This document shows, one piece after another, positions 1 through 64,000 of a DNA stretch of 64,000 nucleotides. Origin of the DNA: Amoebophrya sp. A120. Taxonomy: Eukaryota; Protista; Dinoflagellata. The translations under genes and the position numbers were made by a program. Numbering within the stretch: position 1 is the stretch's first letter; each line of letters opens with the position of its first letter. The notes below the pieces were generated by a model. That model made no database searches. It was not told where the DNA came from and saw nothing but the letters and a program-made list of their open reading frames with translations. The stretch lies in NCBI GenBank assembly GCA_905178155.1, contig CAJINV010000004.1:4009555-4073554 (forward strand). Direction: 5' to 3'.

Positions 1-569
1 CTGCCGTTTGCGTCACAAAAAAATAAATTGGATGCAATACTACCATTCCATGGTAGGGTGTTCGAATTGAAATTTTTCCACCATGCAGAAGATCCAGCGT
101 GTGGACTACAGTGATCCTTCACTTATTATCAATTTGAAGTTGATAGAAAATCGTCATATATGAATGTTACGAACTTCATCTTCTTCGCCAACCACGTACA
201 ACTACGGCAGAGTGATTCTAGGTCGACAACTCTGGTCCTTTGCATGAAGATCCATCGATCCGCATAGTACCTCCGTGTCCGTGTACGCTCTTATAGAAGT
301 ATGTAGGCATCTTCTGTCCACCTTGTTGTCTGCGCGATGTAGTCTCTGTCAACCGGCGACCGCTCCTCTTTCAGTTTCAGGAAAAGCAGCTCGAGTTGAA
401 ATATGGAGGGACCATCGAATGATCATTTCACCACTACTGGCGGAAAAAATAGCACGTAGCCTCATCTCTTGGCTCTCGAAAACTTCTTCACTCAGCAACA
501 AGTGAAATTGAACCGCTTTCCCTCTTGTCTTCCGTGGTCTTCAAGTGTGAAAAAGGAAAAACCAGAAAG

Positions 570-1504
570 ATGTTTATCGCCAAGGAGCGTCGTTTCTGCA
601 AGCCCCTGCTGGAACAGCTTGGGAGGCAAAGATCAGCATGCGGAGCGCCGGCAGTTCCAGGACTGCAGGCAGAGCAAATGTGGATGCGTTTACCAAGCGC
701 GCCGCGACCACGTGGCAGTAGTCTACGAACAGCACGGGGGATGAATCAACATCAAAGCTATGGGACCACGAGAAGTAGTACCTGCAGCAGACGAGTAGTA
801 GATCATGCGTCTTTACTGACGAGCTCCGCAAGAACATACTCCACGTTCCTTGCAGCTACGCGCCGATCTTCCAGTTTTCCCAGTCTTGATGTTTCCTCGA
901 CCACGAGTAATAGATTGGGATTGGCAATTACAGGTATAATTGCAGCAACTCCAACTACCACGCTACCGCTAGTACCAGAAAACGAACCACATCAACAGCC
1001 ACAAAAACGTCGTAGCTTTGCCTCCGCTTCTCGCAAGGACGTGGGGGACGGCGAGGGGGAGAGCAAGCGGATGTCGGAGACGGAATTTCATTCCCTGGCG
1101 GACGACGCGTTGAATGCGTGTTTGGATTTAATCGAGGACCGGAACATCGACGAACAGATCGAGGTATCCTGTGCAAAAGTATCGTACTCGTAGTAATTGC
1201 TTTCATGCATGACAAATATCCCTTTTTGGCTGAATCAGCATGACAAATTCCATTTTCCCTTATGCAAAAACTTGTGATGCGATTTATACTAGTACGATAC
1301 TTTTGCAATGCATACGAGGACTACGACTTGGCGGACGGGGTGCTCAAGATCGTGGTCACCGCGAAGGACCAAATTGTGGTGAACAAGCACAACGCCACGC
1401 AGCAGATCTGGTATTCCAGTCCTTGCGGCGCGCAGTACTTCGACGCGCCGTATGGGGAGCTGGTCGGGGCGCTGGAAAAGGACTTGGGGGAACTGCTGCC
1501 TTGA
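570..1504 (+). CDS. FXN: Frataxin (CyaY family) with N-terminal extension, 2 exons
   Basis: Spliced C-terminus EFHSLADDALN...IE|DYDLADGVLKI...VVNKHNATQQIWYSSPCGAQYFD matches the frataxin signature. Interrupted by an introner at 1165-1314. Start ATG (570) is uncertain. Confidence 0.88.
1165..1314. mobile_element. Introner family A
   Basis: TIR tat-N4-tgcaaaagtatcgtact; direct repeat cgagg/cgagg; readable as GT-AG. Confidence 0.92.
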
Positions 1505-4500
1505 CAAGTAGGGCGAGCGTTTTGAACAAAAAATGACTTCTATATTGTTGACTCAGAAGAAGAAGATTACTCTAAGCGACTGCGTATCTCTTTGCGTTCT
1601 TTCATATTCGTATGAAAAGGCGACGATGTCGCGCAACGCGAAAATTGATGAAGCTGCGACCTACAACGGACGTGCGTAGTAGTCGCGCTTTTGGTGTCAG
1701 TGTCTTCCACTCGACGCTGTTTCCTTCGATGTGGTCTGGGAATTGTTGTTCAGCCACTGTGGTCAATACCGAGCCAAATTTCTCCAGTCAATCGGCAAGC
1801 GAAGGGCCGAGCTATCTCACAAGCGGGACAAAGTGCCGCGCATTCGCGGCGCCATGGCCATTGGTAGCCTCGTGGGCGTTCGCTTGGGCGGTAGTCCCAA
1901 GGGGGAGGGGCGCGAGGCGGGCAACGGGACCCCGAAGCCGCCGCAGTCGCGTGCGAAAGCACAGGCCCGCCTGCTCTGTGTTGCTTGGCGCCCCGGCGCT
2001 CGGGCGACGGGTCTCCTGCGTGAGGGCGGCCTCGAGCTCCGCCGCAAACAATTACACGCAGCCGCCCCCGGACCCCGGGCGGGCCGGCACTCGGTGCCTT
2101 GGGCGCTACCCACCGCCCGCCCCTAGAAAGTAAGGCCGGCATCTCCCTCCCAGGATGGATGGAGCGAGGTCGGTGTCCTCGCCCCTCGGCGAGCGTGCGT
2201 CATGCGTTCGCTCGGCGGCGTCTTTGTCCGCACCTTGTTCGCCACCGGAGCGAGGCGATGCTATCGAACCGGACGCGGTCAGTTCCGACAGATCTGCAGG
2301 ACCGGCACAAAGTCCAAGAGCGAGGAAGCAGCTAGTGGCAGACGCGCTTGCGCCAGGGCGAAAAGGAAACCACAGCGAAAGATGGAGCGCGCAGCAGTAG
2401 CGCGTGTTGCCGTCCTGGAAAGCCAGGAGAAAACGGCGGGCAAAATCCTCCGAAGAGTCTGCACGTTGTGCCGCGTTTGTAGCGCTGCCCGCAGTGCTCT
2501 GCGTGCTGTGTGAGCAACCGAGCGCATAGATATGAATGTCAGGCGCGGGGTGGTCTGCGCGCTCCCCGAAGGACAGTTTGGCGCCGCGTTTGTAGTGTTG
2601 TTAGTGGTGCTCTGCTCTGTGGGCCGTTGTGGCGCATAGAAATAAGCGCCACAACGCGCGAAGGCTCGCGCTGTTGGCCGATGGTGGCGCGCGGCCGGCG
2701 CACTTGCGCGTCTTTGCCTCCCTTGGTGGGCGCATGTCAGTGCGCACGAAGGCGACCCCGCCCCGCGCATTGGGCAGGCCGAAGAGGTTTGGGGCCCGCC
2801 CCGGCCTAATGCGCAGCGCGCCCCTCGGGAACTTGTTCCGCAGTCCCCCTATGGCTTTTGTTCTGCGAACGCCCGCAGACGCTTCGGCGCCTGCCGACGA
2901 AGGGCGGCCCGGCGCGCGGAGTTCGCCTCTTGGCCTTGCCGATCCCTTCCCCTTTCTGTGCCAGCGCTGCCGCAGGTCGTTGCCAGTGTTTGGCACCCTG
3001 CGCCGGCGGCCGAGTGCGCGGGGCCACTCCACTGGGACCAGGCAGCGCGGCACCCAGACGGCGCGGGCAATGATCTGCGCGCCCTACCGCGGAGAGACTG
3101 ACGTCGCCCGCTTGCTTCCATAGGAGGCCAGGCGCCCGCACCCTCCGGCAGCGCGCCCAGAGTGAAGAGGTGGAGGCGCCGCCTCCTTTGCCCCTGCCCC
3201 CACTTTCTGCACGGCGGTGACTGGTGTCGCAGCGCCCAAAAGGGGCGCCCGCGTGGCCCGCCCGTGCCCGCCTGGCCAGGCAGAAGGCTGGCGCGCGCGC
3301 GGCTTGTTTTTGTTTTCCGACCGCGCGCCCGCTGCCCCCGCCTAGCGCACACAGCGCGCGGGCGCGCCCACAGCGGGAATTGGGGTCGACGCATGCGACC
3401 GGGGGCCGGCGGAGGGGGGGCGCAAAGAAAGCCTTCGCGAAAAGGACGGCCGAGCGGGCGATGGGACCGGACGGAGCGAGGGTGGGAGCAAGGGAGGCAG
3501 CGGGCCCGCATTCCTCTTCTATTGGCACCCATGGCGCGGCCGAGGTTCCCGGATATTGGGACGCGACTAGCGCTGCCACCGGGCCGCCCGGCCGTCTGTC
3601 AAAGACCGCGTCGCCCCAACTAAGCCTGCAGGGCGATGCGACTGGGCCGGCCCAGGTGGCTCGTCCACGCACGGTTCTCGCAGTATAGCGTCCGACGTTG
3701 TAGCAGGAACGCCAGCCCACTAGCACTAGTCAGGGTAGTCTGAGATGGAGCTGGGTAGTTTGTGTCGACGCAATGGAGCTAGCGTCCGCCGACGTCTTTT
3801 GTCCATGATCTTCATCTTCTTCTTCTTCTGTGTTTTCGGCCTTTTTCTGGTCTGTTGCCACTGTGTTTGCGCGATGACGCTCGAGCTTGTCCCCGGTTGA
3901 AATAAACCTCGCTTTCGGTGGAACATATCACCTATTTAACCTCTTAGAAGAACATCAAACAAAGTCTCTTATAGTACTGATTTTGGTCTGCGAAACGTAA
4001 ATCCCCTCAGCACTACCGACGTAAAATTCTGTTGTCTGCGAAACGTAAAAACTTCTCGTTTATTTCAAATCATTATTTTCTCATTTCGTGGTCGTGGTCG
4101 CCTATTTTTCTGCATATTCTTATCGACCGTGGTGTTGATTGTTGTTCGTTACCGTCGCGTCCTGCTAAAGTTTTGCCTCTCTTCATTGTTGCCGATTGTT
4201 TCCCACAGCAGAAGCCCAGTGCTCGAACACGATCGGAGTGCACCAGCGAGGCATTGCTGGGTGAAGCCAGAAAAAGAAGCTGCATCATCAACACCTCCAA
4301 ATCCAGTAACACTCACACAACGACCACAAGAACGACGCACAGTTTGAAACTGTACTGAGGCAGCCGACATCGTCGCTCTCTAGGCCTGGCGTGAAAAAGA
4401 GAAAGGCAGAAGTACATCAGGCCCTGGTGGTAGGCTCTGAAGACTGCGAAGCCTTTCAGGAACAACAAGCGCGAAAAAGCTCTTCACCTTGGACACCAGC

Positions 4501-4517
4501 AGCGCAGTTCTGCAATT

Positions 4518-7095
4518 ATGACGACGCTCGGTGGTGGTCCCTCACTCGGCCGGGGGCCGTCGGGCGCGACAAAATTTCTGCTCAAATTTGACTCCTTCCG
4601 GGAAATACCCTCGGACCTGACCGAGCCCACGTTACTCGGCAGCGTGTTCACCCTCTTCGCATACTTTCTTTGCGGTACAAAAATTGAACTTGAACTGAAA
4701 GCTGGATCTTCATCACCATCATTTTCATTTTCGCAGTGCTAGAACGATGAATGTAAACGTACACAAGAACCTGCTGATGTTTTCCAGGACAACACACATA
4801 AAAATCCACCACACAACAGGTACACTTTTCATGTGCGAGCTGTGGGGCTTTTTGATGGCGGAACACTCTACCCGCATTGTCATGGACGGCAACCAGGACA
4901 AGCAGCTCCGCATCAACTTCGACATTTTGATGCACGATCTGGCGTGCAAGCACCTCACCATAGGAATTTGGGATTCCTTCGGCAGCGAGCGCCTGAACAT
5001 CACCAGCAATATTGTGAAGTCCAGGAAAATGCACGACGGTATAGTATTGACATTGACCACCTACATTTGAACATGCGCTACATATTTTTACCCTCTAAGT
5101 CATGTGTTACAGCTACGCGTTCGCTTCATGAAGGGGTAGTACTACGGCCGCACAGAGCTGCAACTGCAAGATCTTTCTCCTATCGCTCTCCACCAAGACT
5201 ACATCTACAGGTACGTTCCATCCCTACACGGATTCGGAGCTCCTAGCGTTGGACAAGCACAATTTCACCGCCGAAGAAATGGAGGAGTACAACAAGGACT
5301 GGGGCAGCAGCGCCGAGAAGCACATATGCACTGCAAAAGTATCGTACTCGTACTAATTGCGTTTATGCATTACAAATTTTTTTGTGAACGCAAATCCGCA
5401 TTACAAAATCAATTTGTAATGCTAAGTCAAGTTGTAATGCAATTTATACTCGTGCGATGCAATGCTTTTGCAGTTCATAGCACACCAGCTTCGATAACGT
5501 GATCGAGAGCCACGACTTCACCTTTATAAATTTTTACGCGGGTTGGTGCCACCACTGCCGCATGTTCGCGCCGGAATGGGACAAGTTCGAGAAGGAGGCC
5601 AACTCCAAGCCCGGCGAGCTGGTGGACAGCAACGGTTCTCCGGTTTCTGTGCGCGTGATCAAGATCAACTGCGTGGACTTCGAGGAGACCTGCAGCCAGG
5701 AGCAGATCATGGGGTTTCCCACCGTGCGGCTCTACCGACGGACGGTCACGAAGCGGCGGTCCTTCTCCGAGTTTCCGCAGGCCCGAAACGCGGCCGCCCT
5801 CTCCGAGTGGATCAAAAAGGAGCTGAAAAAGCAGGAAGTAAGCAACCCCAACCTGCAGTTCCACAACTTTTTTTCCGAGGGCTGCCGCGCGGAGGGCTTC
5901 GTGGAGGTCGCGCGCGTCCCCGGAACGCTGCACCTAGAGGCGTCGCACTCGGACGACACGAGTTTGAATTTCGCCTTCACCAACGTGAGCCACACCGTGA
6001 ACCACCTCAGTTTCACTACCGCGGGCGAGTTGTCCAAGTACCCCACCCGGGTGCCGCGCAGCTTCGAGGAGCACGTGAATGTGTTGGACGGAAGAAATTT
6101 TTTCACCTCCGGCTTCCACCAGGCCCCCCACCACTACATACAAGTGGTCTCCACCTTTTTCGAGACGCAGAAGGCCCGGAGCTACCAACTCACGCACCAG
6201 CAGCGCCTGGCCGCAGTGTCGAAGCACAGCACGCCACAGGCGAAGTTCTCCTACTCCCTCTCCCCAGTCGAGGTGCGGGTCACGCAGAGCGGCTTACGGA
6301 AGTGGGAAAGCATCGTAATTTCGTCATAGATAAAGATCTGATGCACTCTCTCTCGTCTCTCGGTCTCGCAGCATCAGCATTGCATCTTCATATAAGTAAC
6401 TTTGTTGGCATAACGGTGACAATCAAAATAGAAATGCGAGGAGGCTGCTGGAGAAATTTCTATGACCGGACAAAAGTCCTTAATTCCGGATTTTGCTAGC
6501 GGTCTTTATAGAAATCCTAGCGGTCCCAGCTTGCTAGCTGACTAACGACAGCGACGCCGTCCGCCCTGGGAATGCACCCACACGCCAACGATTTCAAAGC
6601 AGTACACTGCAGCGGTGTGGCTCTTTGCATTCAATGCATTGAGCCAACAACCTTGTTGAGAAAATAGCAAAGGCGTCTGTGCGTGATGGCTATAAAAGCT
6701 GCGCAGTCATAAATATCACGCTTTGACACGAGTATGATCGTCATTTTTCTAGCGAACTGGGATCGCTAGAAAATCTATAAAGGCCGGTAGAAAATCCGGA
6801 ATTAAGCAAGTTTTGTCCGTTCATAGAAATTTCTATTGTGGATGGAATGACAATGAGCGGTTGCTGCGGTGCCTGTCGTGAAAAAAAAACCTGTCGTGAA
6901 GATCATGCTTTTCCTTTTTGTAAGTACGTGCATTTTACGATGGACTTTTGCCCGCAATACACCAAAAGATGGTACGAATTCATCACGTCCCTGTTGGCCA
7001 TTGTGGGCGGGGCCTTCACCGTCACCGGCATGCTCCAGGCTTCCACGGCAGCCGCAAAAAGGGCCCTGAAGATAAATCTGAACAAAGTGGTGTAG
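4518..7095 (+). CDS. PDI-C-type protein: ERGIC_N + thioredoxin (WCHHC) + COPIIcoated_ERV domain, 5 exons
   Basis: KFDSFREIPSDLTEPT..G (Erv41/46 N-terminus), FYAGWCHHC, GCRAEGFVEVARVPGTLH, FSYSLSPVEV, KW|YEFITSLLAIVGGAFTV. GT-AG introns 4675-4819, 5039-5210, 6302-6968; introner 5325-5479. Confidence 0.9.
5325..5479. mobile_element. Introner family A
   Basis: tatgcactgcaaaagt...cttttgcagttcata; direct repeat gcaca/gcaca; non-canonical ends. Confidence 0.9.
6452..6834. mobile_element. MITE/foldback element with ~85-bp TIRs inside a GT-AG intron
   Basis: 6452-6537 is an imperfect reverse complement of 6749-6834; both ends carry the palindrome agaaatttct. Confidence 0.8.
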
Positions 7096-7821
7096 TGAAC
7101 AGGCTACTTCCACGAAGTTGTACAACTCGACCAAGTATGACGAACAACATCCCGCCACGACGCGCCGTCCGAAAATATAAATAAAACACCCGTAAGCATG
7201 AATGTCAATGTAGGATCAACATATTGGTTGCAAAGGTGCCGTTGCTGACTTGTATTTCTGAGTCAGTTTCGGCACCGGTGCCAGCCAAGCTGCCCAAGAT
7301 GAATCATGACATTTTATACACCTTCATCCCACACTCCTGTTGATTGTCGCCTCGCCTCCGCACTCCGGAGGACGAGAAGATGGGAAAGAAAAACACATGC
7401 ACATCAAAATAACTGCCATTGCCACCACCTCCAGGAGCACCACCACAACAGGCACAGACTTCGTCATCTTCGCTGGTGCTGCCAAAGCAGGTTGTGTTGT
7501 GTCCAAAACACAAGCACAACAGACACTGAAGATCCGCAGTGGCCTGCAGTTCTTTTTGGTGGATTTCTATGCGAACGCCGATCCTGATACACATACATTC
7601 TACTCGAACGATGAGAGATTTGGATTTCCATTTGCCACAGCTTTGACTAGTGTCATTCCCGCCTTTTTTGCAACATAGACGAGAATGCCGTACTTCGTGA
7701 GCGAAATCTGCTTGGCGGTGTAATTTTATTTTTAGACTGAAGGTCGTTTGTGCAGTAAAGACGACGCGCCGACCAGCACGAAGAACCCTCGACACCCGTC
7801 AACATCTGCAGCGCCACGGCC

Positions 7822-10800
7822 ATGTTTTCGTCCGCGGCGTCCGCGCCTTTTGTTTCCACCTCCCGCACAGGAGGTGGTGCTTATCCTTATCCACAATACG
7901 ACGGCCCAACAACACCGCCGGTTCCCTACCTCGTGTGCTCCTTCGCGGTGACAGAGTTTGCACAGGCGGACATCACGCGGGAAAGTTTTGTTTCCTTGCT
8001 GCACTCCGAGCTGCGGAAAGTGAACAACTTTGCGTTGATGAAATACGACGGAGTCAACACCGCGTTGCGCCAGGCGTGGAAGGAGCTGGACGAGATGGCA
8101 AAGGAGGAAGCCCGGGCGGGTGACGTGACCACGAAACACACCCGCGTGTCCAAAGAGCGACTCAGGGGCAAGATCCGCGCGCAGGGCGAGGAACTCTGCT
8201 GGCTCGACTGGTTCCTGCGTGAGAACAAGGACACTTTGCAGCAAATTTTGGTGGAAGCGCAGGAGCGGAGGCGGGAGGATGAAGAGGATCGTAGACGTCG
8301 TGCGGCGGACAGGAGCAGGAGCAGCAGAAGACATCATGAAGACGCGACTATGCATTCAAGACGGAGCAGGGAGACGACGGAAAGAAACACGACCCCTTCG
8401 CGCGAAGTAGTGGAAGATGACGAAAATAACGATGATGATCCACTACCCAGAGGAGCAGGAGGTGGTAGTTCAAGTAGCTCTTCTTCGACGAGTAGCTACA
8501 CCTTTGAGCCAGAAACCACGACGACCCGTCGAACTACGACGAATAAGCGCGACAAAGATTTTTCCAATCGGAGAAACAAAAGGTCCTCGTCTTCAGGTAG
8601 AAGTAGTTCTGAGGAAGTAGACCCCGCTGACACGAGAACTGGGGACGGAGCGAGAATAAATGCTACTGGGCATCAAGGAACAAACCGGCAAGATCCTCGT
8701 CCTCGCAAGGATAAGCATAAGGAAACAACACGCAGACGTAACAAGACAACGGCGCAGGTGGATGTGCATGAGCTACTCGAACAGTACCTTGCGGCTGAAG
8801 GGGCGACTTCTACGCCCGACGTGGATGATGTTCCGGAACAGGAAGATGCCGTTGGTCCGGCTGGTGCCGCATCAACAAATGACGTTCATGTTGATGAAAG
8901 ACGACATGATATTGGTCAACAACACCACCTCCACCCGCAAGAACCTCCCGCAGCCGCCAGCAGTTCTACCTCTCGCGTGTACGCGAACCGGGTGTCCTTT
9001 GTGGCTTCGTCTCTCGGCGCGGACTCGACCACCTTCCTTTCGCTGCAGCTCGACGAGCTGCTGATCCTGCTCTCGTTGACCTGGCAGTCACTCCGCGGCG
9101 GCGGCAGCAAGGCCGAGAAGTGGCGGCCCGGGGTGAAATTTGTCCGGAAAACGCAGAAGTACTGGGTCCCCAAATCCGAGGTGGTGCGGCTGAAGACGGG
9201 GATTTTGGAACACTTGCCCTACTTGATCTTCGGCAAAAGCGTCCAGGAACTGGGGAAAATCTTGCTGCAGCCGTTCCGCGGCTACCAACTACAGGTGTTG
9301 AACAAGCGTGCTACGAACAAAGTCGTGGACCGGGAATCTGGTAGAAATGCAAGGTCAAACACAAACTCTTCAGGTGGTCGTGGTCAAGAACATAATCTCT
9401 CAAAAGGCAGCCAGAATGAGAATCAGGACGATGTTGAGGTGGAGGGCGACAGAATGAATGACGATGATACAACGAAGAGCACACCGGCACCGCAATCTGG
9501 TCGTCAGGGCGGGACCACTACCTTTACCGCGGCGCGCAAGAGCAACAGCAATAGCAGAGGAACTACTGCAACTGCAAGTAGTAGACCTTCGAAAACAAGC
9601 AAAAGAACAGACTCAAGCCAAAGCAAGAACAAAAAGTCAGACGAAATTGCTGTCGCTCGGCAGGAAGTAGACGAGGTAAATGACGACCCTCTGGAGGACA
9701 CGGACCAGCAGCCGGACGACGAGGAGCCGCGGGTGTGTGAGACGCAGCAGATTACGTCCGTGTATTTGGACTCGCCGGACGCCACGTGCTACCACCGCCG
9801 TATCTTGCGGGAGGAGGGCGCGCGGCTCGTGAGGTACCGCTGGTACGGCGAGTCGGACGAACAAGACCCAAACGAGGAGATTTTCATGGAGCGCAAAATC
9901 CACCACGAGTGCTGGGTGGGCGATTCCAGCACTAAGGAGCGATTTACGATTCCCAGGCTGCTGTTACCCCAATTTCTGCAGTTGACGAGGCCAAGGAATG
10001 GGTTCTTGCTTGGGCCAGATGAGGATCTAAAAGATGATGAATTGCCGATTTATTCCACCAGTGACGGCGAACGCGAAGGAACTACGACCACCACGAGCAT
10101 AGGGGAAGACGAGGACCAAACCGAGCGGAGGCGCCGCGAGCGAAAGAATGATAGAGGTGTTCAACATCATGATGGAACTGTAGTTCCTGCCGCGTCTACG
10201 AGTAGCACTTCTTCTTCATCCGAGGTGGAGGTCGAGGGTGAACATCAAGGACGTGGTCCTGCTCGTGGGCGACGGGCAGGGCCGGGGGGTGATCGTGAAC
10301 TTCACGGTGCGGATGTTGAGCATCGTAGATTGAAGATCACGGGCCCACCGGTGGAACAAGCTACGGCGCAGAAGTACTTTTATCCAGGAGCAGCTGCTCT
10401 ATTCGCAAAAGGTCTTCTCCAGCCTTTACTTCATCGGGGCAACAAGGAGAACGCAGTGCAAGAACATTATCAACGCCAGGACGAAATGAAAATTGTGCAA
10501 CAGAAGCTGCGTAGCTCGTCGTCGTTACCACCGTGGTATCTCCTGTGGTGGCAGAGATACATCGAGAGTCAGCAGGAGCAGCTTTTACGACGCACGACAG
10601 ATGAAACTACTATCGGGGAGGAAGAGTTGGACCCCACCGTCAGAGATGAGCGGGCTGAAGCGGAACTCCGCAACGCATTGCAGCTCGGACGCGAAATCCT
10701 CACGCTGCTGCACACCGACTATCAAATGTAAAAATGTCTGGGTCTGGAACAATGCAACTTGTCATGCTAAATTTGAAGTATGCAAAAATATGCGTTGCAT

Positions 10801-12394
10801 GATTACCAAAAGCCGTCCAGTTTTGACCAAGTCGGGAGGGAGTTTCTCATGCAGGATAGGCATGAGAGAGATCGCACAGAATCTGTCATGCTAGGTCCTG
10901 CATTGCAGACCTTATGGGTCATGGAAAAGCTCCATGACAAATCGCGCATTCTTCCAGACCCAGACATTTTTGCATTTGATACCGACCAACTCCGCCCGAT
11001 GATCCGCACTGCCTACAAGCGATGCGCCTTCCAGAGCGCCAGCAGCAACGAGCTGCGTATCTCACTGGACGTCGACATGCGCCTTCGCAAAGAGCATGGC
11101 GTAGTGAAAATGCCCGATGCTGATATGGATGCAGCTGTTGTTAGTACTCGAAATCCAACCAGACAGGAGAAAGCGAGGCTAAGCAGAAACCCAGCAACCG
11201 CAAATAAAGACGACGATTACCTCTTCCCCTACGCCATTTTGGAAGTGAAACTCGCTGGTCTGGCGGAGAATCCTCCGTGGGTGCAGGACCTGCTCTACCG
11301 CTGCCGAGCGATATGCATTGCAAAAGCATCGTACTAGTACAAAACGCATGACAAATTTTTCGTAAAGGAAAAATGAAATTTGTCATGTTGCAGAAAGCAG
11401 ATCTGTCATGCAAGACCTGCATTTAGACTTATACGAGTACGATACTTTTCCACAGGATAGGCGACGCAAGTGTACAAATTCTCCAAATTTCAGCACGCCA
11501 TGACGTTGCTGCACTATCAAAAAGTACCCTACAAACCGCACTGGTACGCGGATTTTGAACGGGGCGGTGGGCTGGCAGCTGTGCCTGTGAGTAATAGCCG
11601 CGAAGACATGCTGGGGGATGAACTAGGTGGTGGCTATAGTATCACAGGCGAAAGGAACTACAGGGATGAAAACGCCGGCACGCTCGTTACGGCCGTGGAC
11701 GTGGACGGCGGGGGTCGTCGAGAGTTTGACGAAAACGAGGGAACTACAAACACGATCAGCACCGCACTAATATCGACGTTAGCAAACCAATCGCACAAAA
11801 TCCGGAACATGCGCGTTTTGGAGGCCAAAGCGTTTTTCGCCAACGAGCGGACCTTCGTGCACTACGCGAAGCACGTATGAGAGTGCACAACTCCCCCTCC
11901 CCCTCATTTGTAATGCAAAGTACCAAGTTTGCACCTTGCTCGCAAGCACTGTTAGCATGACAAATTTTGGAACCTAAGATAGTATTACAATCCGCATCCA
12001 GATTTGTCATGCGAAAGCCCCTTTTCTGTATCTGTTGTTACTTGTGTTCGTTGCTGTTCATGCCATACAAAAGAGGGGGAGGGGGAGTTGTGCACTCTCA
12101 TAGCGCGGGCTGGTCTTTCTCCTGTTTCTCCGCTACATTGCGCACAGCCAGAACGAGACGTGGCGGGGCTTGAGCTTCGTCCTCGCCCCCTTTCTGGGGA
12201 CTTACTTTGTCTGGTGCCTCCTGATGTACCAGGATCGCACGCAAATCTTGGTGAAGCAGGAAGCGGTCTGCCGCAGCAAAAACTACCGCATGGACAGCGC
12301 CGAGGGACCGCTGCTGAGCTTCTTCCTCGCGGTTACGCTGTTGTTTGCGGTGCTGGTGTTGTTTTTCTTCGTGGATGAGGACGAGGGGGTGTGA
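7822..12394 (+). CDS. VTC4: VTC4-like vacuolar polyphosphate polymerase (partial SPX + VTC + DUF202 TM region) with long low-complexity inserts
   Basis: ELRKVNNF (SPX-like), FVRKTQKYWV, ITSVYLDS, RYRWYG, ERKIH, RTAYKRCAFQ, FPYAILEVKL, KFSKFQH, FFANERTF. Frames join after removal of three introners. The true start may lie upstream. Confidence 0.87.
10720..10981. mobile_element. Introner family B
   Basis: TIR tatcaaatg(t/c)aaaaatgtctgggtctggaa; direct repeat ccgac/ccgac. Confidence 0.93.
11312..11459. mobile_element. Introner family A
   Basis: Direct repeat agcga/ggcga; readable as GC-AG. Confidence 0.9.
11876..12102. mobile_element. Introner family C
   Basis: Perfect ~30-bp TIR tatgagagtgcacaactccccctccccctc; direct repeat gcacg/gcgcg. 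Confidence 0.92.
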
Positions 12395-13180
12395 TGATGC
12401 GTTGGTGCAGCTCACTCATTTTTTTTGCGTACTTCTACGATATTTTTCATGCTGCATTTGCATTTTGATGACATTCATTGTCTCATCTGTCATTTTTTCA
12501 GCACAAGAAAGATTTCTTCATGGACAAAAATGCATCTTCGATCCATGCTGTGCTTGGTCGACGCTTCTACGATCATACAAAAGCCTCCTGGCGCCACTTC
12601 GAAGAAGGAGACAAAAGAATGGAAGTTCTTTTGGGACGACCACGAGAGAGCGTCGTCGTGAGCGCAAGCACGACAAAAGAACGATGATCATTCTGTTCCA
12701 CCTGTTTCAGTTTCTCAAGAAGTTCTTCGCTCGCCTGAGCACCATCACTACCACTGCAAGTAATGAGAGTCGGGGCGCTATCGTGGCAGTCCATCGCGTC
12801 TAGAGTTGGTTTGCCGCAGTAGTTTTCGTTTTCCTTTCATCTGTTTCTGCGTGCGCGACAAAAATAGAGATAGACATTAAAGAGATGCGCAAGAGTTGTA
12901 AGTACAGAGCTACGAACTAGGACGAGTTGACGATTGTACTCGTGATTGCACTTTGTTCGACATTTTGGGTACTACTAGTATTCTACTTCCACCATCGCCC
13001 CCGCGCAGAGCCACGACGACGCGAAGCGGTGTGTGAGCGATACACGTGCAACTCAGTGTTTGGCTTTGAAGATAAAAAAGACACACAAAGGAAGTAGTGA
13101 AGGAACGTTCATCGAGAATAATACCATGGAGTATCAATCAAAACAAAGGTAAAAAAAAAACGCTGTTCTAAAAATACGCT

Positions 13181-15076
13181 ATGCCTTCCAAGTCCACGCC
13201 CTCGGTGAGCCCGGAGCTGGAGCGGCTCCTGTTTCAGCAGAACAACAGTTGCACCTGTGGCGCAGGAACCGTGCTCCGCGAGGAGAAAAGGATCCTGCAC
13301 GAGCGCGTGGCGCAGCTGGAGGAGCGGAAAGCCGGGTTTCTGCATGCGGAGGAGGAGGTGGAGGCGGAAATCTTGCGGCTAAAGTCAGAAACGGCCAAGC
13401 GGGCTCGGGAACACCGCGACCGGGTTGCAGACGCTACAACGTTGCACAAAGACCGGGAGAAGCTTTTGCTGAGAATTTCGGCGTTCCAGGCTATTATAGA
13501 CGACGCGCGGAGGACGACGACCCGGCACCTCCAGGGACGAAGCGTTAGTAGTGGTGGGGCAGGTGATGAAGAAGATGTTGGACAAGATGGTACTTCTAGA
13601 AAGGTAGATAACATCAACATCCACACCGCCCAGCAGGAACAGGCGATCCGTGACTTGGAGTATCAGCTGGAGGAAAAAAAGGCCTTGATTTTCGAGCGAA
13701 AACGCGAGATTCGCGAAGAGGAAAGTCGCTGGAAAGAGGAACTAGAGACGCGTCGTGCAGCTGTCGCGACTTTGGAGGAGAAGTACGGGGCGAAGAAGGC
13801 GCTGTTGGAGCGGAGAAAAGTGGCGGAAAGAGAACTGCAGAAACTGCGGGAGGAGGAGGAGGAGTTGGAAGGCTGGGAGCAGGAGATCGCGGGAAAAGAT
13901 GAAGGAGAAACGACCAGCGAGGGAAGCAAGGGTGAAACCGCACGACGCACAACGGTGAGTCCTCGGGCTCCTGGAAATGAGAATGACGCCGGTCGTGCAG
14001 CTGCTTGTACTACTACACAAAATGTAGTGGGGGAACAAGATCAGGATACCGGCGGGGAGCTGCAAACCCAAACTGTGCAAGAGCAGTCCTCGACGTCCTC
14101 TACCGTTGCAGCCACCGAAGCGGCACGTGCTGCGACCAGCACACATCAACATGATCAACTGGAGACCACCTTGCGGCAGGAATTGGCCCAGATTCGCGCC
14201 ATCGAAGACCAAGCGAGCAGCTTGGAAGCGGAAAGACTCAGACTCGAAAAGGAGATCCAAGCCGCACAGCGCGCGCGGCGAGAGAAGGAACGCGAGCTGC
14301 AGCTCCTCGCGGATGCCGAGCGAGTACAGGGCGGGAAAAAACGGTTTCTGGAATTTTGGAAGCGGTTGTTACAGGACGTGGAGGGACTTCATCAGCGAAC
14401 AGACGAGGGTGCATCGGGCGGGGACGCAATCCAGAGTCGGATAGACGCGTACAACGATACTGACTATGATTTCCCGCCAACAACTTCTAGCTCCTCTAAC
14501 GGAGAGGATGCGACCAAGATGTCGTTTGTCTTCACGAGAAAGCAAGGTGTGGCCGCAACACGACGAGGACATTTTGGAGCTGATACATCAAGCACAGAGG
14601 CGCACAATAACATAATGGAGGATGTTGACCACGACGAGATCAATGACGCATCAGCGCTACAAGAGCCTGAGGTAGAGGACTTTCTCACGCTTGAAGACTA
14701 CGTTGAACGGACGAGAAGCTGTCAGGATCATGATCTTCGTTTTCCATGGTTGGAGCATGCTGGTTCACTGGGGACTTCGGCTCCAGGCGATCGTCATTGG
14801 CATCGCGCTTCAGAAACTCTGGATGATGCGACTACTGAAGGCTCACACGACCACCGAGTGCCAAGGACTCCACGAAACGACGATGAGGCCTTTACAACTG
14901 CCCCCGCGGCGCAAATGAATCGAACGTCTACCACCCTGTGGCAAGTTCGTTTGGTGCCTCGCGAAAAGGAACAGGAAGATTTGGATTTGCTAGCACTGAA
15001 AGCAGCAGAGAGAGAGTGGCAGGAAAAATGCCGAGTTTTGCAGCTCGAACTGGACGAATTGCAGAGACGGTTTTGA
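13181..15076 (+). CDS. Hypothetical coiled-coil protein (631 aa)
   Basis: Long uninterrupted E/R/K-rich ORF with heptad-like stretches; no recognisable family. Confidence 0.7.
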   Translation: MPSKSTPSVSPELERLLFQQNNSCTCGAGTVLREEKRILHERVAQLEERKAGFLHAEEEVEAEILRLKSETAKRAREHRDRVADATTLHKDREKLLLRISAFQAIIDDARRTTTRHLQGRSVSSGGAGDEEDVGQDGTSRKVDNINIHTAQQEQAIRDLEYQLEEKKALIFERKREIREEESRWKEELETRRAAVATLEEKYGAKKALLERRKVAERELQKLREEEEELEGWEQEIAGKDEGETTSEGSKGETARRTTVSPRAPGNENDAGRAAACTTTQNVVGEQDQDTGGELQTQTVQEQSSTSSTVAATEAARAATSTHQHDQLETTLRQELAQIRAIEDQASSLEAERLRLEKEIQAAQRARREKERELQLLADAERVQGGKKRFLEFWKRLLQDVEGLHQRTDEGASGGDAIQSRIDAYNDTDYDFPPTTSSSSNGEDATKMSFVFTRKQGVAATRRGHFGADTSSTEAHNNIMEDVDHDEINDASALQEPEVEDFLTLEDYVERTRSCQDHDLRFPWLEHAGSLGTSAPGDRHWHRASETLDDATTEGSHDHRVPRTPRNDDEAFTTAPAAQMNRTSTTLWQVRLVPREKEQEDLDLLALKAAEREWQEKCRVLQLELDELQRRF

Positions 15077-15618
15077 TCGATTTGCACTTGAGCGTACAGG
15101 TGCAGAACTAGAAAATACTCTAAGCAATTGCACCACTATGCTACTCAATATCAATTTGATTTTGATTTGAGTATGTATCTGAACTTGAAAACGAAAGGCG
15201 GAAGAAGCCACACAGTATGTCCAAGAGTAAGTTGAGTGTTGTTGTTCAACGGCACTATTTCCATCGTCGTGTATCGCAAGGGGGAAGTCGAAGTGTCGGT
15301 GTTTGGCTTTTCGTGGATGGGGAGGAGCTACGTGGTTAACTGAGTGAGTTATTGAATTCGTTGCGAAACCATGGTTCATCATGCAGTCGTGGTTTAGCCA
15401 CGAATTAAAATCAAAAAGAAAAAATCCATTCCTAAATTAAAAATTCATTTCATTTGCTGCACCGGCGAAAAAAAGCGAATCCAAACTCAAACTAAATAGA
15501 TTTAGATACGAATTATAAATATGTCGTGTTGAAGCATCGATTAAGTTTTCTCGATACCACCTGAATCACATACAAGAAATACCTTCGTTCCTCCAGAATG
15601 CCGTAGTTTCTCCTAAAC

Positions 15619-16865
15619 TTGCCGGCTTTCTTACTGCTGGTGGCGGACAAGAATGTTGCGGACCAAGTCGGTGTCGCCAGCAACGGGCGAACATCTCACC
15701 TGACGGCGACGGGCGGGGTCGACAGCAGGCAACAAGACGAACAGTCCGCATCCCCCCCGTCGGTCTCGGAAATCGAAGACGAAGGCCGCGGAGAAGAGGA
15801 AAATCATGCCCCGAACCCCCGAGAAGCTTCCTCCACTTCTTTTTCCCAAACGGACAGCGTTCCGAACTCGACGCCAGCGGATTCTTCCCACACGAGTTCG
15901 ATTTGGAATGACGAGGTGCAATCTGCGCGGTTCGAGGGGCAGTTCATGATGTATTTGCACACCACAACTTCGATGGAGCAACAGCTATTGCACACTGTTA
16001 CTCCTGATGAGATGCGGAAACTGCAGGTATTCGTATTGATGGCCATCGCCATCATCATGCTTTAAGTAAAAAAAGAAGAACTTTGCAACAAAAATAATCA
16101 TCAACATCAGAAGACAATAGAATAGTTTATTGCACATAAGATGAGTTTTGACTTTGATGACGAAAGGGAAACCAAAGCAATAGTTGTCCTTGTTGTCGTC
16201 TACTGTGACATCCTGCTTCATGTTGACCGATCAAGCGAAAAAGAAAAATAATATATCACGCTAAGGTACTGAAACAAGGGTTCCAGCTATACTCTCCCTG
16301 CTTGCTGCTGAGGTTCCCGGCGTACCGATATGGTTTGAAAGTTTTGAACTTATGCAATGCACAACAAGAAGTATCTGTAATATCGTACTAGCAATGTATT
16401 AAAAAATTGCTTGACAAATAAATCTGCGTCTGGCAGCATGCTGAAGATCATCAAAAATCGAATTTGTAATGCTTATAATTCGGCATCGGCTCCTTGATCA
16501 TGATCTCGAGAACCAGACCATCTATCATGCACGATGGGAATGAATTAGTACGAAAACGATACTTGTTCTTTTGCACAGCATAGAGCTTCGACGCCGACAA
16601 CAATTACATGCTGAACCAAACCGAGTTCACGATATGCAACCAAAAAGTGATGTTACGGCTTTGCTTTCTACACGTTGTATTGCGGGACAAGCACGACGGA
16701 CAATCGATCCCTGTCATGCCGTACATTCCTGCGAGCGTCTTTTCATGCGTGTTGTTCCTCTTCCTTACGATGACGAACAATCGCAGCAGTAGTAGCGGTA
16801 CCTTTTGCTTTTTCATAATGCCTGGAACAACGCTAAAAAATTTAGAGAATTTTATGTGTCGCTGA
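15619..16865 (+). CDS. Probable multi-exon hypothetical membrane protein; exon structure unresolved
   Basis: ORF 15619-16065 ends in a hydrophobic stretch. Removing element 16351-16582 gives an open frame FPAYRYGLKVLN|FDADNNYMLNQTEF. Confidence 0.35.
16351..16582. mobile_element. Degenerate family A-like introner
   Basis: tatgcaatgcac...gatacttgttcttttgcacagcata; direct repeat gaact/gagct. Confidence 0.7.
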
Positions 16866-16993
16866 GTGAAGTTCTAAGAACAAAAACAAAGGTTTAATAG
16901 ACTGTCTCAAGCACTTTTTTCCTTGGATACGCGAACTTTTTTGACCGGTACGGCGGGACGAAGCCATCGACTTCGAACGACACCACACTGCTG

Positions 16994-17560
16994 GTGGACG
17001 TCGGGCCGGCGAACACCACCAATCAGAGCAACAGTTTGATGAGCGCGGGCGCGGCTTGTTTTTCGCAGTTCGGGGCCGACCAAATCCCAGCGGTGGACAT
17101 CATCGCGGCCGGTTGTTCGCATCAGTGCCGGGCCGGCGATGAAGAACAGAAGGTCCGCCACAACTCGGCTGGCCGAGCAGAGGGACGACCCTCGTCGACG
17201 ATGCAGACCAGCATGACTCATCAGTCGTGGTCGTGGTCGAACCCGTTTTCGTCTTGCATGCGAACGACCGCGTGTACGGCACAGGAGCAGGAGGTGATGG
17301 ACATCGAAATGGTCGGCGACCCACCGGAGAACTACCCCACACCAGCGGAGGCGGCAAAGGCGGCAGCGGCTCGCCAAAGACAGCTGGCAGAAGAATTAGA
17401 AGAAGAAGAGTTTCAACAACGACAGGTCAATAGATACCATCAGCTCATGGGCCCAAAGAATCTGGCGGCCGCAGGGTCCCTAAAAGACTCCAACCTAGCG
17501 CAAGTGCAGAAAATCATGCATGACCGAAACACGCTGCAGGACCGAAACCCCGGATTGTAG
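16994..17560 (+). CDS. Hypothetical protein or terminal exon (188 aa ORF)
   Basis: Coding-like GC3 bias and a helical C-terminal part; no family recognised. Confidence 0.5.
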   Translation: MDVGPANTTNQSNSLMSAGAACFSQFGADQIPAVDIIAAGCSHQCRAGDEEQKVRHNSAGRAEGRPSSTMQTSMTHQSWSWSNPFSSCMRTTACTAQEQEVMDIEMVGDPPENYPTPAEAAKAAAARQRQLAEELEEEEFQQRQVNRYHQLMGPKNLAAAGSLKDSNLAQVQKIMHDRNTLQDRNPGL

Positions 17561-18087
17561 ACGATATTTGCAAGAACTACAAAGAACAAGACTATGTATG
17601 AATGAGTATGCCGTCTTTTACCAGCAGACAACCAACAAACATCAGGACCCCTCCTTTCACCGAACACTGACGACCACACCAAACTACAAAAGCAAGCCAG
17701 CCGCCCCCGGCCGCAAGCTTTGCGTGCATGTTCATGTCGGCATCAACGAAAGGCGAAACTGTGGTGACAGTGTAAGACCCTGATGTTCCTTCACAATGAC
17801 AACGACAAAGAGGAAGATCTTCTTTTCTTTTGCTGTTTAACGACGAATATATGAGTTTACTTGAGCTTGTGTTTGTCATTGTCTGTCAGTTTCTGTTTCA
17901 CTTTCATCTGTTGAGTTCGATGAGAGACAGAGATTGGAGTTTGGTGCAACAAGCTGTGAGTATACGTTCTCGTTGAAACCTAAACTGACCCTGAGGTTGA
18001 GGTTGAGAGCAGGTGGATGAAAGAATTGATATTCACTGCAACGCTAGTAAAGATACGTACCCCTTTCAAGACGAGGAAGAAATCAAA

Positions 18088-21000
18088 ATGGCTATGACAT
18101 TGCCTGTCACGTCGCCTTCACCCTCTTCCATGGCAATTCCGGCTATCCACGCCCGGACCGGGGCCCAGGGGTCTGTTGTCACCCCGCGGGACGACGCGCG
18201 GATGTGGCGGGATGTGAAGCTGAATGCCAGCCGCAATGGTGTCCACACGCACAGTCAGCAGCACGTGGACTGCACGTGCGTGGTGGAGCTCTACGAGCTG
18301 CTTTGGCGGTGGGGGAACCTCCTGAAGCACAACCAGCAGCAGTCCGTGTCCTTCTTCGCGCGGTTCGGGTTCCGTTTGCCATATCCTGAGTAAAACTGTC
18401 CCCACCCCATAGACATAGTCAAGATGGGAAATCTGCTAGACAAATCAGCCAGCTTAGGTTGTTGCGCATGACAAACTTGGCCGCGTAGTGTATTCGTGTT
18501 CAGCTCGTTCCGCAGCATCACAGACCTAGCTCATTATGCTGATTGGCGCGTTACAAATTCCAAAGCACGACTAGCGAATGCTTGTCATGGGGCTCCGCAT
18601 GAGAAACATTTGAGCATGCAGAATTGCATGACATCAACTATGGAGGGGAACGCTTTTACACAGGATATGCCAGAGTCCGTCGTCTTCGTGAACGGCAAGC
18701 CCTACGCCTGGTACTTCATCAGCCGAAAGGACGGGGCGCTGCTCCGAAAGAAGCCGGAAAGCCTCACCCACGCTGCGGTGGAAAAGCGTATACATTACTT
18801 TTCATGTAGTTATGCATGACAGGTGCTGTGCTTTGTTAATACTTTGTTCCAGCACGACGGACAAAAAATTCATCCCTGCTCACATTGATGTCTAGGTTTC
18901 TGCGGCAAGCGCAAGCTGGAGAAACAGGGCGAGATTTGCGCGACCTGGATTCCCATGCGTTCGGCGTTTGAGCTACACGGAGCAACAGCTTCCTCGGCAA
19001 ATAAATTCGGAACCACGACTAGCTCTTCGCATTTTCACCAGAGAACAAGTAGAGGCGCCAACGAGGCCATTTTTTTCACGCCGGAACTGTGCAAGCGGTT
19101 TCTGAAGCACCTGGAGCGGCCGGATCTCGCCGTTCCCGCGGATTTTGGCCCGTACTTCAACCCCGGTCAGGCGTCCGGCGTGCTGCAGGAATTTTGCGTG
19201 CCCCACGGAGTCAGCAACTTTTTGCTGCGCGCGGTGGAGTACCAAAACAAGATCTCGATTAGCGTACGCACAAACAGACACCGGTTCTTCGGAGGCGGTG
19301 GGAGTGAAATAAACCACGATGCAGATGTTGACCACGCGGGTGGTCAGGTATCGAAGAACCGGTCAAAAAATACGAATGCCATTGGTGGTCAGCAGCAGGG
19401 CAATGGCAATTTCACAACCTCCACCCCCGAGCACGCTCCCGAAGACCAGACGACCGTGCTGACGCGGGAGCTGTGTCTCCGCGCAGGGATCTACGTGCCG
19501 CCACTTCCGAAATTGGACCTGTTGCGGAAAGGAATTTTGTCAAACGGCGATAGTGCAAAGGTGTTGACAACAAGTGGGACGACGGGCAAGAACGTAGAAC
19601 ATCAACATCAAAACGCGATGAATACCGGTAACCGTACCGTGCGCGAGTTGTTCACCAAAGCAGCGACGTTCGAGGGGTGGGCGGGACTTTCGGGTTGCAG
19701 CTACGCCTACGAGCAGCACTCGCAGTTGGACCCCGCGGAACTGTTGCTGTCGCAGTACGAGTACAGCGATGAGGAGTACGAGCAGAGCCCCATGCGGCCT
19801 CTGTCCCCCGCCGCGCACTCACCGGCGCATCTCCGCCGGTCTCGGAGTGCCACGCCGTTGGTCGGAGCAGGAGGAGCAAACGGCTTTGGTGGCTTCAATT
19901 CAGCATTCAGTCGAAGGTCCCCATCACAGTCGGCGCGCAGCAGCACGGGCACAGGAGGTATCATGCGTGGAGGTGGAACAACAGGTGCTGCAGCCGGTTA
20001 TTCTTCTTTCCATGATGCACCAGCCGGGCCAACGTGGTCTCTGCCTGCCCACGCAGCCTCGTCGCCCGCGATTTTGGTCCACAACGAGTTGCAGCACGGC
20101 AGAGTATCATCTTCAACTAGTACTACCGGAGGCCAAAATCACAATACTGCGTCTGAAAATCATCATCCACAGCTTCCCGCCACACCCCGTGCTTTTCCGG
20201 TGGTTCGTGACGCTGTGTCTGCGCAGGAGAAGACATTCTTCGCGAAAAGAACCCGGAGCAGTCTGGAGCGAGCGGAGTTTCTGGCGCGGGAGGGTGCGAA
20301 CCGAAAAAAGGAAGCTGCCGGCGACGAGCAGGGTAGTAGGTTTCCTTCGCCATTTCACTTCTCTGCGGACGACGGCGATGAAGAAGTACCAGATCAGCAT
20401 CAGGACTATCGCTTTGATAGCGAAAATAAGGACCCCTCGCAGGAGCCTCCATCCTGTTCCCTCCTACAGATGAAGCCGAAGTGCACACTTTTCGCAAACC
20501 AGCGCTTCATCCACCCAGCGAAGGCGAGGACCAAGAAGCGGCAGGCAAAGACCACCCGCTGCATTGACGACGTGTTGCCGGTGGCGAAAGCCCTGTTCGA
20601 ACGCATCCGGGCGGAGCGGGTTATGTATTGCAAATATGTCTGGGTCTGGAAGGATGCGAACTTGTGATGCGCATTTCACAACACAGACAAATCTCTCATG
20701 CCTAGGCAGCAAAAGGCGCCCACTTCTTGTCACCAAAATGGGGGATTTGTCATTCGGATTAGGCATTGCGAAACCTTCTCGAAACCTGTGATGCTAGGGC
20801 TTCCGTGCCAGACCTTCTGTGTCATGCAAAAACAGCATGACATCTTCCAGACCCAGACATTTTTGCATTTGATACGGGTGCGGCAGATGCATTTTTTGCG
20901 GAAAGACCAGTACATTGTGCTCCACTTCAAAATCGACCGGGAGACCAGGTCCCCCTTCTTCATCTTTGCTTCCGTATTGCCCGAGTCCGAAGTGATCGCG

Positions 21001-22656
21001 CACAGCTGTCCTTTGCCCACGCTGCTGGAGAATCCGGTTGTGTACCACCAGAGCGTCACCGGAAGGAAAGATGGAGGTGGTCGTGGGGACGATGGTGGTA
21101 GTGCGATTGGAGGGAGCACGGGTACTAGTTATTTCGAAGATGATTGCGGCACAGGAACAAAGAAAACGCGGCTGATAAACAAAGCAGGAGGTGTTTCGAG
21201 CCCCCCTGACACTGACAGGATGATTGGCGGCCAAAAAAAAGCAGGACTGAACAGTGCCAACAGCAAACGAAACAAAGAGCCGGAACAACCAGGAAAGAAC
21301 AAGCCAAAGTCGGGGCTGCACGTGGCTGACCAAGCGCAAACCGCCGGCGGTGCACGGAGCTCTGGGCCTGTAGTTTCGGGTTCCACATCAACCCCCCGAG
21401 GAGCTGCAGATGAAACAACAGAATGTAGTAGTTCAGCAGCGCGCAGCCGAATGATAAGCGCAGACAGCATCTCGCTCGCCGCCCAGATTGAGCAGCTTAA
21501 GCAAAGGAAACAGGAGTTTATGACCAATCCGGTCGACGCATTTCTCCAAAACAACAATCCTGAGCTCGCTCTTAATGCCGATAGAAGCGGTAATTCAGCA
21601 GGCCGCGCAGGTTTGTGTTCGGCAAAGTTTCCGTCTTCGTCTTCTAGCAGCGCACAACGACCTCGACCCGCGTCGTCGGGTAATAGACAAAAAGGAACGA
21701 AGACAACTACAGCAACAGTTGCAGGTGAAAACCAGCATAACCCACACGTGAAGACCGAAGCCGCTGGCAGTACTGTTGATCAAGGTGCTATTAACGGAGG
21801 TGGTCACCACAACTATCACCACCCCGAGCCGAGGGAGAACAAAATGGCGAATTTTCTACTTGGCGGCGTGGTCCATTTGTCTTCCGGACGGCGGCTGCAC
21901 CTCCGTCGCGAGGACCCAATCGGCGCGAGCGCGGACGCGAAAGTGCGAAAACACGAGAAGCGGCACTACATGACCCCGAAGAACAAAAAAGGCGGTCAAA
22001 GTGAAAATGATGTGTTGTCCACAACTACTGGCGTGACTACTACAAAAGGAGACGGGATGAATCCCCGACTACCACCTAGTATCGGTGGGTTCGGGAAGAT
22101 CATCGTGCACACGGCATCGGGGAGAGACTCCGAGCTGTTTTCGTCCGACGAGAGAACCAGTACCAGAATCAGTAGTGGTGGAGGTGGAGGTGGTGGTAAT
22201 CAGAAAGGCATCAAGAAAAATCCTCCTTCCTCCGCATCCGGAGCTGTAACTACAGCATCTGCCACTTCGCAGTACAAAGTCAACTCGGCCAGCGCCCGGG
22301 GTCCTCGGGCAACTAGTACATTGCAACTGACGACCTCTGTCGTTCCACCAGGTCGTGGAGCAGCTCCTGCAGTAGCTGCGAGCACGCGGCCGTCAGCGAA
22401 AAAGCCGCCAAGGATTCCGTCGCCCGTGTTTCAGTCGCTATCCCGGAAAAAACACCCATCCACATCCAATTTGTCATGCAAAACATACATAAGATCCTGT
22501 GTTTGTCATGCAAAAAATGGATGTGGATGGGTTTTTTTCTGTGGATAGTCGCAGACCGTACCGCATTCCTCCGCGGAGGCGGGGCGATTCGAGTATCCGC
22601 CGCCCTACTTGCTCGGCATGGAGACTATCAAGCATCCGCTGGTACACTTCAAATGA
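18088..22656 (+). CDS. Large hypothetical protein, 5 exons
   Basis: Continuous frame FRLP|ESVVFVNGKPYAWYFISRKDG..., ERV|RQMHFLRKDQYIVLHFKID, FQS|QTVPH...HFK* after removing introners 18382-18667, 20622-20874, 22439-22547 and GT-AG intron 18788-18895. Confidence 0.75.
18382..18667. mobile_element. Introner family D
   Basis: tatcctgagtaaaactgtcccc...ggggaacgcttttacacaggata; direct repeat tgcca/tgcca. Confidence 0.88.
20622..20874. mobile_element. Introner family B
   Basis: Family B TIRs; direct repeat cgggt/cgggt. Confidence 0.92.
22439..22547. mobile_element. Introner family E (109 bp)
   Basis: tatcc..aaaaaa.acccatccacatcc TIR; direct repeat gtcgc/gtcgc. Confidence 0.88.
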
Positions 22657-23912
22657 GCGTGAGGATATACGATAATAAATAGTAATACTGACAACAGCAC
22701 CAGAAAACGAAACTAGTAGGAGGTACGAGCTGTGCTAAGTCGTCGCTCGTCTACGTCGATCAGGAAACAACTCATCCCAATAGTCAGTAACGAGTCATAG
22801 TTTGAAAGTGAAAGATCGCACCATCTAGTAGGTGCTACATGTACATGCAGTCACTTCTTCGTTTAGATTTGAATTTCGTTTTTACTTTTTTGGCATGGCG
22901 ATGTCATGTCGATGATTATCTGCTCATGTAATCGGTCTAGAAGTTAAACAAGTAGAGGTCAAGATAACAAATGTAGGATTAATAGAGCGAGCCATCAGCT
23001 CTAACTTTGCGACAAGAGTGACAGAAATGTACCACTTGGACTTCCATCATGCGAGGACTGGTGTCGTAGTGAAACCGTGAGCTGAAGAAAATGAAAAATC
23101 AGAGAGGAGTAAATGCGTTTCTGTACACAGTAAAAAAAAGGAACTAAACATCAAGATCAACACCAAGACATCGACTTATTGTCATCTGCCCGTGAAGAAG
23201 AAATTCCACGCCAGCCCAGTATCCGAGTTCCGCCATTGCCCTGCTGCTGTAGAGGTAACAACTCGTCCGGAGAAGTTGTCCGATAAATCGGTCCTGTGTC
23301 CTGCAGCTCAGAACAATCGGTAGAAAAACCTGCTATAAACAACAACTGTTTAGTACACGGCAACCTCCAGCCACCTCTTCGTTCATGGCCGCTCCGGCTT
23401 TTAGTACCAAACGAAAATGGATCTTGATCTTTTTGTTGATGTTGGCGAGATAGCGGTGGCGCCCTACTCCCTGGGTGAAAATCAATGTGCAGATCTGTGG
23501 CCGCCTTCGCCTCTACGGATAAAGAAACACAAACATTTTTGCGCAAAGTACAAGGAGATCAAAGGACCGCTCGACCGCTTTCGCTTTCATTCTGCCCCGG
23601 CGCGGATTGAAAAACAAAAAAGACAAAGAACACAAACACGAACTACAGAACTTCCTACGGAAAAATTCTTTGCGTACTACTTCTCTTTTCATCGACCGCC
23701 GCGGCGGTTTTATTTTACAAGCGCGGCAGCTGATGTGCTACGAGCTATTTCCAGTCGTCATCTCCTCTGGCTACTTACTCGTCCGAGGAGAGCTAGAGCA
23801 ACTTCATCAACAACGATCATATTCTTGCGCATTGCTTCTTCACGAAAGTCAAACATCCACCAGTATTTGTCCTTTTTAGAGCTGCTCAACTTTTTCATCA
23901 CGAGGAGCAAAG

Positions 23913-25290
23913 ATGCCGGCCGTCCTGCCCTCTTCGGACGCCTCTACGAAAAATGTGGCAGGCGATCCAGGGTCAACCTCCTTGCCCCCGAACGGTGCAC
24001 CATCAATAAAGCCACCCCTCCCCAATGCGAATCTGTCCCTGGTCGATTTCCGTTCCGACACGGTGACCCAGCCGACGCGGGAAATGCGCGAGGCGATGGC
24101 CTTCGCGGGGACCGGGGACGATGTGTACGGCGAGGACCCGACGGCGAACAACTTCGAGGCCTTGATTGCGTCCGCTTGCCACATGGAATCCGGATTGTTT
24201 GTCACCACCGGGACGCAGTCCAACTTGTGCGCGTTGCTGTCGCACTGCGAACGGGGCGACGAAATCATCACCGGGGACCACGGCCACTCCTTTTACTACG
24301 AAAACGCCGGCGCCGCGTGCTTCGCGGGGTGTCAGATGTACCCTTTGAAAATGGACAAGGGAAGGTACGAATTTTCCGATATCGAGCACGCCATCCGGCC
24401 GGACAACGTGCACTTTCCGCGGACCAGGCTGGTTCTGGTGGAGAACACGCATTTAGGGCACGCGGTGCCGGTGGAGTATTACAAAAAGCTGCGGGCCTTT
24501 GTGGACAAGCTGAACGAGGGGAGGAAGTATTTTTGAGATCATACTTTTGATATTTGAGCTCTGCGATTCCGATTCACATTCATTGTTTCGTTTTTCGTAT
24601 GTTCTTTTAGATGATTCCGTATATTCGAGAGTTCCATTCACGGTTGTCGTTGTTAATGAAAAAATATGCATTGAATCTTGAACTACAAAAATCAGACACA
24701 AGATCCTGATCCACTGTGACGGTGCCCGGATTGTGAACGCGTGTACGTATTTCAACGTCGAGCTGCATGAGTTTACACAGTATTTCGACAGCATTTCCAT
24801 CTGCTTTTCGAAAGGCATGGGCGCTGCGATGGGCAGTATGCTGATCGGCAAGACGGACTTCATCAACACCGCGCGACGGTGGCGCAAGGCCGTTGGCGGG
24901 GGTATGCGGCAGGTGGGAGTTTTGGCCGCGGGGTGCGAGTTCGCTTTTCTCAACCACAGAAAGCGACTACAAGACGACCATGACAACGCGGCGCTGCTGG
25001 CGAGTTTGATAGCCAAAAACTGCGCGTCGTCTTTGAAGCTCGAAAACGAAGAGAACCGCACGAACATGATCTTTTTCTCCTTTGTTTTGACGGCGGAGCA
25101 GAAAAAACGGGACGCGGAAATTTTTGACAACTTCGCGGTATTTACGAGGGAGAACGGCTTTATCATGGGCAATCCGAAATACACGCAGGGCATGGTTCGG
25201 ATCGTGACGCACCTGGACGTGGGGACAGAGGATGTGGAACGACTAGCGCTGGCATTGAAAGAATTTTGTGAGACGCATCTGGCTTCATGA
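23913..25290 (+). CDS. ltaE: Low-specificity L-threonine aldolase (PLP; GLY1/LtaE family), 2 exons
   Basis: DFRSDTVTQPT, GDDVYGEDPT, TGTQSN, ENTH, IHCDGARI, CFSKGMGAAMGS, GGGMRQVG. GT-AG intron 24527-24695. Confidence 0.93.
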
Positions 25291-25735
25291 TAGGGACGAT
25301 GAATCCGAAAAAACGACAGCGGAGTAGTACTCCAATTGAAAGACGCAGCTTATTGCTTCAGGTTAAACTCAAATTGAAACTTCCCCGCCAAAGTAATAAA
25401 TTATGCGTAGTATTTGCGTTTGTGCGGCGACCCCGGGAACAGGATTCTCCTGTGCGCTGCATTCAGCATTCCGAGGCACCAGCATGCCTCCTAGCCTGTT
25501 GCAAGTTGTCATCCCTGATGTTCCAGAAACCTCGTTGAGAATATGAATATGTGTTAGTTTTTTTGCGCATGAAGCTATATAAACCAGTGCGAGGACGATC
25601 TTGAATGATGGGCAGGATGTGCATCATGACCAAAAAAAAATATCTAAGTAGGTCGGTGGAAATGTTTAGTAGAGGTGGACGAGACGAAAATTTCACTCCA
25701 CCTTCATCTAAAGTTGCAAGCTACAAATCAACAAC

Positions 25736-26425
25736 ATGGCCGCAGCTTCCTCCTCCTCGTCCCGACTTCTCGTTTCCCAGTTGTCTTCCGACGACAAAAA
25801 GAAGCTGGAGACCCTTTCCACCGCGGACTTGTGTGACGCGTACGGTGATAGGATTCAATACCTCCCACAGACGTTTTTGCACTTTGGGACGAAGAAACAC
25901 TTCTGCGGATATGTGGAAACGGTGGACTGCCGGGTAGGAAGCGAAAGTGCTTCAGAAGCCCCCGGCGCACCATCTACATCTACGACACCAAGACCCCCCC
26001 AGCAACTGGAGCTGGACAACAGCTTTGTAAAGAAGGCCGTGGCGGTGCAGCGCACCCGTCCCACTGTGCTCGTTGTGGAGGGGAACGGCGCTACCGCCAC
26101 GAACGCGGTTGTGGGCGATTTGATCGCGAAAGAAGCCGTGAAAAACGGCGTGGTTGGTTTTGTGGTGAACGGGAGAATACGGGACTCCGCGGAGATGGAA
26201 AAGCTGGACATCGGGGTGAAGTGTTTGGGCACGCACCCACGGAAAACCAAAAAAGCGGACAAGGGGCGGTTAGGAGGAAAGCTATGTTCTTTCGGAGAAG
26301 TAGGCGGGTGCTGTGTAGTGAACTCCGGAGATTTCCTCGTTGCGGACATGGACGGCGTGGTTGTGGTTACGTCTTCGGAAGGCGGTAGTATTTGTTCTAG
26401 CGGGGGTTCATCTTCGAAGCTGTGA
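25736..26425 (+). CDS. rraA: RraA-like / 4-hydroxy-4-methyl-2-oxoglutarate aldolase
   Basis: STADLCDA, FCGYVETV, DNSFVK, VLVVEG, AVVGDLIA, GFVVNGRIRDS, GDFLVADMDGVVV. Confidence 0.9.
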   Translation: MAAASSSSSRLLVSQLSSDDKKKLETLSTADLCDAYGDRIQYLPQTFLHFGTKKHFCGYVETVDCRVGSESASEAPGAPSTSTTPRPPQQLELDNSFVKKAVAVQRTRPTVLVVEGNGATATNAVVGDLIAKEAVKNGVVGFVVNGRIRDSAEMEKLDIGVKCLGTHPRKTKKADKGRLGGKLCSFGEVGGCCVVNSGDFLVADMDGVVVVTSSEGGSICSSGGSSSKL

Positions 26426-27311
26426 GCAGCAGCTCGAAGTGGTCATAGTGTCAAAAGCAGAAGAACGTGTGCCGTCGCCCGACGTTGAACTTACTACCAG
26501 CTGCGGCGAAACCTGGATCGTGAAGCTTGAGCTGCAAAAGAAAGAATGTATAGGCAGTCCTCATGTCTTCATCTGAGCCCGCGTTGGCGCTGGTACGCCT
26601 CAAAAAGGTACTAACGGTAAGTACTGGCAGCACTGAGGTTCCGTGGTGTTGTTCCTCCTCCTCTTCCGTGTTTTGATCTCGTTTTTTTTTTCTCCTGGTC
26701 CAGCGAGTGGCTGTCTGTAACAGGGAAAGTAAAAACACTGTTGTGGTTGCAAAGCAGATGAAGGAACTAACTCGAAGCCAGAACTTTCAAAACGAATCAG
26801 ATCCAGTGCAACTGGAGTGCCCCCCGCCTTTGTAAAGATTCAGGAATCGGTCAGTCTCAACAACAAGTCCGCACGGTGGGGCATGATTAAATCATATTTA
26901 AAGCCAATAGTAATGCCGATTCACCGAAAACTGTGTCCTCATTTGAAGTTGGATCATGACTTCAACAAAGAGCTGAACGAACGGTATCATTGTGCCGGTA
27001 AGATGAGCATACTAATACCAGGATAGAAAAAACAAAAAGAACAGACTTTCTGTACTTTGATCTGGCTGCATCGAGAGGCCCTGCTGGTTCGTGATTCTTT
27101 TTTTTCTATTTCGCGGTTGATGTTGAGCTCATTTTTGAATAGAAGAGGACGATATCGATAGAAGGTACGGAAGTGAGCATCTACATTAACATTAAACATG
27201 TGAAAAGAGTACTACTCGTTCGCAATTTTTCGACCCGTGCCCGTTTTCCAAATTAAAAATACAGAGAGGCAAAAAGAACCATAGCCCGTCCGGGACTGAT
27301 AAATCATCAAG

Positions 27312-30300
27312 ATGGCTCCATTCAGTATCAACTCGAGGAAGCTCCTCTGGTGGTGGTTTTCTTTCGGCCCCGCGGTTTTTCTCTACAACTTCGATCCGCA
27401 GCTGACCTTTTTCGCCACCGTTTGCGCGGCCAATGTGCAGTGTCACTGCGACCACCACGCTTCTGCCTGCACGTGCGGGTCGGAGGAGCTGCGCAGGACA
27501 CCCAGTGGGTATTTGGTGCCAGTAGAAATTTTGGTAGGTGGAAAAGCTGCGGGTGTAACAAATGGAAATGCTGTGCAGCTGAACCCGTCAGGGGACCACA
27601 GTGCAACTACCGTTCTTGTTCCCGCCCTGGCGACGGCGATTTTTTCATCAAACAACAAGAATGATTACGGCGCGCAGCTGCTAGCGGCACCATCGAGTAC
27701 AACTTCAAGCTCGCAAACAACCACTTCTGCGACTGTAGCTACAACACCTGTGAAGAAAACAAGTCTACCCTCGTCACCACCGCCACAAGAACCATCTTCA
27801 CCGCCTGCGCCACCGCCGCCCGCGGCGGCGCCGACGCCAAGCCCACCAAGCTACGGGCCGCCTCCTTTCGTCGCCAATTTTCTAAAAAAATTCGGAATTC
27901 CCTTCGGCAAGCCAAGTGGTGGTGGTGGTGATCCCGCTGGTGAGGCGAAAGCTGAAGCTGCCGGAAACGCCAAGAACTCGGAAAAATCTTCCGTATCGTC
28001 TGCGAGCAGTGGCTTTGCCGGGATGATTCCGGGCGGGGGCGGCGGACCGCCGGCGTTTATTGCGGACAAACTGAAGGCCTTCGGCATTCCGGTGGGAAAA
28101 CCGGATGGAAAACAGGCTAGCAGCCCCGGGTCGCCTGCTTCAGGGATACCGTCTTTTGAGTCCAGTTTCGCAGGAGGACCCCCCTCTTCGCCGGGCGGTG
28201 GTGCGTCGGGCGGTGGCCCGCCGCCTTTCATCGCGGACAAGCTGAAGCAGTTTGGTATTCCAGTCGGCAAGCCGGACGGCAAACAACTACAACCGGGTGG
28301 AATCGAAGATGATAAAAAGACCGCCGGTGCAGCAGCATCTTCGCCCTTTGCCGCCGCTGGCGGCGGAGCAGGAGGTCCCCCACCGTTCGTGGCAGATAAG
28401 TTGAAGCAGTTCGGTATTCCGGTGGGAAAGCCTGAAGGGAAACCTGCTGGGGATGAAGCTGCAACTACTCCTTGTCCTGCTGGGGCACCTTCTTCAACAT
28501 CAGAAGATGCGCATGCAACTCCTTCTAGCACCAGCAGTGGCCCCCCGCCATTCGTCGCAGACAAACTGAAGCAGTTTGGAGTTCCGTTGGGGAAGGATGA
28601 TAAATCTGAGAACAAGAAACTTGCAACTCCAGCAGGGGCGGGTACGTCAACACTACCGGAACAGCCCAAGGCGAAAGCACAAGCAGCACCACCAGCAGCT
28701 TCGCATGAAGGAAATTCTGCTTCACCCGCGGTTGGTGCTCCAGCGCCGAAGGAAAATCCGACGAAGAAAGCAGCTTCCCATTCTGCTGGTGCACCAGGAC
28801 CACCAGCTACAGCCGCTGCAAGCGCCAGCAGTCCGAAGCCCATCGTGCAGGCCGGCACGGTTGTACCCTTGCAGCGCATCCTTGTTGAGAAAAAAGCACA
28901 GCGAAAGAGTGCTACAGATTTGTTGTTCAATCCCGCCACGACTACGGCAACTACGCCACAGTTCCGCCTGCTCAATCTGGCCACGCTGCTCGCCCAAGAC
29001 TTCCGGCCGATGGAGCTGCTGCAAAATGTCGCGTATCCTGCGCAAAACAAGTATCGTATAGTAGTACTTCAACATCTAGTAGAATAAATCACTATTTCCT
29101 CTTCAGCATGAGAAATGCAATTCAGTTGTGTATATGGTATGAGCAGTGCGATACAACTTTTGCGAATGCATATCGCGGACGCGCAGTACATCGGCACGAT
29201 CGAGGTGGGAACGCCCAGCGAAAAGGTGAATGTCGTATTTGACACGGGGAGCAGCGATTTCTGGCTGCAGCTGGACAAGAAGTCCTCGACGCTGCAGCAA
29301 ATCGCGACGACGCTATGAACTGTAAAAGTATCGTACTAGTACAACAAATCACATGGCAAATTTCCTGAGCAAGACAAATAAAATTTGTAATGCGGATTTA
29401 ACTTGTAGTGCATGAATGCGATTAGTACGAGTACGATACTTTTGCACAGGATAGACGCCGACCGTGATCAACTACGGCAAGGGGAGCGTGATGGGTTACG
29501 AGTCCAAGGATCGCATTCGCATCGCGGGCGTGGTAATCCCGGACCAGGAATTTGTAGTGGTCGACCAAACGCAAGATTTGAACAACGCCCTCTTTCATGG
29601 CGTGATCGGCCTGGCGTTCGAGGGCTTGTCGGTCAACAAACAGCCGGAGCAGACATTCCTGGCACACATGCTTCGCGGTGGGGTGGACGGGTATGTAGTA
29701 GGGACGGGTTGTTGATGCTTTTCTGTACATGATTTTTACGATATTTGTACTGCAAGAGCAAAAGGAGGGAAAGTCCACGACTCTACGCTGAATTTGCAAT
29801 ATGACCCGCCAGTTTAGCTACTTTAAGAGCGTCAGACCGTTGCTCGTCACGTTTTGCGACGAATGCGGCGAAAAAGCTAGCGGTAAGAAATAACCCGACC
29901 AATGAAGAAGATTTTTACATCGATTAAACAGTTTCTGTGTGTACCTGACGGGGGAATACAGCGGTGAGGATTCCAAGGTCGCCTTTGGTACGACGATCCC
30001 CGACTCGTGGCCTTACGACCGGAGCAGCCTGGCCTTCGTATGGCGTTCTCAACTGTTACATTCCCAACTGTTGCATGAATCTGTGATGCAAGAAGGGCAA
30101 AACTGAAAGCAAAGGGGGAAGATTGCGCCTTTTGCATGACAGATTTGATGGCACAGATTCAGAGCCTGTTTGGGCCTTGCAGAATTTGTCATGCGCAGCG
30201 GCTTGAAGATCGCGTCGAATCTGATTGGAGTTTTGCATGACAAATCATGTAGTAACAGCTGAGGATGTAACGTTTGAGAGCGCCATACTTCGCCCCCGTA

Positions 30301-32212
30301 GCCTACGACGCGAAGCTGTGGTGGGCGTTTCCCGGCAGCCTGGCCGTCGGCGGGGCGACCTTTGAATCCAACTTTGTGCTGGACACGGGCACCAGCTTTA
30401 TCGCCATGCCGCGGTCGCTATCAATTGCAAATATGTCTGGGTCTGGAGATTTGTGATGCTAAAATAAATGTGCATGATGAAAAAAAATCCTCATGCAGGA
30501 AAGCATGACAAGTTGTCTGCACAACGCTTTATCATACGAACTCCGCACGAGAAGCTGCGTTTTTGTATGACGTGACAGGCTGCCGCTTATTTTGTTGGTC
30601 ATGCAATACAGATTTCACAGGAATGCAAGACCAGCATTACAAGTTCCAACTTTCCAGACCCAGACATATTTGCAATTGATAGTCGCTGTTCGTGGTGTTT
30701 CTCATGGGGTTGCTAGGTCCCGCCGCGTTTTCAGATTGCGCCTTGGCGCTGCCGCAGCAGCTCTGGATGTGCCCCTGTCAAACCGCGGCGACAGCGTATT
30801 AGCAATAATATCAGTTTGATGTTCGACTTCGATAGAGCTTTTTGCCAACCCGAACGCAGCAGCTTCAGCTTCTACAGCTGCACCTGAAATAGGAGCACCT
30901 TATTCCACCTTAACAATTTCTCTTTCGCAGACCACCGTTAGCAGAAGGCAGCGAGTGGAAAGCGGAGACACAACATGATCAAGATGAACTTCAACTCTTC
31001 AACAAACCTAAAAAACAAAACAGCAACACCGTGACCGTAGAGATGAACGGGCAATCGTATCCGATCAGTCCGGCGGAGCTCTTCCAGCCGACCGGACTCC
31101 CCTCGCCGGAGAGCAGCCGGGCCACGGGGGAAGCCGACACCCTGTGCCTGCTCGAGGTCATATCAAATGTAAAAGTGTCTGGGTCTGGAAGAATGCAACT
31201 TGTCATGCTAAATCTAAAGCATGCAAAAATCTGTGCTGCATGATTACCAAAAGTCGTCCAGTTTTGACCAAGTCGGGAGGGAGTTTCTCATGCAGGATAG
31301 GCATGAGAGAGATCGCGCAGAATCTGTCATGCTAGGTCCTGCATTCCAGACCTCATGGGTCATGGAAAAGCTGCGTGACAAATCGCGCACTCTTCCAGAC
31401 CCAGGCACTTTTGCATTTGATAGGTCATGCCGACAAACGAGAACATGCCGTTTCTCTTGGGGGACACCTTCCTCCGTCGCGTCGTCGCGGTGTTTGACGC
31501 AAAGAATCAAAGAGTAATTTTTTATGTATGATACTAGAGTTGTACGCCTTACCTTTTTCTCTTTCTGTATGATTAATCTTTGAAGTTGTGGATGTTCTTG
31601 TAACAGCAACTCTAGCTCTAGTTTTAGCTGCTGCTGTTCTCTTGGACGATTCTCCTCGACCGAAGATCACATAACGACTATGAAATTTGTCAGGTCGGCC
31701 TGGCTCGCCGCGCTTCGAGCAAAAAGGCTCCTGCCGATTCGGCTGCTGTTGAGACGGGAGAAGCTTTCAAAACGACCCGTGAAACTACGACAAGCGAAAC
31801 AAGAACCAATGAAATCGAAGCGGGTCCTGCGGGCTCGTCAAAAACACAACTTAGGTTGATTCAAGATGACCACGACAGCACTCCATCTGTGGAGGTCGTC
31901 GTGACAGGAACGGACAGGAGGCAGATAAAAGCCGCTAGTAGTGGTGCCTCCTCTTCTTCAGATTCAAGAATAGTAACCGCGACACGACAACAACACGGGC
32001 AACCCGTGGCACAACAAAGAAGTGCTCAGCACGTTCAACTGTTTTCGTTCACCGTGACAGCGTTTGCCTGTATGGCCATGCTGCTGTCCGTTTTGCTTTT
32101 GTTACGGGCTGGCAGACACGAAGACGACGATATCGCGCACAACTACTTCTTCGGGAACAACGCAAGAGGAGATGGCGGCGTGGAGCGACCCTACGTGCAA
32201 ATGCAAGACTAG
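27312..32212 (+). CDS. Pepsin-family (A1) aspartic protease with long repeat-containing N-terminal extension and C-terminal TM helix, 9 exons
   Basis: QYIGTIEVGTP, VVFDTGSS, INYGKG, GVIGLAF, VLDTGTS, FLLGDTFLR, VFDAKNQR|VGLA. Five introners plus GT-AG introns 29691-29931, ~30797-31023, 31514-31693. Confidence 0.9.
27855..28595 (+). repeat. Five dispersed coding repeats GPPPF(V/I)ADKLKQFGIPVGKP(DGK)
   Basis: Copies visible in the 27312 ORF at about 27855, 28043, 28214, 28374 and 28539, separated by S/A/G/P-rich linkers. Confidence 0.9.
29034..29172. mobile_element. Introner family A (diverged)
   Basis: Direct repeat tcgcg/tcgcg; removal restores NVA|DAQYIG. Confidence 0.88.
29314..29453. mobile_element. 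Introner family A
   Basis: Family A TIRs; direct repeat gacgc/gacgc. Confidence 0.9.
30039..30287. mobile_element. Introner family F
   Basis: TIR tatggcg(t/c)tctcaa..gttacat; direct repeat cttcg/cttcg. Confidence 0.88.
30419..30681. mobile_element. Introner family B
   Basis: Perfect TIR tatcaattgcaaatatgtctgggtctgga; direct repeat gtcgc/gtcgc. Confidence 0.92.
31161..31422. mobile_element. Introner family B; close copy of 10720-10981
   Basis: Same 262-bp length and near-identical interior; direct repeat ggtca/ggtca; readable as GT-AG. Confidence 0.93.
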
Positions 32213-32989
32213 GTCGAGAACGTGTTGGAGGATGAGCACCAACCGGATTTCTGCTCCTTTGGACAAAATTTTCGAAGTGATATGCTAAATTTTGCAACAA
32301 CTTCGCTAAGAATTACGATAGCAAGAATCGCCGCGCAAAAGCAGCGATGAGACATGGGTCAGCTAATGACTAGCATGTACTAGCGTCATCTCGTTCTTCG
32401 TCATAAATAAAATATATCAAGCACACACTAATAAATATTGTAAAACGATGCTGAAGCAGCTAACGCCTCCGTCCATATCGGGTTGGCAGTATGCCGGAAA
32501 GCCCTCCGGTTTTGCCTGCAGAGTCTGTGTTGTTTTGTTCGTCAAGATTCGTGGTAGTCGTATTTTGTCATACAACGTCGCAGAAAATTTTCCGTCCGGA
32601 CAATTCTGATTCTAGGATCATCATCATTGATGTTTCGGGTCGTTATAGCCACAAGCTCGTGGTCGTGAACGCTTGTATAAAACTCAAAACAAGTAGACCA
32701 AGGACGTGAGTCCGGATTCGCTTCGCTTATTTCGTACAATTCGCGTCATCTCATCCTGTTTCTCGTTTGCAAGTAGGGACAACAAGGATGATTCGACAGA
32801 TGGCCTATCCCTTTGCTTGAACAAGTAAAGGCAAAGGGCAAGTTCAACGAAATTGTGAATTCAATGCCAACATCATAGCAAAGAAAAGTCCGCTCTTAGA
32901 TTTTTACAACGTACAACAAACTCTGTGTGTCCTTCTGATTGCACTTTGTTTTTTTCTACAGCATCGATTGTGAAAGAAAAAACGCAAAA

Positions 32990-34466
32990 ATGGTGTTCTG
33001 GATGGAACAGTGTTTCACCGACACCCAGGATGACAGCAAGCTGGGGCAGGTTGGCTGTTGCCATTGCGACCGCTCGCGGGAACCAGGGTGCTGCTTGCGG
33101 TTTTGGTCCGGTTTCTTCAGCTCTCCTTGCGGAGCGGGAATGTGTCTGACGGGGAACTACGACGGTCCCGGGTCGCGTACGAGAGTGGTGCACAACTCAA
33201 ACTCTCCCTCCTTGTCGCTTTTCATAGCCTCTATCATGGAATAAACAAAAAGAACAGCAACGCTGCACGTTCCCTGGCATGAGAAATCTTAATCTGATCT
33301 ACACGTACATGTAGAGTGTCTTTGTGTCTGGTCTCCCGACTAATAGTTTCATGCTCACTGTGCCGAACGAGAACCGCAATGACAAATGAGGGGGACCGAC
33401 GAGGGGAAGTTGTGCGATCTCATATTGCGGGCCTTCAAGTTGCAATTGTGCCTGTTCTTCTTGGTGCTTCTGCCGGAGCTCCTCTATCGCAGTTTGCACC
33501 TCGTTATACTCCTCTGCAACCCGCTCCCGCCCCAAGCGAAGGTATGAGACGAGGACGGGGAGAACTAAGAACTTGAAAATATAATTCTGCTGTAGTTCTG
33601 TTGATGCTGCAAAAACTTGGAACTTCAACTTTTGGTATTGTCTACTCACTTAAATAGAATGAAGACACTTCGGTATTTTATTCAGGTCTCCTACATCGCG
33701 TTCGATGAGCAGGTCAAGTACGAGTTTTCGCACTCCTACTCCGACGACGTTTTGCCCCTTATCATTGTGCACGTGGTACTAAGTGCAAATATGTGTGGGT
33801 CTGGAAGATTGTTAGACTTCTGATGCATAATATCTGACATGTAGATGTACGTGACAGACCGGAGACTCTGCGATGGTGCGTGAGCACGAAAGGGTCCTCT
33901 TTTGTGTTATGCAAAAACGCAGCGGCGCGGGCGCGGCCAGCGCGTCATGCTCATGATGCGGAGTACGCAACAAGCCATTCTAGCAGCCCAAAAATTATTT
34001 ATTATTTGTCATGCTTGGCCTTGGCTGCGTATGCGTAAGCGTATTGCAGTGCGCATATCACTGACATTGTCATTCACTTTTAGCATTACAAGGCCCCAAG
34101 TGTAACGTTACAGCGCGAATAGAAAGACAAAGAAGCGAAAAGCGACAAGCTTAACCTTTTACGTGTGGAGCGTGTTCACCTCTTGTATAATTACAACTTT
34201 CTAGTCCCAGACACATTTGCGATAGATATGTGGTCGTGGACATTTTGACGTTTGTTGCCTGGATCACCTCTGTGGTCCACCTCCTCATGTGGGTATCCAC
34301 AAAAAAAGACCCATCCCCATCGAATTTGTGATGCAAAACATGCATCAAGTCCAGTGCTTTTCATGCAGAAAATGGATGGGGATGGGTTTTTTTCTGCGGA
34401 TATTGGGAACCGAAGACCTACATGAGCAGAAACTCCGCCGTTGTGGGGCCGCCCACGACAGTGTAA
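32990..34466 (+). CDS. Cys-rich membrane protein, paralog 1; middle exons unresolved, possibly degenerate
   Basis: N-terminus MVFWMEQCFTDTQDDSKLGQVGCC and spliced C-terminus ...MW|EPKTYMSRNSAVVGPPTTV* match the 35583 gene. Confidence 0.6.
33777..34228. mobile_element. Long, diverged family B introner
   Basis: gcaaatatgtgtgggtctggaa...cccagacacatttgc; direct repeat cgtgg/tgtgg. Confidence 0.78.
34294..34402. mobile_element. Introner family E (109 bp)
   Basis: Same length and TIR type as 22439-22547; direct repeat gtggg/ttggg. Confidence 0.88.
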
Positions 34467-35582
34467 GGAGAAGCAGAGGACGGTCGTCGAGGAAGTCGTC
34501 GCGTTCAAGTCGCAAAACTAAAACAAGGATTTTAGTATATTGATTTTTTGGCACAGTCAGTCGTGTACACTCTATTGTATGATTTGTTTACGACGAAGAT
34601 TACGACTAGTGCCAGAATGACACTTCGAAGAACAAAACCCTAGAGAACTACAAACGTACAATGAATTTCAGTTTGGATTTGGTCATATCGACTTTGTGTC
34701 GCGATTGAAGTAGAATGATTGGCATTGGCCACAACATGACAACTTTACAAATTACCTCGTCATGTCATTACTCTTGCAGCTGCAGCACGGTAGCGCGCAC
34801 GATCGCTTGAGTTACACCTTTTGTCGATTACAGTATACAAATACATCATTTTTATTAATAGTTTGCTTTGCACCGCGTTTATTCGTTGTATAGTAAAGAT
34901 CTCGATCTGTTGGAATTACAAGAAGCACAAAATTAGATATTAGTATCACTAGTAGTTTTGTGGTACTGGCAACAATTTCACGAAAAATTGCAGTATGTCC
35001 CATATTAGCAGCTTACCACACGAGATAAAGAAAAAGCACACGACCGCAAAATCTCGCATGGAGGAAACGATCCGCTGAATTGAGTCCATTGCTGTCTCGA
35101 GAAATAAGGAAAAACGCAGCTTGATGTTGCTTTGTTGCCTATTTAGTGTGTAGTTCTGGAGCACCATGCGTCGTCTGGTCTAGCGAATCGTTCGGTGTGT
35201 TCTGGAGATGTGGAAGATGGCGCTCCTTTTATTTCTGGTGTAGATCAACTATCGTCCGCGAGCTGGTGGAGCGAGCTCGTCGAGTAGAGGGAAATAGAAA
35301 GAGAGAAGCTTGCTGTACCGGTTGTAGTGGAAGATTGCTTCGCTTACTTCGCACAACTCTTGTCCTCGTAGATCGAGTTGACAGCTAATATATGGACGGT
35401 TCAATACCACAATTTGTGGACTCATCCATCTAAGTATCTTGTTCATCTCTACAACAAGAACCTACCCCTTCGTAATCTGTGTCTAAGTACAGCTTTTGCT
35501 TTATAATTTCTAAATTCAACAACGTCAACGACCAGTTACACGACGTGGGGTAAATAGCAATCAAAATTAGCGAAAAAAATAT

Positions 35583-37075
35583 ATGGTGTTCTTCCTGGAG
35601 AAGTGTTTCAACGACACGCAGGATGACAGCAAATTGGGGCAGGTTGGTTGCTGCAACTGTGACCGGTCGCAGCCGCCGGGCGGGTGTCTGCGGTTCTGGT
35701 CCTGTTGCTGCAACGGTTGTTGCGGAACGGGTGCCTGTCTCACCGGGAACTACGATGGTGCCGGATCGCGGGCCTTCAAACTGCAACTGTCCCTGTTCCT
35801 CTCGGTTTTCCTTCTGAAAATGCTCTTTTTACCCACGCTGGACGTCATCGTCCTCGCGAAAACGAGCCGCGGAAACGGACCTCCACCTACGTCCACCGCC
35901 ACCGCCGCGCCAACGGAAGGAGCAACTAGTGGTACAGCCGCGTCAGGTACAGCAACCCAGTCGGCCTCGGCGTCCTCTAGCTCTACTAGTATGGCGGAGC
36001 TCCGGCACGGGAAGAGGATTGCGGGGGAACAAGTAGATCTTCTTCACGATTTTCAGACCGCGCAAGAAGATCCTCGCCAGGTCATCGAAATCTCCGCCGT
36101 GGGCGACAAAGGCGAAGCGGGACAAGGCTCATCTACCGCCGCTGGTACTAGAAGTAGAACTACTACTAGTACCTCCTCCGCAGCAATGGTGCAGCTCAAC
36201 CAGCAGGAGAAGTCCTCGGCAAACGTAAACATGAAGATGAAGCAGGGCGTTGAACAAATGGCGGATACACCAACAAAGGCGGCGGGAATGAAAACTGCGA
36301 AGAAAGTCGTGCAGGAGGTGGACACGACGGGCCAGGGCCAGGGGAAAATCAAGGACGCCGCGGCCGCCCAGGAGGACGGAGAGAAAGGAGCCGCGCTGCA
36401 GGGAGACGAACTAAAAGCCGAGCTGCAGGAAGTCGAAGCGGATGCAGCGGAAGCGTTCGACGAGACGAACTTCACGGGCTTGACCATTCTTGTGGTCGCG
36501 CGCACGGTCGTGTATCAAATGCAAATATGTCTGGGTCTGGAAGAAGGTAAATTTGTGACGCGAATAAATGTGATTGTAAATCTGAGTTGCATGACTGCCA
36601 CGAGTTCTTACCAGTTTTGGGTGCAAGGTGAGCGGGAGTTCTTTCTCGTGCAGAGGAGGCATGATGAAGACGTCATAGAACAATCTGTCATGCTAGGCCC
36701 TGCATTCCAGACCTCGTGGGGCTTTGAAAGCCTGCATGACGATCCTTGCACTCATCTCCCACAGGAGGACCCAGACATATTTGCAGTTGATACCGTGGAT
36801 GGGATCGCGATTCTCGTCGAGATCATGTCGCTGATCCACCTGTTCTATGAACTGCAAAAGTATCGTACTTGTATAAAAAATGCAAGTCTTGCATTACAAA
36901 GCTTGTTCCCAAGGCAAATCTGCATATACAAATTTTAATTCTCATGCTGAGGAAATAATTTGTAATGCAGTTATACGAATACGCTTGCTCTTTTGCAGTT
37001 CATATGTTCACGTGGGACGCGAAGACCTACCAGAGCAAAAACTCCGCCGTCGTGGGGCCGCCCACTACCGTGTAA
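35583..37075 (+). CDS. Cys-rich membrane protein, paralog 2, 3 exons
   Basis: MVFFLEKCFNDTQDDSKLGQVGCC...RTVV|DGIAILVEIMSLIHLF|TWDAKTYQSKNSAVVGPPTTV* after removing two introners. Confidence 0.75.
36513..36792. mobile_element. Introner family B
   Basis: Family B TIRs; direct repeat tcgtg/ccgtg. Confidence 0.88.
36846..37004. mobile_element. Introner family A
   Basis: tatgaactgcaaaag...cttttgcagttcata; direct repeat tgttc/tgttc. Confidence 0.9.
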
Positions 37076-38299
37076 GGAGTGGAAGCTCAGTGCTTCTACT
37101 CCTTATCACCCTCATCTTTCGGTACTAAGAGCAGCAAGAGCGTGAAAGATCAAGATGCTGTGTCAAGATTTTGAGCAGGTGGAGGACCTCGAACTACAGC
37201 AGCAGAATGTTATGATAAAATTAAAAATCAGCCCCTGTTCTTGAATATGTATATGCCTCTTGTACAATTTGAAGAGAATGTATAGCGAATCCCGCCCAGT
37301 CAATATGTATTAAGTTGCCGTGTACGTGAACGTGAATGAAAATCAATATTTGTTTGAGTTTCTCTGGAAGTTTGTTTCACTACAGTATGTAACTGGAGTA
37401 CGAATTTCCTGGTGCAGCTGGTGTTCCTAATACACCGGCTACATATCCTCCTATGTCGAAGCCCTCGGGTTGGGTCTACTTTCAAAGACACTGGTTTGAA
37501 CAAGAAGATGGCGTCGCCCATCGCTACTTTGGCACATGAGTGCCTGCCAATACCGAAAAAATCACCTTATGTAAAAAATGATCTGACCACAACGAACAAA
37601 AAGATGAACAGAAAAAACATAAACAACCTGAGCAATGGGCACGAGCAGGCGTCCTCTGGTGCAGCGAATCGCTCGATCTGTTCTGGAGATGTGGATGCCG
37701 CTCCTTTTATTTCTGGTGTAGATCAACTTCAACTAGTACCGTCGTCGTTCGAGAGCTGGGGAGCGAGCAGAGGGAAATAATCTTCAGCATACTTATTCGC
37801 TGAACAGAATCTGTACAACATGAGAGCGACGTCGGAGCTCTTTTTTTTTTGTGACTGCGAAAGAACTACATGGGCAACGTAGTTCTACTGCCTAGGTTTT
37901 TTGTGAGCGTGAAGACGAAGTCGTGCAACTACAAGTAAGTACACGCGACATATTTTCCCTTTTATGTGATGTAGCAGAAGTTGTGAGAATGTCGTGTAGA
38001 AGATATAAGTTTCTGCCTCACCAGTAAATGCAACACTCTACTGCCAGGAAGCCGTGGCCTTCTCCAGTAGTTAACTTCCACTCCAATCTTCAATAAATCA
38101 ATGTGGTGTTTTATTCTTGTAGGTTGTAGAACTAGAAAAATTAAATTACCTTGAATTGTGACCACGAGGCGAGTCAGAGTCGACTCCAGCTTATGATCGT
38201 GGAGTTTCTTGTTTCCGAGAAATCAAGCGTACATAAAGGATTTTTCATCTTTTTGTTTCCGCATAACATCCTGTCCTCGTCTGTTGTAGTACCACAAAG

Positions 38300-39555
38300 A
38301 TGCCGGGTCCACGCTTAGGGGAAGCGGGAGAGGAATTCATCCGTCTTCTGAGTGATCTGAACGCTCAGGATAGGTGCGGGAAAAATCTGCACCACAAGGA
38401 ACATACACCTGGATAATCTCGTTTAGCAGGAAGTTTACAGGAGTGTATTTATATGACGCGAAGAAGTTTATCAAGGAAAAGCTTGTTTTCCTTTTGCTCC
38501 ATTACGCATTGTGGTGCAGTTTTTTCTTTTTCCCAGCATAACCATCATGGCATTTGATTTCTCGCACCCCGAGACCGAAGCGCCCGAAAAAGAGGCCTGG
38601 CTGCCGGTATGCATCTTTTTTTACAGACAGAACTGGAACTCCCCAGCAGGTAAAGAAGTTGAAATCACAAAACTTGAACTTCAATCTTGAAACTCGCCAC
38701 TATGATTTGACTTTCAGGCTCTTCTAGACAAGTTTATGGAGTGCTGTCACAGCGACATAGACCCTGCGACAGGACGTTTTGCAGAAAAGTACGACGATGC
38801 TATTCGAGAAACCTGGCGCAAGTACGTCGACGGAAGTACGAAAGTGAGGAGCGCAGCAGACGTCCCCGCAGCAACATAAACATTGGTGCTACATCTTCAG
38901 CATCGGGATTGCATATAAAAACTCGTATTCTGGTGAGTAGAGTGAGGAGTATGTACGTAAGTTTGTTTGCCGTTGTTCGCTTGCTGCAGGAGCCCCAGGC
39001 AGTGCCAGCACATGAAAAAGCTGCGCTGTATCCTGTTAGAGGGTCTACCTATTAGGTAGTAGGCAAATTCTTCGTGGAATAAAAGCTAGCTCGCGTTCAG
39101 AATTCTGTGTCACTGACAGAAGGGACTCCTATTTTCACCAGAATAGCAATTTCGGGAGACCAGATTGACCTCACGAAAGCGGCCATGGAATACTACAGAG
39201 TACTGAGGTTGCTGTATTACTATTGGTTCATTCTTGACGCGTGACTGTGATAGAAGATGTGTTGATCCGTGCATGGAAGTAGATCGTCAAAAGAACAACA
39301 CCAGAAGAGAGTCACCTCCGCGCTGCAACATCTTCATACATTCATTTACGACCACAACAGGCTATTTGCGAAAACATCAACGACGGGGGCGAGGAGCTTG
39401 CCGAGGACGAGGCGGTCAAGAGCGCGGACGGCTGTGTGGACGTCTTAAAAGCGGCTTGTCTCGAGAACAGAGAGGATAGGGACGCCGCGAAGGCTGCACT
39501 GAAACCTAAGCTTGAAGCGAGTGGCTTCGTGTTTAAACCAGAAGAGCGGATGTAG
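38300..39555 (+). CDS. Hypothetical protein with many short exons (missed by the ORF track)
   Basis: Short open segments bounded by yAG and GT: MPGPRLGEAGEEFIRLL.., ALLDKFMECCHSDIDP.., NSVSLTEGTPIFTRIAI.., and last exon 39361-39555 AICENIND...KPEERM*. Confidence 0.5.
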
Positions 39556-40326
39556 TTTAAGTTTTTATTTTTGTACTTGCAGGAGCATAAATGTTGATGT
39601 TGGAGTTGGACCCGCGCTATTGCGATTACAACTCCTGTGATTGACTATCATTGCGCTACTTTATCCTGAGGCAAAGTTCCGACGGATCATGACGTCCAAG
39701 TGTTGTTTGCGCAAGTAGATTCTGCGATCTTTTTTCTCGGCTCCAACCGCAAAAAAAAAGCATTTTTCGCACCTTGTCACAAGAAATTTAAGACATGCAG
39801 GAGAAAGCTTCGATAGATCGGTTCACGTATTAAGCAATCGGTTTGCCCCATAGCTGCAGAAAATACAAATTGCCTCGGTCGATGTCATGATTTTTCGTAA
39901 CGTGGAGTGCTTATCATTCTTGTCGGTCGCGTCCTCCATTAGCTCCGCCCGTTATTACCGCGGGATTGTACTAGATAGACTCATTTTGCGCTTCTTCGGC
40001 ATCGAGTAAATTCCAAATCGGTTGAGTAGCCCTGAAGATTTTCTGTGTTGCTGTTGGCGTATGTTTATGTGTGTTGAGTAGAAAAATCAACACATACACA
40101 AGTACTTTATTTCTTCGGTGGATGTCTACTTTGCATTGTCGAAAAAGAAAAGCTAACTGCAGGACCACGACGAGAGGTTTTGATAATCCCCAGCAGTGTG
40201 GCATATGTTTATATGTGTACTAAGCGGGACGAGGAAGCAGGACCGCGATAGTCGCTTTCTACCTCCTCGGTAAAAACACAGTTTTTTTTTTGGTCCTCGC
40301 CCGATCCCACGCTCGTGGAAAGTACA

Positions 40327-40887
40327 ATGAAAGTCCGGCGACGCGGCCGAGGGGCTCCTTCTCCGATGATTCTCCTTGGGGGTACTATGGCTGTTGTGAG
40401 TGGCCCGCAGCCGACCGCGGCCCTGGACGTTGCGCACCTTCTCGAGCGCTTGGGCATTCGTGTTTCCAGCACAACCGAAACTTTCGGTCAGACGAACACT
40501 TGCGGACAGCTCCTTGACCTGCTCGCGAAAAGGCCTGCGAACACCGGACAGGAAAAGGACGGTCTTTCGTATTGCGTGAAAGAAATGAACGTGGATCAGC
40601 CTGCTAGATTGTACGACAAGACCAATGTCCAGTACCTCGGCGATGGGCAATCTGTCGGACTGAGACGGACGGACCTGCTGCCAAAGGAGGACGTAATGAC
40701 TCACCTCTGGAAGGAGCAGTGCTGCAAGGAAATACCTTTGAATCTTCGATCTCCTGCTGTATGGCCCGCTCAAAATAGCAAAGATGGTCTCAATTGTGAC
40801 AGTCGTGCAGAAGAGGACAGGTCTGGCGTTTTTTTGCTTTGCAAAGCAAGAACTACGCAAATAAAGGGAGGAGGCCGAGGCAAATGA
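40327..40887 (+). CDS. Hypothetical protein; probably the first exon of a longer gene with a hydrophobic N-terminus
   Basis: About 187 aa coding-like ORF; downstream exons not resolved. Confidence 0.4.
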   Translation: MKVRRRGRGAPSPMILLGGTMAVVSGPQPTAALDVAHLLERLGIRVSSTTETFGQTNTCGQLLDLLAKRPANTGQEKDGLSYCVKEMNVDQPARLYDKTNVQYLGDGQSVGLRRTDLLPKEDVMTHLWKEQCCKEIPLNLRSPAVWPAQNSKDGLNCDSRAEEDRSGVFLLCKARTTQIKGGGRGK

Positions 40888-42940
40888 AAATGATACTAAG
40901 CGACTCCTTAAAAATTATATGATCAGCTGTTATTATTCCTTGGTTTCCTGTCTGTCAGAAATGAAGCATATTCTTGCGCATTTGCGCAGATGAAATTCAA
41001 ATTCGTCTAGGTTATTGTTCTCCTTCAGGATGCCGATGCATGCTGCCATATTGCAGCTTCGCCCAACATTTATTTGAAGCACCTGCCAAGAACGAGAACA
41101 ACTGTGACTGTCACAGGCCAAGATGAGAGCATCTTTTTGCCTGAGCAGTGCATATTACGGGGGTGCTGGGTCCGGGAAGACTTCGAAGGGATGTTGTTGA
41201 TTTCGTTGAATGAGCTGCAGCGGACCACAAGGACAAGGAGGGGTGTTAAGAAATCAGATACAGTAGATTCAGAGAAGATTGTTTTTGTTTACCAAATAGA
41301 GAAGTTGATGTAGGAGAAGCTTTGCCGATCTAAGTTTTTAATACCAACAACTTGGAAAATTGTAATCGTGGCTCCCGGAAGAAATTGAAATCTACATTTA
41401 CAATACGAATACGGAGTACCTCTACCTTCTTTCACGCTGCATAAAAATTCTTGGCACGACTTTTCCTCACTATGTCAATCTGTATCAACCTCGTTTTTAA
41501 GCCGACGCGAAGAAGAAGATCTCCCACGCGTGTTGCAGTTTCGTTCCCCAGTCCAAAATTGATTGGCGTTTCGTTACCGAAAAGAATTTTTCCAACGTGA
41601 CGACGTAATAGAACGAGTCTGGCTCCTTTATCTGTTGACTGTACCGGTAACTAGCCAGCGTGATGAAATGACGCCTGTAGCTGCACCGAAAATTTCAATT
41701 TGTACGAGGATGGAGGACACGAGACAACACAATTTGTGACTGGAAGCACAGGAATGTAAACTGGAACCTCCAGCAGCAAAAACCACGACGAAATCAGATG
41801 CAGGTCAAAGCTTTGACGATGATCCACGACGGGCGCGCAACTGCAATAATTGAAGTTGTTGTGCAGCAACTTGTGCTGCAGGTACTTACCTCCACGCTCT
41901 ATCTCGAAGCATGATCCGCACGCGGATTGTGTCTCGATCTTCTCGTGAGATTTTGCAGTAACAATTGCGATGATCCCGATCCCCTACAACCAGCTGCGCT
42001 GGGACCTAGGAGGACGACTATGATTCACTCTAATGAAAGTGCTCTTTCTCTGGTAGTTCTTTCACTCTAGGGTTGATCTTCCCAGCAGCAATTGGTCGCG
42101 ATGGATCCTGAAAGATCGATGTAGATGGAGATCAATCCGATCAATTAGAAGTACATCCAGTGTCGTGTAAAAAAGAAAAGATGCCAGCTGATAGATAAAA
42201 GGAGATGATTGTGGAAGTGGATCAGATCCAAAACTACCTGTATGAGTATGGGAGGTTCTGCAAAAAGATCACCACCGTAGATCAGGAAGAAGAGGCTCTG
42301 CAGGATCGAGAAGGGAATGATGTCGACTAGAAATGTAGTTCATGATGGACATAATTTGTTCTCGCATGGCCACGGCCAGCCAGAAAAAGTTCTTGTTTTA
42401 GGGACTGCTTGATGACGAGAAAAGCGATCGCAAGATGAGCAAGCATTCAAATTTGCGCAACGATGGGACCTCCAATCTGCGCTCCTACGAGAATGTAGGC
42501 ATTGCATTTATGATACGATTTTGATTTTGCTATGCCTATGCTTATTTTCCAACAGGTTCTTTAGTTTCACAGGCATTCGCTAGTAGAAGTGTAGTCAATT
42601 TTATCGCGCTTCTAGATTCAAAGTGTAATCTAATCGTGACTTCATTTTCGAAAAGTTTCAACTTTGAGCGATTTTTGCCATTGCATCTTATACTTATTTC
42701 ATCAGTTCCTATTAATTTCTTTTATTTTTCCTTGTCTTATTTCATTCTTTTCTTCATCTTCGCAGAAGACAAACCCTTTCCGTGCGAAAGAGAAGATCAA
42801 CAAGAAGACCACGACTCGCAAGAGCAGAAGACCAGGAAAAACACCGGGAGAAGTAGGGACCATAAGAAATACCAACGCCGAGGAGGGTAAAAAAAGCAGC
42901 GGGAAATACCAGCAAGAAGAACACAGCATCAAGAGCGAAG

Positions 42941-45900
42941 ATGGCGTCGATGCGGAAGAACAACAAGTTTTTCGGGAGCAGTAGCTCCGACAGCGACAGC
43001 AGCAGCGATGACAGCAGCTCCGACTCGGAGCAGGAGCAGCAGCAGCAGAAAATGACGCGCATGGTCGCGAAGCGCCGGGTTAATATCTCTGACTCCGAGG
43101 ACAGTGACTCGGATTCTGGCGCGAAGCGAGTCGTCAAGTCCGGGGCGGACAAACGGTATTTGAAATGCGACGCTCATGTCAATATTAAACGCTTGCCCTT
43201 GCGTTTACGTATATCAACTTTAGTATCGTGTAGCTGCTTTGTCATCTCGTGTCGCAGGCCACCCTTGGTTAATATGTAATGTCGTGTTCTTGCAGTACAA
43301 ACGTGAAGGATTTCATGTAAAAAAATCCATGCAATCAGAATCACTATCACATCCAAAACAGCGTCGAGAAGATGAAGCAAGTGGCTTCGAAGATGCAGAA
43401 CGCGAAGAAGGTGCTGGACTTTCAGCTGGTGCTCGAGCAATACGAGGAGCTGTGGAAGCAGGAGGCCGCGTGCCACCGCGCGTCCGCGCCGGTCCCGGAC
43501 GTGTTCTATAAGACAATCGACACTTTAGAGCAGTGGGTGAGCGAGCAACAGGCGGGCAAAAAGGAGATGAAGAAGGCCAAGGCCATGCAGCTGACCAAAC
43601 TGACCAGCAAGTGCCGCAAGCAAAACGGAGAAATTAGGGACTTGATCGAGGAAAAGAAGGCTTTGTTTCGCGAGGACCAGAATGGCAGCTCGGCGGAGGA
43701 CGGAAGTAGTAACAGCGAAAATGAGAACGAGGACGAGTCCGGAAGTGAAAGTGACGACGAGTCCAGCGACTCGGAAGGGGATAGCTCCGGTATAATTGGA
43801 AGATAAAGATTCGCTTTTTTAGGAACGGATTTCTTTATGTTTTGGGGTGCTGCTGCTGCATTTTGATTTTTGAAGTGTACTTGCCACTTTCTCTTTCTGT
43901 CACAATCATCTGAAATTGGATTGACAGGCCAACAAGGTCGTGTTATTCCAGGACCAGATGAAGAGGGGACCACGTGCACGTCGTGTTTGCTGCGTAAAAA
44001 ATGAATGTACATACAGTAAGATTAAAAACTAAAACTCCCTCTCTTCATCGAAATTTAAATTTAAATTCCACAGACGACGACACGGGCAAATCCGCGAAGA
44101 AGCAGCAGGCTCGCGAAGGCGAGCACACCTCGGACACGGACGCGGGCAGTTCCGATTCGGATTCGGACTCTTCTAGCGATAGTTCGAGCTCCGATAGCGA
44201 CTCCGACTACGACAGCAGCGACAGCAGTGGGGAGGAGGATGACATGGACATTGGTACAGCAACTCCTGATTTTTATCTTTTGGTCAACTACAGCATGAGA
44301 AAGAGCACTTAGCTTTGCCAGTCCTTTGTACTTCTACTAGTAGGTACTTCTGAAGTACTTCTACTAGCCTCTTGACGCGGGCGTCCAGGACGCCCGCTGG
44401 GCTAGTAGATTTAAAAATAATTCTAGAGACGGGAATGCGTTTAGAAGGTTTGGCTTGCAGTCGAGTAGAATGCGGCTAGAAGGTTGAAAAGCATAACGCT
44501 GCCTGCCCCGAGGAAGATCGTTGCCGCGCCTGCGCTTGCCCTTGCGGCCTCGCCACTTTGACGCCTTTTGCGGTCCGGCGTCCAGGACGCCGGCCCGCCG
44601 TCAGCCCTTTAGCCGCGTTGCCGCGCCTCCCTGCGCTTGCCCTAGCGGCATCGACGCTTTAACGCCTTTTGCGGTCCGGCGTCCAGGCCGGAAAATTGAT
44701 GACCAAAAGTTTCACTGTTGCCCGACCGGAGGTGGTGGCCAAGGAGCCCCTCGCCGTCACTTTTCTTGCCCAGCCCGGCCGGCCGGGCAAGGAGCTCTTG
44801 GCCATTACTTTTGCCCGCCCGGAAACTGGTGGCAAAAAGTGATCCCGTCCCGGAGGTGCTCCCGGCCTCCACTTTTGCTCGGCGGGCCCACCGGAAAGTG
44901 GTGGCCAAGCTCTTGGCCACCACTTTTGCGCGGCCGGAAAGTGATGACCAAAAGTTTCAACTTTGCACAGCACGGCCGGAGGTGATGGCCAAGGAGCCCT
45001 TCGCCGTCACTTTTGCCCCGCCCGGCTGGGCAAGGGGCTTCTGCCCATCACTTTTGCCCGCCCGGAAAGTGGTGGCCAAAGGTGATCGCTGCGAAGTTCT
45101 TGGCCACAACTTTTGCTCGGCCTGCAACAGCCAAAGGTGATCGCTGCTGGCCAAAGGTGAACAGTTCATTGGCCAAAGGTGATCGCTGCTGGCCACAACA
45201 GCAGTGGGGAGGAGGATGACATGGACATTGGTACAGCAACTTCTGATTTTCCTTTGGTTAACTACAGCAAGCATGACAAAGTAGATTTGCCAGTCCGTTT
45301 GTAGTCGTACTACGAGTACGGAATTACTATGTGATTAGGTAATAGAAATAGTCACTTCGTCACTCAATCTCATTCGCGACTTTTGAAACACTGTGCAAAC
45401 CTTTCCGACACAACAACTACATCTACAGATGCCATCCGTGAGAAGCGGCGCCAGCGTTGGTTAATGACGGACAAGGACTACGCGAAGCTGGAGAAGGAGA
45501 AGGAAAAGAAGAAGCGCGACGAAGAGGAGAAGCAGCAGCGCATGGCCAAGAAGCAGGAGAAGCTCGAGAAGTCGAAGACGAAGCACACGAATGACCAGAT
45601 CGAGGACAACTTGGAATCTTCTCTGGACAGCAAACTGCTAGAGGAGCAGAAATTCAAACTCTTCAAGGAGTCTTTCGACGCGAAGTCGTGCCAGCAGGTC
45701 GTCGAAACGACGCTCGAGCATTTGAAGCCCAATAGCAAGTCCCGTCGTATGGACGCGCGGGAGAAGGCGCGGAAGACGGCCTACCTGATCGAGTGCTTAC
45801 GCATTGCAAAGATGTCTGGGTCTGGAAAGTTGTGATGCTAATGTCCGAATGATACGCAACCTGTATTAGGGGGCCGCGCATGACAAGTTTCATCTGAGCG

Positions 45901-48900
45901 GCTATGTCTAGCGTGAACCGCATGACAAGTGGGCTTTTGCATGACAGACAAGTGGCACTGTAGCGCACCAAGCATGACAGATTGTTCTGTCTTGTCAGCC
46001 AAGCATGACAGACTTGCATTCTTCCAGACCCAGACATTTTTGCAGTTGATAGTGCTGCCAGCAGTTCCATTTGTTTAACTTGTGCTTGCCGCTGCACCTG
46101 CAGTCCGGCCGGCAGCTGCTGGAGAAGATGGACAGCAAGGGGGGTTTGATCTGCAACTCCGCGAACTTCAAGTTGTTTCTGCAGCACGCGAGCAAGAATT
46201 TGTTCCCTTTGTTGGAAAAGCTGGTCAGCGAAAAAGAGAACATGGACAAGGCCATGCAGGAATTCTCCACCGGAAAGGGCATCGATCGCGAATCGGTATT
46301 TTTGTGTGTTTTGTTTTGATGAAAAGCGAGGAATTATAAAGCCCAAATTTGTATAAATTCATCCTTCTTTACCAATAACAGATTGATATAGATGTCGAAA
46401 TCGAAAATAATCCAAAACTCCAGATCCTGGCGCCATTCACGATGCAGATGCAGTTGCAGAACTTTATGTCCCTCCTGGACCTCGCTGACCAGAAGTGCTA
46501 CGAGGCCATGCAGCACCCGGACGACAGCGCGGACCGGATCGAGAACATGATCCGCTTGGTGCAGCTCTTCTTCGAGACGCTCAGCTTTCTGGAAACCTTC
46601 AACATCAACAAGGTCGAGAAGGCGAGATTTGCGGCGAGAATCCAGTCCAGGCTTTTGTCCAACCTTTACTACAACAAACACGAGGATATGAGAATGGTAT
46701 AAAAAATCATGCTGGAATCAACATTTTCAACATGAACATTGCTGCTGGCCGAGGCCACGTGGTGCCATGTAGTCACAATGAATTATGGGAGGCGAGAACC
46801 TCCCATAGAGATAGAAATTCTTCTCTAGATGAAGAAAAAGATATCCCAACGTCACGCTATAGATTTTCCCCATCCATTTGTTCCGACAAAAAATAAAAAA
46901 CCAACACCAAGAAGCATTTCTACAATGAAGTACACGAAGTTCGAATTCCTCGATGTAATTAATTGTAATTACCTACCACCACAGGTCCTCTCCACGATGA
47001 TTCACCTGCATCCGAAGGCCTACCCGGAAGTCGAGGCGGAGACCAAGTACCCGAACTTCGATGAAGCAGATTTCAAGAAGGCCAACCTTCCGTTCACGGA
47101 TGCGGAAATCAGCGAATTCATTGCGGATTTGGAGGAAAAAATCTCCTCCGTCGAGGACGTGGACGGGACGCGCCGGGATCTCACCGCGACGCTGTGCCGG
47201 GTCTACAACTTGTTCGTCAACGACGAGTATGTGAAGGCAAGAAAGATCATGCACTACCAAGACCTGCAGAAGGAGGTATAAGTTTTTGATTGAAGATGAA
47301 ATCGCATGACAAATTTTCATCTCAGCATGATGAGAAATGGAATTGGTATATGCGGATTCACCTTAAGAGAAAGATTTGCAATGCGTGGCTTTGACTGCAT
47401 CCAACGCCAACTACACCACCGCACCAGGTGTCCAACCGTGAGGAGCACCAGTTGTCGAGCCGCGAGTACGAACACTCTCTCTACGTGCTCTGGAACCGCT
47501 ATGGATGTGTCAGGATTGAAATCGACAAAATTGAAATGATTTGTCATGCATAAAATGCAAGGCATGAAGTGCCTTTCTTGCCAGGATGGCAAGGGAGACC
47601 GACTGTCAGCCTGTTTAGGGTTTGAAATAGAGCTGCTAAAGTAGCATGACAAAAGCAGGCGTCTGTACCCAAACAGCATGACAAATTGGATTCCGGTGCT
47701 CGGAAAATTTGTCATGCACCGCTTGAAAGTTGGGCTTCCAACTGGTATCGATTTTATGCATTGCAAGTTATTTCAACTTTGACGATTTCAATCCTGACGC
47801 TTTCATAACCGCGTGAACGCGCAGATGGGGCTCGCTGCCTTCCGCCAGGGCCACTTTTACGAGGCCCACATCGCGTTGCTCGATTTGAACTCGTTTCAGA
47901 AGGCCAAGGAACTCCTCTCCCAGGGCGTGACCTTCCAACGCGGCTCGGATCGGGATAAGGAGAAGGAGGAACTTATCCTGATGAAAAACGTCCCCGCCCC
48001 ACAATTGTCATGCAGAATTGCAAGGACAGGAACATTTGTAATGCGCATCCCCAAGAGAGGCATAATCAATCGTGTTTTGGCATTTGTAATGCTACAAACA
48101 GGACAAGGGGACGGCTTTGTAATGCGGCTGTGCTTGCTAACCAGCACTACTGAATACAGCGAGAAGCCTGTCATGCGTGATTCCCAAAACATTTGGATTT
48201 GTGTTGCCTTTTCCCTTCTTGACTCTGGTGTGGGGACGTTTTTTCACAGGATAGAACTCCAGGAGAGGTCCATCATCCCCTACCACATGCAAATCCCCTT
48301 GGACTTGCTGGAGTGCGTCGCGTTGATCTGCGGACTACTCCTCGAAGTGCCCAACATGGCGTTTTTGGCGTACGACAAAAACGGCAGGAAACGCTACCAG
48401 ACGATTTACAGCAAGCCGTTGAGAACGGCTTTGGAAAAAGCGGAACGGTCCACGGTTCTCACCCCCGCTGAGTCGATGCGGGAAAGGATTGTCGAGTCCG
48501 CTCGTTTATCAAATGCAAAAATGTCTGGGTCTGGAAGAATGCAACATTTGTCATGCATATTTTGCATGCCCCACGAGGTCTGGGACAGGTTCTGCGAAGT
48601 ATCTATCTTCATGTCTATCCTGCATGACAAACTGCCGCTAAACTTGTTCAAACGTGGACGCCTTTTGGTAATCATGCAACGCAAATTTCTGTACTATCCA
48701 GACTTAGCATGACAAGTTGCAACCTTCCAGACCCAGACACTTTTGCAATCCATACCGTTCTCTGCAGCAGGGCAACTGGAAGAAGGCGTTTGAAATCTTG
48801 GACAACGATATCCAGGTGTGCAAAACGCACTCGGAACTGATGGCGAAGGAGAAGATTTTCGAGGAAAAACTCCTGCCCGAGGTCAAGCAGCAGGCGGTGC

Positions 48901-49728
48901 GGATCTACCTGTGGAACTTCGTGAACAGCTACCAGACCATTTCGCTGCAGGCGCTCGCGGACATGTTCGAACTGCCAGTAATTTCCGTGCGGCAACTGCT
49001 GCATCGCATGATCATCGACCGCAAGCTGGCCCCGCAGATCGCGCTGGACAGCACAAGCACCTATTTGGTAATTATAGTTTTATTTCACATAATGTCTTAG
49101 TAGTACTAGTACAACGACGCAGCTGTCGTCCTCCTGCTTGCTTTTTTTCGAAGCTCGTGGTGTTTTTTTGGCTATTCCTGCTAGTTTTCTGCAGCGAAAA
49201 ACATTGCAGCATAGAATTGTTGTCGTAACAAGCATAGAAGAACTTCCTCTATGAAACAAAACACGACCTCCACAGGTGAACGAATCGGGTTCCACCGCAA
49301 CGTCCCTCCACCAGAAGATCACCGGCCTGACCTCCGCCATTGACTTCTCGGTTACGGGCACGGAGATGCGTCTCGCCCGGGGCAACCCGAAATTGATGAC
49401 GTTGGAAGACCGTCACCAGAACAAGCAGAACAAGATCGGCCTGCAGTTCTCCAAGCAGAACGACGGGTTGCAGAAGGAAGAGCGGCAGTTTGGCAGCAAC
49501 CGGGGCGACATGACCGGGGAAGTTGGGAACAATTTTGGCCGAGCGAACAACAAGGGGAAGGGCAAGGGAAAAGGTAAGGGCAAGGGCAAGAACAGCGAGA
49601 GCCGGTTTTTATCGAACACATCACAATTTAACAAGGGAAAAGGGAAGAAAGGGATGAATGGTGAGCGAGACAACAACCGGGCGGAGCAGAGGGGGTGGAA
49701 TCTGGGAGTCAGAGCAAATGCGATGTGA
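42941..49728 (+). CDS. EIF3C: Translation initiation factor eIF3 subunit c (NIP1), multi-exon
   Basis: KFFG + Ser/Asp-rich N-terminus, KRVVKSGADKR, WNR|VNAQMGLAAF, KAKELLSQG, PYHMQIPLDLLECV..LLEVPNMA, PAESMRE, and PCI region YQTISLQALADMFELP. Confidence 0.92.
44221..45320. repeat. ~120-bp direct duplication (exon end + 5' splice site) flanking a GC-rich internally repetitive insert in an eIF3c intron
   Basis: acagcagtggggaggaggatgacatggacattggtacagcaac at 44221 and 45198. Internal ~245-bp tandem unit (44690/44936) and ggccaaaggtga(tcgctg) repeats. Confidence 0.85.
45798..46051. mobile_element. Introner family B
   Basis: Family B TIRs; direct repeat gtgct/gtgct. Confidence 0.92.
47500..47807. 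mobile_element. Introner family G
   Basis: TIR tatg..gtcaggattgaaatcg.caaa.ttgaaat; direct repeat accgc/accgc. Confidence 0.9.
47974..48253. mobile_element. Introner family D
   Basis: tatcctgatgaaaaacgtcccc...ggggacgttttttcacaggata; direct repeat gaact/gaact. Confidence 0.9.
48507..48754. mobile_element. Introner family B (reverse orientation)
   Basis: Family B TIRs; direct repeat tcgtt/ccgtt. Confidence 0.92.
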
Positions 49729-52084
49729 AGATAATTTTTATCAAGACGAGATGGAAAACTTTTATTGCCGCGGGATTGATGTGGTCTGCATGTAGTTCTT
49801 GTAGTTAGACTTAGTGCGGAAAAGTTCTAGCAAACGTCGCACCACAGCCAAGTTCTTGTCCACCTCCTGAGCCTGGTAATTATACGTACCTTTTGGAAAC
49901 AAAGATTTTCCTATAACTGCATATACTGTTTTTTAACTTTGAATCATTGAAGACACTTACTCACTCTACTTACTTCACTAAGAACACTCACGAAGAGCCG
50001 TCGATTTCTTCGCTTGGAAAGCTCCAGTACTTCTCAAAAAAGGAAATAAGAATCGCAGCAAAACAATTCTAATCTATTACAGCTTGCATGAACAGCATCA
50101 ACATCTTGATGTTGAATAGAACACGCTCACATTAGAGCGAACAAGAATTCGCGCATTCGCTACCTCGATTTCCTTTCAGGAGGCGCATGTAGATTTCAGA
50201 TATATAATTCTAACAACTGTCCCACACAGTAGAAGAAAAGAACGATCAAAGCTATCGTTGTATCATCTGAAGATTCTTGACGCGAGAAGAGGACCACAGG
50301 AGATGAAGTAAATGCCAAGAATAAGGATAGATGAGTTTTGGACAACTCCAGAGGATTGGCATCAACATGGAATTCAAAATGAGTTCCAGAGGACAGCAGG
50401 CTCGGAATCCGAATCAAGACGCGCAAACTTGAGGAAGGACGCCGTCCGTCGTGCCGTTTCCTCGTTCTTCGTCAAATGTGTGACTCGTCCTGGGACATCG
50501 TCAACTCCAAATTTGCTCAACCTCTCACGAAGTTTCGACGAAAGTTGCTCGTGGAAATGCAAAACTAAAAACGAAGAGTAGAAGTGCTGCTTCCTGTTTC
50601 TGCTGGCACAGCAGCAGCAGCAGCACGCGGTCGGCCGTATGTGTTGACGTGCGCTTGATGCAGTAAGACGATATAACTGTATGCGGTGGATGTGTTCTTA
50701 TCATAATCATAAAGTAAAAGTCATGTTCATACGAGATATCATCTGCGCTCCTTTATTTCACAAAGAAGTAGCACAACGACAAAAACAGGATCTTCATCTT
50801 CTGCAGCTGATCTTCTCATGCAACATTTTACATCCAAATTACTTATTTGAAACTCGTTGTTCCATTTTCAGCTCGTCGTGCAGATGCGAAAAATGAATGC
50901 CGCGGCATCCTTTGCTATTCAACAACAGGAACAGATGATGAAATGGAATCACGCTCCGCAACGAACATTCCGCGCTCCTCAGTGGTTTCACCAGATAAAC
51001 TGCATAAAATGTTTGCGTCACCAGCCTACTCAGTCAACAAGAACGCTTTCTGATCTAAAAACCCGAAATCGCAAGGAAAGGACCCTCGCAACATTTTTAT
51101 CCACACATCATTCGCCGTCCGACTGGTACTTTTCACACACATCAAACCTCAGGCCCTCTGTAGTAAGTAGGCAGAGCTATTTTCGTCCATTCCATAAATA
51201 TATTTGTTTCATCTGAAGTCCTCCTCCTGCTATGACTACGACCATATTACTTTATTCGATAGTGCGCAGAAAAAGAATACTACAGACACTACTACTACTA
51301 GCTGCCGAGTAGATGATCCGCTGATGATCATTGCCCGTTCATCAACATTGATTTCACCCCAGTTTCAGGTCTCTTCGCGCCGCGTATCACAATTACAGTC
51401 CTGCTCCCCGCGCATCACAAGTAGTTGTTGAAACTCGCTGGCTCTGAAGATTCAGTGTCATGCTTCCATTGGTATTGCCTGCTAGTGTCTAATATTCCAT
51501 TTTAGGGATAAATATTTCATCGTTCTCGTTGAGGGTGACCCGTATAAAATATTAGCGGAACAACAAGTCACTCCATAAGCCTTCCCTCATATTGATTTAT
51601 TTTCTCTCTGAGGGGCACTGGCACACAAAGTCAAAGGCGGAGGGAGAACGACCTCACCGAAACGGAAACGACAGAACCGAAACTAGGGGTAAAACGTTGT
51701 ACCCACCTCGCAGCGGCATTTTTCCGGCTTGAAAATAACCCATCTTGTCGTCTCGGATCAACTACAAATTGCGAGACTGACAGCATAATTGATTATTTCG
51801 CAACAACGCAGCACGACCACGGGAATCAATTAGGTCGTTTTTATTTCTACGTGCTCACTTCGAGACGAGTGCGGCGCCCATCCTACTCAGGACATCGACC
51901 TCTAGCCGCAGCTACAGGAGCGAACCACACAGTTACAGCGAACCGACTTTGTGAAAACATTAACATCTTACGAAGAACAACGAACACGGCGACGTAGGTT
52001 TTCAAGAATAAAAAGCCACCAGCACAAGCCCTGTGATAATCATAATCTTCGCACGAGGAGGACCAGCAAATTGGAGTCGACAAT

Positions 52085-55000
52085 ATGGCTTCCACGACGA
52101 AGAAGTTCAGCAATGTCAACCTGAACGCGCCCAAAACTGCGAAGAAGACAACTATCTTCGAAACCGTCGTCACCTCCGCTAAGCCCGCTCTCACTTCGGC
52201 CGCGGCGCCCGCCCGTATTGCTTGTTTATTTTACGGCACGCTTTCTGATTTGCTGGTTTTTTTTTTTCATCTGCAACTGCATGCACATAGTATGATCTTC
52301 AAACTGAAAGTCCAAGAGCCGCCGAAACGACCTGTGCGCTGAACAGTGCTGGTAATGTCACACTGGCTGGAGAGATATACACATCACGAGCTCTTTTGTC
52401 ACAAATTTTCCACGAGATGTTCTTGCATCTTCTAGCGGGGCCGGGGTCAACTGGTGTGCATAAACAAGATGAGCAGTAGTTATCAAAATCAAAATGAACG
52501 ACTGCATTGTATAATATCCAGGTTCAATCGGGCGTGCCGGACTTGCAGGACTATGTTCTCTCCCCACGGTAAACAAGAAGCCGGCGAAGAAGGCGAATTT
52601 GCTGGATGCGCTTGCAGACGAGGCCAAAGGAACCAAGGTCATTGAAGAAGACCTTCCGGTGCCAAAGGTACGATGAAACTTCGTGTACTCTATTTCTGCA
52701 TGAAGTTGTACAGCCTTCTTTGGCCGCAGGGTTTATCGTAGGTGCATGCGCATAATAGTAATGGAACTGCAAAGGTAATTGAAATAGAAATTTCCAAAAT
52801 TAAATCAAAAAATGAAAACAGGAATCAGATGAGAATACGTACGAAGAGGAGGCTCTGGGAAAGCCAGTTTCTTGGGCCGACCAGAGCGAAACTGTTGAGG
52901 AGGACTCGGTAGGCGCTGCGGGTGCGCAATCTGCGAAAAAGCCACAAGATGGCGGCCCGAAGGTACTTACATACTTACTTCTTCTAAGCTTCTACTTCGC
53001 TTGGCTGTTTTATTCAGCATGATTTTTCTACACGTGAAGCTCGGCGGGAAGACTGATTTTTTACAGCCGGATTTTGATGTTTCGCGACGACGCAGGCACC
53101 ACCTTCGCAAAATGATGTTCTTGAGTCCCATGCTTCAGTAAAAAAAAAAAAAACAGAGCAAGTGGGGCGCGGCTGTGCAAGCCAAGTCGATGCAGGAGAT
53201 TATGGAAGAGGAAAAACAGAAGGAGGCGGAGAAGAAGGCCTGGCAACTGAAGAAGCAGCAGGAGCAGGCGCACCTGGGAAACACCGCGTGGAATGGGCGC
53301 GAGCACTACGGTGCGGGGTTCAACGCAAACACGTACGGGCAGTACGCCGGTTCCCCGGGCAGCTACGATCCCTACGGGAGTCAGCCCAACAGCGGCACCA
53401 ACTTCAACACCGTCGCCGACCGCGACCTGGACTGGCGGCGGGGCGGGTCGAACAGCGGGCTCGAAGCTGACCCAGCTGTCGCCACCAAGACAGCGTATTT
53501 TTTTACAAGGGTGGACTTCTTGTTGTGCTTGTTCTGCTAGTACTACTGGTTGAACAAAAATCAAAATGCCGATTTAATGCATTTTTGCAGTTATAATGTT
53601 GTCGTTGATATGTTTGGTAGTTCTACTTCTATCTTGTTGAAGGACAAGAGGAGCTTGTTTTGTAATGCGTTACTCCTTTATTTCTATTTTCACAAAACTA
53701 CAGCGAGCGGTACTCCAGCAAGCAGTATGAGGAAGAGTTTTCCAAGACGTACTCGCGCGAGCCGAAATTTACCTCCGACCCGGTGGACCGAGCGTCTCTG
53801 TTTGGCACCGCGAAGCAGACCGACGGGCCGGCGGATAATTCAGAGGAGCTCCCAAAGTCTTCGAAAGAAAAGAAAAAGGATAAGGAACAACACCAAAACA
53901 AGCAGGACAGTACAACGACTGGAGGTAGAGACAACACCCGAGGCGGAGAACGCGAACGGGAACAGCCAGCTTCAGGTACTACTTCTGCTGGTGGTAAGGC
54001 GCGAGGAGGAAGGGGCGAATACGCAGCAGGTGATGGCGGAAGAGCTGATACTACTTCTTCTTACTCAGCAGAAAAGCCACTGATTCACCAACACCACCGA
54101 GGGGATAGAGCGGGTGGTCCAAGAAGTAGACAAATTGACTTGCAAAACGACAGCTACAGCCATTCCTATGGCGAAGATTTGCAACATTCAAGTGAACAGC
54201 ACCATCCTGCTGCGGAGAACTGGCGCGGCGGGGGAAGTAGTGCTGGCAACGGTAGAGTCGACCGGGAGCGTGGCGGCGAGGACCGCAGTAGCACAACAAT
54301 GACCCGCGGCGGGACAGGCGGAAGAGAAAACAACCTGCTAAACCGCAACTTGAGCAGCGGTGGCCAGCAGCACTTGAAGAGCCAGTACAGACGCGACGAC
54401 GACCACGCGGACAGCTATTACGACAGAGACGAAGACTATTACTTGCGCGACGAAGTTGGAGTTGCACTGTCTCTATGAAATGCAAAAATGTCTGGGTCTG
54501 GAAGAGTGTGAACTTGTCATGCAGGTTTTCCATGACCCTTGGTTGAGGCCTGGAATGCGGGACCTAGCATGACAGAGTCTGTGGGGTCTCTTTCATGCCT
54601 ATCCTGCATGAGAAACTCCCTCCCAACTTGGTCGAAAGTGGACAGCTTTTGGCACTCATGCAACACAGGTTTTTGCATGATTCGGATTTAGCATGACAAC
54701 TTGCAATCTTCCAGACCCAGACATTTTTCCTTTTGATATTCTCGAGGAGAACGAGAAGTAGAGCCGTCGACCAGCCGAAATAATGCTGCGCAGTACGACA
54801 GCTTTAACCCGCGAAGTAGAACTGCGGCCGGGTCAACGAAGGGAGGAGGACAACATCAAGATGTTGGATCATACTCGGGTACTGCTACGACCAGCCGAGG
54901 CGAAAGTCATCAAAATCACCCTGGCGGCAGAACCGCCCGGGGTGAACATCAGGCTGCTCAGCAACATCTTGAGCACAATACCAGAACTCCAAAGCAAAGT

Positions 55001-58000
55001 ATTCGTGGGAGTAGAGATGTAGACCAGAGATGGCAACAGCAGCAGCAGCACACTGGGGACGTCGAGCGGTGGAACAAGAGAGACGGTGCTCAAGAGAAGT
55101 GGGATCAACATGGGGAGGAACAGTGGAACGAGTATGAGCACGAGGAATGGGGCGAAGAGGAGCAAAAACGGTGGGAACAAAGATGGCGCAAGCCGCACTC
55201 ACCCGCCGCTATGAGCCAGGGAAACACGACCTACGAAACCACAGGAGAAAGTATTCATTTTGAATAAAGAGGCTATTAAATAAGTCGGGAATTGTTCATT
55301 TTACAGATGCATCTGCATGTTGAGCGTAACAACTTGCACAAATTATCGAAAAAATTGTCATGCAATCGTCGTCCATCCCAGACCCAGAGAGATGCTTTTG
55401 CAGTGCGTAATATACCACCCAAAAACTACAGGCCACCCGTACACTGCGAATTCCACTGAACAGCATTCACCTGTCGACCTAGGCCGCGAGCGCGACCCCA
55501 TCACCCTTAACAGCACCGGGTATTTTTTACAGCATCACGTCGAGAGTTTTTTTCTACTGCGCTGCTATAGAAGCAGAGCACCATGTGCCAACGTGCTGAA
55601 GATTTGATCAACTTTTATTTGCGTCATTGAAAAATGCAATGCAATGTAGTCCTTTGTGATTGTGTCGCAAGTGAACTGAGTGAAACTATCAAACAAATTC
55701 AAATCCAACTTCAAATACAGACCACGCACCCGCGCAGATCCCCCCTTTGGCGCACCCCCGCCACCCCCGTCGGGGCCCCCACCCCGCGCTGCGGAAGCTC
55801 TGGTAATGAAGGTGCCCACTGCCGCTTTGGTTACCAACGTGCGCGAAACGCTTCGCTCGATGCAAGGTACACATAGGTTGTTTCTTCTACCTTGTGTCTC
55901 GTACATAATTATGAGAAAATTTGACGATCATTTCTTATGAAGACGTTTTTCTTTTTGCATGTTCGATGAAGTGCCTCTCCACAGCAGTTCCCCAGGAGCA
56001 TGGCTATGGTACTGGTAGTGAAAAGATCTGTAATCGAAAACGAAATCGACAAAGAATCGTCGATGCATCAAACAAATGAAAAATCAGGCAAATGCACCCT
56101 GAAGCACTTGGCGACCAAGCAAAAGGATTTTTCCGCGAAATCTGGGAAAAATCTGGATGACTTCCTGATGGAGCATCCGGACGTTTTCAAGATCGACGGC
56201 AGCACGGTGACACTCCTGGAAGACACGCGATATTTGACAAAGGACACCTCCAACACTGAAGAGGTAGCTTATGCTTCGTAAATCCATTATTTCATTGACG
56301 AACACGGAAGTTTTTTCACGTGCTTTGCTTGTTACACATAGCCAGCATATGGATAATTATGCTCCGCTTGAACCTGATCGATCTCGATGGAGGAAGCAAA
56401 GGATAAAAGCAAAAGAAACCGAAAAGCAAAAGATTCCCGTAAAAATAATATCCACCCACTACTACAACCACAGATCTACGGTGCTTTCAGCGCCCCTAAA
56501 GAGTCCCCGTCGCACAGCAAGGATTCCTACAGCAAATTCAACGCTTCGCAAACGGCTGCGCGGGAAAATATTAACCTGAACACGACGGAACAAGCGGGTT
56601 CTCTTGAGAAGGACCGGTCAGAGAAGAAGAAAAAGAAGAAGGACAAGTACTGGGAGGAGTGGGACGGCGGGCAAGAGCAGGAGTGGACGAAGGAAGAGTG
56701 GGAGGCGTGGGAGAACTGGGGCGACGACTATGCGGAGAAGAAAAAGAAAAAGGAGAACAAGCACAGTCGCAAGGACCCGCACGTGGCGAGTCAGCGCCAC
56801 CCCCTCGGGAAAGAGGAGGATTTAGAGACCTTGCTGCAAAATGAGGTCGACAACGCGTACGGAGACAACCACTTTGATGGGCGCTATAAGGACGATGAAG
56901 TAGTAGACTACGATGGTGGGGATAATTACGACGCAGCAGAAGGAACTTCTAAGTCGGCGAACAAGGGTTACAACACTGGTTCCTACAGTAATAGAACAGG
57001 AGTAAAGGAACAACACCAGGGTAGTAGTTCTTACGATCACCACAAAGGCAGTTCGTCAGCACAGTACAACAACAAGTCGTCCAACAAGGCCGAGAAACAT
57101 CAAGACGGCACTTATGCCTCCTCTTCCCGCGACGACAATACTAGCGCTTCTACTTCTAAGCCGGGGTCTTCTTGGTACCATGATAACAGCGCGAAGGAGT
57201 CCCGCGAGTCCCGGCGGGGTCGCGGCGGCCGGGATAAAAAGAAGGAGAAGGATAACCAGCACTACGATAGCTATGACAAAGACAACTGGTATCAGGAGGA
57301 CAAGGAGACGAGCAAAACAAAGAGCAACATGGTCTCTTTGACAGGAACGGCTGCAAAGAGTTCTTCTACCTCTGCGAACGGCACAGGGGACACGACTCTC
57401 GTCGGTGGTTTGAAGAAAAAGAAAAAGGCGGGTTTGTCCATGAATCTGAACCAGACGGATGACAAGCCGGTTGCGAAGAAGGAAGAGGAAAAGCCGGAGG
57501 CGAAAAAGTGGACCGGGTGGGGCAAGCCGGATCCGGACACACCGGTGAAGCACGACCATGAGTTTAACAGTACCAGTGCGACGTCGCAACAGCCCCCCAA
57601 AAGATCCGTCCCGCTCGCCAACGGAGGTGCGGCTGCAGGAACTGCGAATGGGTCAGCTTCTAGCGGCGCTAACGGAATAAATGCGAAGGGGAACGGCAGT
57701 GCTGCGCCGGTTTCTGCAACTGCGAATGGCAACGGAACCACTTCTAAATCTTCGTCGAAGAAGGGCAGCGGACGCAAGGGTGGCAAGGACAAGGACGGCA
57801 AGGATGGTGGTGGAAAGAAAGGAGCGTCGAACAGTAGTTCTTACGCAGCGGAGCCAAAGTCCAGCAAGGATGACGACGGTGGCTCCAACGACGCCGAATC
57901 TGCGAACAGCGGTAAAGGAGCGGGCAAGAAAGGTAGTTCCTCTTCGAAAAATAAGGGCAGCGGCAAGCGACGCGGTGGAAAGAAGGGCGACAAAAGTGCC

Positions 58001-58326
58001 GACGACGCCGGCAGTGCGAGCGGGGAACGGGAAGCGGGGTCTGGAAAGAACAAAAGCGGGAAGGAGGGGAAAGGTATTATAGCAAAATCAAAGATGAAAA
58101 TGTTCCTGTTGGCACAGTTTGTTTTGTGTAAGTGAGTACCTGTGCATCTTTGTTTTTTCCAAGAACTCGCTTGATACAAGAGGACCTTTGTTCTCGCTAC
58201 CCGATCGATCCTCGATCCCTTTCTTCAGTAAAACAAGAACACGCATGATTTGAATTTTGTACTAAATCAGGTCGCGGAAAGAAGGATAAGGACGGCAAAC
58301 GGCAGGCGAAAGCGGACGCAGAGTAA
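52085..58326 (+). CDS. Large, mostly low-complexity (G/K/S/D-rich) protein with one small globular, possibly winged-helix segment; multi-exon
   Basis: Frames join across introner 54474-54738 and GT-AG introns such as 55251-55431 and ~58073-58270. Not all junctions were verified, so this could be two genes. Confidence 0.6.
54474..54738. mobile_element. Introner family B (reverse orientation)
   Basis: Interior is the reverse complement of 10720-10981; direct repeat gtctc/ttctc. Confidence 0.92.
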
Positions 58327-60432
58327 GGAAGTAGAGGGATGAAAATGACGAGGTGGAAAGCCATCAACATCATTTTTGTGAACGTCTCGTACTGCTCCTG
58401 TCTCGACGGAAGCCAAGAAGACCGCGGGATCACAAACAGTTAGAAAAGCTGCAAACGGAGCTCTTCGCCTTGCCAACTTTATCTTGCCCGCGTTAATACT
58501 AAAGTCGTGCTCTTCGGCCCTACACTTTTTACACTAGTGTCGAATGAGTGTGATAAATTTTCGGAGAAAAGATACCACAATTAATGTATCACAACTTCTT
58601 GCAAGTGCTTCGTAGTTTTTTTACTTCTAGCACTTTCTCCTAAAAGATGACAATGTTTTTAGGCGTGACTGTGAAAAGGTCAAACGAATTTCTCGCTGCC
58701 TTTACAGCAGATTGAGATTGTTTCACAGAATCTAAACATTGATACTGCTGGTATAGTGCGTACAGTAAAAACAAAAAGTTTGTTTTCCGGAGCAGCTTCC
58801 AGTTTGCTGCAGCTTCATCAGCAGCTGCCGTCCTGTAAAGAAAGGTTTTTGATGATCATGACAAACTATTAATTGCAAGCCAAGCGACATATGAATATAG
58901 TACCTATATGCGAATAACTACAGTTTGGCCTGCCGGATATTTTGGCCGGCGGCCGCTTTCGCTTTGAAGGAACATTTTCGTCTTACTTCCTACGATTTGT
59001 TTTGCGATGCTGACTTTCGTACCTAATTCCTTGTTTGACTACTTTGAGATATGAATGAAAGCCGCGCTTTCAACAGCATCTTCTTCACCCGCTCAACTAC
59101 AACTTCGAAGATCAGGCCTATTGGCGTAGAAGTTCGCAACTCTATACGCTACTTCTATTGCGGCCGAAGTTGTACTACTAGATCCCAGCCTCAGATTCAG
59201 AATTTCCTTGTGCTTCTGGTTCTAACGTGGTCCACCTCGAAAGAAGATGACTTGTGGACGCCAATGTAGCGGGATGGGTACCATTTTTTTTATGAGAAAT
59301 TCAAGTTGTTCCAAAAGTTTCTCGTAGGGGTTTGGTTGGAGATTCTCTTCCACGTTTTTTCAAAAAAGCTTAGTACATCGTTGTTGATTAAATGATATAA
59401 TATTTGAGCTTAAATTTGACACTCGTATGTCTTTGAGATGTCGTGTTTTCGTATTAAGTTCACCATTGAGGCGGCATTTCTGAAGAAATGGGACCGAGAT
59501 TTTCAACCATGTTGGCGTTCCGTTTATTTGGTTTTTGGTTCATGTAGTGGGTAACGGAAAAAATGTGCTCCTGCTTGATGCCTGCTTGTATGAGTGTTGC
59601 AGGTTTTTTTTTGGTGCGTTGTTCTGTCTTCACAATTGTGCAGCTGGTGTTGGTACTTGTTTTGCTGCACTTCTGCGCCGTGTAGGTGGTCTCAGGAGGA
59701 AGGTTCACTAGCACTGCCGCGTTTGGTTTCTTCTGTTTCGTTCTGGAAGTGTGGTTTGTGCGCTGGAGAACAAGCGTTGCAAGGAAGGTCAGAGTCAAAA
59801 AGTAGAAAGAGACACTTTAGAGCAGGGAGAGGGGGAGGACATGCGTGCAGTGCCACCTGCTGCTAAAGTCGAATTGACAGTGCAGGAGTTTTTATTTTGC
59901 TTGTTTCGATTGTGTCGGCCTCGGCACACCGTCGGTGTTGTTGAGTAGTTGATGTCAAAGCCACATGCTAGTATCTTATCAATCTAGAGTCTTCGCACTG
60001 ATGAACTCGTGGGGGAGTGGTCCAACAAGAGAGATGAATACAGGTAAAATATCAATGAGACGTAGATACAAGAGAGAGAGAGAATGAGAAGAATCGTGCT
60101 GGAACGCAGAAGTGCTCGACTTGTGCAAGCAGACAAATCGCATTCGTAATACGAGCGATTTACCCGACACATTGTCAGCAGGACCTCATCCATTCTAGGT
60201 AGAAAATACATACGACAAAAAGAAAAATCTGAAGTGATCATGCGCCATGCTCGCATGAGTCTTTGATATTATTTCTACGTACGAAAGTTAGTACGACCAT
60301 GATGTGAATGATGCACGATTTCCGGATCATGCGGCGATCGTCCTGTACTCGGTAAGTGGACTAAGCAGCAGAGTACGTGATCCTACTCCTCCTGGTGTCC
60401 CTCTCTACTTAATTTCGGCGTAGTAGATCTAG

Positions 60433-63400
60433 ATGTCTGCGGCGGGGCAATCTGCGGCCATGGCGTCCGCGGACGCGGCGGCTGTGATGCCCACCGGGCT
60501 TTCCCGCGACATCGACGGGAACATTCGGACTCTCTCGTGGGAGAAGCGTCTGGTGCGGGGGTTCGAATCCATGTTCTTGTCCAGCAACAAGGAGGTCGCG
60601 CCGGCGTACTTGGCAAAGACGCTGACCCGGCAAGAAGTCATCAAGGGCGGCGGGGAGACGAAACCCATGCCATTGGGACCGGATGGCAAGCCCATTGTCG
60701 ATCCGGTTTATGAGGAAAAGCTGAAGCGGAAAAAGCGGCGAGTGAGGTATTTGCACCAGGCCTGGTCTTTTGCGTACTTATTTTTCTTCACAACCTTCCA
60801 TGCAGCACGTCTTGTCGCTGTATAGGACGAGGTGCAAGATCAAAAACAAGTACGCCAAAAGATAGATCATAAAAATGAAAATCTCATGCATGCAAGACCG
60901 GTTCGTGGTCAAGTGCTACAATCAAAATCAATATCAAAACAGAAACCTCTATTACGTGGCGATGTTTTGGTTCCTCCTCCTGAACGCCACACTGATCTAC
61001 ACGGGCTGGCAGTACTTTTCCGCGGTTCTCCCCTACACCCGCGATGTGTACATAAAGTCTACCGCCGGGCCGCGGTACGCATTGCAAAAGTACCGTACTT
61101 CCAGTACAAATCGAATGACAAATAATCTTGTCAGAGGCAAAACTGAAACTTGTCATGCAGATTGAGGTAGGAAACCCAAACCAGATTTGTGTTTGTTATG
61201 CACGGTTTGTTGTAAGTACTTGTACTTCGAGTGCGACTACACTTTTGCAATCCATACACGGGTTGCGCAGAGATTCCGGGACTTTATCGAAACCACAACG
61301 TTGGAGCCGATCAAGCGGATCAATAACGTCATGCAGAGGGGGTTTTTCCGGTTTTACCCGTCCATTTACAACCATGTGAGCCCGATTAATTTCCACTATG
61401 CATTGCAAAACAAAGTATCGTCGTCGTATGAATGCATTACAAATTTCCTCAGCATGAGAAATAAAATCTGTAATGCGGATTTACCTTTAGAACAAAATTT
61501 GTAATGCATGACTGCAATTACTACGAGTACGATACTTCTGCACAGGATATCCACCTCGTGGAGGCCATGTTCGGATCGACCTTGCTCGCCCGGCGGGCCA
61601 TCCTAAAGCTGGAGATGGGGTTCGAGGGCACGCGGCAGGACAGCGCGTTCGGCGCCATGCGGTTCTTCCGCGTCGGGCCGAAGGAGCAATTGGTGCTGCA
61701 GACCGACATCCAGAAATTTTGCACGGAGGGGGTGGGCATCTTTGGCTGCACGCGCAACATGACGCTGACCAACGACAAGTGGTTTCGCGATTTGAAAAAC
61801 GTCGGTCTCGGGACCATTCTGACGCAAACGCGTTTGCAACCGACGCATTTGGATCCCTTCGTTCCGAGCCCGCTGCTGATTCCCATGCCGAGTTTGTGTT
61901 CCTACCCGCACTCCGCCACCGCGCAGAGTATGATGGTCAACGCGATGGCGAATATGGCTTCAACATCAAGTAGTAGTGCTGGCTCTGGCTCAAGCAGTCT
62001 CGCGATCATCACCTACGAACAGCTCTTCCAGCAATATTCCAACTTCCCGTACGCCTACCGCGGCCCCGAGTTCCAGCTCGAGCCCGGAGTCTACCACAAC
62101 CTCGGTGTCGGCTGCTGCCAGCCGGATGCGAACGAAGTGTTGGCCCTGCAGGGACCGGCCGTGAGCAACGCAAACTGCCGGCACCAGTGCGATTTGCGCG
62201 GGGTGGATTGTGTGGGATACGACTACGACCTGAGTAAGCAGAGGTGCTGGCTGCAGACGGGAAGTACGGAAGTGCAGTCGGTTATGGGAGTGTCAGGACT
62301 GATGAAATCGTCAAAGTTGAAATAGTTTGTCATGCATAAAATGCAACGCAGAAAGTGCCTCTATTGCAGAGAACGCAAGGGAGGCAGATAGTAGTGCTGG
62401 TAAGGGTCGAGCATTGGGCTGCTGATTAGCATGACAAAGGGGAGCCCCTTTGCCCTAAACAGCATGACAAACTGGCTTCCGGTACGGACGAAATTTGTCA
62501 TGCACCGACTAGAAACTTTGAGGCAAATTGGTATCGATTTTATGCATTACAACTTATTTCAACTTTGTCGATTTCATGATTCCTGACACTTCCATATCGG
62601 TGTCGCTGAACCCACCGACGGACACCTGTAATGCGTGCTACGCGAAGAACCTGACCCTGACGAACCACTTTGACGCGAATGCCACGGCGGTGAACAGCAC
62701 GCTGCTAGACCAGGAGCGGCAACTGGTGATCGAACAGAAACTGCTCGAAATGGCGCGACAGGAACCGAAACTGCACGAGCACCTCGGGCCGATCGAGGCG
62801 GGGGACCCGCGGAGTTATGCGGATTTGCAGCACGAACTGCAGTACCTACAGCTGTACGGAAATTGCAGTCAACGGACCTCGAGCCCCTTTCTCCAATGGG
62901 AACAGGCCCAGAAGACCGCGAGCGCCATTCTGGAGGCGCATAGAACCTTGTTTCAGAAGTACAGCAAGGAAAACTGGTATATTAGCACTGGAACAACATC
63001 TTCAGGCAGTAGTGGTAGCGGTGGTACAACAGGAGCATCTACTTCATCTTCTAATAGACGGGTATTGCAGACAGATATAGATGAGCCTCCTCGTCCCCTG
63101 GAGGACCAGCAGCTGCCCCATCATCAACCGCGGTGGTCGCAGATAGAAGCAGAAACAGGAACAAGTAGAAATTATCGAGGTGGAATAAAGAAAGCCGATG
63201 TGATGTCGTCCGCAAAAAGACGAGTAGCAACTACTTCCAGTAGCAGAAGATCAGGTGGCGCTGGTCGTACAACAACTAAAGTAGAGCAGCTCTTGCAAGA
63301 GGGCATCAGAACAAATTCAAATGTAGAGACCACGAACACGAAGCACACGATGCGAGAAAAAAGAAAAATGCAGATGAGACAACACCGAGATACTAGCCAC

Positions 63401-64000
63401 TACCACATTGAGAACAAGTGCGGCGGGCGGCAGAAGACAGTGGAGGAGGAAAAGCGGTGCGAGGTGAGGAAAAAGAGAAGAGCATCTTCTGCTGGGACAC
63501 GAGATGCAGTTGCAGATAGAATTTTTTGGGAGAATGAAAGGAACGGTATTAACGGAATACAGGCGGAGAAGCACCACACGCTCCATCTTCGAGAGCAGCC
63601 TGGCGCTCTTGAGACCGCACGACACCAGCGAGACCGCAAAGGACTCGATCGTGCGGGCGAGGGCGCAGAAGTAGCATCTTCAAGGTTGCACCAGAAGTCC
63701 TTCTCAGGACAGACAGCAAAATCGAGGGTAACGGCTGCACGGGACGACGAGCATACGAGTAGAGCTTTAGCCGCGCACGCAGCGACGAACAGTTCAACGA
63801 ACGGAACTGCAACTTCGAGCTCCGCCGTATGGCCTTCTCAAATGTTACACTCTCAAGCTCAACTGTAACATGATTTGTTTTTGTCATGCGAAATTACAAG
63901 TAGAATCTGAATCGACACGATCAAGCTGCTTCGCATGACAAATTCTCGAAACGTCAAACAGGCTGAGAATCTAGTCCAAATTTGTCATGCAAGACGCGCA
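60433..64000 (+). CDS. Membrane protein with a PAN/Apple-like Cys module; 3' truncated by the window
   Basis: TM segment LYYVAMFWFLLLNATLIYTGW; GCC...CRHQCDLRGVDCVGYDY...RCWL. Frame restored by removing three introners; a fourth starts at 63828. Confidence 0.7.
61076..61256. mobile_element. Introner family A
   Basis: tacgcattgcaaaagtac...acttttgcaatccata; direct repeat cgcgg/cacgg. Confidence 0.87.
61397..61549. mobile_element. Introner family A (reverse of 1165-1314)
   Basis: Ends gcaattactacgagtacgatacttctgcacaggata; direct repeat tccac/tccac. Confidence 0.9.
62283..62596. mobile_element. Introner family G
   Basis: Similar along its length to 47500-47807; direct repeat tcggt/tcggt. Confidence 0.9.
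63828..64000. mobile_element. Introner family F, truncated by the window end
   Basis: tatggccttctcaaatgttaca resembles the 30039 terminus; three internal ttgtcatgc/gcatgacaa motifs. Confidence 0.75.

What the first reader, a model, noticed from the sequence alone, without database searches (positions are those of the whole stretch)
1165..64000. A non-GT-AG intron system: about 7 TIR families obey one rule (5-bp direct repeat | TAT...ATA | 5-bp direct repeat)
Seen: 26 complete elements of 109-452 bp interrupt coding frames, including conserved genes (eIF3c, frataxin, VTC4). Deleting the element plus one 5-bp repeat restores the frame (host frame uncertain only for 16351). Sliding the junction within the repeat gives GT-AG for only 1165 and 31161, and GC-AG for 11312. 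Known: introners with inverted and direct repeats and non-canonical splice sites are reported from Amoebophrya genomes; to my knowledge the excision mechanism is unresolved. Inference: the other 23 are removed by a route that reads the hairpin, termini or repeat rather than the splice dinucleotides.
Basis: partly seen in the sequence, partly recalled or inferred. Interest (0 to 1): 0.9.

Follow-up and report, generated by a model that had tools for sequence, protein, structure and literature searches.

The report
Amoebophrya transposon introns without GT-AG
A marine parasite's genes are interrupted by small hairpin-shaped, transposon-like inserts that mostly lack normal intron ends and are missing from the assembled transcripts that could be checked; this intron class is already published for this organism, and the new detail is that the cut likely falls one base before the hairpin, where its first letters would mimic an ordinary splice donor.

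Summary
Real, but already described. The window matches Amoebophrya sp. A120. Farhat et al. 2021 reported this organism's TAT-starting inverted-repeat introners with direct repeats. I count 28 complete elements (109-452 bp) plus one with a decayed repeat, all in exons. The rule is looser than stated: 17 of 28 repeats are perfect and 4 elements start TAC. RNA-like contigs lack element plus five bases at 4 sites by length arithmetic; DNA-like contigs keep elements. In 172 further oriented copies GT-AG is no commoner than chance (4 vs 7.3), so removal does not need it. Added here: the cut keeps 3-4 bases of the left repeat, most likely 4 (N|TAT...ATA NNNN|), which lines TAT up with the genome's ordinary GTAT donors. 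The 5' TA is unchanged in all clearly oriented copies while the 3' end decays, the repeat seems dispensable, and a strand-symmetric GCATnACA motif is shared across families. Best guess: an adapted U2-type spliceosome positioned by the hairpin (0.55); no lariat or branch was tested. The scan noted similar hairpin-bounded introns in other genomes.

The parts
1165..1314 (+). Element, family B, in frataxin; repeat CGAGG; GT-AG at the proposed register
5325..5479 (+). Element, family B, in PDI/ERGIC-type gene; AT-AC at the proposed register
   Evidence: joined frame colinear with homologs P0128, P0129
6295..6959 (+). Old 665-bp element (TAC...ATA), repeat decayed to 2/5; keeping 5 left bases gives a stop, keeping 3-4 is colinear with homolog P0128
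   Evidence: an alternative GT-AG join 6302-6968 is also open
6461..6825 (.). Nested TAT...ATA element inside the 6295 element, 8-bp flanking repeat
10720..10981 (+). Element, family A, in VTC4-like gene
   Evidence: junction equals deposited protein P0121
11312..11459 (+). Element, family B, VTC4-like gene; repeat 4/5
11876..12102 (+). Element, VTC4-like gene; repeat mismatch at position 3, left copy gives the conserved His
16351..16582 (+). Element; mismatch at position 3, left copy gives the Asn shared with homolog P0180; the deposited model instead uses a 9-nt micro-exon 16437-16445
16633..16929 (+). Decayed element; mismatch at position 2 (deposited protein keeps the left copy, homolog resembles the right copy)
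18382..18667 (+). Element, family D
20622..20874 (+). Element, family A
22439..22547 (+). Element, family E (109 bp)
29034..29172 (+). Element in aspartyl protease gene
   Evidence: spanned whole by a DNA-like contig
29314..29453 (+). Element, family B, aspartyl protease
30039..30287 (+). Element, aspartyl protease
30419..30681 (+). Element with family-A termini, aspartyl protease
31161..31422 (+). Element, family A; GT-AG only if slid to keep 1 left base
33178..33424 (+). Decayed element (TAC start); the paralog at 35583-37076 has no element here and matches the left repeat copy
33777..34228 (+). Element (452 bp, TAC start)
34294..34402 (+). Element, family E; absent from RNA-like contig, whose piece starts at position 2 of the right repeat
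36513..36792 (+). Element, family A; no stop and no frameshift if kept, yet absent from RNA-like contig
36846..37004 (+). Element, family B; absent from RNA-like contig
45798..46051 (+). Element (TAC start) in eIF3c; absent from RNA-like contig
47500..47807 (+). Element, family C, eIF3c
47974..48253 (+). Element, family D, eIF3c
48507..48754 (+). Element, family A, eIF3c
54474..54738 (+). Element, family A
61076..61256 (+). Element, family B (TAC start)
61397..61549 (+). Element, family B
62283..62596 (+). Element, family C
63828..64000 (+). Element cut by the window end, 5' terminus like that of 30039

Best explanation
These are non-coding elements with paired ends and 5-bp flanking repeats that sit in exons and are missing, with five extra bases, from the RNA-like contigs checked; they are likely transposon-derived and likely cut out by an adapted ordinary (U2-type) spliceosome that the terminal hairpin positions. 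SHOWN: anatomy; presence in DNA-like and absence from RNA-like contigs at 4 sites; no GT-AG enrichment; both orientations relative to the host gene; strong predicted hairpin. INFERRED: (1) a DDE transposase or integrase made the 5-bp duplication and binds the strand-symmetric GCATnACA subterminal motif. (2) The cut keeps 4 bases of the left repeat, so the intron reads N|TAT...ATA NNNN|. The TIR's TAT then supplies donor positions +2..+4, as in the genome's GTAT donors, and only +1 G and the final AG are waived. (3) The hairpin brings the ends together and the 3' cut is measured four bases past the ATA; the first A of ATA (-7) is a candidate branch base. (4) The repeat only restores the coding sequence and is not read.
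For: RNA: X1 record 3 has 47 letters between its pieces, equal to both elements plus 5 removed; record 4 has 517, equal to 45798 plus 5 removed; record 2 starts at 34404 with 60 left over. GT-AG 4 of 172 vs 7.3 +/- 2.6; repeat bases show no obvious splice-like bias. Register: at least 1 left base from RNA at 34294 and 36513; at least 3 from conserved residues at 11876 and 16351; at most 4 from the stop at 6295. All nine predominant A120 non-canonical sites in Farhat Table S4 are NT-NN. 23 of 23 hand-picked canonical donors are GTA, with +4 T17/C4/A1/G1. Terminal decay is strand-asymmetric: TIR positions 1-2 changed 0 times at the 5' end and 8 times at the 3' end, position 3 changed 7 vs 1 (TAC x6, TAG x1); Fisher p=0.0014, post hoc. 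A120 keeps most spliceosomal proteins and U2/U4/U5/U6; U1 RNA and snRNP27 were not detected. In yeasts a +4U donor preference goes with loss of METTL16 and SNRNP27K (PMC11732430). Fold z mean -7.0 vs -0.55 for canonical introns.
Against: No lariat, branch point or spliceosome dependence was tested. Registers 3 and 4 were not separated by any polarised mismatch. The upper bound rests on one element, where a GT-AG join (6302-6968, atypical GTG donor and AAG acceptor) is also open. At 16633 the homolog matches the right repeat copy. The deposited protein P0179 uses a micro-exon inside 16351. G at +1 (56 of 200) and AG at the end (14 of 200) are no higher than repeat composition suggests, so no pull towards canonical ends is seen. 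The asymmetry count is 16 events after dropping 5 of 20 rows and adding 6295 by hand; three kept rows (L004, L019, L074) have weak or conflicting orientation, and dropped L139 could be a 5' change. Canonical donors were picked by eye. Waiving both +1 G and the final -1 G needs a changed active site (own knowledge). No transposase partner was found, and Farhat found none in A120.
Confidence: 0.55

Rival explanations
1. A spliceosome-independent route (a hairpin-guided endonuclease and ligase, or a separate machine) removes the elements, as proposed for euglenid nonconventional introns that are released as circles.
For: Both orientations are used (43 vs 25 for family A); strong hairpins; no canonical pull at +1 or at the last two bases; U1 RNA not found in A120; euglenid introns have a similarly offset TIR and form circles (review PMC11282704).
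Against: The invariant 5' TA and variable third base copy the canonical GTA(T/C) donors of the same genes. Terminal pairs are broken in several copies (ACA, ATC, ATT, TAC). The spliceosome is nearly complete, and the tunicate precedent is spliceosomal.
Confidence: 0.27
2. The two repeat copies are read or exchanged during removal, and the junction slides within them.
For: Repeat mismatches are skewed to silent changes (25 silent, 22 replacing; ratio 0.28, below the 0.5 floor for one free copy at p=0.03 uncorrected). Farhat's Fig. 3 legend calls the sites variable.
Against: After transition correction the ratio is 0.32-0.37 and no longer below 0.5 (p=0.09-0.19). Elements with decayed, displaced (L037), 8-bp (L074) or 77-bp (L075) duplications fit removal of element plus 5; best in 5 of 7 well-scoring repeat-less cases, the same rate as the control (99 of 141).
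Confidence: 0.1
3. The elements are removed through nearby canonical or semi-canonical sites, sometimes changing the protein.
For: A GT-AG join exists at 6295; P0179 is modelled with AT-AG and GA-AG introns and a micro-exon.
Against: Exact element-plus-5 arithmetic at 4 sites with no GT-AG option; homolog P0180 lacks the four extra residues; P0121 follows the simple rule at 3 of 3 junctions.
Confidence: 0.05
4. The elements are excised from DNA in some life stage (IES-like), so transcripts come from element-free templates.
For: TA-bounded ends and direct repeats resemble DNA excision substrates (own knowledge). Only one DNA-like run was laid, and 568 of its joints were not shown.
Against: DNA-like contigs run through or into elements at even depth of about 30. 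Strand-asymmetric terminal decay is not expected of a DNA reaction. Removal of element plus 5 also fits where there is no repeat.
Confidence: 0.03

Closest known systems
Introner elements (IEs) among the non-canonical introns of Amoebophrya sp. A120 (Farhat et al. 2021, PMC7789003; read: abstract, passages, sections 10-12 and 16, supplement passages and part 3 of 5; figures not seen)
   Same: Same organism by protein identity; IR starting TAT, seven variable bases, then 3 or more A; direct repeats of 3-5 nt (a 5-bp example in the Fig. S19 legend); many families; hairpins; RNA-supported removal; no transposase found.
   Different: The paper calls the splice position variable or unknown. In the parts I read it gives no fixed N|TAT register, no link to GTAT donors, no terminal asymmetry and no shared internal motif.
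Micromonas/Aureococcus introners (MITE-derived spliceosomal introns; review PMC11282704, passages and section 6)
   Same: TIR plus target-site duplication; one duplication copy leaves with the intron so the protein is unchanged.
   Different: Those keep canonical ends, one from the element and one co-opted from the duplication. Here insertion shows no selection for GT or AG.
Fritillaria borealis non-canonical introns (review section 6; abstract of PMC13326754)
   Same: Transposon-derived, TIR and TSD, removed by an adapted U2 spliceosome.
   Different: Those favour AG-AC/AG-AT ends and use duplicated U2AF; here both terminal dinucleotides are close to random.
Euglenid nonconventional introns (review section 6)
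   Same: Hairpin brings the ends together, TIR offset from the junctions, TSD-like repeats, non-canonical ends.
   Different: Released as circles by an unknown route; pyrimidine|purine junction rule; no donor-like UA(U) start described there.
IS3EU/GingerRoot DNA transposons (PMC10045372, passages)
   Same: TA..TA termini. An integrase-like origin is also hinted for some A120 introners (PMC12130899, passages).
   Different: TSD is usually 6 bp there and 5 bp here; no transposase found, so the superfamily is unassigned.

Membership tests
Amoebophrya A120 introner elements | Organism is Amoebophrya A120-type | tested here: met
   Two window exons are 100% identical to proteins named Amoebophrya sp. 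A120
Amoebophrya A120 introner elements | IR starts TAT, 7 variable bases, then an A run | tested here: met
   195 of 200 5' ends are TAT; A at positions 11-13 in 177-189 of 200; definition
Amoebophrya A120 introner elements | 3-5 nt direct repeat at the boundaries | tested here: met
   5-bp repeat, perfect in 17 of 28 and 4/5 in 11
Amoebophrya A120 introner elements | Repeated families, non-GT-AG ends, removed from transcripts | tested here: met
   Families; no GT-AG, GC-AG or AT-AC at 24 of 28; absent from RNA-like contigs at 4 sites
MITE (non-autonomous TIR DNA transposon) | Short, TIRs, TSD, many copies, no coding capacity | tested here: met
   109-631 bp; longest ORF 85-118 aa in four single-pair candidates over 450 bp, judged by eye as not transposase-like, no family scan run
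MITE (non-autonomous TIR DNA transposon) | Autonomous partner with the same TIRs | tested here: inconclusive
   None in the window, 270 kb of loci or viral contigs; whole genome not held
IS3EU/GingerRoot | TA..TA termini | tested here: met
IS3EU/GingerRoot | 6-bp TSD | tested here: not met
   A sixth matching base in 58 or 27 of 172, near base frequency
U2-type spliceosomal intron | GT-AG (or GC-AG) ends | tested here: not met
   4 of 172 GT-AG, at chance level
U2-type spliceosomal intron | Donor +2 U and +3 A conserved | tested here: inconclusive
   Met if the register is 4; bounded to 3-4
U2-type spliceosomal intron | Lariat intermediate, snRNP dependence | not testable with these tools
   Needs lariat sequencing or knock-down
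Euglenid-type nonconventional intron | Circular excised RNA without a branch | not testable with these tools
   No usable raw RNA reads (3 reads laid)

The most novel reading that the evidence does not exclude
All TAT...ATA families are spliced at one fixed register, N|TAT...ATA NNNN|, by a spliceosome that needs neither the first G nor the final AG. The transposon end itself serves as donor +2..+4, the first A of the closing ATA is the branch, and the 3' cut is measured from the hairpin. That would let any 5-bp-duplicating insertion, in either orientation and at any exonic site, become a perfect intron at once.
Probability: 0.35. Interest if true: 0.8.

Novelty: already known. Interest (0 to 1): 0.45.

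Why it matters
The class is published, but how it is spliced is still open in the papers I could read. A fixed register and a candidate branch base turn 'unknown mechanism' into a direct test: lariat sequencing, and allele reading at mismatched repeats. If right, it shows how a spliceosome can drop both terminal G checks and so neutralise tens of thousands of exonic insertions, and it gives a simple rule for annotating genes in this lineage.

Tried and rejected
Whole genome not held; records behind the loci not held, so the sample stayed at 270 kb plus the window. No RNA holder on record was listed; raw RNA runs X8 and X9 laid 2 and 1 reads, which is no evidence either way. No RNA was laid on 1-28899 or 48900-64000, so 15 of the 29 elements have no RNA check. 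Skew of repeat mismatches to position 1 (6 of 11 in the window) vanished in the larger set (7, 11, 7, 7, 5): rejected. GCATnACA as branch point: no sense-strand preference (285 vs 336) and equal conservation at both ends: rejected in favour of a DNA-binding site. Both repeat copies under coding constraint: not significant after correction. L075 as evidence for register 0: it is a 77-bp duplication, excluded. Polarising position-4 mismatches by eye failed. Viral contigs: 0 hits. Prokaryote genomes: 1 single hit, not followed. Rfam: 0 at gathering score. The A120 PDI/ERGIC protein was not returned by the search of longer proteins. Look-alike findings by place: none. Literature searches listed no paper resolving the mechanism or stating the register; most subscription journals are outside the library, and Farhat's figures (S19-S25) could not be seen.
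Full report
OBSERVATION. The elements are real. A scan for paired termini with a flanking repeat of at least 4/5 gave 25 elements at TIR score 7 or more, against 0-2 (mean 0.45) in 20 shuffles. I added three weaker ones by hand (16633, 33178, 61397), making 28 of 109-452 bp. There is also an old element with a decayed repeat (6295-6959), one nested in it, and one cut by the window end. Removing element plus five bases opens the host frame at all 28; 26 of 28 contain an in-frame stop if kept. All 29 complete, non-nested elements lie in exons, which make up at most 55% of the non-element DNA by hand-drawn gene spans. The rule is approximate: 17 of 28 repeats are perfect and 4 elements start TAC. 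The slide result stands (GT-AG at 1165 and 31161, GC-AG at 11312), plus AT-AC at 5325.

IDENTITY. Two exons are 100% identical to proteins named Amoebophrya sp. A120. Farhat et al. 2021 (PMC7789003; abstract, passages, sections 10-12 and 16, supplement passages and part 3) report 65% non-canonical RNA-supported introns in A120. They describe IR families that start TAT, then seven variable bases, then at least three A, with direct repeats of 3-5 nt. My terminal profile over 200 elements matches that description. The class is therefore known in this very organism. Another Amoebophrya strain is mostly canonical (PMC12005148 passages).

RNA AND DNA. Four runs were laid on 28900-48899. X1 is RNA only by the tool's guess, but its contigs skip GT-AG introns and have no depth over 40239-42239. 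Record 3 has 47 letters between 36508 and 37005, exactly what removal of both elements plus five bases each leaves. Record 2 starts at 34404, position 2 of the right repeat, with 60 letters left. Record 4 has 517 letters between 45791 and 46984; this fits removal of 45798 once the acceptor of a neighbouring canonical intron is placed at 46423, which I chose after seeing a 42-base gap. None of these four has a GT-AG option. For eight more elements the evidence is indirect: no long retained pieces appear among the longest listed. X5 (DNA-like, depth about 30) runs through or into elements; most of its joints were not shown. Raw RNA runs laid 3 reads. The other 15 elements had no RNA laid. The VTC4-like gene joined by the rule equals deposited protein P0121 at 3 of 3 junctions. 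P0179 instead carries four extra residues, explained by a 9-nt micro-exon inside 16351, which homolog P0180 lacks; this is probably a modelling artefact but was not tested.

LARGER SAMPLE. One terminal pattern found 164 loci, all in one public assembly (JACKZZ01 contigs; the scan covered 14 of 64 parts); its relation to the window's strain was not determined. They hold 233 elements with repeats of at least 3/5 (192 perfect). 172 could be oriented with a codon model that was right in 15 of 15 window cases at the same margin, though trained on the window. GT-AG is reachable in 4 of 172, against 7.3 +/- 2.6 by chance. Family A lies in both orientations (43 vs 25).

WHERE THE CUT FALLS. Let k be the number of left-repeat bases kept. 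RNA excludes k=0 at 34294 and 36513. Conserved residues favour k of 3 or more at 11876 (His in P0121-P0124 and P0126) and 16351 (Asn in P0180). At 6295, k=5 creates a stop and k=3-4 is colinear with homolog P0128, although a GT-AG join with atypical sites is also open. At 16633 the homolog resembles the right copy while the deposited protein has the left. Farhat's Table S4 lists nine predominant A120 non-canonical sites, all NT-NN, which is k=4; how ambiguous junctions were placed there is not known to me. With k=4 the intron reads N|TAT...ATA NNNN|. The 23 canonical introns I picked by eye (of 24 listed, one not located) all start GTA, with +4 T in 17 and C in 4. Among 279 elements, 20 had a changed terminal triplet. 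I dropped three doubtful pairings and two unorientable rows and added 6295, leaving 16. TIR positions 1-2 changed 0 times at the 5' end and 8 times at the 3' end; position 3 changed 7 and 1 times (Fisher p=0.0014, post hoc; three kept rows weakly or conflictingly oriented). The same T-to-C change is seen six times at position 3 and never in a clearly oriented copy at position 1, so strand-biased mutation alone does not explain it. This is the pattern expected if TAT serves as donor +2..+4 (inference).

IS THE REPEAT READ? Probably not. Repeat mismatches spread over all five positions. Their silent skew does not fall significantly below the value for one free copy after correction. Elements with no repeat, a repeat displaced by 3, or duplications of 8 and 77 bp still fit removal of element plus 5; both long duplications exceed 5 by a multiple of 3. 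The test is crude: best in 5 of 7 well-scoring cases of 15 examined, control 99 of 141.

INTERNAL ANATOMY. Elements fold strongly (mean z -7.0, n=28) and canonical introns do not (-0.55, n=22). A motif GCATnACA occurs in 24 of 29 window and 162 of 172 other elements at about 8 per kb, and almost nowhere else. It sits 41 or 48-50 bases from each end with no sense-strand preference, so it looks like a transposase-binding subterminal repeat, not a branch point (inference). No autonomous partner was found. TA..TA ends recall IS3EU/GingerRoot, whose duplication is usually 6 bp, so the superfamily is left open.

MECHANISM. I commit to an adapted U2-type spliceosome positioned by the hairpin (0.55). 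A120 keeps most spliceosomal proteins and U2, U4, U5 and U6; U1 RNA and snRNP27 were not detected. In yeasts a +4U donor preference accompanies loss of METTL16 and SNRNP27K (PMC11732430 section 11). A tunicate spliceosome has adapted to non-canonical introns (abstract; review section). The main rival is a euglenid-like non-spliceosomal route (0.27). No catalytic step was tested here.

VERDICT. Already known as a class. The register, the terminal asymmetry, the dispensable repeat and the shared motif were not found in the texts I could read (searches; figures unseen). They rest on small numbers, but they make the open mechanism directly testable. Earlier scan notes describe similar hairpin-bounded introns in other genomes; I did not check them. 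Interest 0.45.

Noticed in passing
window 47276-47427 and 55251-55431: Canonical GT-AG introns that carry element remnants (an 89-bp core 81% like a short element, and a decayed 3' terminus), as if old elements turn into, or decay inside, ordinary introns.
   Followed up: partly
window 44254-45428: Long eIF3c intron holding a GC-rich repetitive insert (about 44370-45200) and a second copy of the upstream exon end (about 45200-45270).
   Followed up: no
window 32990-34465 and 35583-37076: Tandem paralogs with elements at different positions, each giving the empty site for the other.
   Followed up: partly
window 16437-16445: Deposited protein P0179 is explained by a 9-nt micro-exon inside element 16351; the homolog lacks it, so it is possibly an annotation artefact caused by non-canonical ends.
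   Followed up: yes
window 1900-3750: GC-rich (about 65%) stretch between genes with overlapping low-complexity open frames.
   Followed up: no
window 23913-25291: Threonine aldolase whose named hits after the A120 protein include bacterial ones; origin not examined.
   Followed up: no
whole window: All recognised genes lie on the + strand, matching the unidirectional clusters reported for this genus.
   Followed up: no
L074 1829-2108, L075 2029-2340, L037 975-1302: Elements flanked by 8-bp and 77-bp duplications and by a repeat displaced by 3 bases; all keep the frame under element-plus-5 removal.
   Followed up: partly
window and L loci: At register 4 the junction phase is 0 in 89 of 192 elements, the excess usual for spliceosomal introns (the comparison is from my own knowledge).
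   Followed up: no

Follow-up and report, generated by a model that had tools for sequence, protein, structure and literature searches.

The window analysed here is a stretch of 64,000 nucleotides from the dinoflagellate Amoebophrya sp. A120, and as a check on the host, a protein encoded in it is 100% identical to an A120-named protein and 41% identical to the A25 counterpart. The gene for eIF3c and other parts of the window carry short elements (Table 1), which were catalogued blind to the motif described below, on the basis of ends TAT...ATA, a 5-bp flanking duplication and terminal complementarity; this search returned 23 elements in the window and 0–1 in each of five shuffles. The elements are the published A120 introners, with TAT...ATA ends, a 5-bp target duplication and splicing without GT-AG. 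About 30,000 introners without a known mobiliser or a known splicing route have been described in A120, and the available part of that account reports no transposase for them (PMC7789003). One introner family (family 38) has been filed as Ginger, with '5-bp TSD, TA/TA termini' (PMC12130899 dataset).

A larger sample of 611 kb, consisting of the window and related metagenome contigs and amounting to about 0.5% of a genome, gave 416 elements; before counting, 7 that exceeded 450 bp and 4 that were duplicates were set aside, leaving 405; the window element at 61397–61549 lies below the stricter threshold of this catalogue. Strand tests used only elements with a strand call, conservation was measured in 21 subfamilies of at least 4 members, and trees were built for 18 of at least 5. 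An exact 5-bp duplication, 5 bp being the length searched for, flanked 340 of the 416 elements, and shuffled sequence gave 1 element. The elements are 110–320 bp long and are laid out from the end inward as terminal TAT, a free stretch (positions 4–10), an A-tract (11–14), a family-specific core (15–28) and then ~2–6 copies of the motif. Terminal TAT (a catalogue criterion), the A-tract and the 5-bp duplication are common to all families, and A occupies positions 11–13 in 85–92% of element ends. RNA-like contigs lose the element together with one duplication: 7 of the 7 element joints displayed correspond to the element plus 5 nt, from at least 7 element joints among 15 displayed of 32, in a run that was taken as RNA by guess and also shows GT-AG joints. 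A GT/GC-AG junction is possible in any register in only 17 of 293 elements.

Table 1. Introners, degenerate elements and motif-bearing predicted introns in the window (+ and − after a position give the motif strand).
Feature	Position	Strand	Details
Family 1 introner, core GTATCGTAC	1165..1314	.	duplication CGAGG; strict motif 1207+, 1238+, variant 1272−
Family 1 introner	5325..5479	.	motif 5367+, 5398+, 5414−, 5432−
Family 0 introner, core TGTCTGGGTCTGG	10720..10981	.	strict motif 10759−, 4 variants
Family 1 introner, orientation opposite to 1165 element	11312..11459	.	motif 11346+ and variants
Family 4 introner, core CTCCCCCTCCCCC	11876..12102	.	motif 11908−, 11955+, 12004−
Singleton introner	16351..16582	.	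motif 16464− and variants
Family 3 introner, core CGTCCCCACCCC	18382..18667	.	copies mostly +, strict 18466+
Family 0 introner	20622..20874	.	variant motif copies only
Family 9 introner, 109 bp, core CCCATCCCCATCC	22439..22547	.	two − copies, 22471 and 22503, 32 bp apart
Singleton introner	29034..29172	.	one sense variant copy; removed (RNA-like contigs) as element + 5 nt
Family 1 introner	29314..29453	.	motif 29385−, further variants; removed length, element + 5 nt
Family 7 introner, core TGTTACATTCTC	30039..30287	.	motif 30186−, 30235+; removed length, element + 5 nt
Family 0 introner	30419..30681	.	motif 30503+, 30634+; removed length, element + 5 nt
Family 0 introner	31161..31422	.	motif 31200−, further variants; removed length, element + 5 nt
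Degenerate family 4-like element, TAC start	33178..33424	.	one variant site
Degenerate family 0-like element, TAC start	33777..34228	.	motif 34006−, 34083+
Family 9 introner	34294..34402	.	only − strand variant copies
Family 0 introner	36513..36792	.	variant copies; removed length, element + 5 nt
Family 1 introner	36846..37004	.	motif 36891+, 36960−; removed length, element + 5 nt
Family 0-like element in eIF3c, TAC start	45798..46051	.	GTGCT duplicated exactly; motif 45878+, 45920+, further variants
Predicted GT-AG intron, family 1 relic	47276..47427	+	motif 47304+
Family 5 introner, core ATTGAAATCGTC	47500..47807	.	motif 47541−, 47644+, 47676+, 47709−
Family 3 introner in eIF3c	47974..48253	.	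all five copies antisense (48005, 48036, 48084, 48117, one variant)
Family 0 introner	48507..48754	.	motif 48548−, 48622+, 48707+
Predicted GT-AG intron	53495..53703	+	one antisense copy, 53660
Family 0 introner	54474..54738	.	motif 54514−, 54691+ and variants
Predicted GT-AG intron with family 0-type terminal repeat remnant	55251..55431	+	antisense copy 55355
Degenerate family 1-like element, TAC start	61076..61256	.	motif 61150−
Family 1-like introner	61397..61549	.	motif 61434+, 61499−
Family 5 introner	62283..62596	.	motif 62327−, 62429+, 62462+, 62495−, 62544+
Family 7-like element cut by window edge	63828..64000	.	motif 63881−, 63933+, 63982−

The earlier note had proposed that these elements share an internal motif, GCATKACAA / TTGTMATGC, which runs across all families despite their distinct terminal cores. 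The motif was confirmed: the window contains 55 matches (26 on the + and 29 on the − strand), where 100 dinucleotide shuffles gave 1.35 ± 1.13 (maximum 5); 13 of the 16 coordinates cited were exact, and 11956, 22470 and 63934 were off by one (true 11955, 22471 and 63933). The motif matrix reads (T)GCAT[G>T>C]ACA[A>G]AT(T), with a fuller consensus of 11 letters, GCATNACARAT, and the strict 9-mer GCATKACAA is an underestimate of the motif: a strict copy was found in 19 of the 23 catalogued window elements and a matrix match in all 23. These elements occupy 4,991 bp (7.8% of the window) and hold 43 of the 55 strict matches. Of the remaining 12, 8 belong to elements that have a damaged end or run off the window (33777–34228, 45798–46051, 61076–61256 and 63828 onward), and GT-AG introns account for the last 4, three placed there by the gene model (47304, 53660, 55355) and one by eye (45271). 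The proposal that the motif crosses families was upheld in the 611 kb, where 403 of 405 elements carried it (shuffles, ~0.1 site per element), including members of 18 of 18 multi-member families with differing cores and 21 of 23 singletons. An RBFOX-like reading, GCAUG, was rejected because GCATTACAA contains no GCAUG and both strands are used. The motif also resembles the Sox2-Oct4 composite site, which we take to be a coincidence.

Relative to the direction of transcription, 774 sites are sense and 822 antisense. One option that had been raised, a strand-symmetric splicing or branch signal, is therefore not supported in its form as a spliceosomal branch point or any other signal read in single-stranded RNA. 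Confinement of the motif to introns would suit such a signal, but a branch point is ruled out because the motif is strand-blind, and further observations make any reading of this kind extremely improbable. The profile of sense sites from the 3' end merely mirrors that of antisense sites from the 5' end, with no sense-specific distance to the 3' end; elements whose copies are all antisense lie in coding exons, among them 47974–48253, which interrupts eIF3c exons that are contiguous in protein (removal of antisense-only elements within 45400–55600 rests on this protein contiguity); and the motif is present in 25 of 75 predicted canonical introns, not in essentially all.

Most families carry both motif orientations, which would suit a motif acting in an RNA hairpin, with opposite-strand copies pairing to lengthen the terminal stem and a protein reading the duplex for splicing or RNA-level mobility. 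Predicted pairing probability is 0.72–0.79 at motif bases vs 0.60 in spacers, 0.43 of it motif-to-motif (104 elements), in agreement with such a role. However, the motif has a single orientation in 10 of 10 copies of family 9 and 15 of 18 of family 3, and both families lie in genes either way round (6 sense-only and 7 antisense-only copies in family 3, 2 and 8 in family 9). In addition, the direction of the motif duplex varies, being inward in family 1 and for the most part outward in families 0 and 5, and a need for pairing would not by itself hold the same primary sequence in every family. A hairpin role is thus quite improbable, and same-strand copies, which cannot pair with each other in RNA, count for a site read in DNA.

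The first site lies 34–52 bp from the element end in 673 of 806 ends (61% with families weighted equally), and same-strand pairs recur 31–33 bp apart, about three turns of B-DNA; pairs at 30–34 nt occurred in 20.2 of 41 family units vs 5.9 ± 2.1 under random placement (maximum 14 in 1000). Spacer homology, with motifs masked, is shared by 8 of 55 family pairs, so the 31–33 spacing is partly inherited, and the families with such pairs include 1, 3 and 9, which have no spacer homology to other families. The 31–33 spacer is barely better guarded from indels (0.39 vs 0.46 changes per 100 nt). Sites that point outward show phasing relative to the element end (R 0.41 at period 10.0 and 0.38 at 10.5, vs a null of 0.10), and inward-pointing sites showed no phasing to it (p 0.38). 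No 10.5-bp rhythm was found among site-to-site distances beyond the 31–33 peak, and for first sites alone a period of 9 or 12.5 does as well as one of 10.5.

The shared spacers would also be expected of a neutral heirloom, in which one ancestor of all families happened to carry the repeat. This very improbable account is already contradicted by the rates of change: simulated neutral change gave a motif/spacer ratio near 1, vs 0.27–0.44 in intact copies and, in the 18 subfamily trees, 0.16 on internal branches and 0.45 on tips. Substitutions affected 6.3% of motif and 16.2% of spacer bases (2.6-fold slower, with the motif lower in 20 of 21 subfamilies), bearing out the expectation that the motif is better conserved than neighbouring interior bases. 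The terminal core has the same branch pattern as the motif (0.22 internal vs 0.54 tips), and strongest constraint on internal branches, as in the core, points to selection for mobility. Retention in relics above the neutral level counts against this: where the terminal repeats had been lost or had eroded, four relics differed at only 8 of 142 bases of the motif vs 83 of 295 in spacers. The relic at 47276..47427 kept its motif (2 of 32 bases differ) although 20 of 42 aligned bases in its terminal repeats had changed. Four shared elements in duplicated loci differed after insertion at 1 of 1,109 bases, too few differences for power. Near-universal presence, slower change and internal-branch constraint together support the earlier suggestion of a common cis signal, and one that is under selection.

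On balance, the motif is best read from these patterns as a putative double-stranded-DNA binding site for a factor common to all families, a transposase domain or host cofactor, which is likely needed for transposition. The earlier note had named a shared transposase as one of two options; a shared transposition factor does fit best, with no binding protein or transposase identified. Given the family-specific cores at 15–28, a host or accessory cofactor is as likely a binder as the transposase itself. An integrase-type transposase (Ginger2 or IS3EU/GingerRoot-like) would read the family core and cut at TAT, while the common factor, a second DNA-binding domain of the transposase or a host architectural cofactor, would sit on the motif, often as a 31–33 bp pair, and bend the 110–320 bp element so that its ends pair. 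The terminal hairpin, rather than the motif, would guide splicing, and copies turning into GT-AG introns would later keep decaying motifs. Internal-branch constraint that tracks the terminal core is what one would see if the motif was retained in those lineages that continued to transpose; the tip ratio of 0.45, not 1, is explained under this mobility reading only by assuming unsampled transposition.

A single promiscuous transposase might instead use the motif as its inner site and ignore the cores, these being conserved only for the splicing hairpin. The TAT ends, A-tract and 5-bp duplication of all families would agree with this, as would the finding that two arms which both depart from consensus are often changed identically. 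Against it, the core has a conserved primary sequence within families (5% vs 16% substitutions) and the same internal-branch signature as the motif, and we regard such an enzyme as improbable. The end register, moreover, is motif-like only in families 0, 1, 11, 15 and 16, and the idea that the motif is a copy of the terminal repeat was rejected on the same observation. Counting against the preferred reading, searches for the mobiliser detected no transposase or autonomous element in the 611 kb, and none up to 5 kb with these ends; long TAT...ATA candidates turned out to be nested insertions or a false pair. No transposase domain or integrase-like DDE was found in 83 of 224 long reading frames (Pfam), and virus collections gave 0 matches for two terminal patterns.

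The earlier remark that the motif is rarely seen in exons or intergenic DNA calls for one correction. It is absent from exons (0 of 55 strict window matches) and not enriched between genes (21 sites vs 15.8), but predicted canonical GT-AG introns are enriched for it too. GT-AG introns without BLAST homology or a terminal repeat contained 36 sites vs 4.4 (largest shuffle 10), and still 20 vs 3.4 after removal of 11 with weak profile matches; outside homologous sequence, 12 motif pairs at 30–34 nt were found vs 0 shuffled. The 25 predicted canonical introns with the motif suggest that many ordinary introns began as introners, and the motif may serve as a tracer of old insertions. Since the other 50 of 75 contain no site, general splicing does not need it. 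Strict sites occur at 1.23 per kb in predicted canonical introns vs 0.45 in simulated neutral relics escaping BLAST, and their share of sites in predicted GT-AG introns without homology is 0.47 vs about 0.2 under neutral decay. This retention, somewhat above neutral decay, counts against the preferred reading and could reflect a host role in marking introns, which we consider unlikely.

In such a role, a host protein would bind the motif on the gene and mark the enclosed stretch as intron during transcription, perhaps through polymerase pausing or U2/U5/U6 recruitment in a cell reported to lack U1, and the mark would make the elements harmless, so that they spread. The intron-specific enrichment, the 30–34 nt pairs, the strict-site share and the few elements able to use GT/GC-AG speak for this mechanism, as does the report, in section 16 of PMC7789003, that U1 was not found. 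Two thirds of predicted canonical introns, however, have no motif, constraint is three times stronger on internal branches, and an element with a single site is spliced (29034..29172). Older copies, with a mismatched duplication, gain motif and spacer change alike (+1.6 and +1.4 points; not matched by family), and at equal spacer divergence the motif has changed more in damaged relics than in intact copies (0.106 vs 0.072; 0.192 vs 0.114). We therefore hold host marking to be doubtful. The same low probability attaches to its combination with mobility, an intron definition written in DNA, in which a host protein on motif pairs would both license jumping and tell a U1-less spliceosome, during transcription, that the stretch is an intron either way round, at least a third of ordinary GT-AG introns being domesticated introners that are still marked.

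The motif splits the element into end, family core and common site. One conserved motif over families with different ends can serve as a defined bait in pull-downs and be mutated in a defined way to assay splicing and excision, which makes the questions of the mobiliser and of the splicing route both testable.

Subterminal repeats are known from Ac/Ds and En/Spm, where they are proposed or shown to bind mobilising proteins cooperatively. The Emigrant MITE, whose subterminal repeats are bound cooperatively by proteins of the pogo-like Lemi1, is likewise non-autonomous and carries several copies of a short motif inside its terminal repeats (PMC1636448). In those systems the repeats are tied to a single family and to the transposase of that family, whereas one motif serves at least 18 A120 families with different cores and runs through the whole interior of elements that must be spliced, its binding here being putative. 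IS3EU/GingerRoot has TA...TA ends as in the A120 elements and usually a 6-bp duplication, from which their 5 bp departs; 5 bp lies within the 4–5 bp range of Ginger2/TDD (PMC10045372). Both are transposons of integrase type, for which the available text mentions no shared internal motif, and differ from the A120 elements in that no transposase gene was found with the latter in 611 kb. Nonconventional introns of euglenids and MITE-derived introns of Fritillaria are also transposon-like: they have terminal inverted repeats, their flanks resemble duplications and their junctions are non-canonical; their conserved letters are described at the ends, and the portions of PMC11282704 available mention no repeated strand-symmetric interior motif. 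The published A120 introners share with the present elements TAT, 7 variable bases and an A-tract, a hairpin, a direct repeat of 3–5 nt at the boundaries and non-canonical splicing (Farhat et al. 2021, PMC7789003; Gozashti et al. 2025, PMC12130899). Those accounts, as far as available, describe terminal repeats only and found no family-specific inverted-repeat motifs, and a description of the motif was absent from the accessible literature searched on A120 introners and related elements. The elements themselves are thus already published, and the motif and its layout appear to be new here; the present analysis adds to the published accounts the internal motif, its spacing, the family core at 15–28 and a uniform 5-bp duplication.

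Within the window, the strict 9-mer GCATKACAA, which the earlier note had proposed as an internal signal shared across element families, occurs 55 times (26 on the + and 29 on the - strand), compared with a mean of 1.35 and a maximum of 5 matches in 100 dinucleotide shuffles. Of the 16 positions then cited, 13 hold exactly and the other 3 are shifted by a single base. A search blind to the motif, using TAT...ATA ends, a flanking 5-bp duplication and complementary ends, recovered 23 elements (transposon-like introns, or introners) against 0-1 per shuffle; these occupy 7.8% of the window, yet contain 43 of the 55 matches. Another 8 matches lie inside damaged or truncated elements and 4 within GT-AG introns. 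None is exonic. In element interiors the highest-ranking k-mer was GCATGA/TCATGC, present in 22 of 23 elements, and an iterated matrix of the motif read (T)GCAT[G>T>C]ACA[A>G]AT(T).

Scanning of metagenome contigs with the family 0 terminal pattern yielded 169 loci (547 kb once merged), a sample biased toward family 0 that may come from another strain than the window, with which it shares no long match except elements. Window and loci together hold 416 elements, 340 of them with an exact duplication (shuffled sequence gives 1), which group as 18 families plus 23 singletons that differ in their cores (terminal positions 15-28). In the consensus ends, positions 15-30 often resemble a duplicated unit of 5-6 bp, e.g., GTCTG-GGTCTG, CCCCCT-CCCCCT, CCCAT-CCCCAT and GTTACA-GTTACA. 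Strict motif density in the loci alone was 6.2 per kb within elements vs 0.51 per kb outside, and 193 of the 245 strict matches outside elements in window plus loci fall in homologous relics or partial copies. The window-trained matrix found a site in 403 of 405 elements, with 1.8-8 sites per element depending on family and ~0.1 in shuffles.

The motif is under purifying selection. Its columns differ from the subfamily consensus at 6.3%, compared with 16.2% for the neighbouring interior bases (spacers), divergence being lower in the motif in 20 of 21 subfamilies and positions 1 (G), 2 (C) and 8 (A) being the most fixed. Trees of 18 subfamilies gave motif change relative to the spacer rate of 0.16 on internal branches and 0.45 at the tips, where post-insertion change is blended with unsampled jumps; the corresponding values for the terminal core were 0.22 and 0.54, and element positions 4-10 were unconstrained. 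Neutral simulation placed the motif/spacer ratio near 1. Because the motif changes below both spacer and neutral-simulation rates, the shared signal of the earlier note holds, being enriched as well as more conserved than its neighbours. The contrast between internal branches and tips in motif change points to selection on mobility.

Distance to the termini, a measurement suggested at the outset, was 34-52 bp for the first site at 673 of 806 element ends, or 61% after weighting by family. In family 1 the first sites face inward; in families 0 and 5 most of them face outward. The dominant spacing is that of same-strand pairs 31-33 bp apart (20.2 of 41 units vs 5.9 +/- 2.1). Counting against this geometry, site spacing shows no further rhythm, protection of the 31-33 spacer from indels is no more than slight, and 8 of 55 family pairs have common ancestry outside the motif. 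Outward sites are phased to the element end near 10-10.5 bp; also on the negative side, inward sites were unphased in the same test, and first sites alone did not fix a period.

Direction of transcription was inferred by a codon model, for which local and neighbourhood calls agreed in 256 of 270 cases. On this basis, 774 sites are sense and 822 antisense, family 3 includes 6 sense-only and 7 antisense-only copies, family 9 includes 2 and 8, respectively, and subfamilies are inserted in both directions. This strand symmetry excludes a branch point, one of the roles originally offered for the motif, and weakens models that require motif-to-motif pairing in RNA: predicted folding does pair motif bases at 0.72-0.79 vs 0.60 for spacers, but families 3 and 9 include copies with the motif in one orientation only. 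The signal most likely acts on DNA.

A small gene model, exact at 3 of 6 RNA-supported GT-AG joints and with errors elsewhere, predicted 75 introns of the form GTA...CAG for which BLAST showed no homology to elements. These carry 36 motif sites vs 4.4 in shuffles (16 sense, 20 antisense; 25 introns with any), and 44 start with GTAT, an echo of G + TAT. Intergenic DNA was not enriched (21 vs 15.8), and coding sequence was slightly so (48 vs 33.8, partly through gene-model error). Weak profile matches to element families occur in 11 of the 75 introns; since enrichment survives their removal (20 vs 3.4), many canonical introns are likely old introners. Strict sites in these introns are 2.7-fold above simulated neutral relics, in favour of a possible host role of the motif, but 50 of the 75 have no site. 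Elements converted to GT-AG lose terminal repeats faster than interior sequence, which suggests selection against the hairpin after the switch to canonical sites.

Elements are removed precisely from RNA. Contigs assembled from run X1, assigned to RNA by guess and also containing GT-AG joints, skip an element at 7 joints among 15 listed of 32, and each skipped length equals the element + 5 nt, so that the empty site is restored. GT/GC-AG is usable in only 17 of 293 elements. One window protein is 100% identical to an Amoebophrya sp. A120-named protein. Recognised window genes, including threonine aldolase and eIF3c, all lie on the + strand, a layout that fits the co-oriented blocks reported for Amoebophrya.

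Features of the window and of loci from related metagenome contigs (L-numbers)
Sequence	Position	Observation
Window	47500, 47974, 48507	Protein record continuous across elements
Window	47974-48253	Relative with 76% identity aligns across without gap; flanking exons match eIF-3c_N 502-551 and 556-590
Window	33178, 33777, 45798, 61076	Damaged elements (all four resolved in window): TAC for TAT at 5' RNA end, 3' ATA intact; in three the result is G-TAC, which is a GT donor
Window	47276-47427	GT-AG-converted element; faster terminal-repeat erosion (48% vs interior 16%)
L037, L023	1731; 6523	GT-AG-converted elements; faster terminal-repeat erosion
Window	32976-34460, 35572-37070	Two paralogous genes in tandem (76% over 200 bp); introner insertions differ and so postdate duplication
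Window	6452-6834	Intronic 97-bp inverted repeat (74%) without motif copy or TAT...ATA ends; different element
Window	44222-45430	eIF3c exon-intron piece duplicated around insertion of GC-rich tandem-like repeats
Window	1850-3700	65% GC, non-coding-looking, unlike remaining window; possibly repeat or element
L009, L033, L035, L067	13466-14720; 632-1465; 10307-10763; 571-1051	Nested insertions (by eye; 4 of 11 long stretches listed): junction at motif copy; simple-repeat tails of GAT/ATC/TGA/TGAA units; in two, target duplication begins within motif; may be non-LTR retroelements that use the motif ATG for priming
L020	4584-6083	C-5 cytosine DNA methylase domain

The elements are already known, and their common internal signal is real and apparently undescribed. 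GCATGACAA and TTGTCATGC had no match in 12 of the 14 supplementary files of PMC12130899, none of the literature matches listed paired introner or Amoebophrya with the motif strings, and no publication on an internal introner motif was found in the accessible portions of the comparison literature (PMC7789003, PMC12130899, PMC9860276, PMC11282704, PMC10045372, PMC1636448); figures, theses and sequence repositories could contain one. Neither an autonomous element nor a motif-binding protein was found in window plus loci. One shared protein would read the motif as double-stranded DNA, and the motif would serve the pairing of element ends in transposition. TA ends and the 5-bp duplication suggest that the mover would be integrase-type; A120 introner family 38, with the same features, is filed as Ginger in the available dataset of PMC12130899; superfamily features for comparison were those in the accessible part of PMC10045372. 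The window element ends agree with the A120 introners in the accessible text of PMC7789003, sharing TAT, seven loose bases and an A-tract.

Follow-up and report, generated by a model that had tools for sequence, protein, structure and literature searches.

Introner elements and the eIF3c gene

The window, i.e. the whole 64,000-nt stretch of Amoebophrya sp. A120 DNA analysed here, carries short elements that start with TAT, end with ATA, possess inverted arms of 20-55 nt (the TIRs) and are flanked by a 5-nt target duplication (TSD). The detector called 25 elements in the window and 2 in a locally shuffled copy of it; one call, 15952-16138, is probably false, for it reads as coding and has a duplex energy of -5.1. 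The window together with 68 further loci holds 253 unique intact elements, 102 of which belong to the family of interest, family A. Its arms read TAT, seven variable nt and then at least AAA, which is the inverted-repeat pattern of A120 introners; its 5-nt TSDs agree with their direct repeats (3-5 nt at the exon/intron border), and it is repeated (the 102 copies), non-canonical removal being seen in other families. In the DNA-like run, the summed contig depth over 61343-62009 and 48003-48669 is thousands-fold the single-copy level, which is not a copy number, yet the element families must therefore be very abundant genome-wide.

Other repeats of the window are a 97-nt inverted repeat pair at 6452-6834, lacking a target duplication and thus unlike the introner families, five coding repeats spaced by 159-189 nt (27850-28595), and a 188-nt two-copy repeat between adjacent paralogous genes (32990-35770).

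The host gene under study is eIF3c, as indicated by the Pfam families PF05470 (44.8 bits, cut-off 24.2) and PCI (27.9 bits, cut-off 22). In RNA-like contigs of this gene four elements are skipped at exactly element length plus 5 nt, in addition to four GT-AG introns (Table 1). Two further skips of element length plus 5 nt were found, and all six cases concern families other than A. A near-duplicate of an eIF3c exon end and intron start is found at 44240-44430 and 45200-45440, a GC-rich degenerate repeat array lying between the two (~44500-45200).

Table 1. Features of the window and of locus L011 (positions refer to the window unless the locus is named)
Feature	Position	Strand	Details
GT-AG intron, relic of a family A introner	47276..47427	+	152 nt; eIF3c; phase 0 (LQKE/VSNR)
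eIF3c exon 5' of this intron	46985..47275	+	RNA-like contigs, Pfam
eIF3c exon 3' of this intron	47428..47494	+	RNA-like contigs; 3' border not unique, lying in the repeat of the element that follows
Putative first copy of the target site (left flank, GGAGG)	47272..47276	+	its final G begins the GT donor
5' TIR arm position	47277..47298	+	about 7 nt shorter than consensus; begins TAT, rest unrecognisable; 11/22
Family A interior	47299..47395	+	consensus positions about 31-122; few short insertions
3' TIR arm position	47396..47423	+	G-poor, A/C-rich tract resembling local ordinary acceptors; 10/22 match
Putative second copy of the target site (right flank, CCAGG)	47424..47428	+	supplies AG/G
Intact TIR element in eIF3c	45798..46051	.	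removed as element+5 (259 nt); without GT-AG register
Intact TIR element in eIF3c	47500..47807	.	removed as element+5 (313 nt); without GT-AG register
Intact TIR element in eIF3c	47974..48253	.	removed as element+5 (285 nt); without GT-AG register
Intact TIR element in eIF3c	48507..48754	.	removed as element+5 (253 nt); without GT-AG register
Intact family A copy, reference of the original prediction	61397..61549	+	TSD TCCAC
GT-AG-compatible intact copy of family A (xxAGG target)	1165..1314	+	CGAGG/CGAGG; on the coding strand; both TIRs complete
Fainter relic in a GT-AG intron	55251..55431	+	12.8 bits; starts G/TAT
Relic forming a whole predicted GT-AG intron	L011 979-1118		140 nt; 76.5 bits
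Relic forming a whole predicted GT-AG intron, another family	L011 2129-2263		135 nt; 19 bits; flanks ACAGG/TCAGG

A canonical intron with a family A interior

One of the GT-AG introns of eIF3c, 152 nt long, had been predicted from the letters to be a decayed family A element, and its coordinates proved exact. All four RNA-like runs show a 152-nt skip with GT..AG ends, their contigs joining 47273 to 47426; the cut is ambiguous over four letters, one register of which gives GT..AG. These runs are contigs from one sample of one study, their "RNA" label being a program's guess, and a raw-read RNA run (X9) was uninformative, as none of its 66 partial reads lies over the intron. Its GT..AG ends being used in RNA, the intron is canonical in its splice sites; its removal keeps the reading frame, and an ortholog (P0003, 52% identical) has no indel over the exon-exon junction. 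Excision at the DNA level was also considered: the DNA-like run carries the unspliced form (contig 46029-47527, 0 differences), though rare joined DNA might still occur.

The interior of the intron is identical to the family A consensus at 69/80 scored positions. A blastn search aligns it with 61434-61513 (E 2e-11, 76% over 87 nt), inside the very copy to which the original prediction had aligned it, and with 36884-36968 (E 6e-11); nhmmer scores it at 45.9 bits with a model of six window copies and at 45.3 bits (E about 1e-15) with a 48-copy model built from outside loci only. The alignment to the consensus is significant as well, its local score being 45, whereas 2000 doublet shuffles reach at most 16 and nine ordinary introns 9-13. 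Motifs of the GCATGACAAA type are common to all families, and one might thus suppose that the likeness is due to chance or to such a short shared motif, the intron being unrelated to family A. The motif alone is insufficient, however, because the spacer columns between these motifs match the consensus at 32/40 positions; besides, the interior-only score is 44 for the intron and at most 24 in 116 elements of other families, and no shuffle reaches the score of the intron. These score controls effectively refute an unrelated origin, to which hardly any credence is left, and the descent of the intron from family A is almost certain.

At its ends no TIR pairing is found, in keeping with the absence of TIRs claimed at the outset: the end-to-end duplex energy is -5.4 kcal/mol (-16 to -48 in 51 intact exonic copies, -3 to -11 in nine ordinary introns), and the fold z is -1.8 versus comparison values of -5.0 and -6.2. 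A search for TIR remnants was likewise negative, the two ends being no closer to the TIR than ordinary intron ends are. Judged by its TIRs, the intron is therefore a relic and no current member of the Amoebophrya introners. The 54 nt that precede its terminal AG are AG-free, and this AG-free, G-poor tract conforms to the local acceptor context.

The length of 152 nt falls within the 150-155 nt expected of family A plus a repeat (consensus 145-150 plus 5), as had been proposed, and relative to the consensus the intron is about 7 nt short on the 5' side and 5 nt short on the 3' side. Descent is evident for the interior, while for the ends it is inferred from this register. The flanks GGAGG and CCAGG have the letters originally given but do not suffice to prove the target site read into them: they agree in 3/5 letters, all generic AG/G, and AG/G stands on both sides of 2/9 ordinary window introns too. 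Since the ends are TIR-unlike and GTAT begins 7/9 ordinary introns, neither TAT nor AG/G proves a target duplication. CCAGG might alternatively consist of the TIR's own CAGG, fused to the flank by a short deletion.

Distribution of TIR loss among family A copies

Copies were selected by their interior only, in the window and 68 loci (about 180 kb of one assembly, no locus overlapping the window), only hits of at least 30 bits away from locus edges being counted; as the loci were seeded with a single exact 25-mer of the interior, family A copies close to the consensus are favoured. The 128 hits comprise 127 family A copies and one false hit from another family. Both TIRs are kept in 121/127 (116 with both arms plain, 5 more on inspection); three copies are one-arm truncations in apparently non-coding DNA, as judged from translations (L006, L046, L051), and three lie in GT-AG introns (the 152-nt intron, L011 and L026). 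Exonic, TIR-less, non-GT-AG copies number zero among the 127 interior-selected ones of the window and the 68 loci, which bears out the expectation that non-canonical copies retain their TIRs. All 16 true hits whose interior divergence equals or exceeds that of the 152-nt intron keep their TIRs, and old window copies at incompatible sites have paired ends (16351, 16633, 29034, 33178, 33777, 61076). If TIRs were lost regardless of splice class, finding both of the two additional cases under GT-AG would be unlikely (about 0.002, given that some 4.5% of coding 5-mers are compatible), a figure that ignores insertion into older introns.

Several candidates for TIR-less copies were rejected. L022 1229, L038 and L056 belong to a sister subfamily with its own TIRs, which combines a family A-like interior with another TIR sequence (L015 1031-1181, L038 987-1141, L047 1836-1986, L022 1190-1343, L056 1504-1665); L014 1169 and window 47644 belong to another family. 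Those of L013 (1273-1585), L022 (1428-1798) and L042 (639-1037) are intact family A copies with a related insert of 160-250 nt within intact ends. The insert reads like a protein fragment, with a basic RGRP-like motif end and an acidic run, and presumably resembles transposase C-termini; it could be captured host sequence or the remnant of an autonomous element. Two matches in a viral collection had no element context.

A comparison of arms with interiors speaks against the passive TIR decay that had originally been envisaged. In 97 of the 102 intact family A copies (those of 135-165 nt) the median identity is 95% in the arms and 90% in the interior, whereas in the 152-nt intron the arms match at 21/44 and the interior at 69/80 positions (48% versus 86%, p 1.4e-5), and in the 140-nt relic of L011 at 24/44 and 66/80 (55% versus 82.5%, p 1.4e-3); in the L026 relic the arms do not significantly exceed the interior in divergence (p 0.49). 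Had the arms simply been released from constraint, they should be recognisable to much the same degree as the interior, and passive decay is therefore a poor fit. Nor is the L011 relic an old copy, for its interior similarity ranks 51st of 128. Arm loss looks like remodelling instead; selection for standard signals may have reshaped the ends of the two introns, or these ends may be host-intron sequence.

Further relics in GT-AG introns

Apart from the intron singled out by the original prediction, only two relics make up a whole intron, both of them in L011. Excision of these two introns (140 and 135 nt) restores a cullin-like frame at the sequence level. The gene, which I take from its translation to be cullin-like, has four GT-AG introns of the form G/TAT..TCAG/G, namely the two clear relics, one faint (10.6 bits) and one within the null, and it also carries six intact elements.

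Relics are likewise found inside longer GT-AG introns, i.e. one of 586 nt in L039 and one of 290 nt in L026 (the latter gene being presumably Cdc37-like, from its translation); insertion into older introns therefore occurs. By eye, the element start is in the G/TAT register, within about 8 nt, in 5/6 relics (the 152-nt intron, both of L011, L026 and 55251), L039 being out of register. The relic at 55251-55431 retains a remnant of the 3' TIR whose last base, 55409, precedes the AG by 22 nt, and the intron is 18 nt beyond the length predicted for de novo origin, possibly through sliding of the acceptor; its donor side is consistent with an RNA-like piece whose end is 55250. Altogether, 3/11 GT-AG introns of the window score above the maximum of 340 shuffles (5.7), namely the 152-nt intron (47.6), 55251 (12.8) and 45231 (8.1).

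GT-AG-compatible insertions and decoy acceptors

About 4.5% of coding 5-mers are GT-AG-compatible as targets, and so are 7/139 intact elements, 139 being those with a confident strand out of 250. All seven are exonic and keep whole TIRs, with a TIR match that does not differ from that of the 132 incompatible ones (p 0.22). In 6/7 of them another AG lies within 26 nt of the would-be acceptor; the distance to the previous AG is 3-33 nt in these compatible intact elements (n=7), 28-50 nt in ordinary introns (n=9) and 45-67 nt in the relics (n=3). An automatic hand-over to the spliceosome at xxAGG targets, as first proposed, is thus contradicted, and GT-AG compatibility alone is insufficient for conversion. 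By splice class, the TIR-less copies within genes of the window and the 68 loci all lie in GT-AG introns; the seven compatible copies have not lost their TIRs.

The compatible copy at 1165-1314 likely represents a pre-conversion stage, to go by its sequence. It interrupts a small gene at window 1035-1502, presumably resembling frataxin/CyaY (from the translation); Pfam gives no family for 1321-1500.

A probable conversion from end-guided to standard splicing

The account favoured here, to which I assign a probability of about 0.62, is that insertion of a family A copy made the 152-nt intron, which was afterwards converted from end-guided to standard splicing. A family A copy landing on GGAGG in the exon of eIF3c would have created an intron; the fresh copy would have left by a non-canonical route that requires both TIRs and, since the TIRs mark both ends and bring them together, tolerates any target. 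At some 5% of exonic targets one cut register would also read GT..AG. Such a compatible fresh copy would nevertheless be a poor standard intron because of its G-rich 3' TIR and decoy AGs. Substitutions and short deletions may then have removed the decoys and built a local A/C-rich acceptor tract, whereby splicing would become sequence-defined. After the hand-over the arms would be dispensable and their loss probably favoured, while the interior would drift.

Alternatively, an older GT-AG intron may have received the family A copy, with deletions taking both arms and most of the host sequence; both ends would be those of the host intron and no conversion would have taken place, although TIRs could still serve non-canonical splicing. 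This would explain why the ends of the 152-nt intron resemble ordinary intron ends and have no TIR trace, it would yield the divergence of arms versus interior without selection, and relics within longer introns (L039, L026, 55251) are in line with it. It demands, however, two deletions that spare 24 and 28 nt (31 and 33 being expected of a de novo origin) and a total that lands at 152 nt, in the predicted range, starting from a host intron plus element of about 280-450 nt (ordinary introns measure 128-307 nt); moreover, much the same register is found again in the 140-nt relic of L011 and, more loosely, in the second relic of that locus. Insertion into an older intron is accordingly unlikely. 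The near-exact length and register of the 152-nt intron and the L011 relics favour in-place remodelling, and creation of the intron in place by element insertion is probable.

The probable role of the TIRs

The distribution of TIRs makes it fairly likely, if somewhat less so than creation in place, that they are needed for non-canonical removal. Predicted end pairing is strong in intact copies (duplex energy, folding), and compensated double changes are in excess (35/45, with 14 doubles expected), a result that fits subfamily descent as well as selection. The role in splicing that had been predicted for the TIRs thus finds support in their distribution and none in the RNA-level test of pairing. 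An excess of G-U over A-C in the stems on the sense strand is absent (122:120 in one test; 85:72 in a second one with an interior control of 770:757, hence no bias), these tests using 132 and 125 of the 139 strand-confident elements and having limited power because copies are mostly young.

It could be argued that de novo origin holds and that TIRs are kept for reasons at the DNA level, i.e. recent transposition or homogenisation of arms, splicing reading something else such as the repeated interior motif or the 5-nt direct repeat. The lack of wobble asymmetry would suit such a view, as would the compensated doubles if due to subfamily descent; arm positions 4-8 are often unpaired, single terminal changes are present in some copies, and higher arm conservation would be expected from transposition alone. 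Yet copies with badly decayed interiors or 160-250 nt inserts have kept both ends in exons, arms are lost, in the window and the 68 loci, only outside exons or under GT-AG, and the direct repeats tolerate mismatches evenly at all five positions (8-11 of 139), so that a purely DNA-level retention appears even less plausible than insertion into an older intron. I therefore hold to the TIRs being required end markers, consisting of the terminal TAT/ATA plus a stem, whether read by a sequence-specific protein or as a loose RNA helix.

More speculatively, there might be two modes of intron recognition, by transposon ends and by GT-AG, with one-way traffic between them, such that the ~5% of compatible insertions would actively be freed of their TIRs and decoy AGs and a sizeable share of the lineage-specific canonical introns would be converted introners (compare the 3/11 window introns above the shuffle maximum). 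No RNA wobble signal being seen, the end-reading mode might here be a protein recognising the TIR sequence in either orientation; this wider proposal is tentative, and I would not count it as the likelier outcome.

Comparison with known systems

The window elements resemble the introners described in Amoebophrya (Farhat et al. 2021, PMC7789003), whose IRs in A120 consist of TAT, seven variable bases and AAA, with direct repeats of 3-5 nt and variable, non-canonical splice dinucleotides. In that paper a hairpin is proposed to join the exon ends, the removal mechanism of the non-canonical introns is stated as open, and the layout of direct and inverted repeats is reported in 15% of A120 canonical introns. 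Those published canonical introns retain their IRs, whereas the 152-nt intron is an element interior without IRs, and the text of the paper does not set IR loss against splice class. Prior publication thus extends to the element class, to the hairpin idea and to canonical introns that bear IRs; the evidence for conversion is new, and a literature search of open-access papers and of the 2021 text came upon no TIR-less converted copies for this lineage. U1 snRNA is reported there as undetected in Amoebophrya, which makes the term "normal spliceosome" uncertain here; the two modes may be those of one flexible spliceosome.

Introners with TIRs and TSDs in other lineages (Gozashti et al. 2022, PMC9860276; 2025, PMC12130899) also take a splice site, or both of them, from the target duplication. 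According to these sources co-opted sites are a family rule, while here they concern about 5% of insertions, the rest being removed without them. Fungal introner-like elements, reported to have neither TSDs nor TIRs (PMC9860276), are alike in being repeated, structured introns that decay into ordinary spliceosomal introns (Collemare et al. 2013, PMC3609843); as described, however, they are spliceosomal from birth and undergo no change of splicing mode.

Converted copies amount to a natural knock-out, with the same interior, the ends lost and another splice class, and they make a role of IRs in splicing countable from one genome and one transcriptome. The closest parallel is provided by the nonconventional and intermediate introns of euglenids (Milanowski et al. 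2016, PMC4770533), which share end pairing, non-canonical ends and direct repeats, and among which one GC-AG case was taken to mean that conversion to the conventional type is possible. The euglenid case concerns a single intron with its structure preserved; here the interior is kept and the arms are erased, in several copies, such that the path by which a non-standard intron of transposon type becomes an ordinary one, suggested in the euglenid report from one intron only, can be followed.
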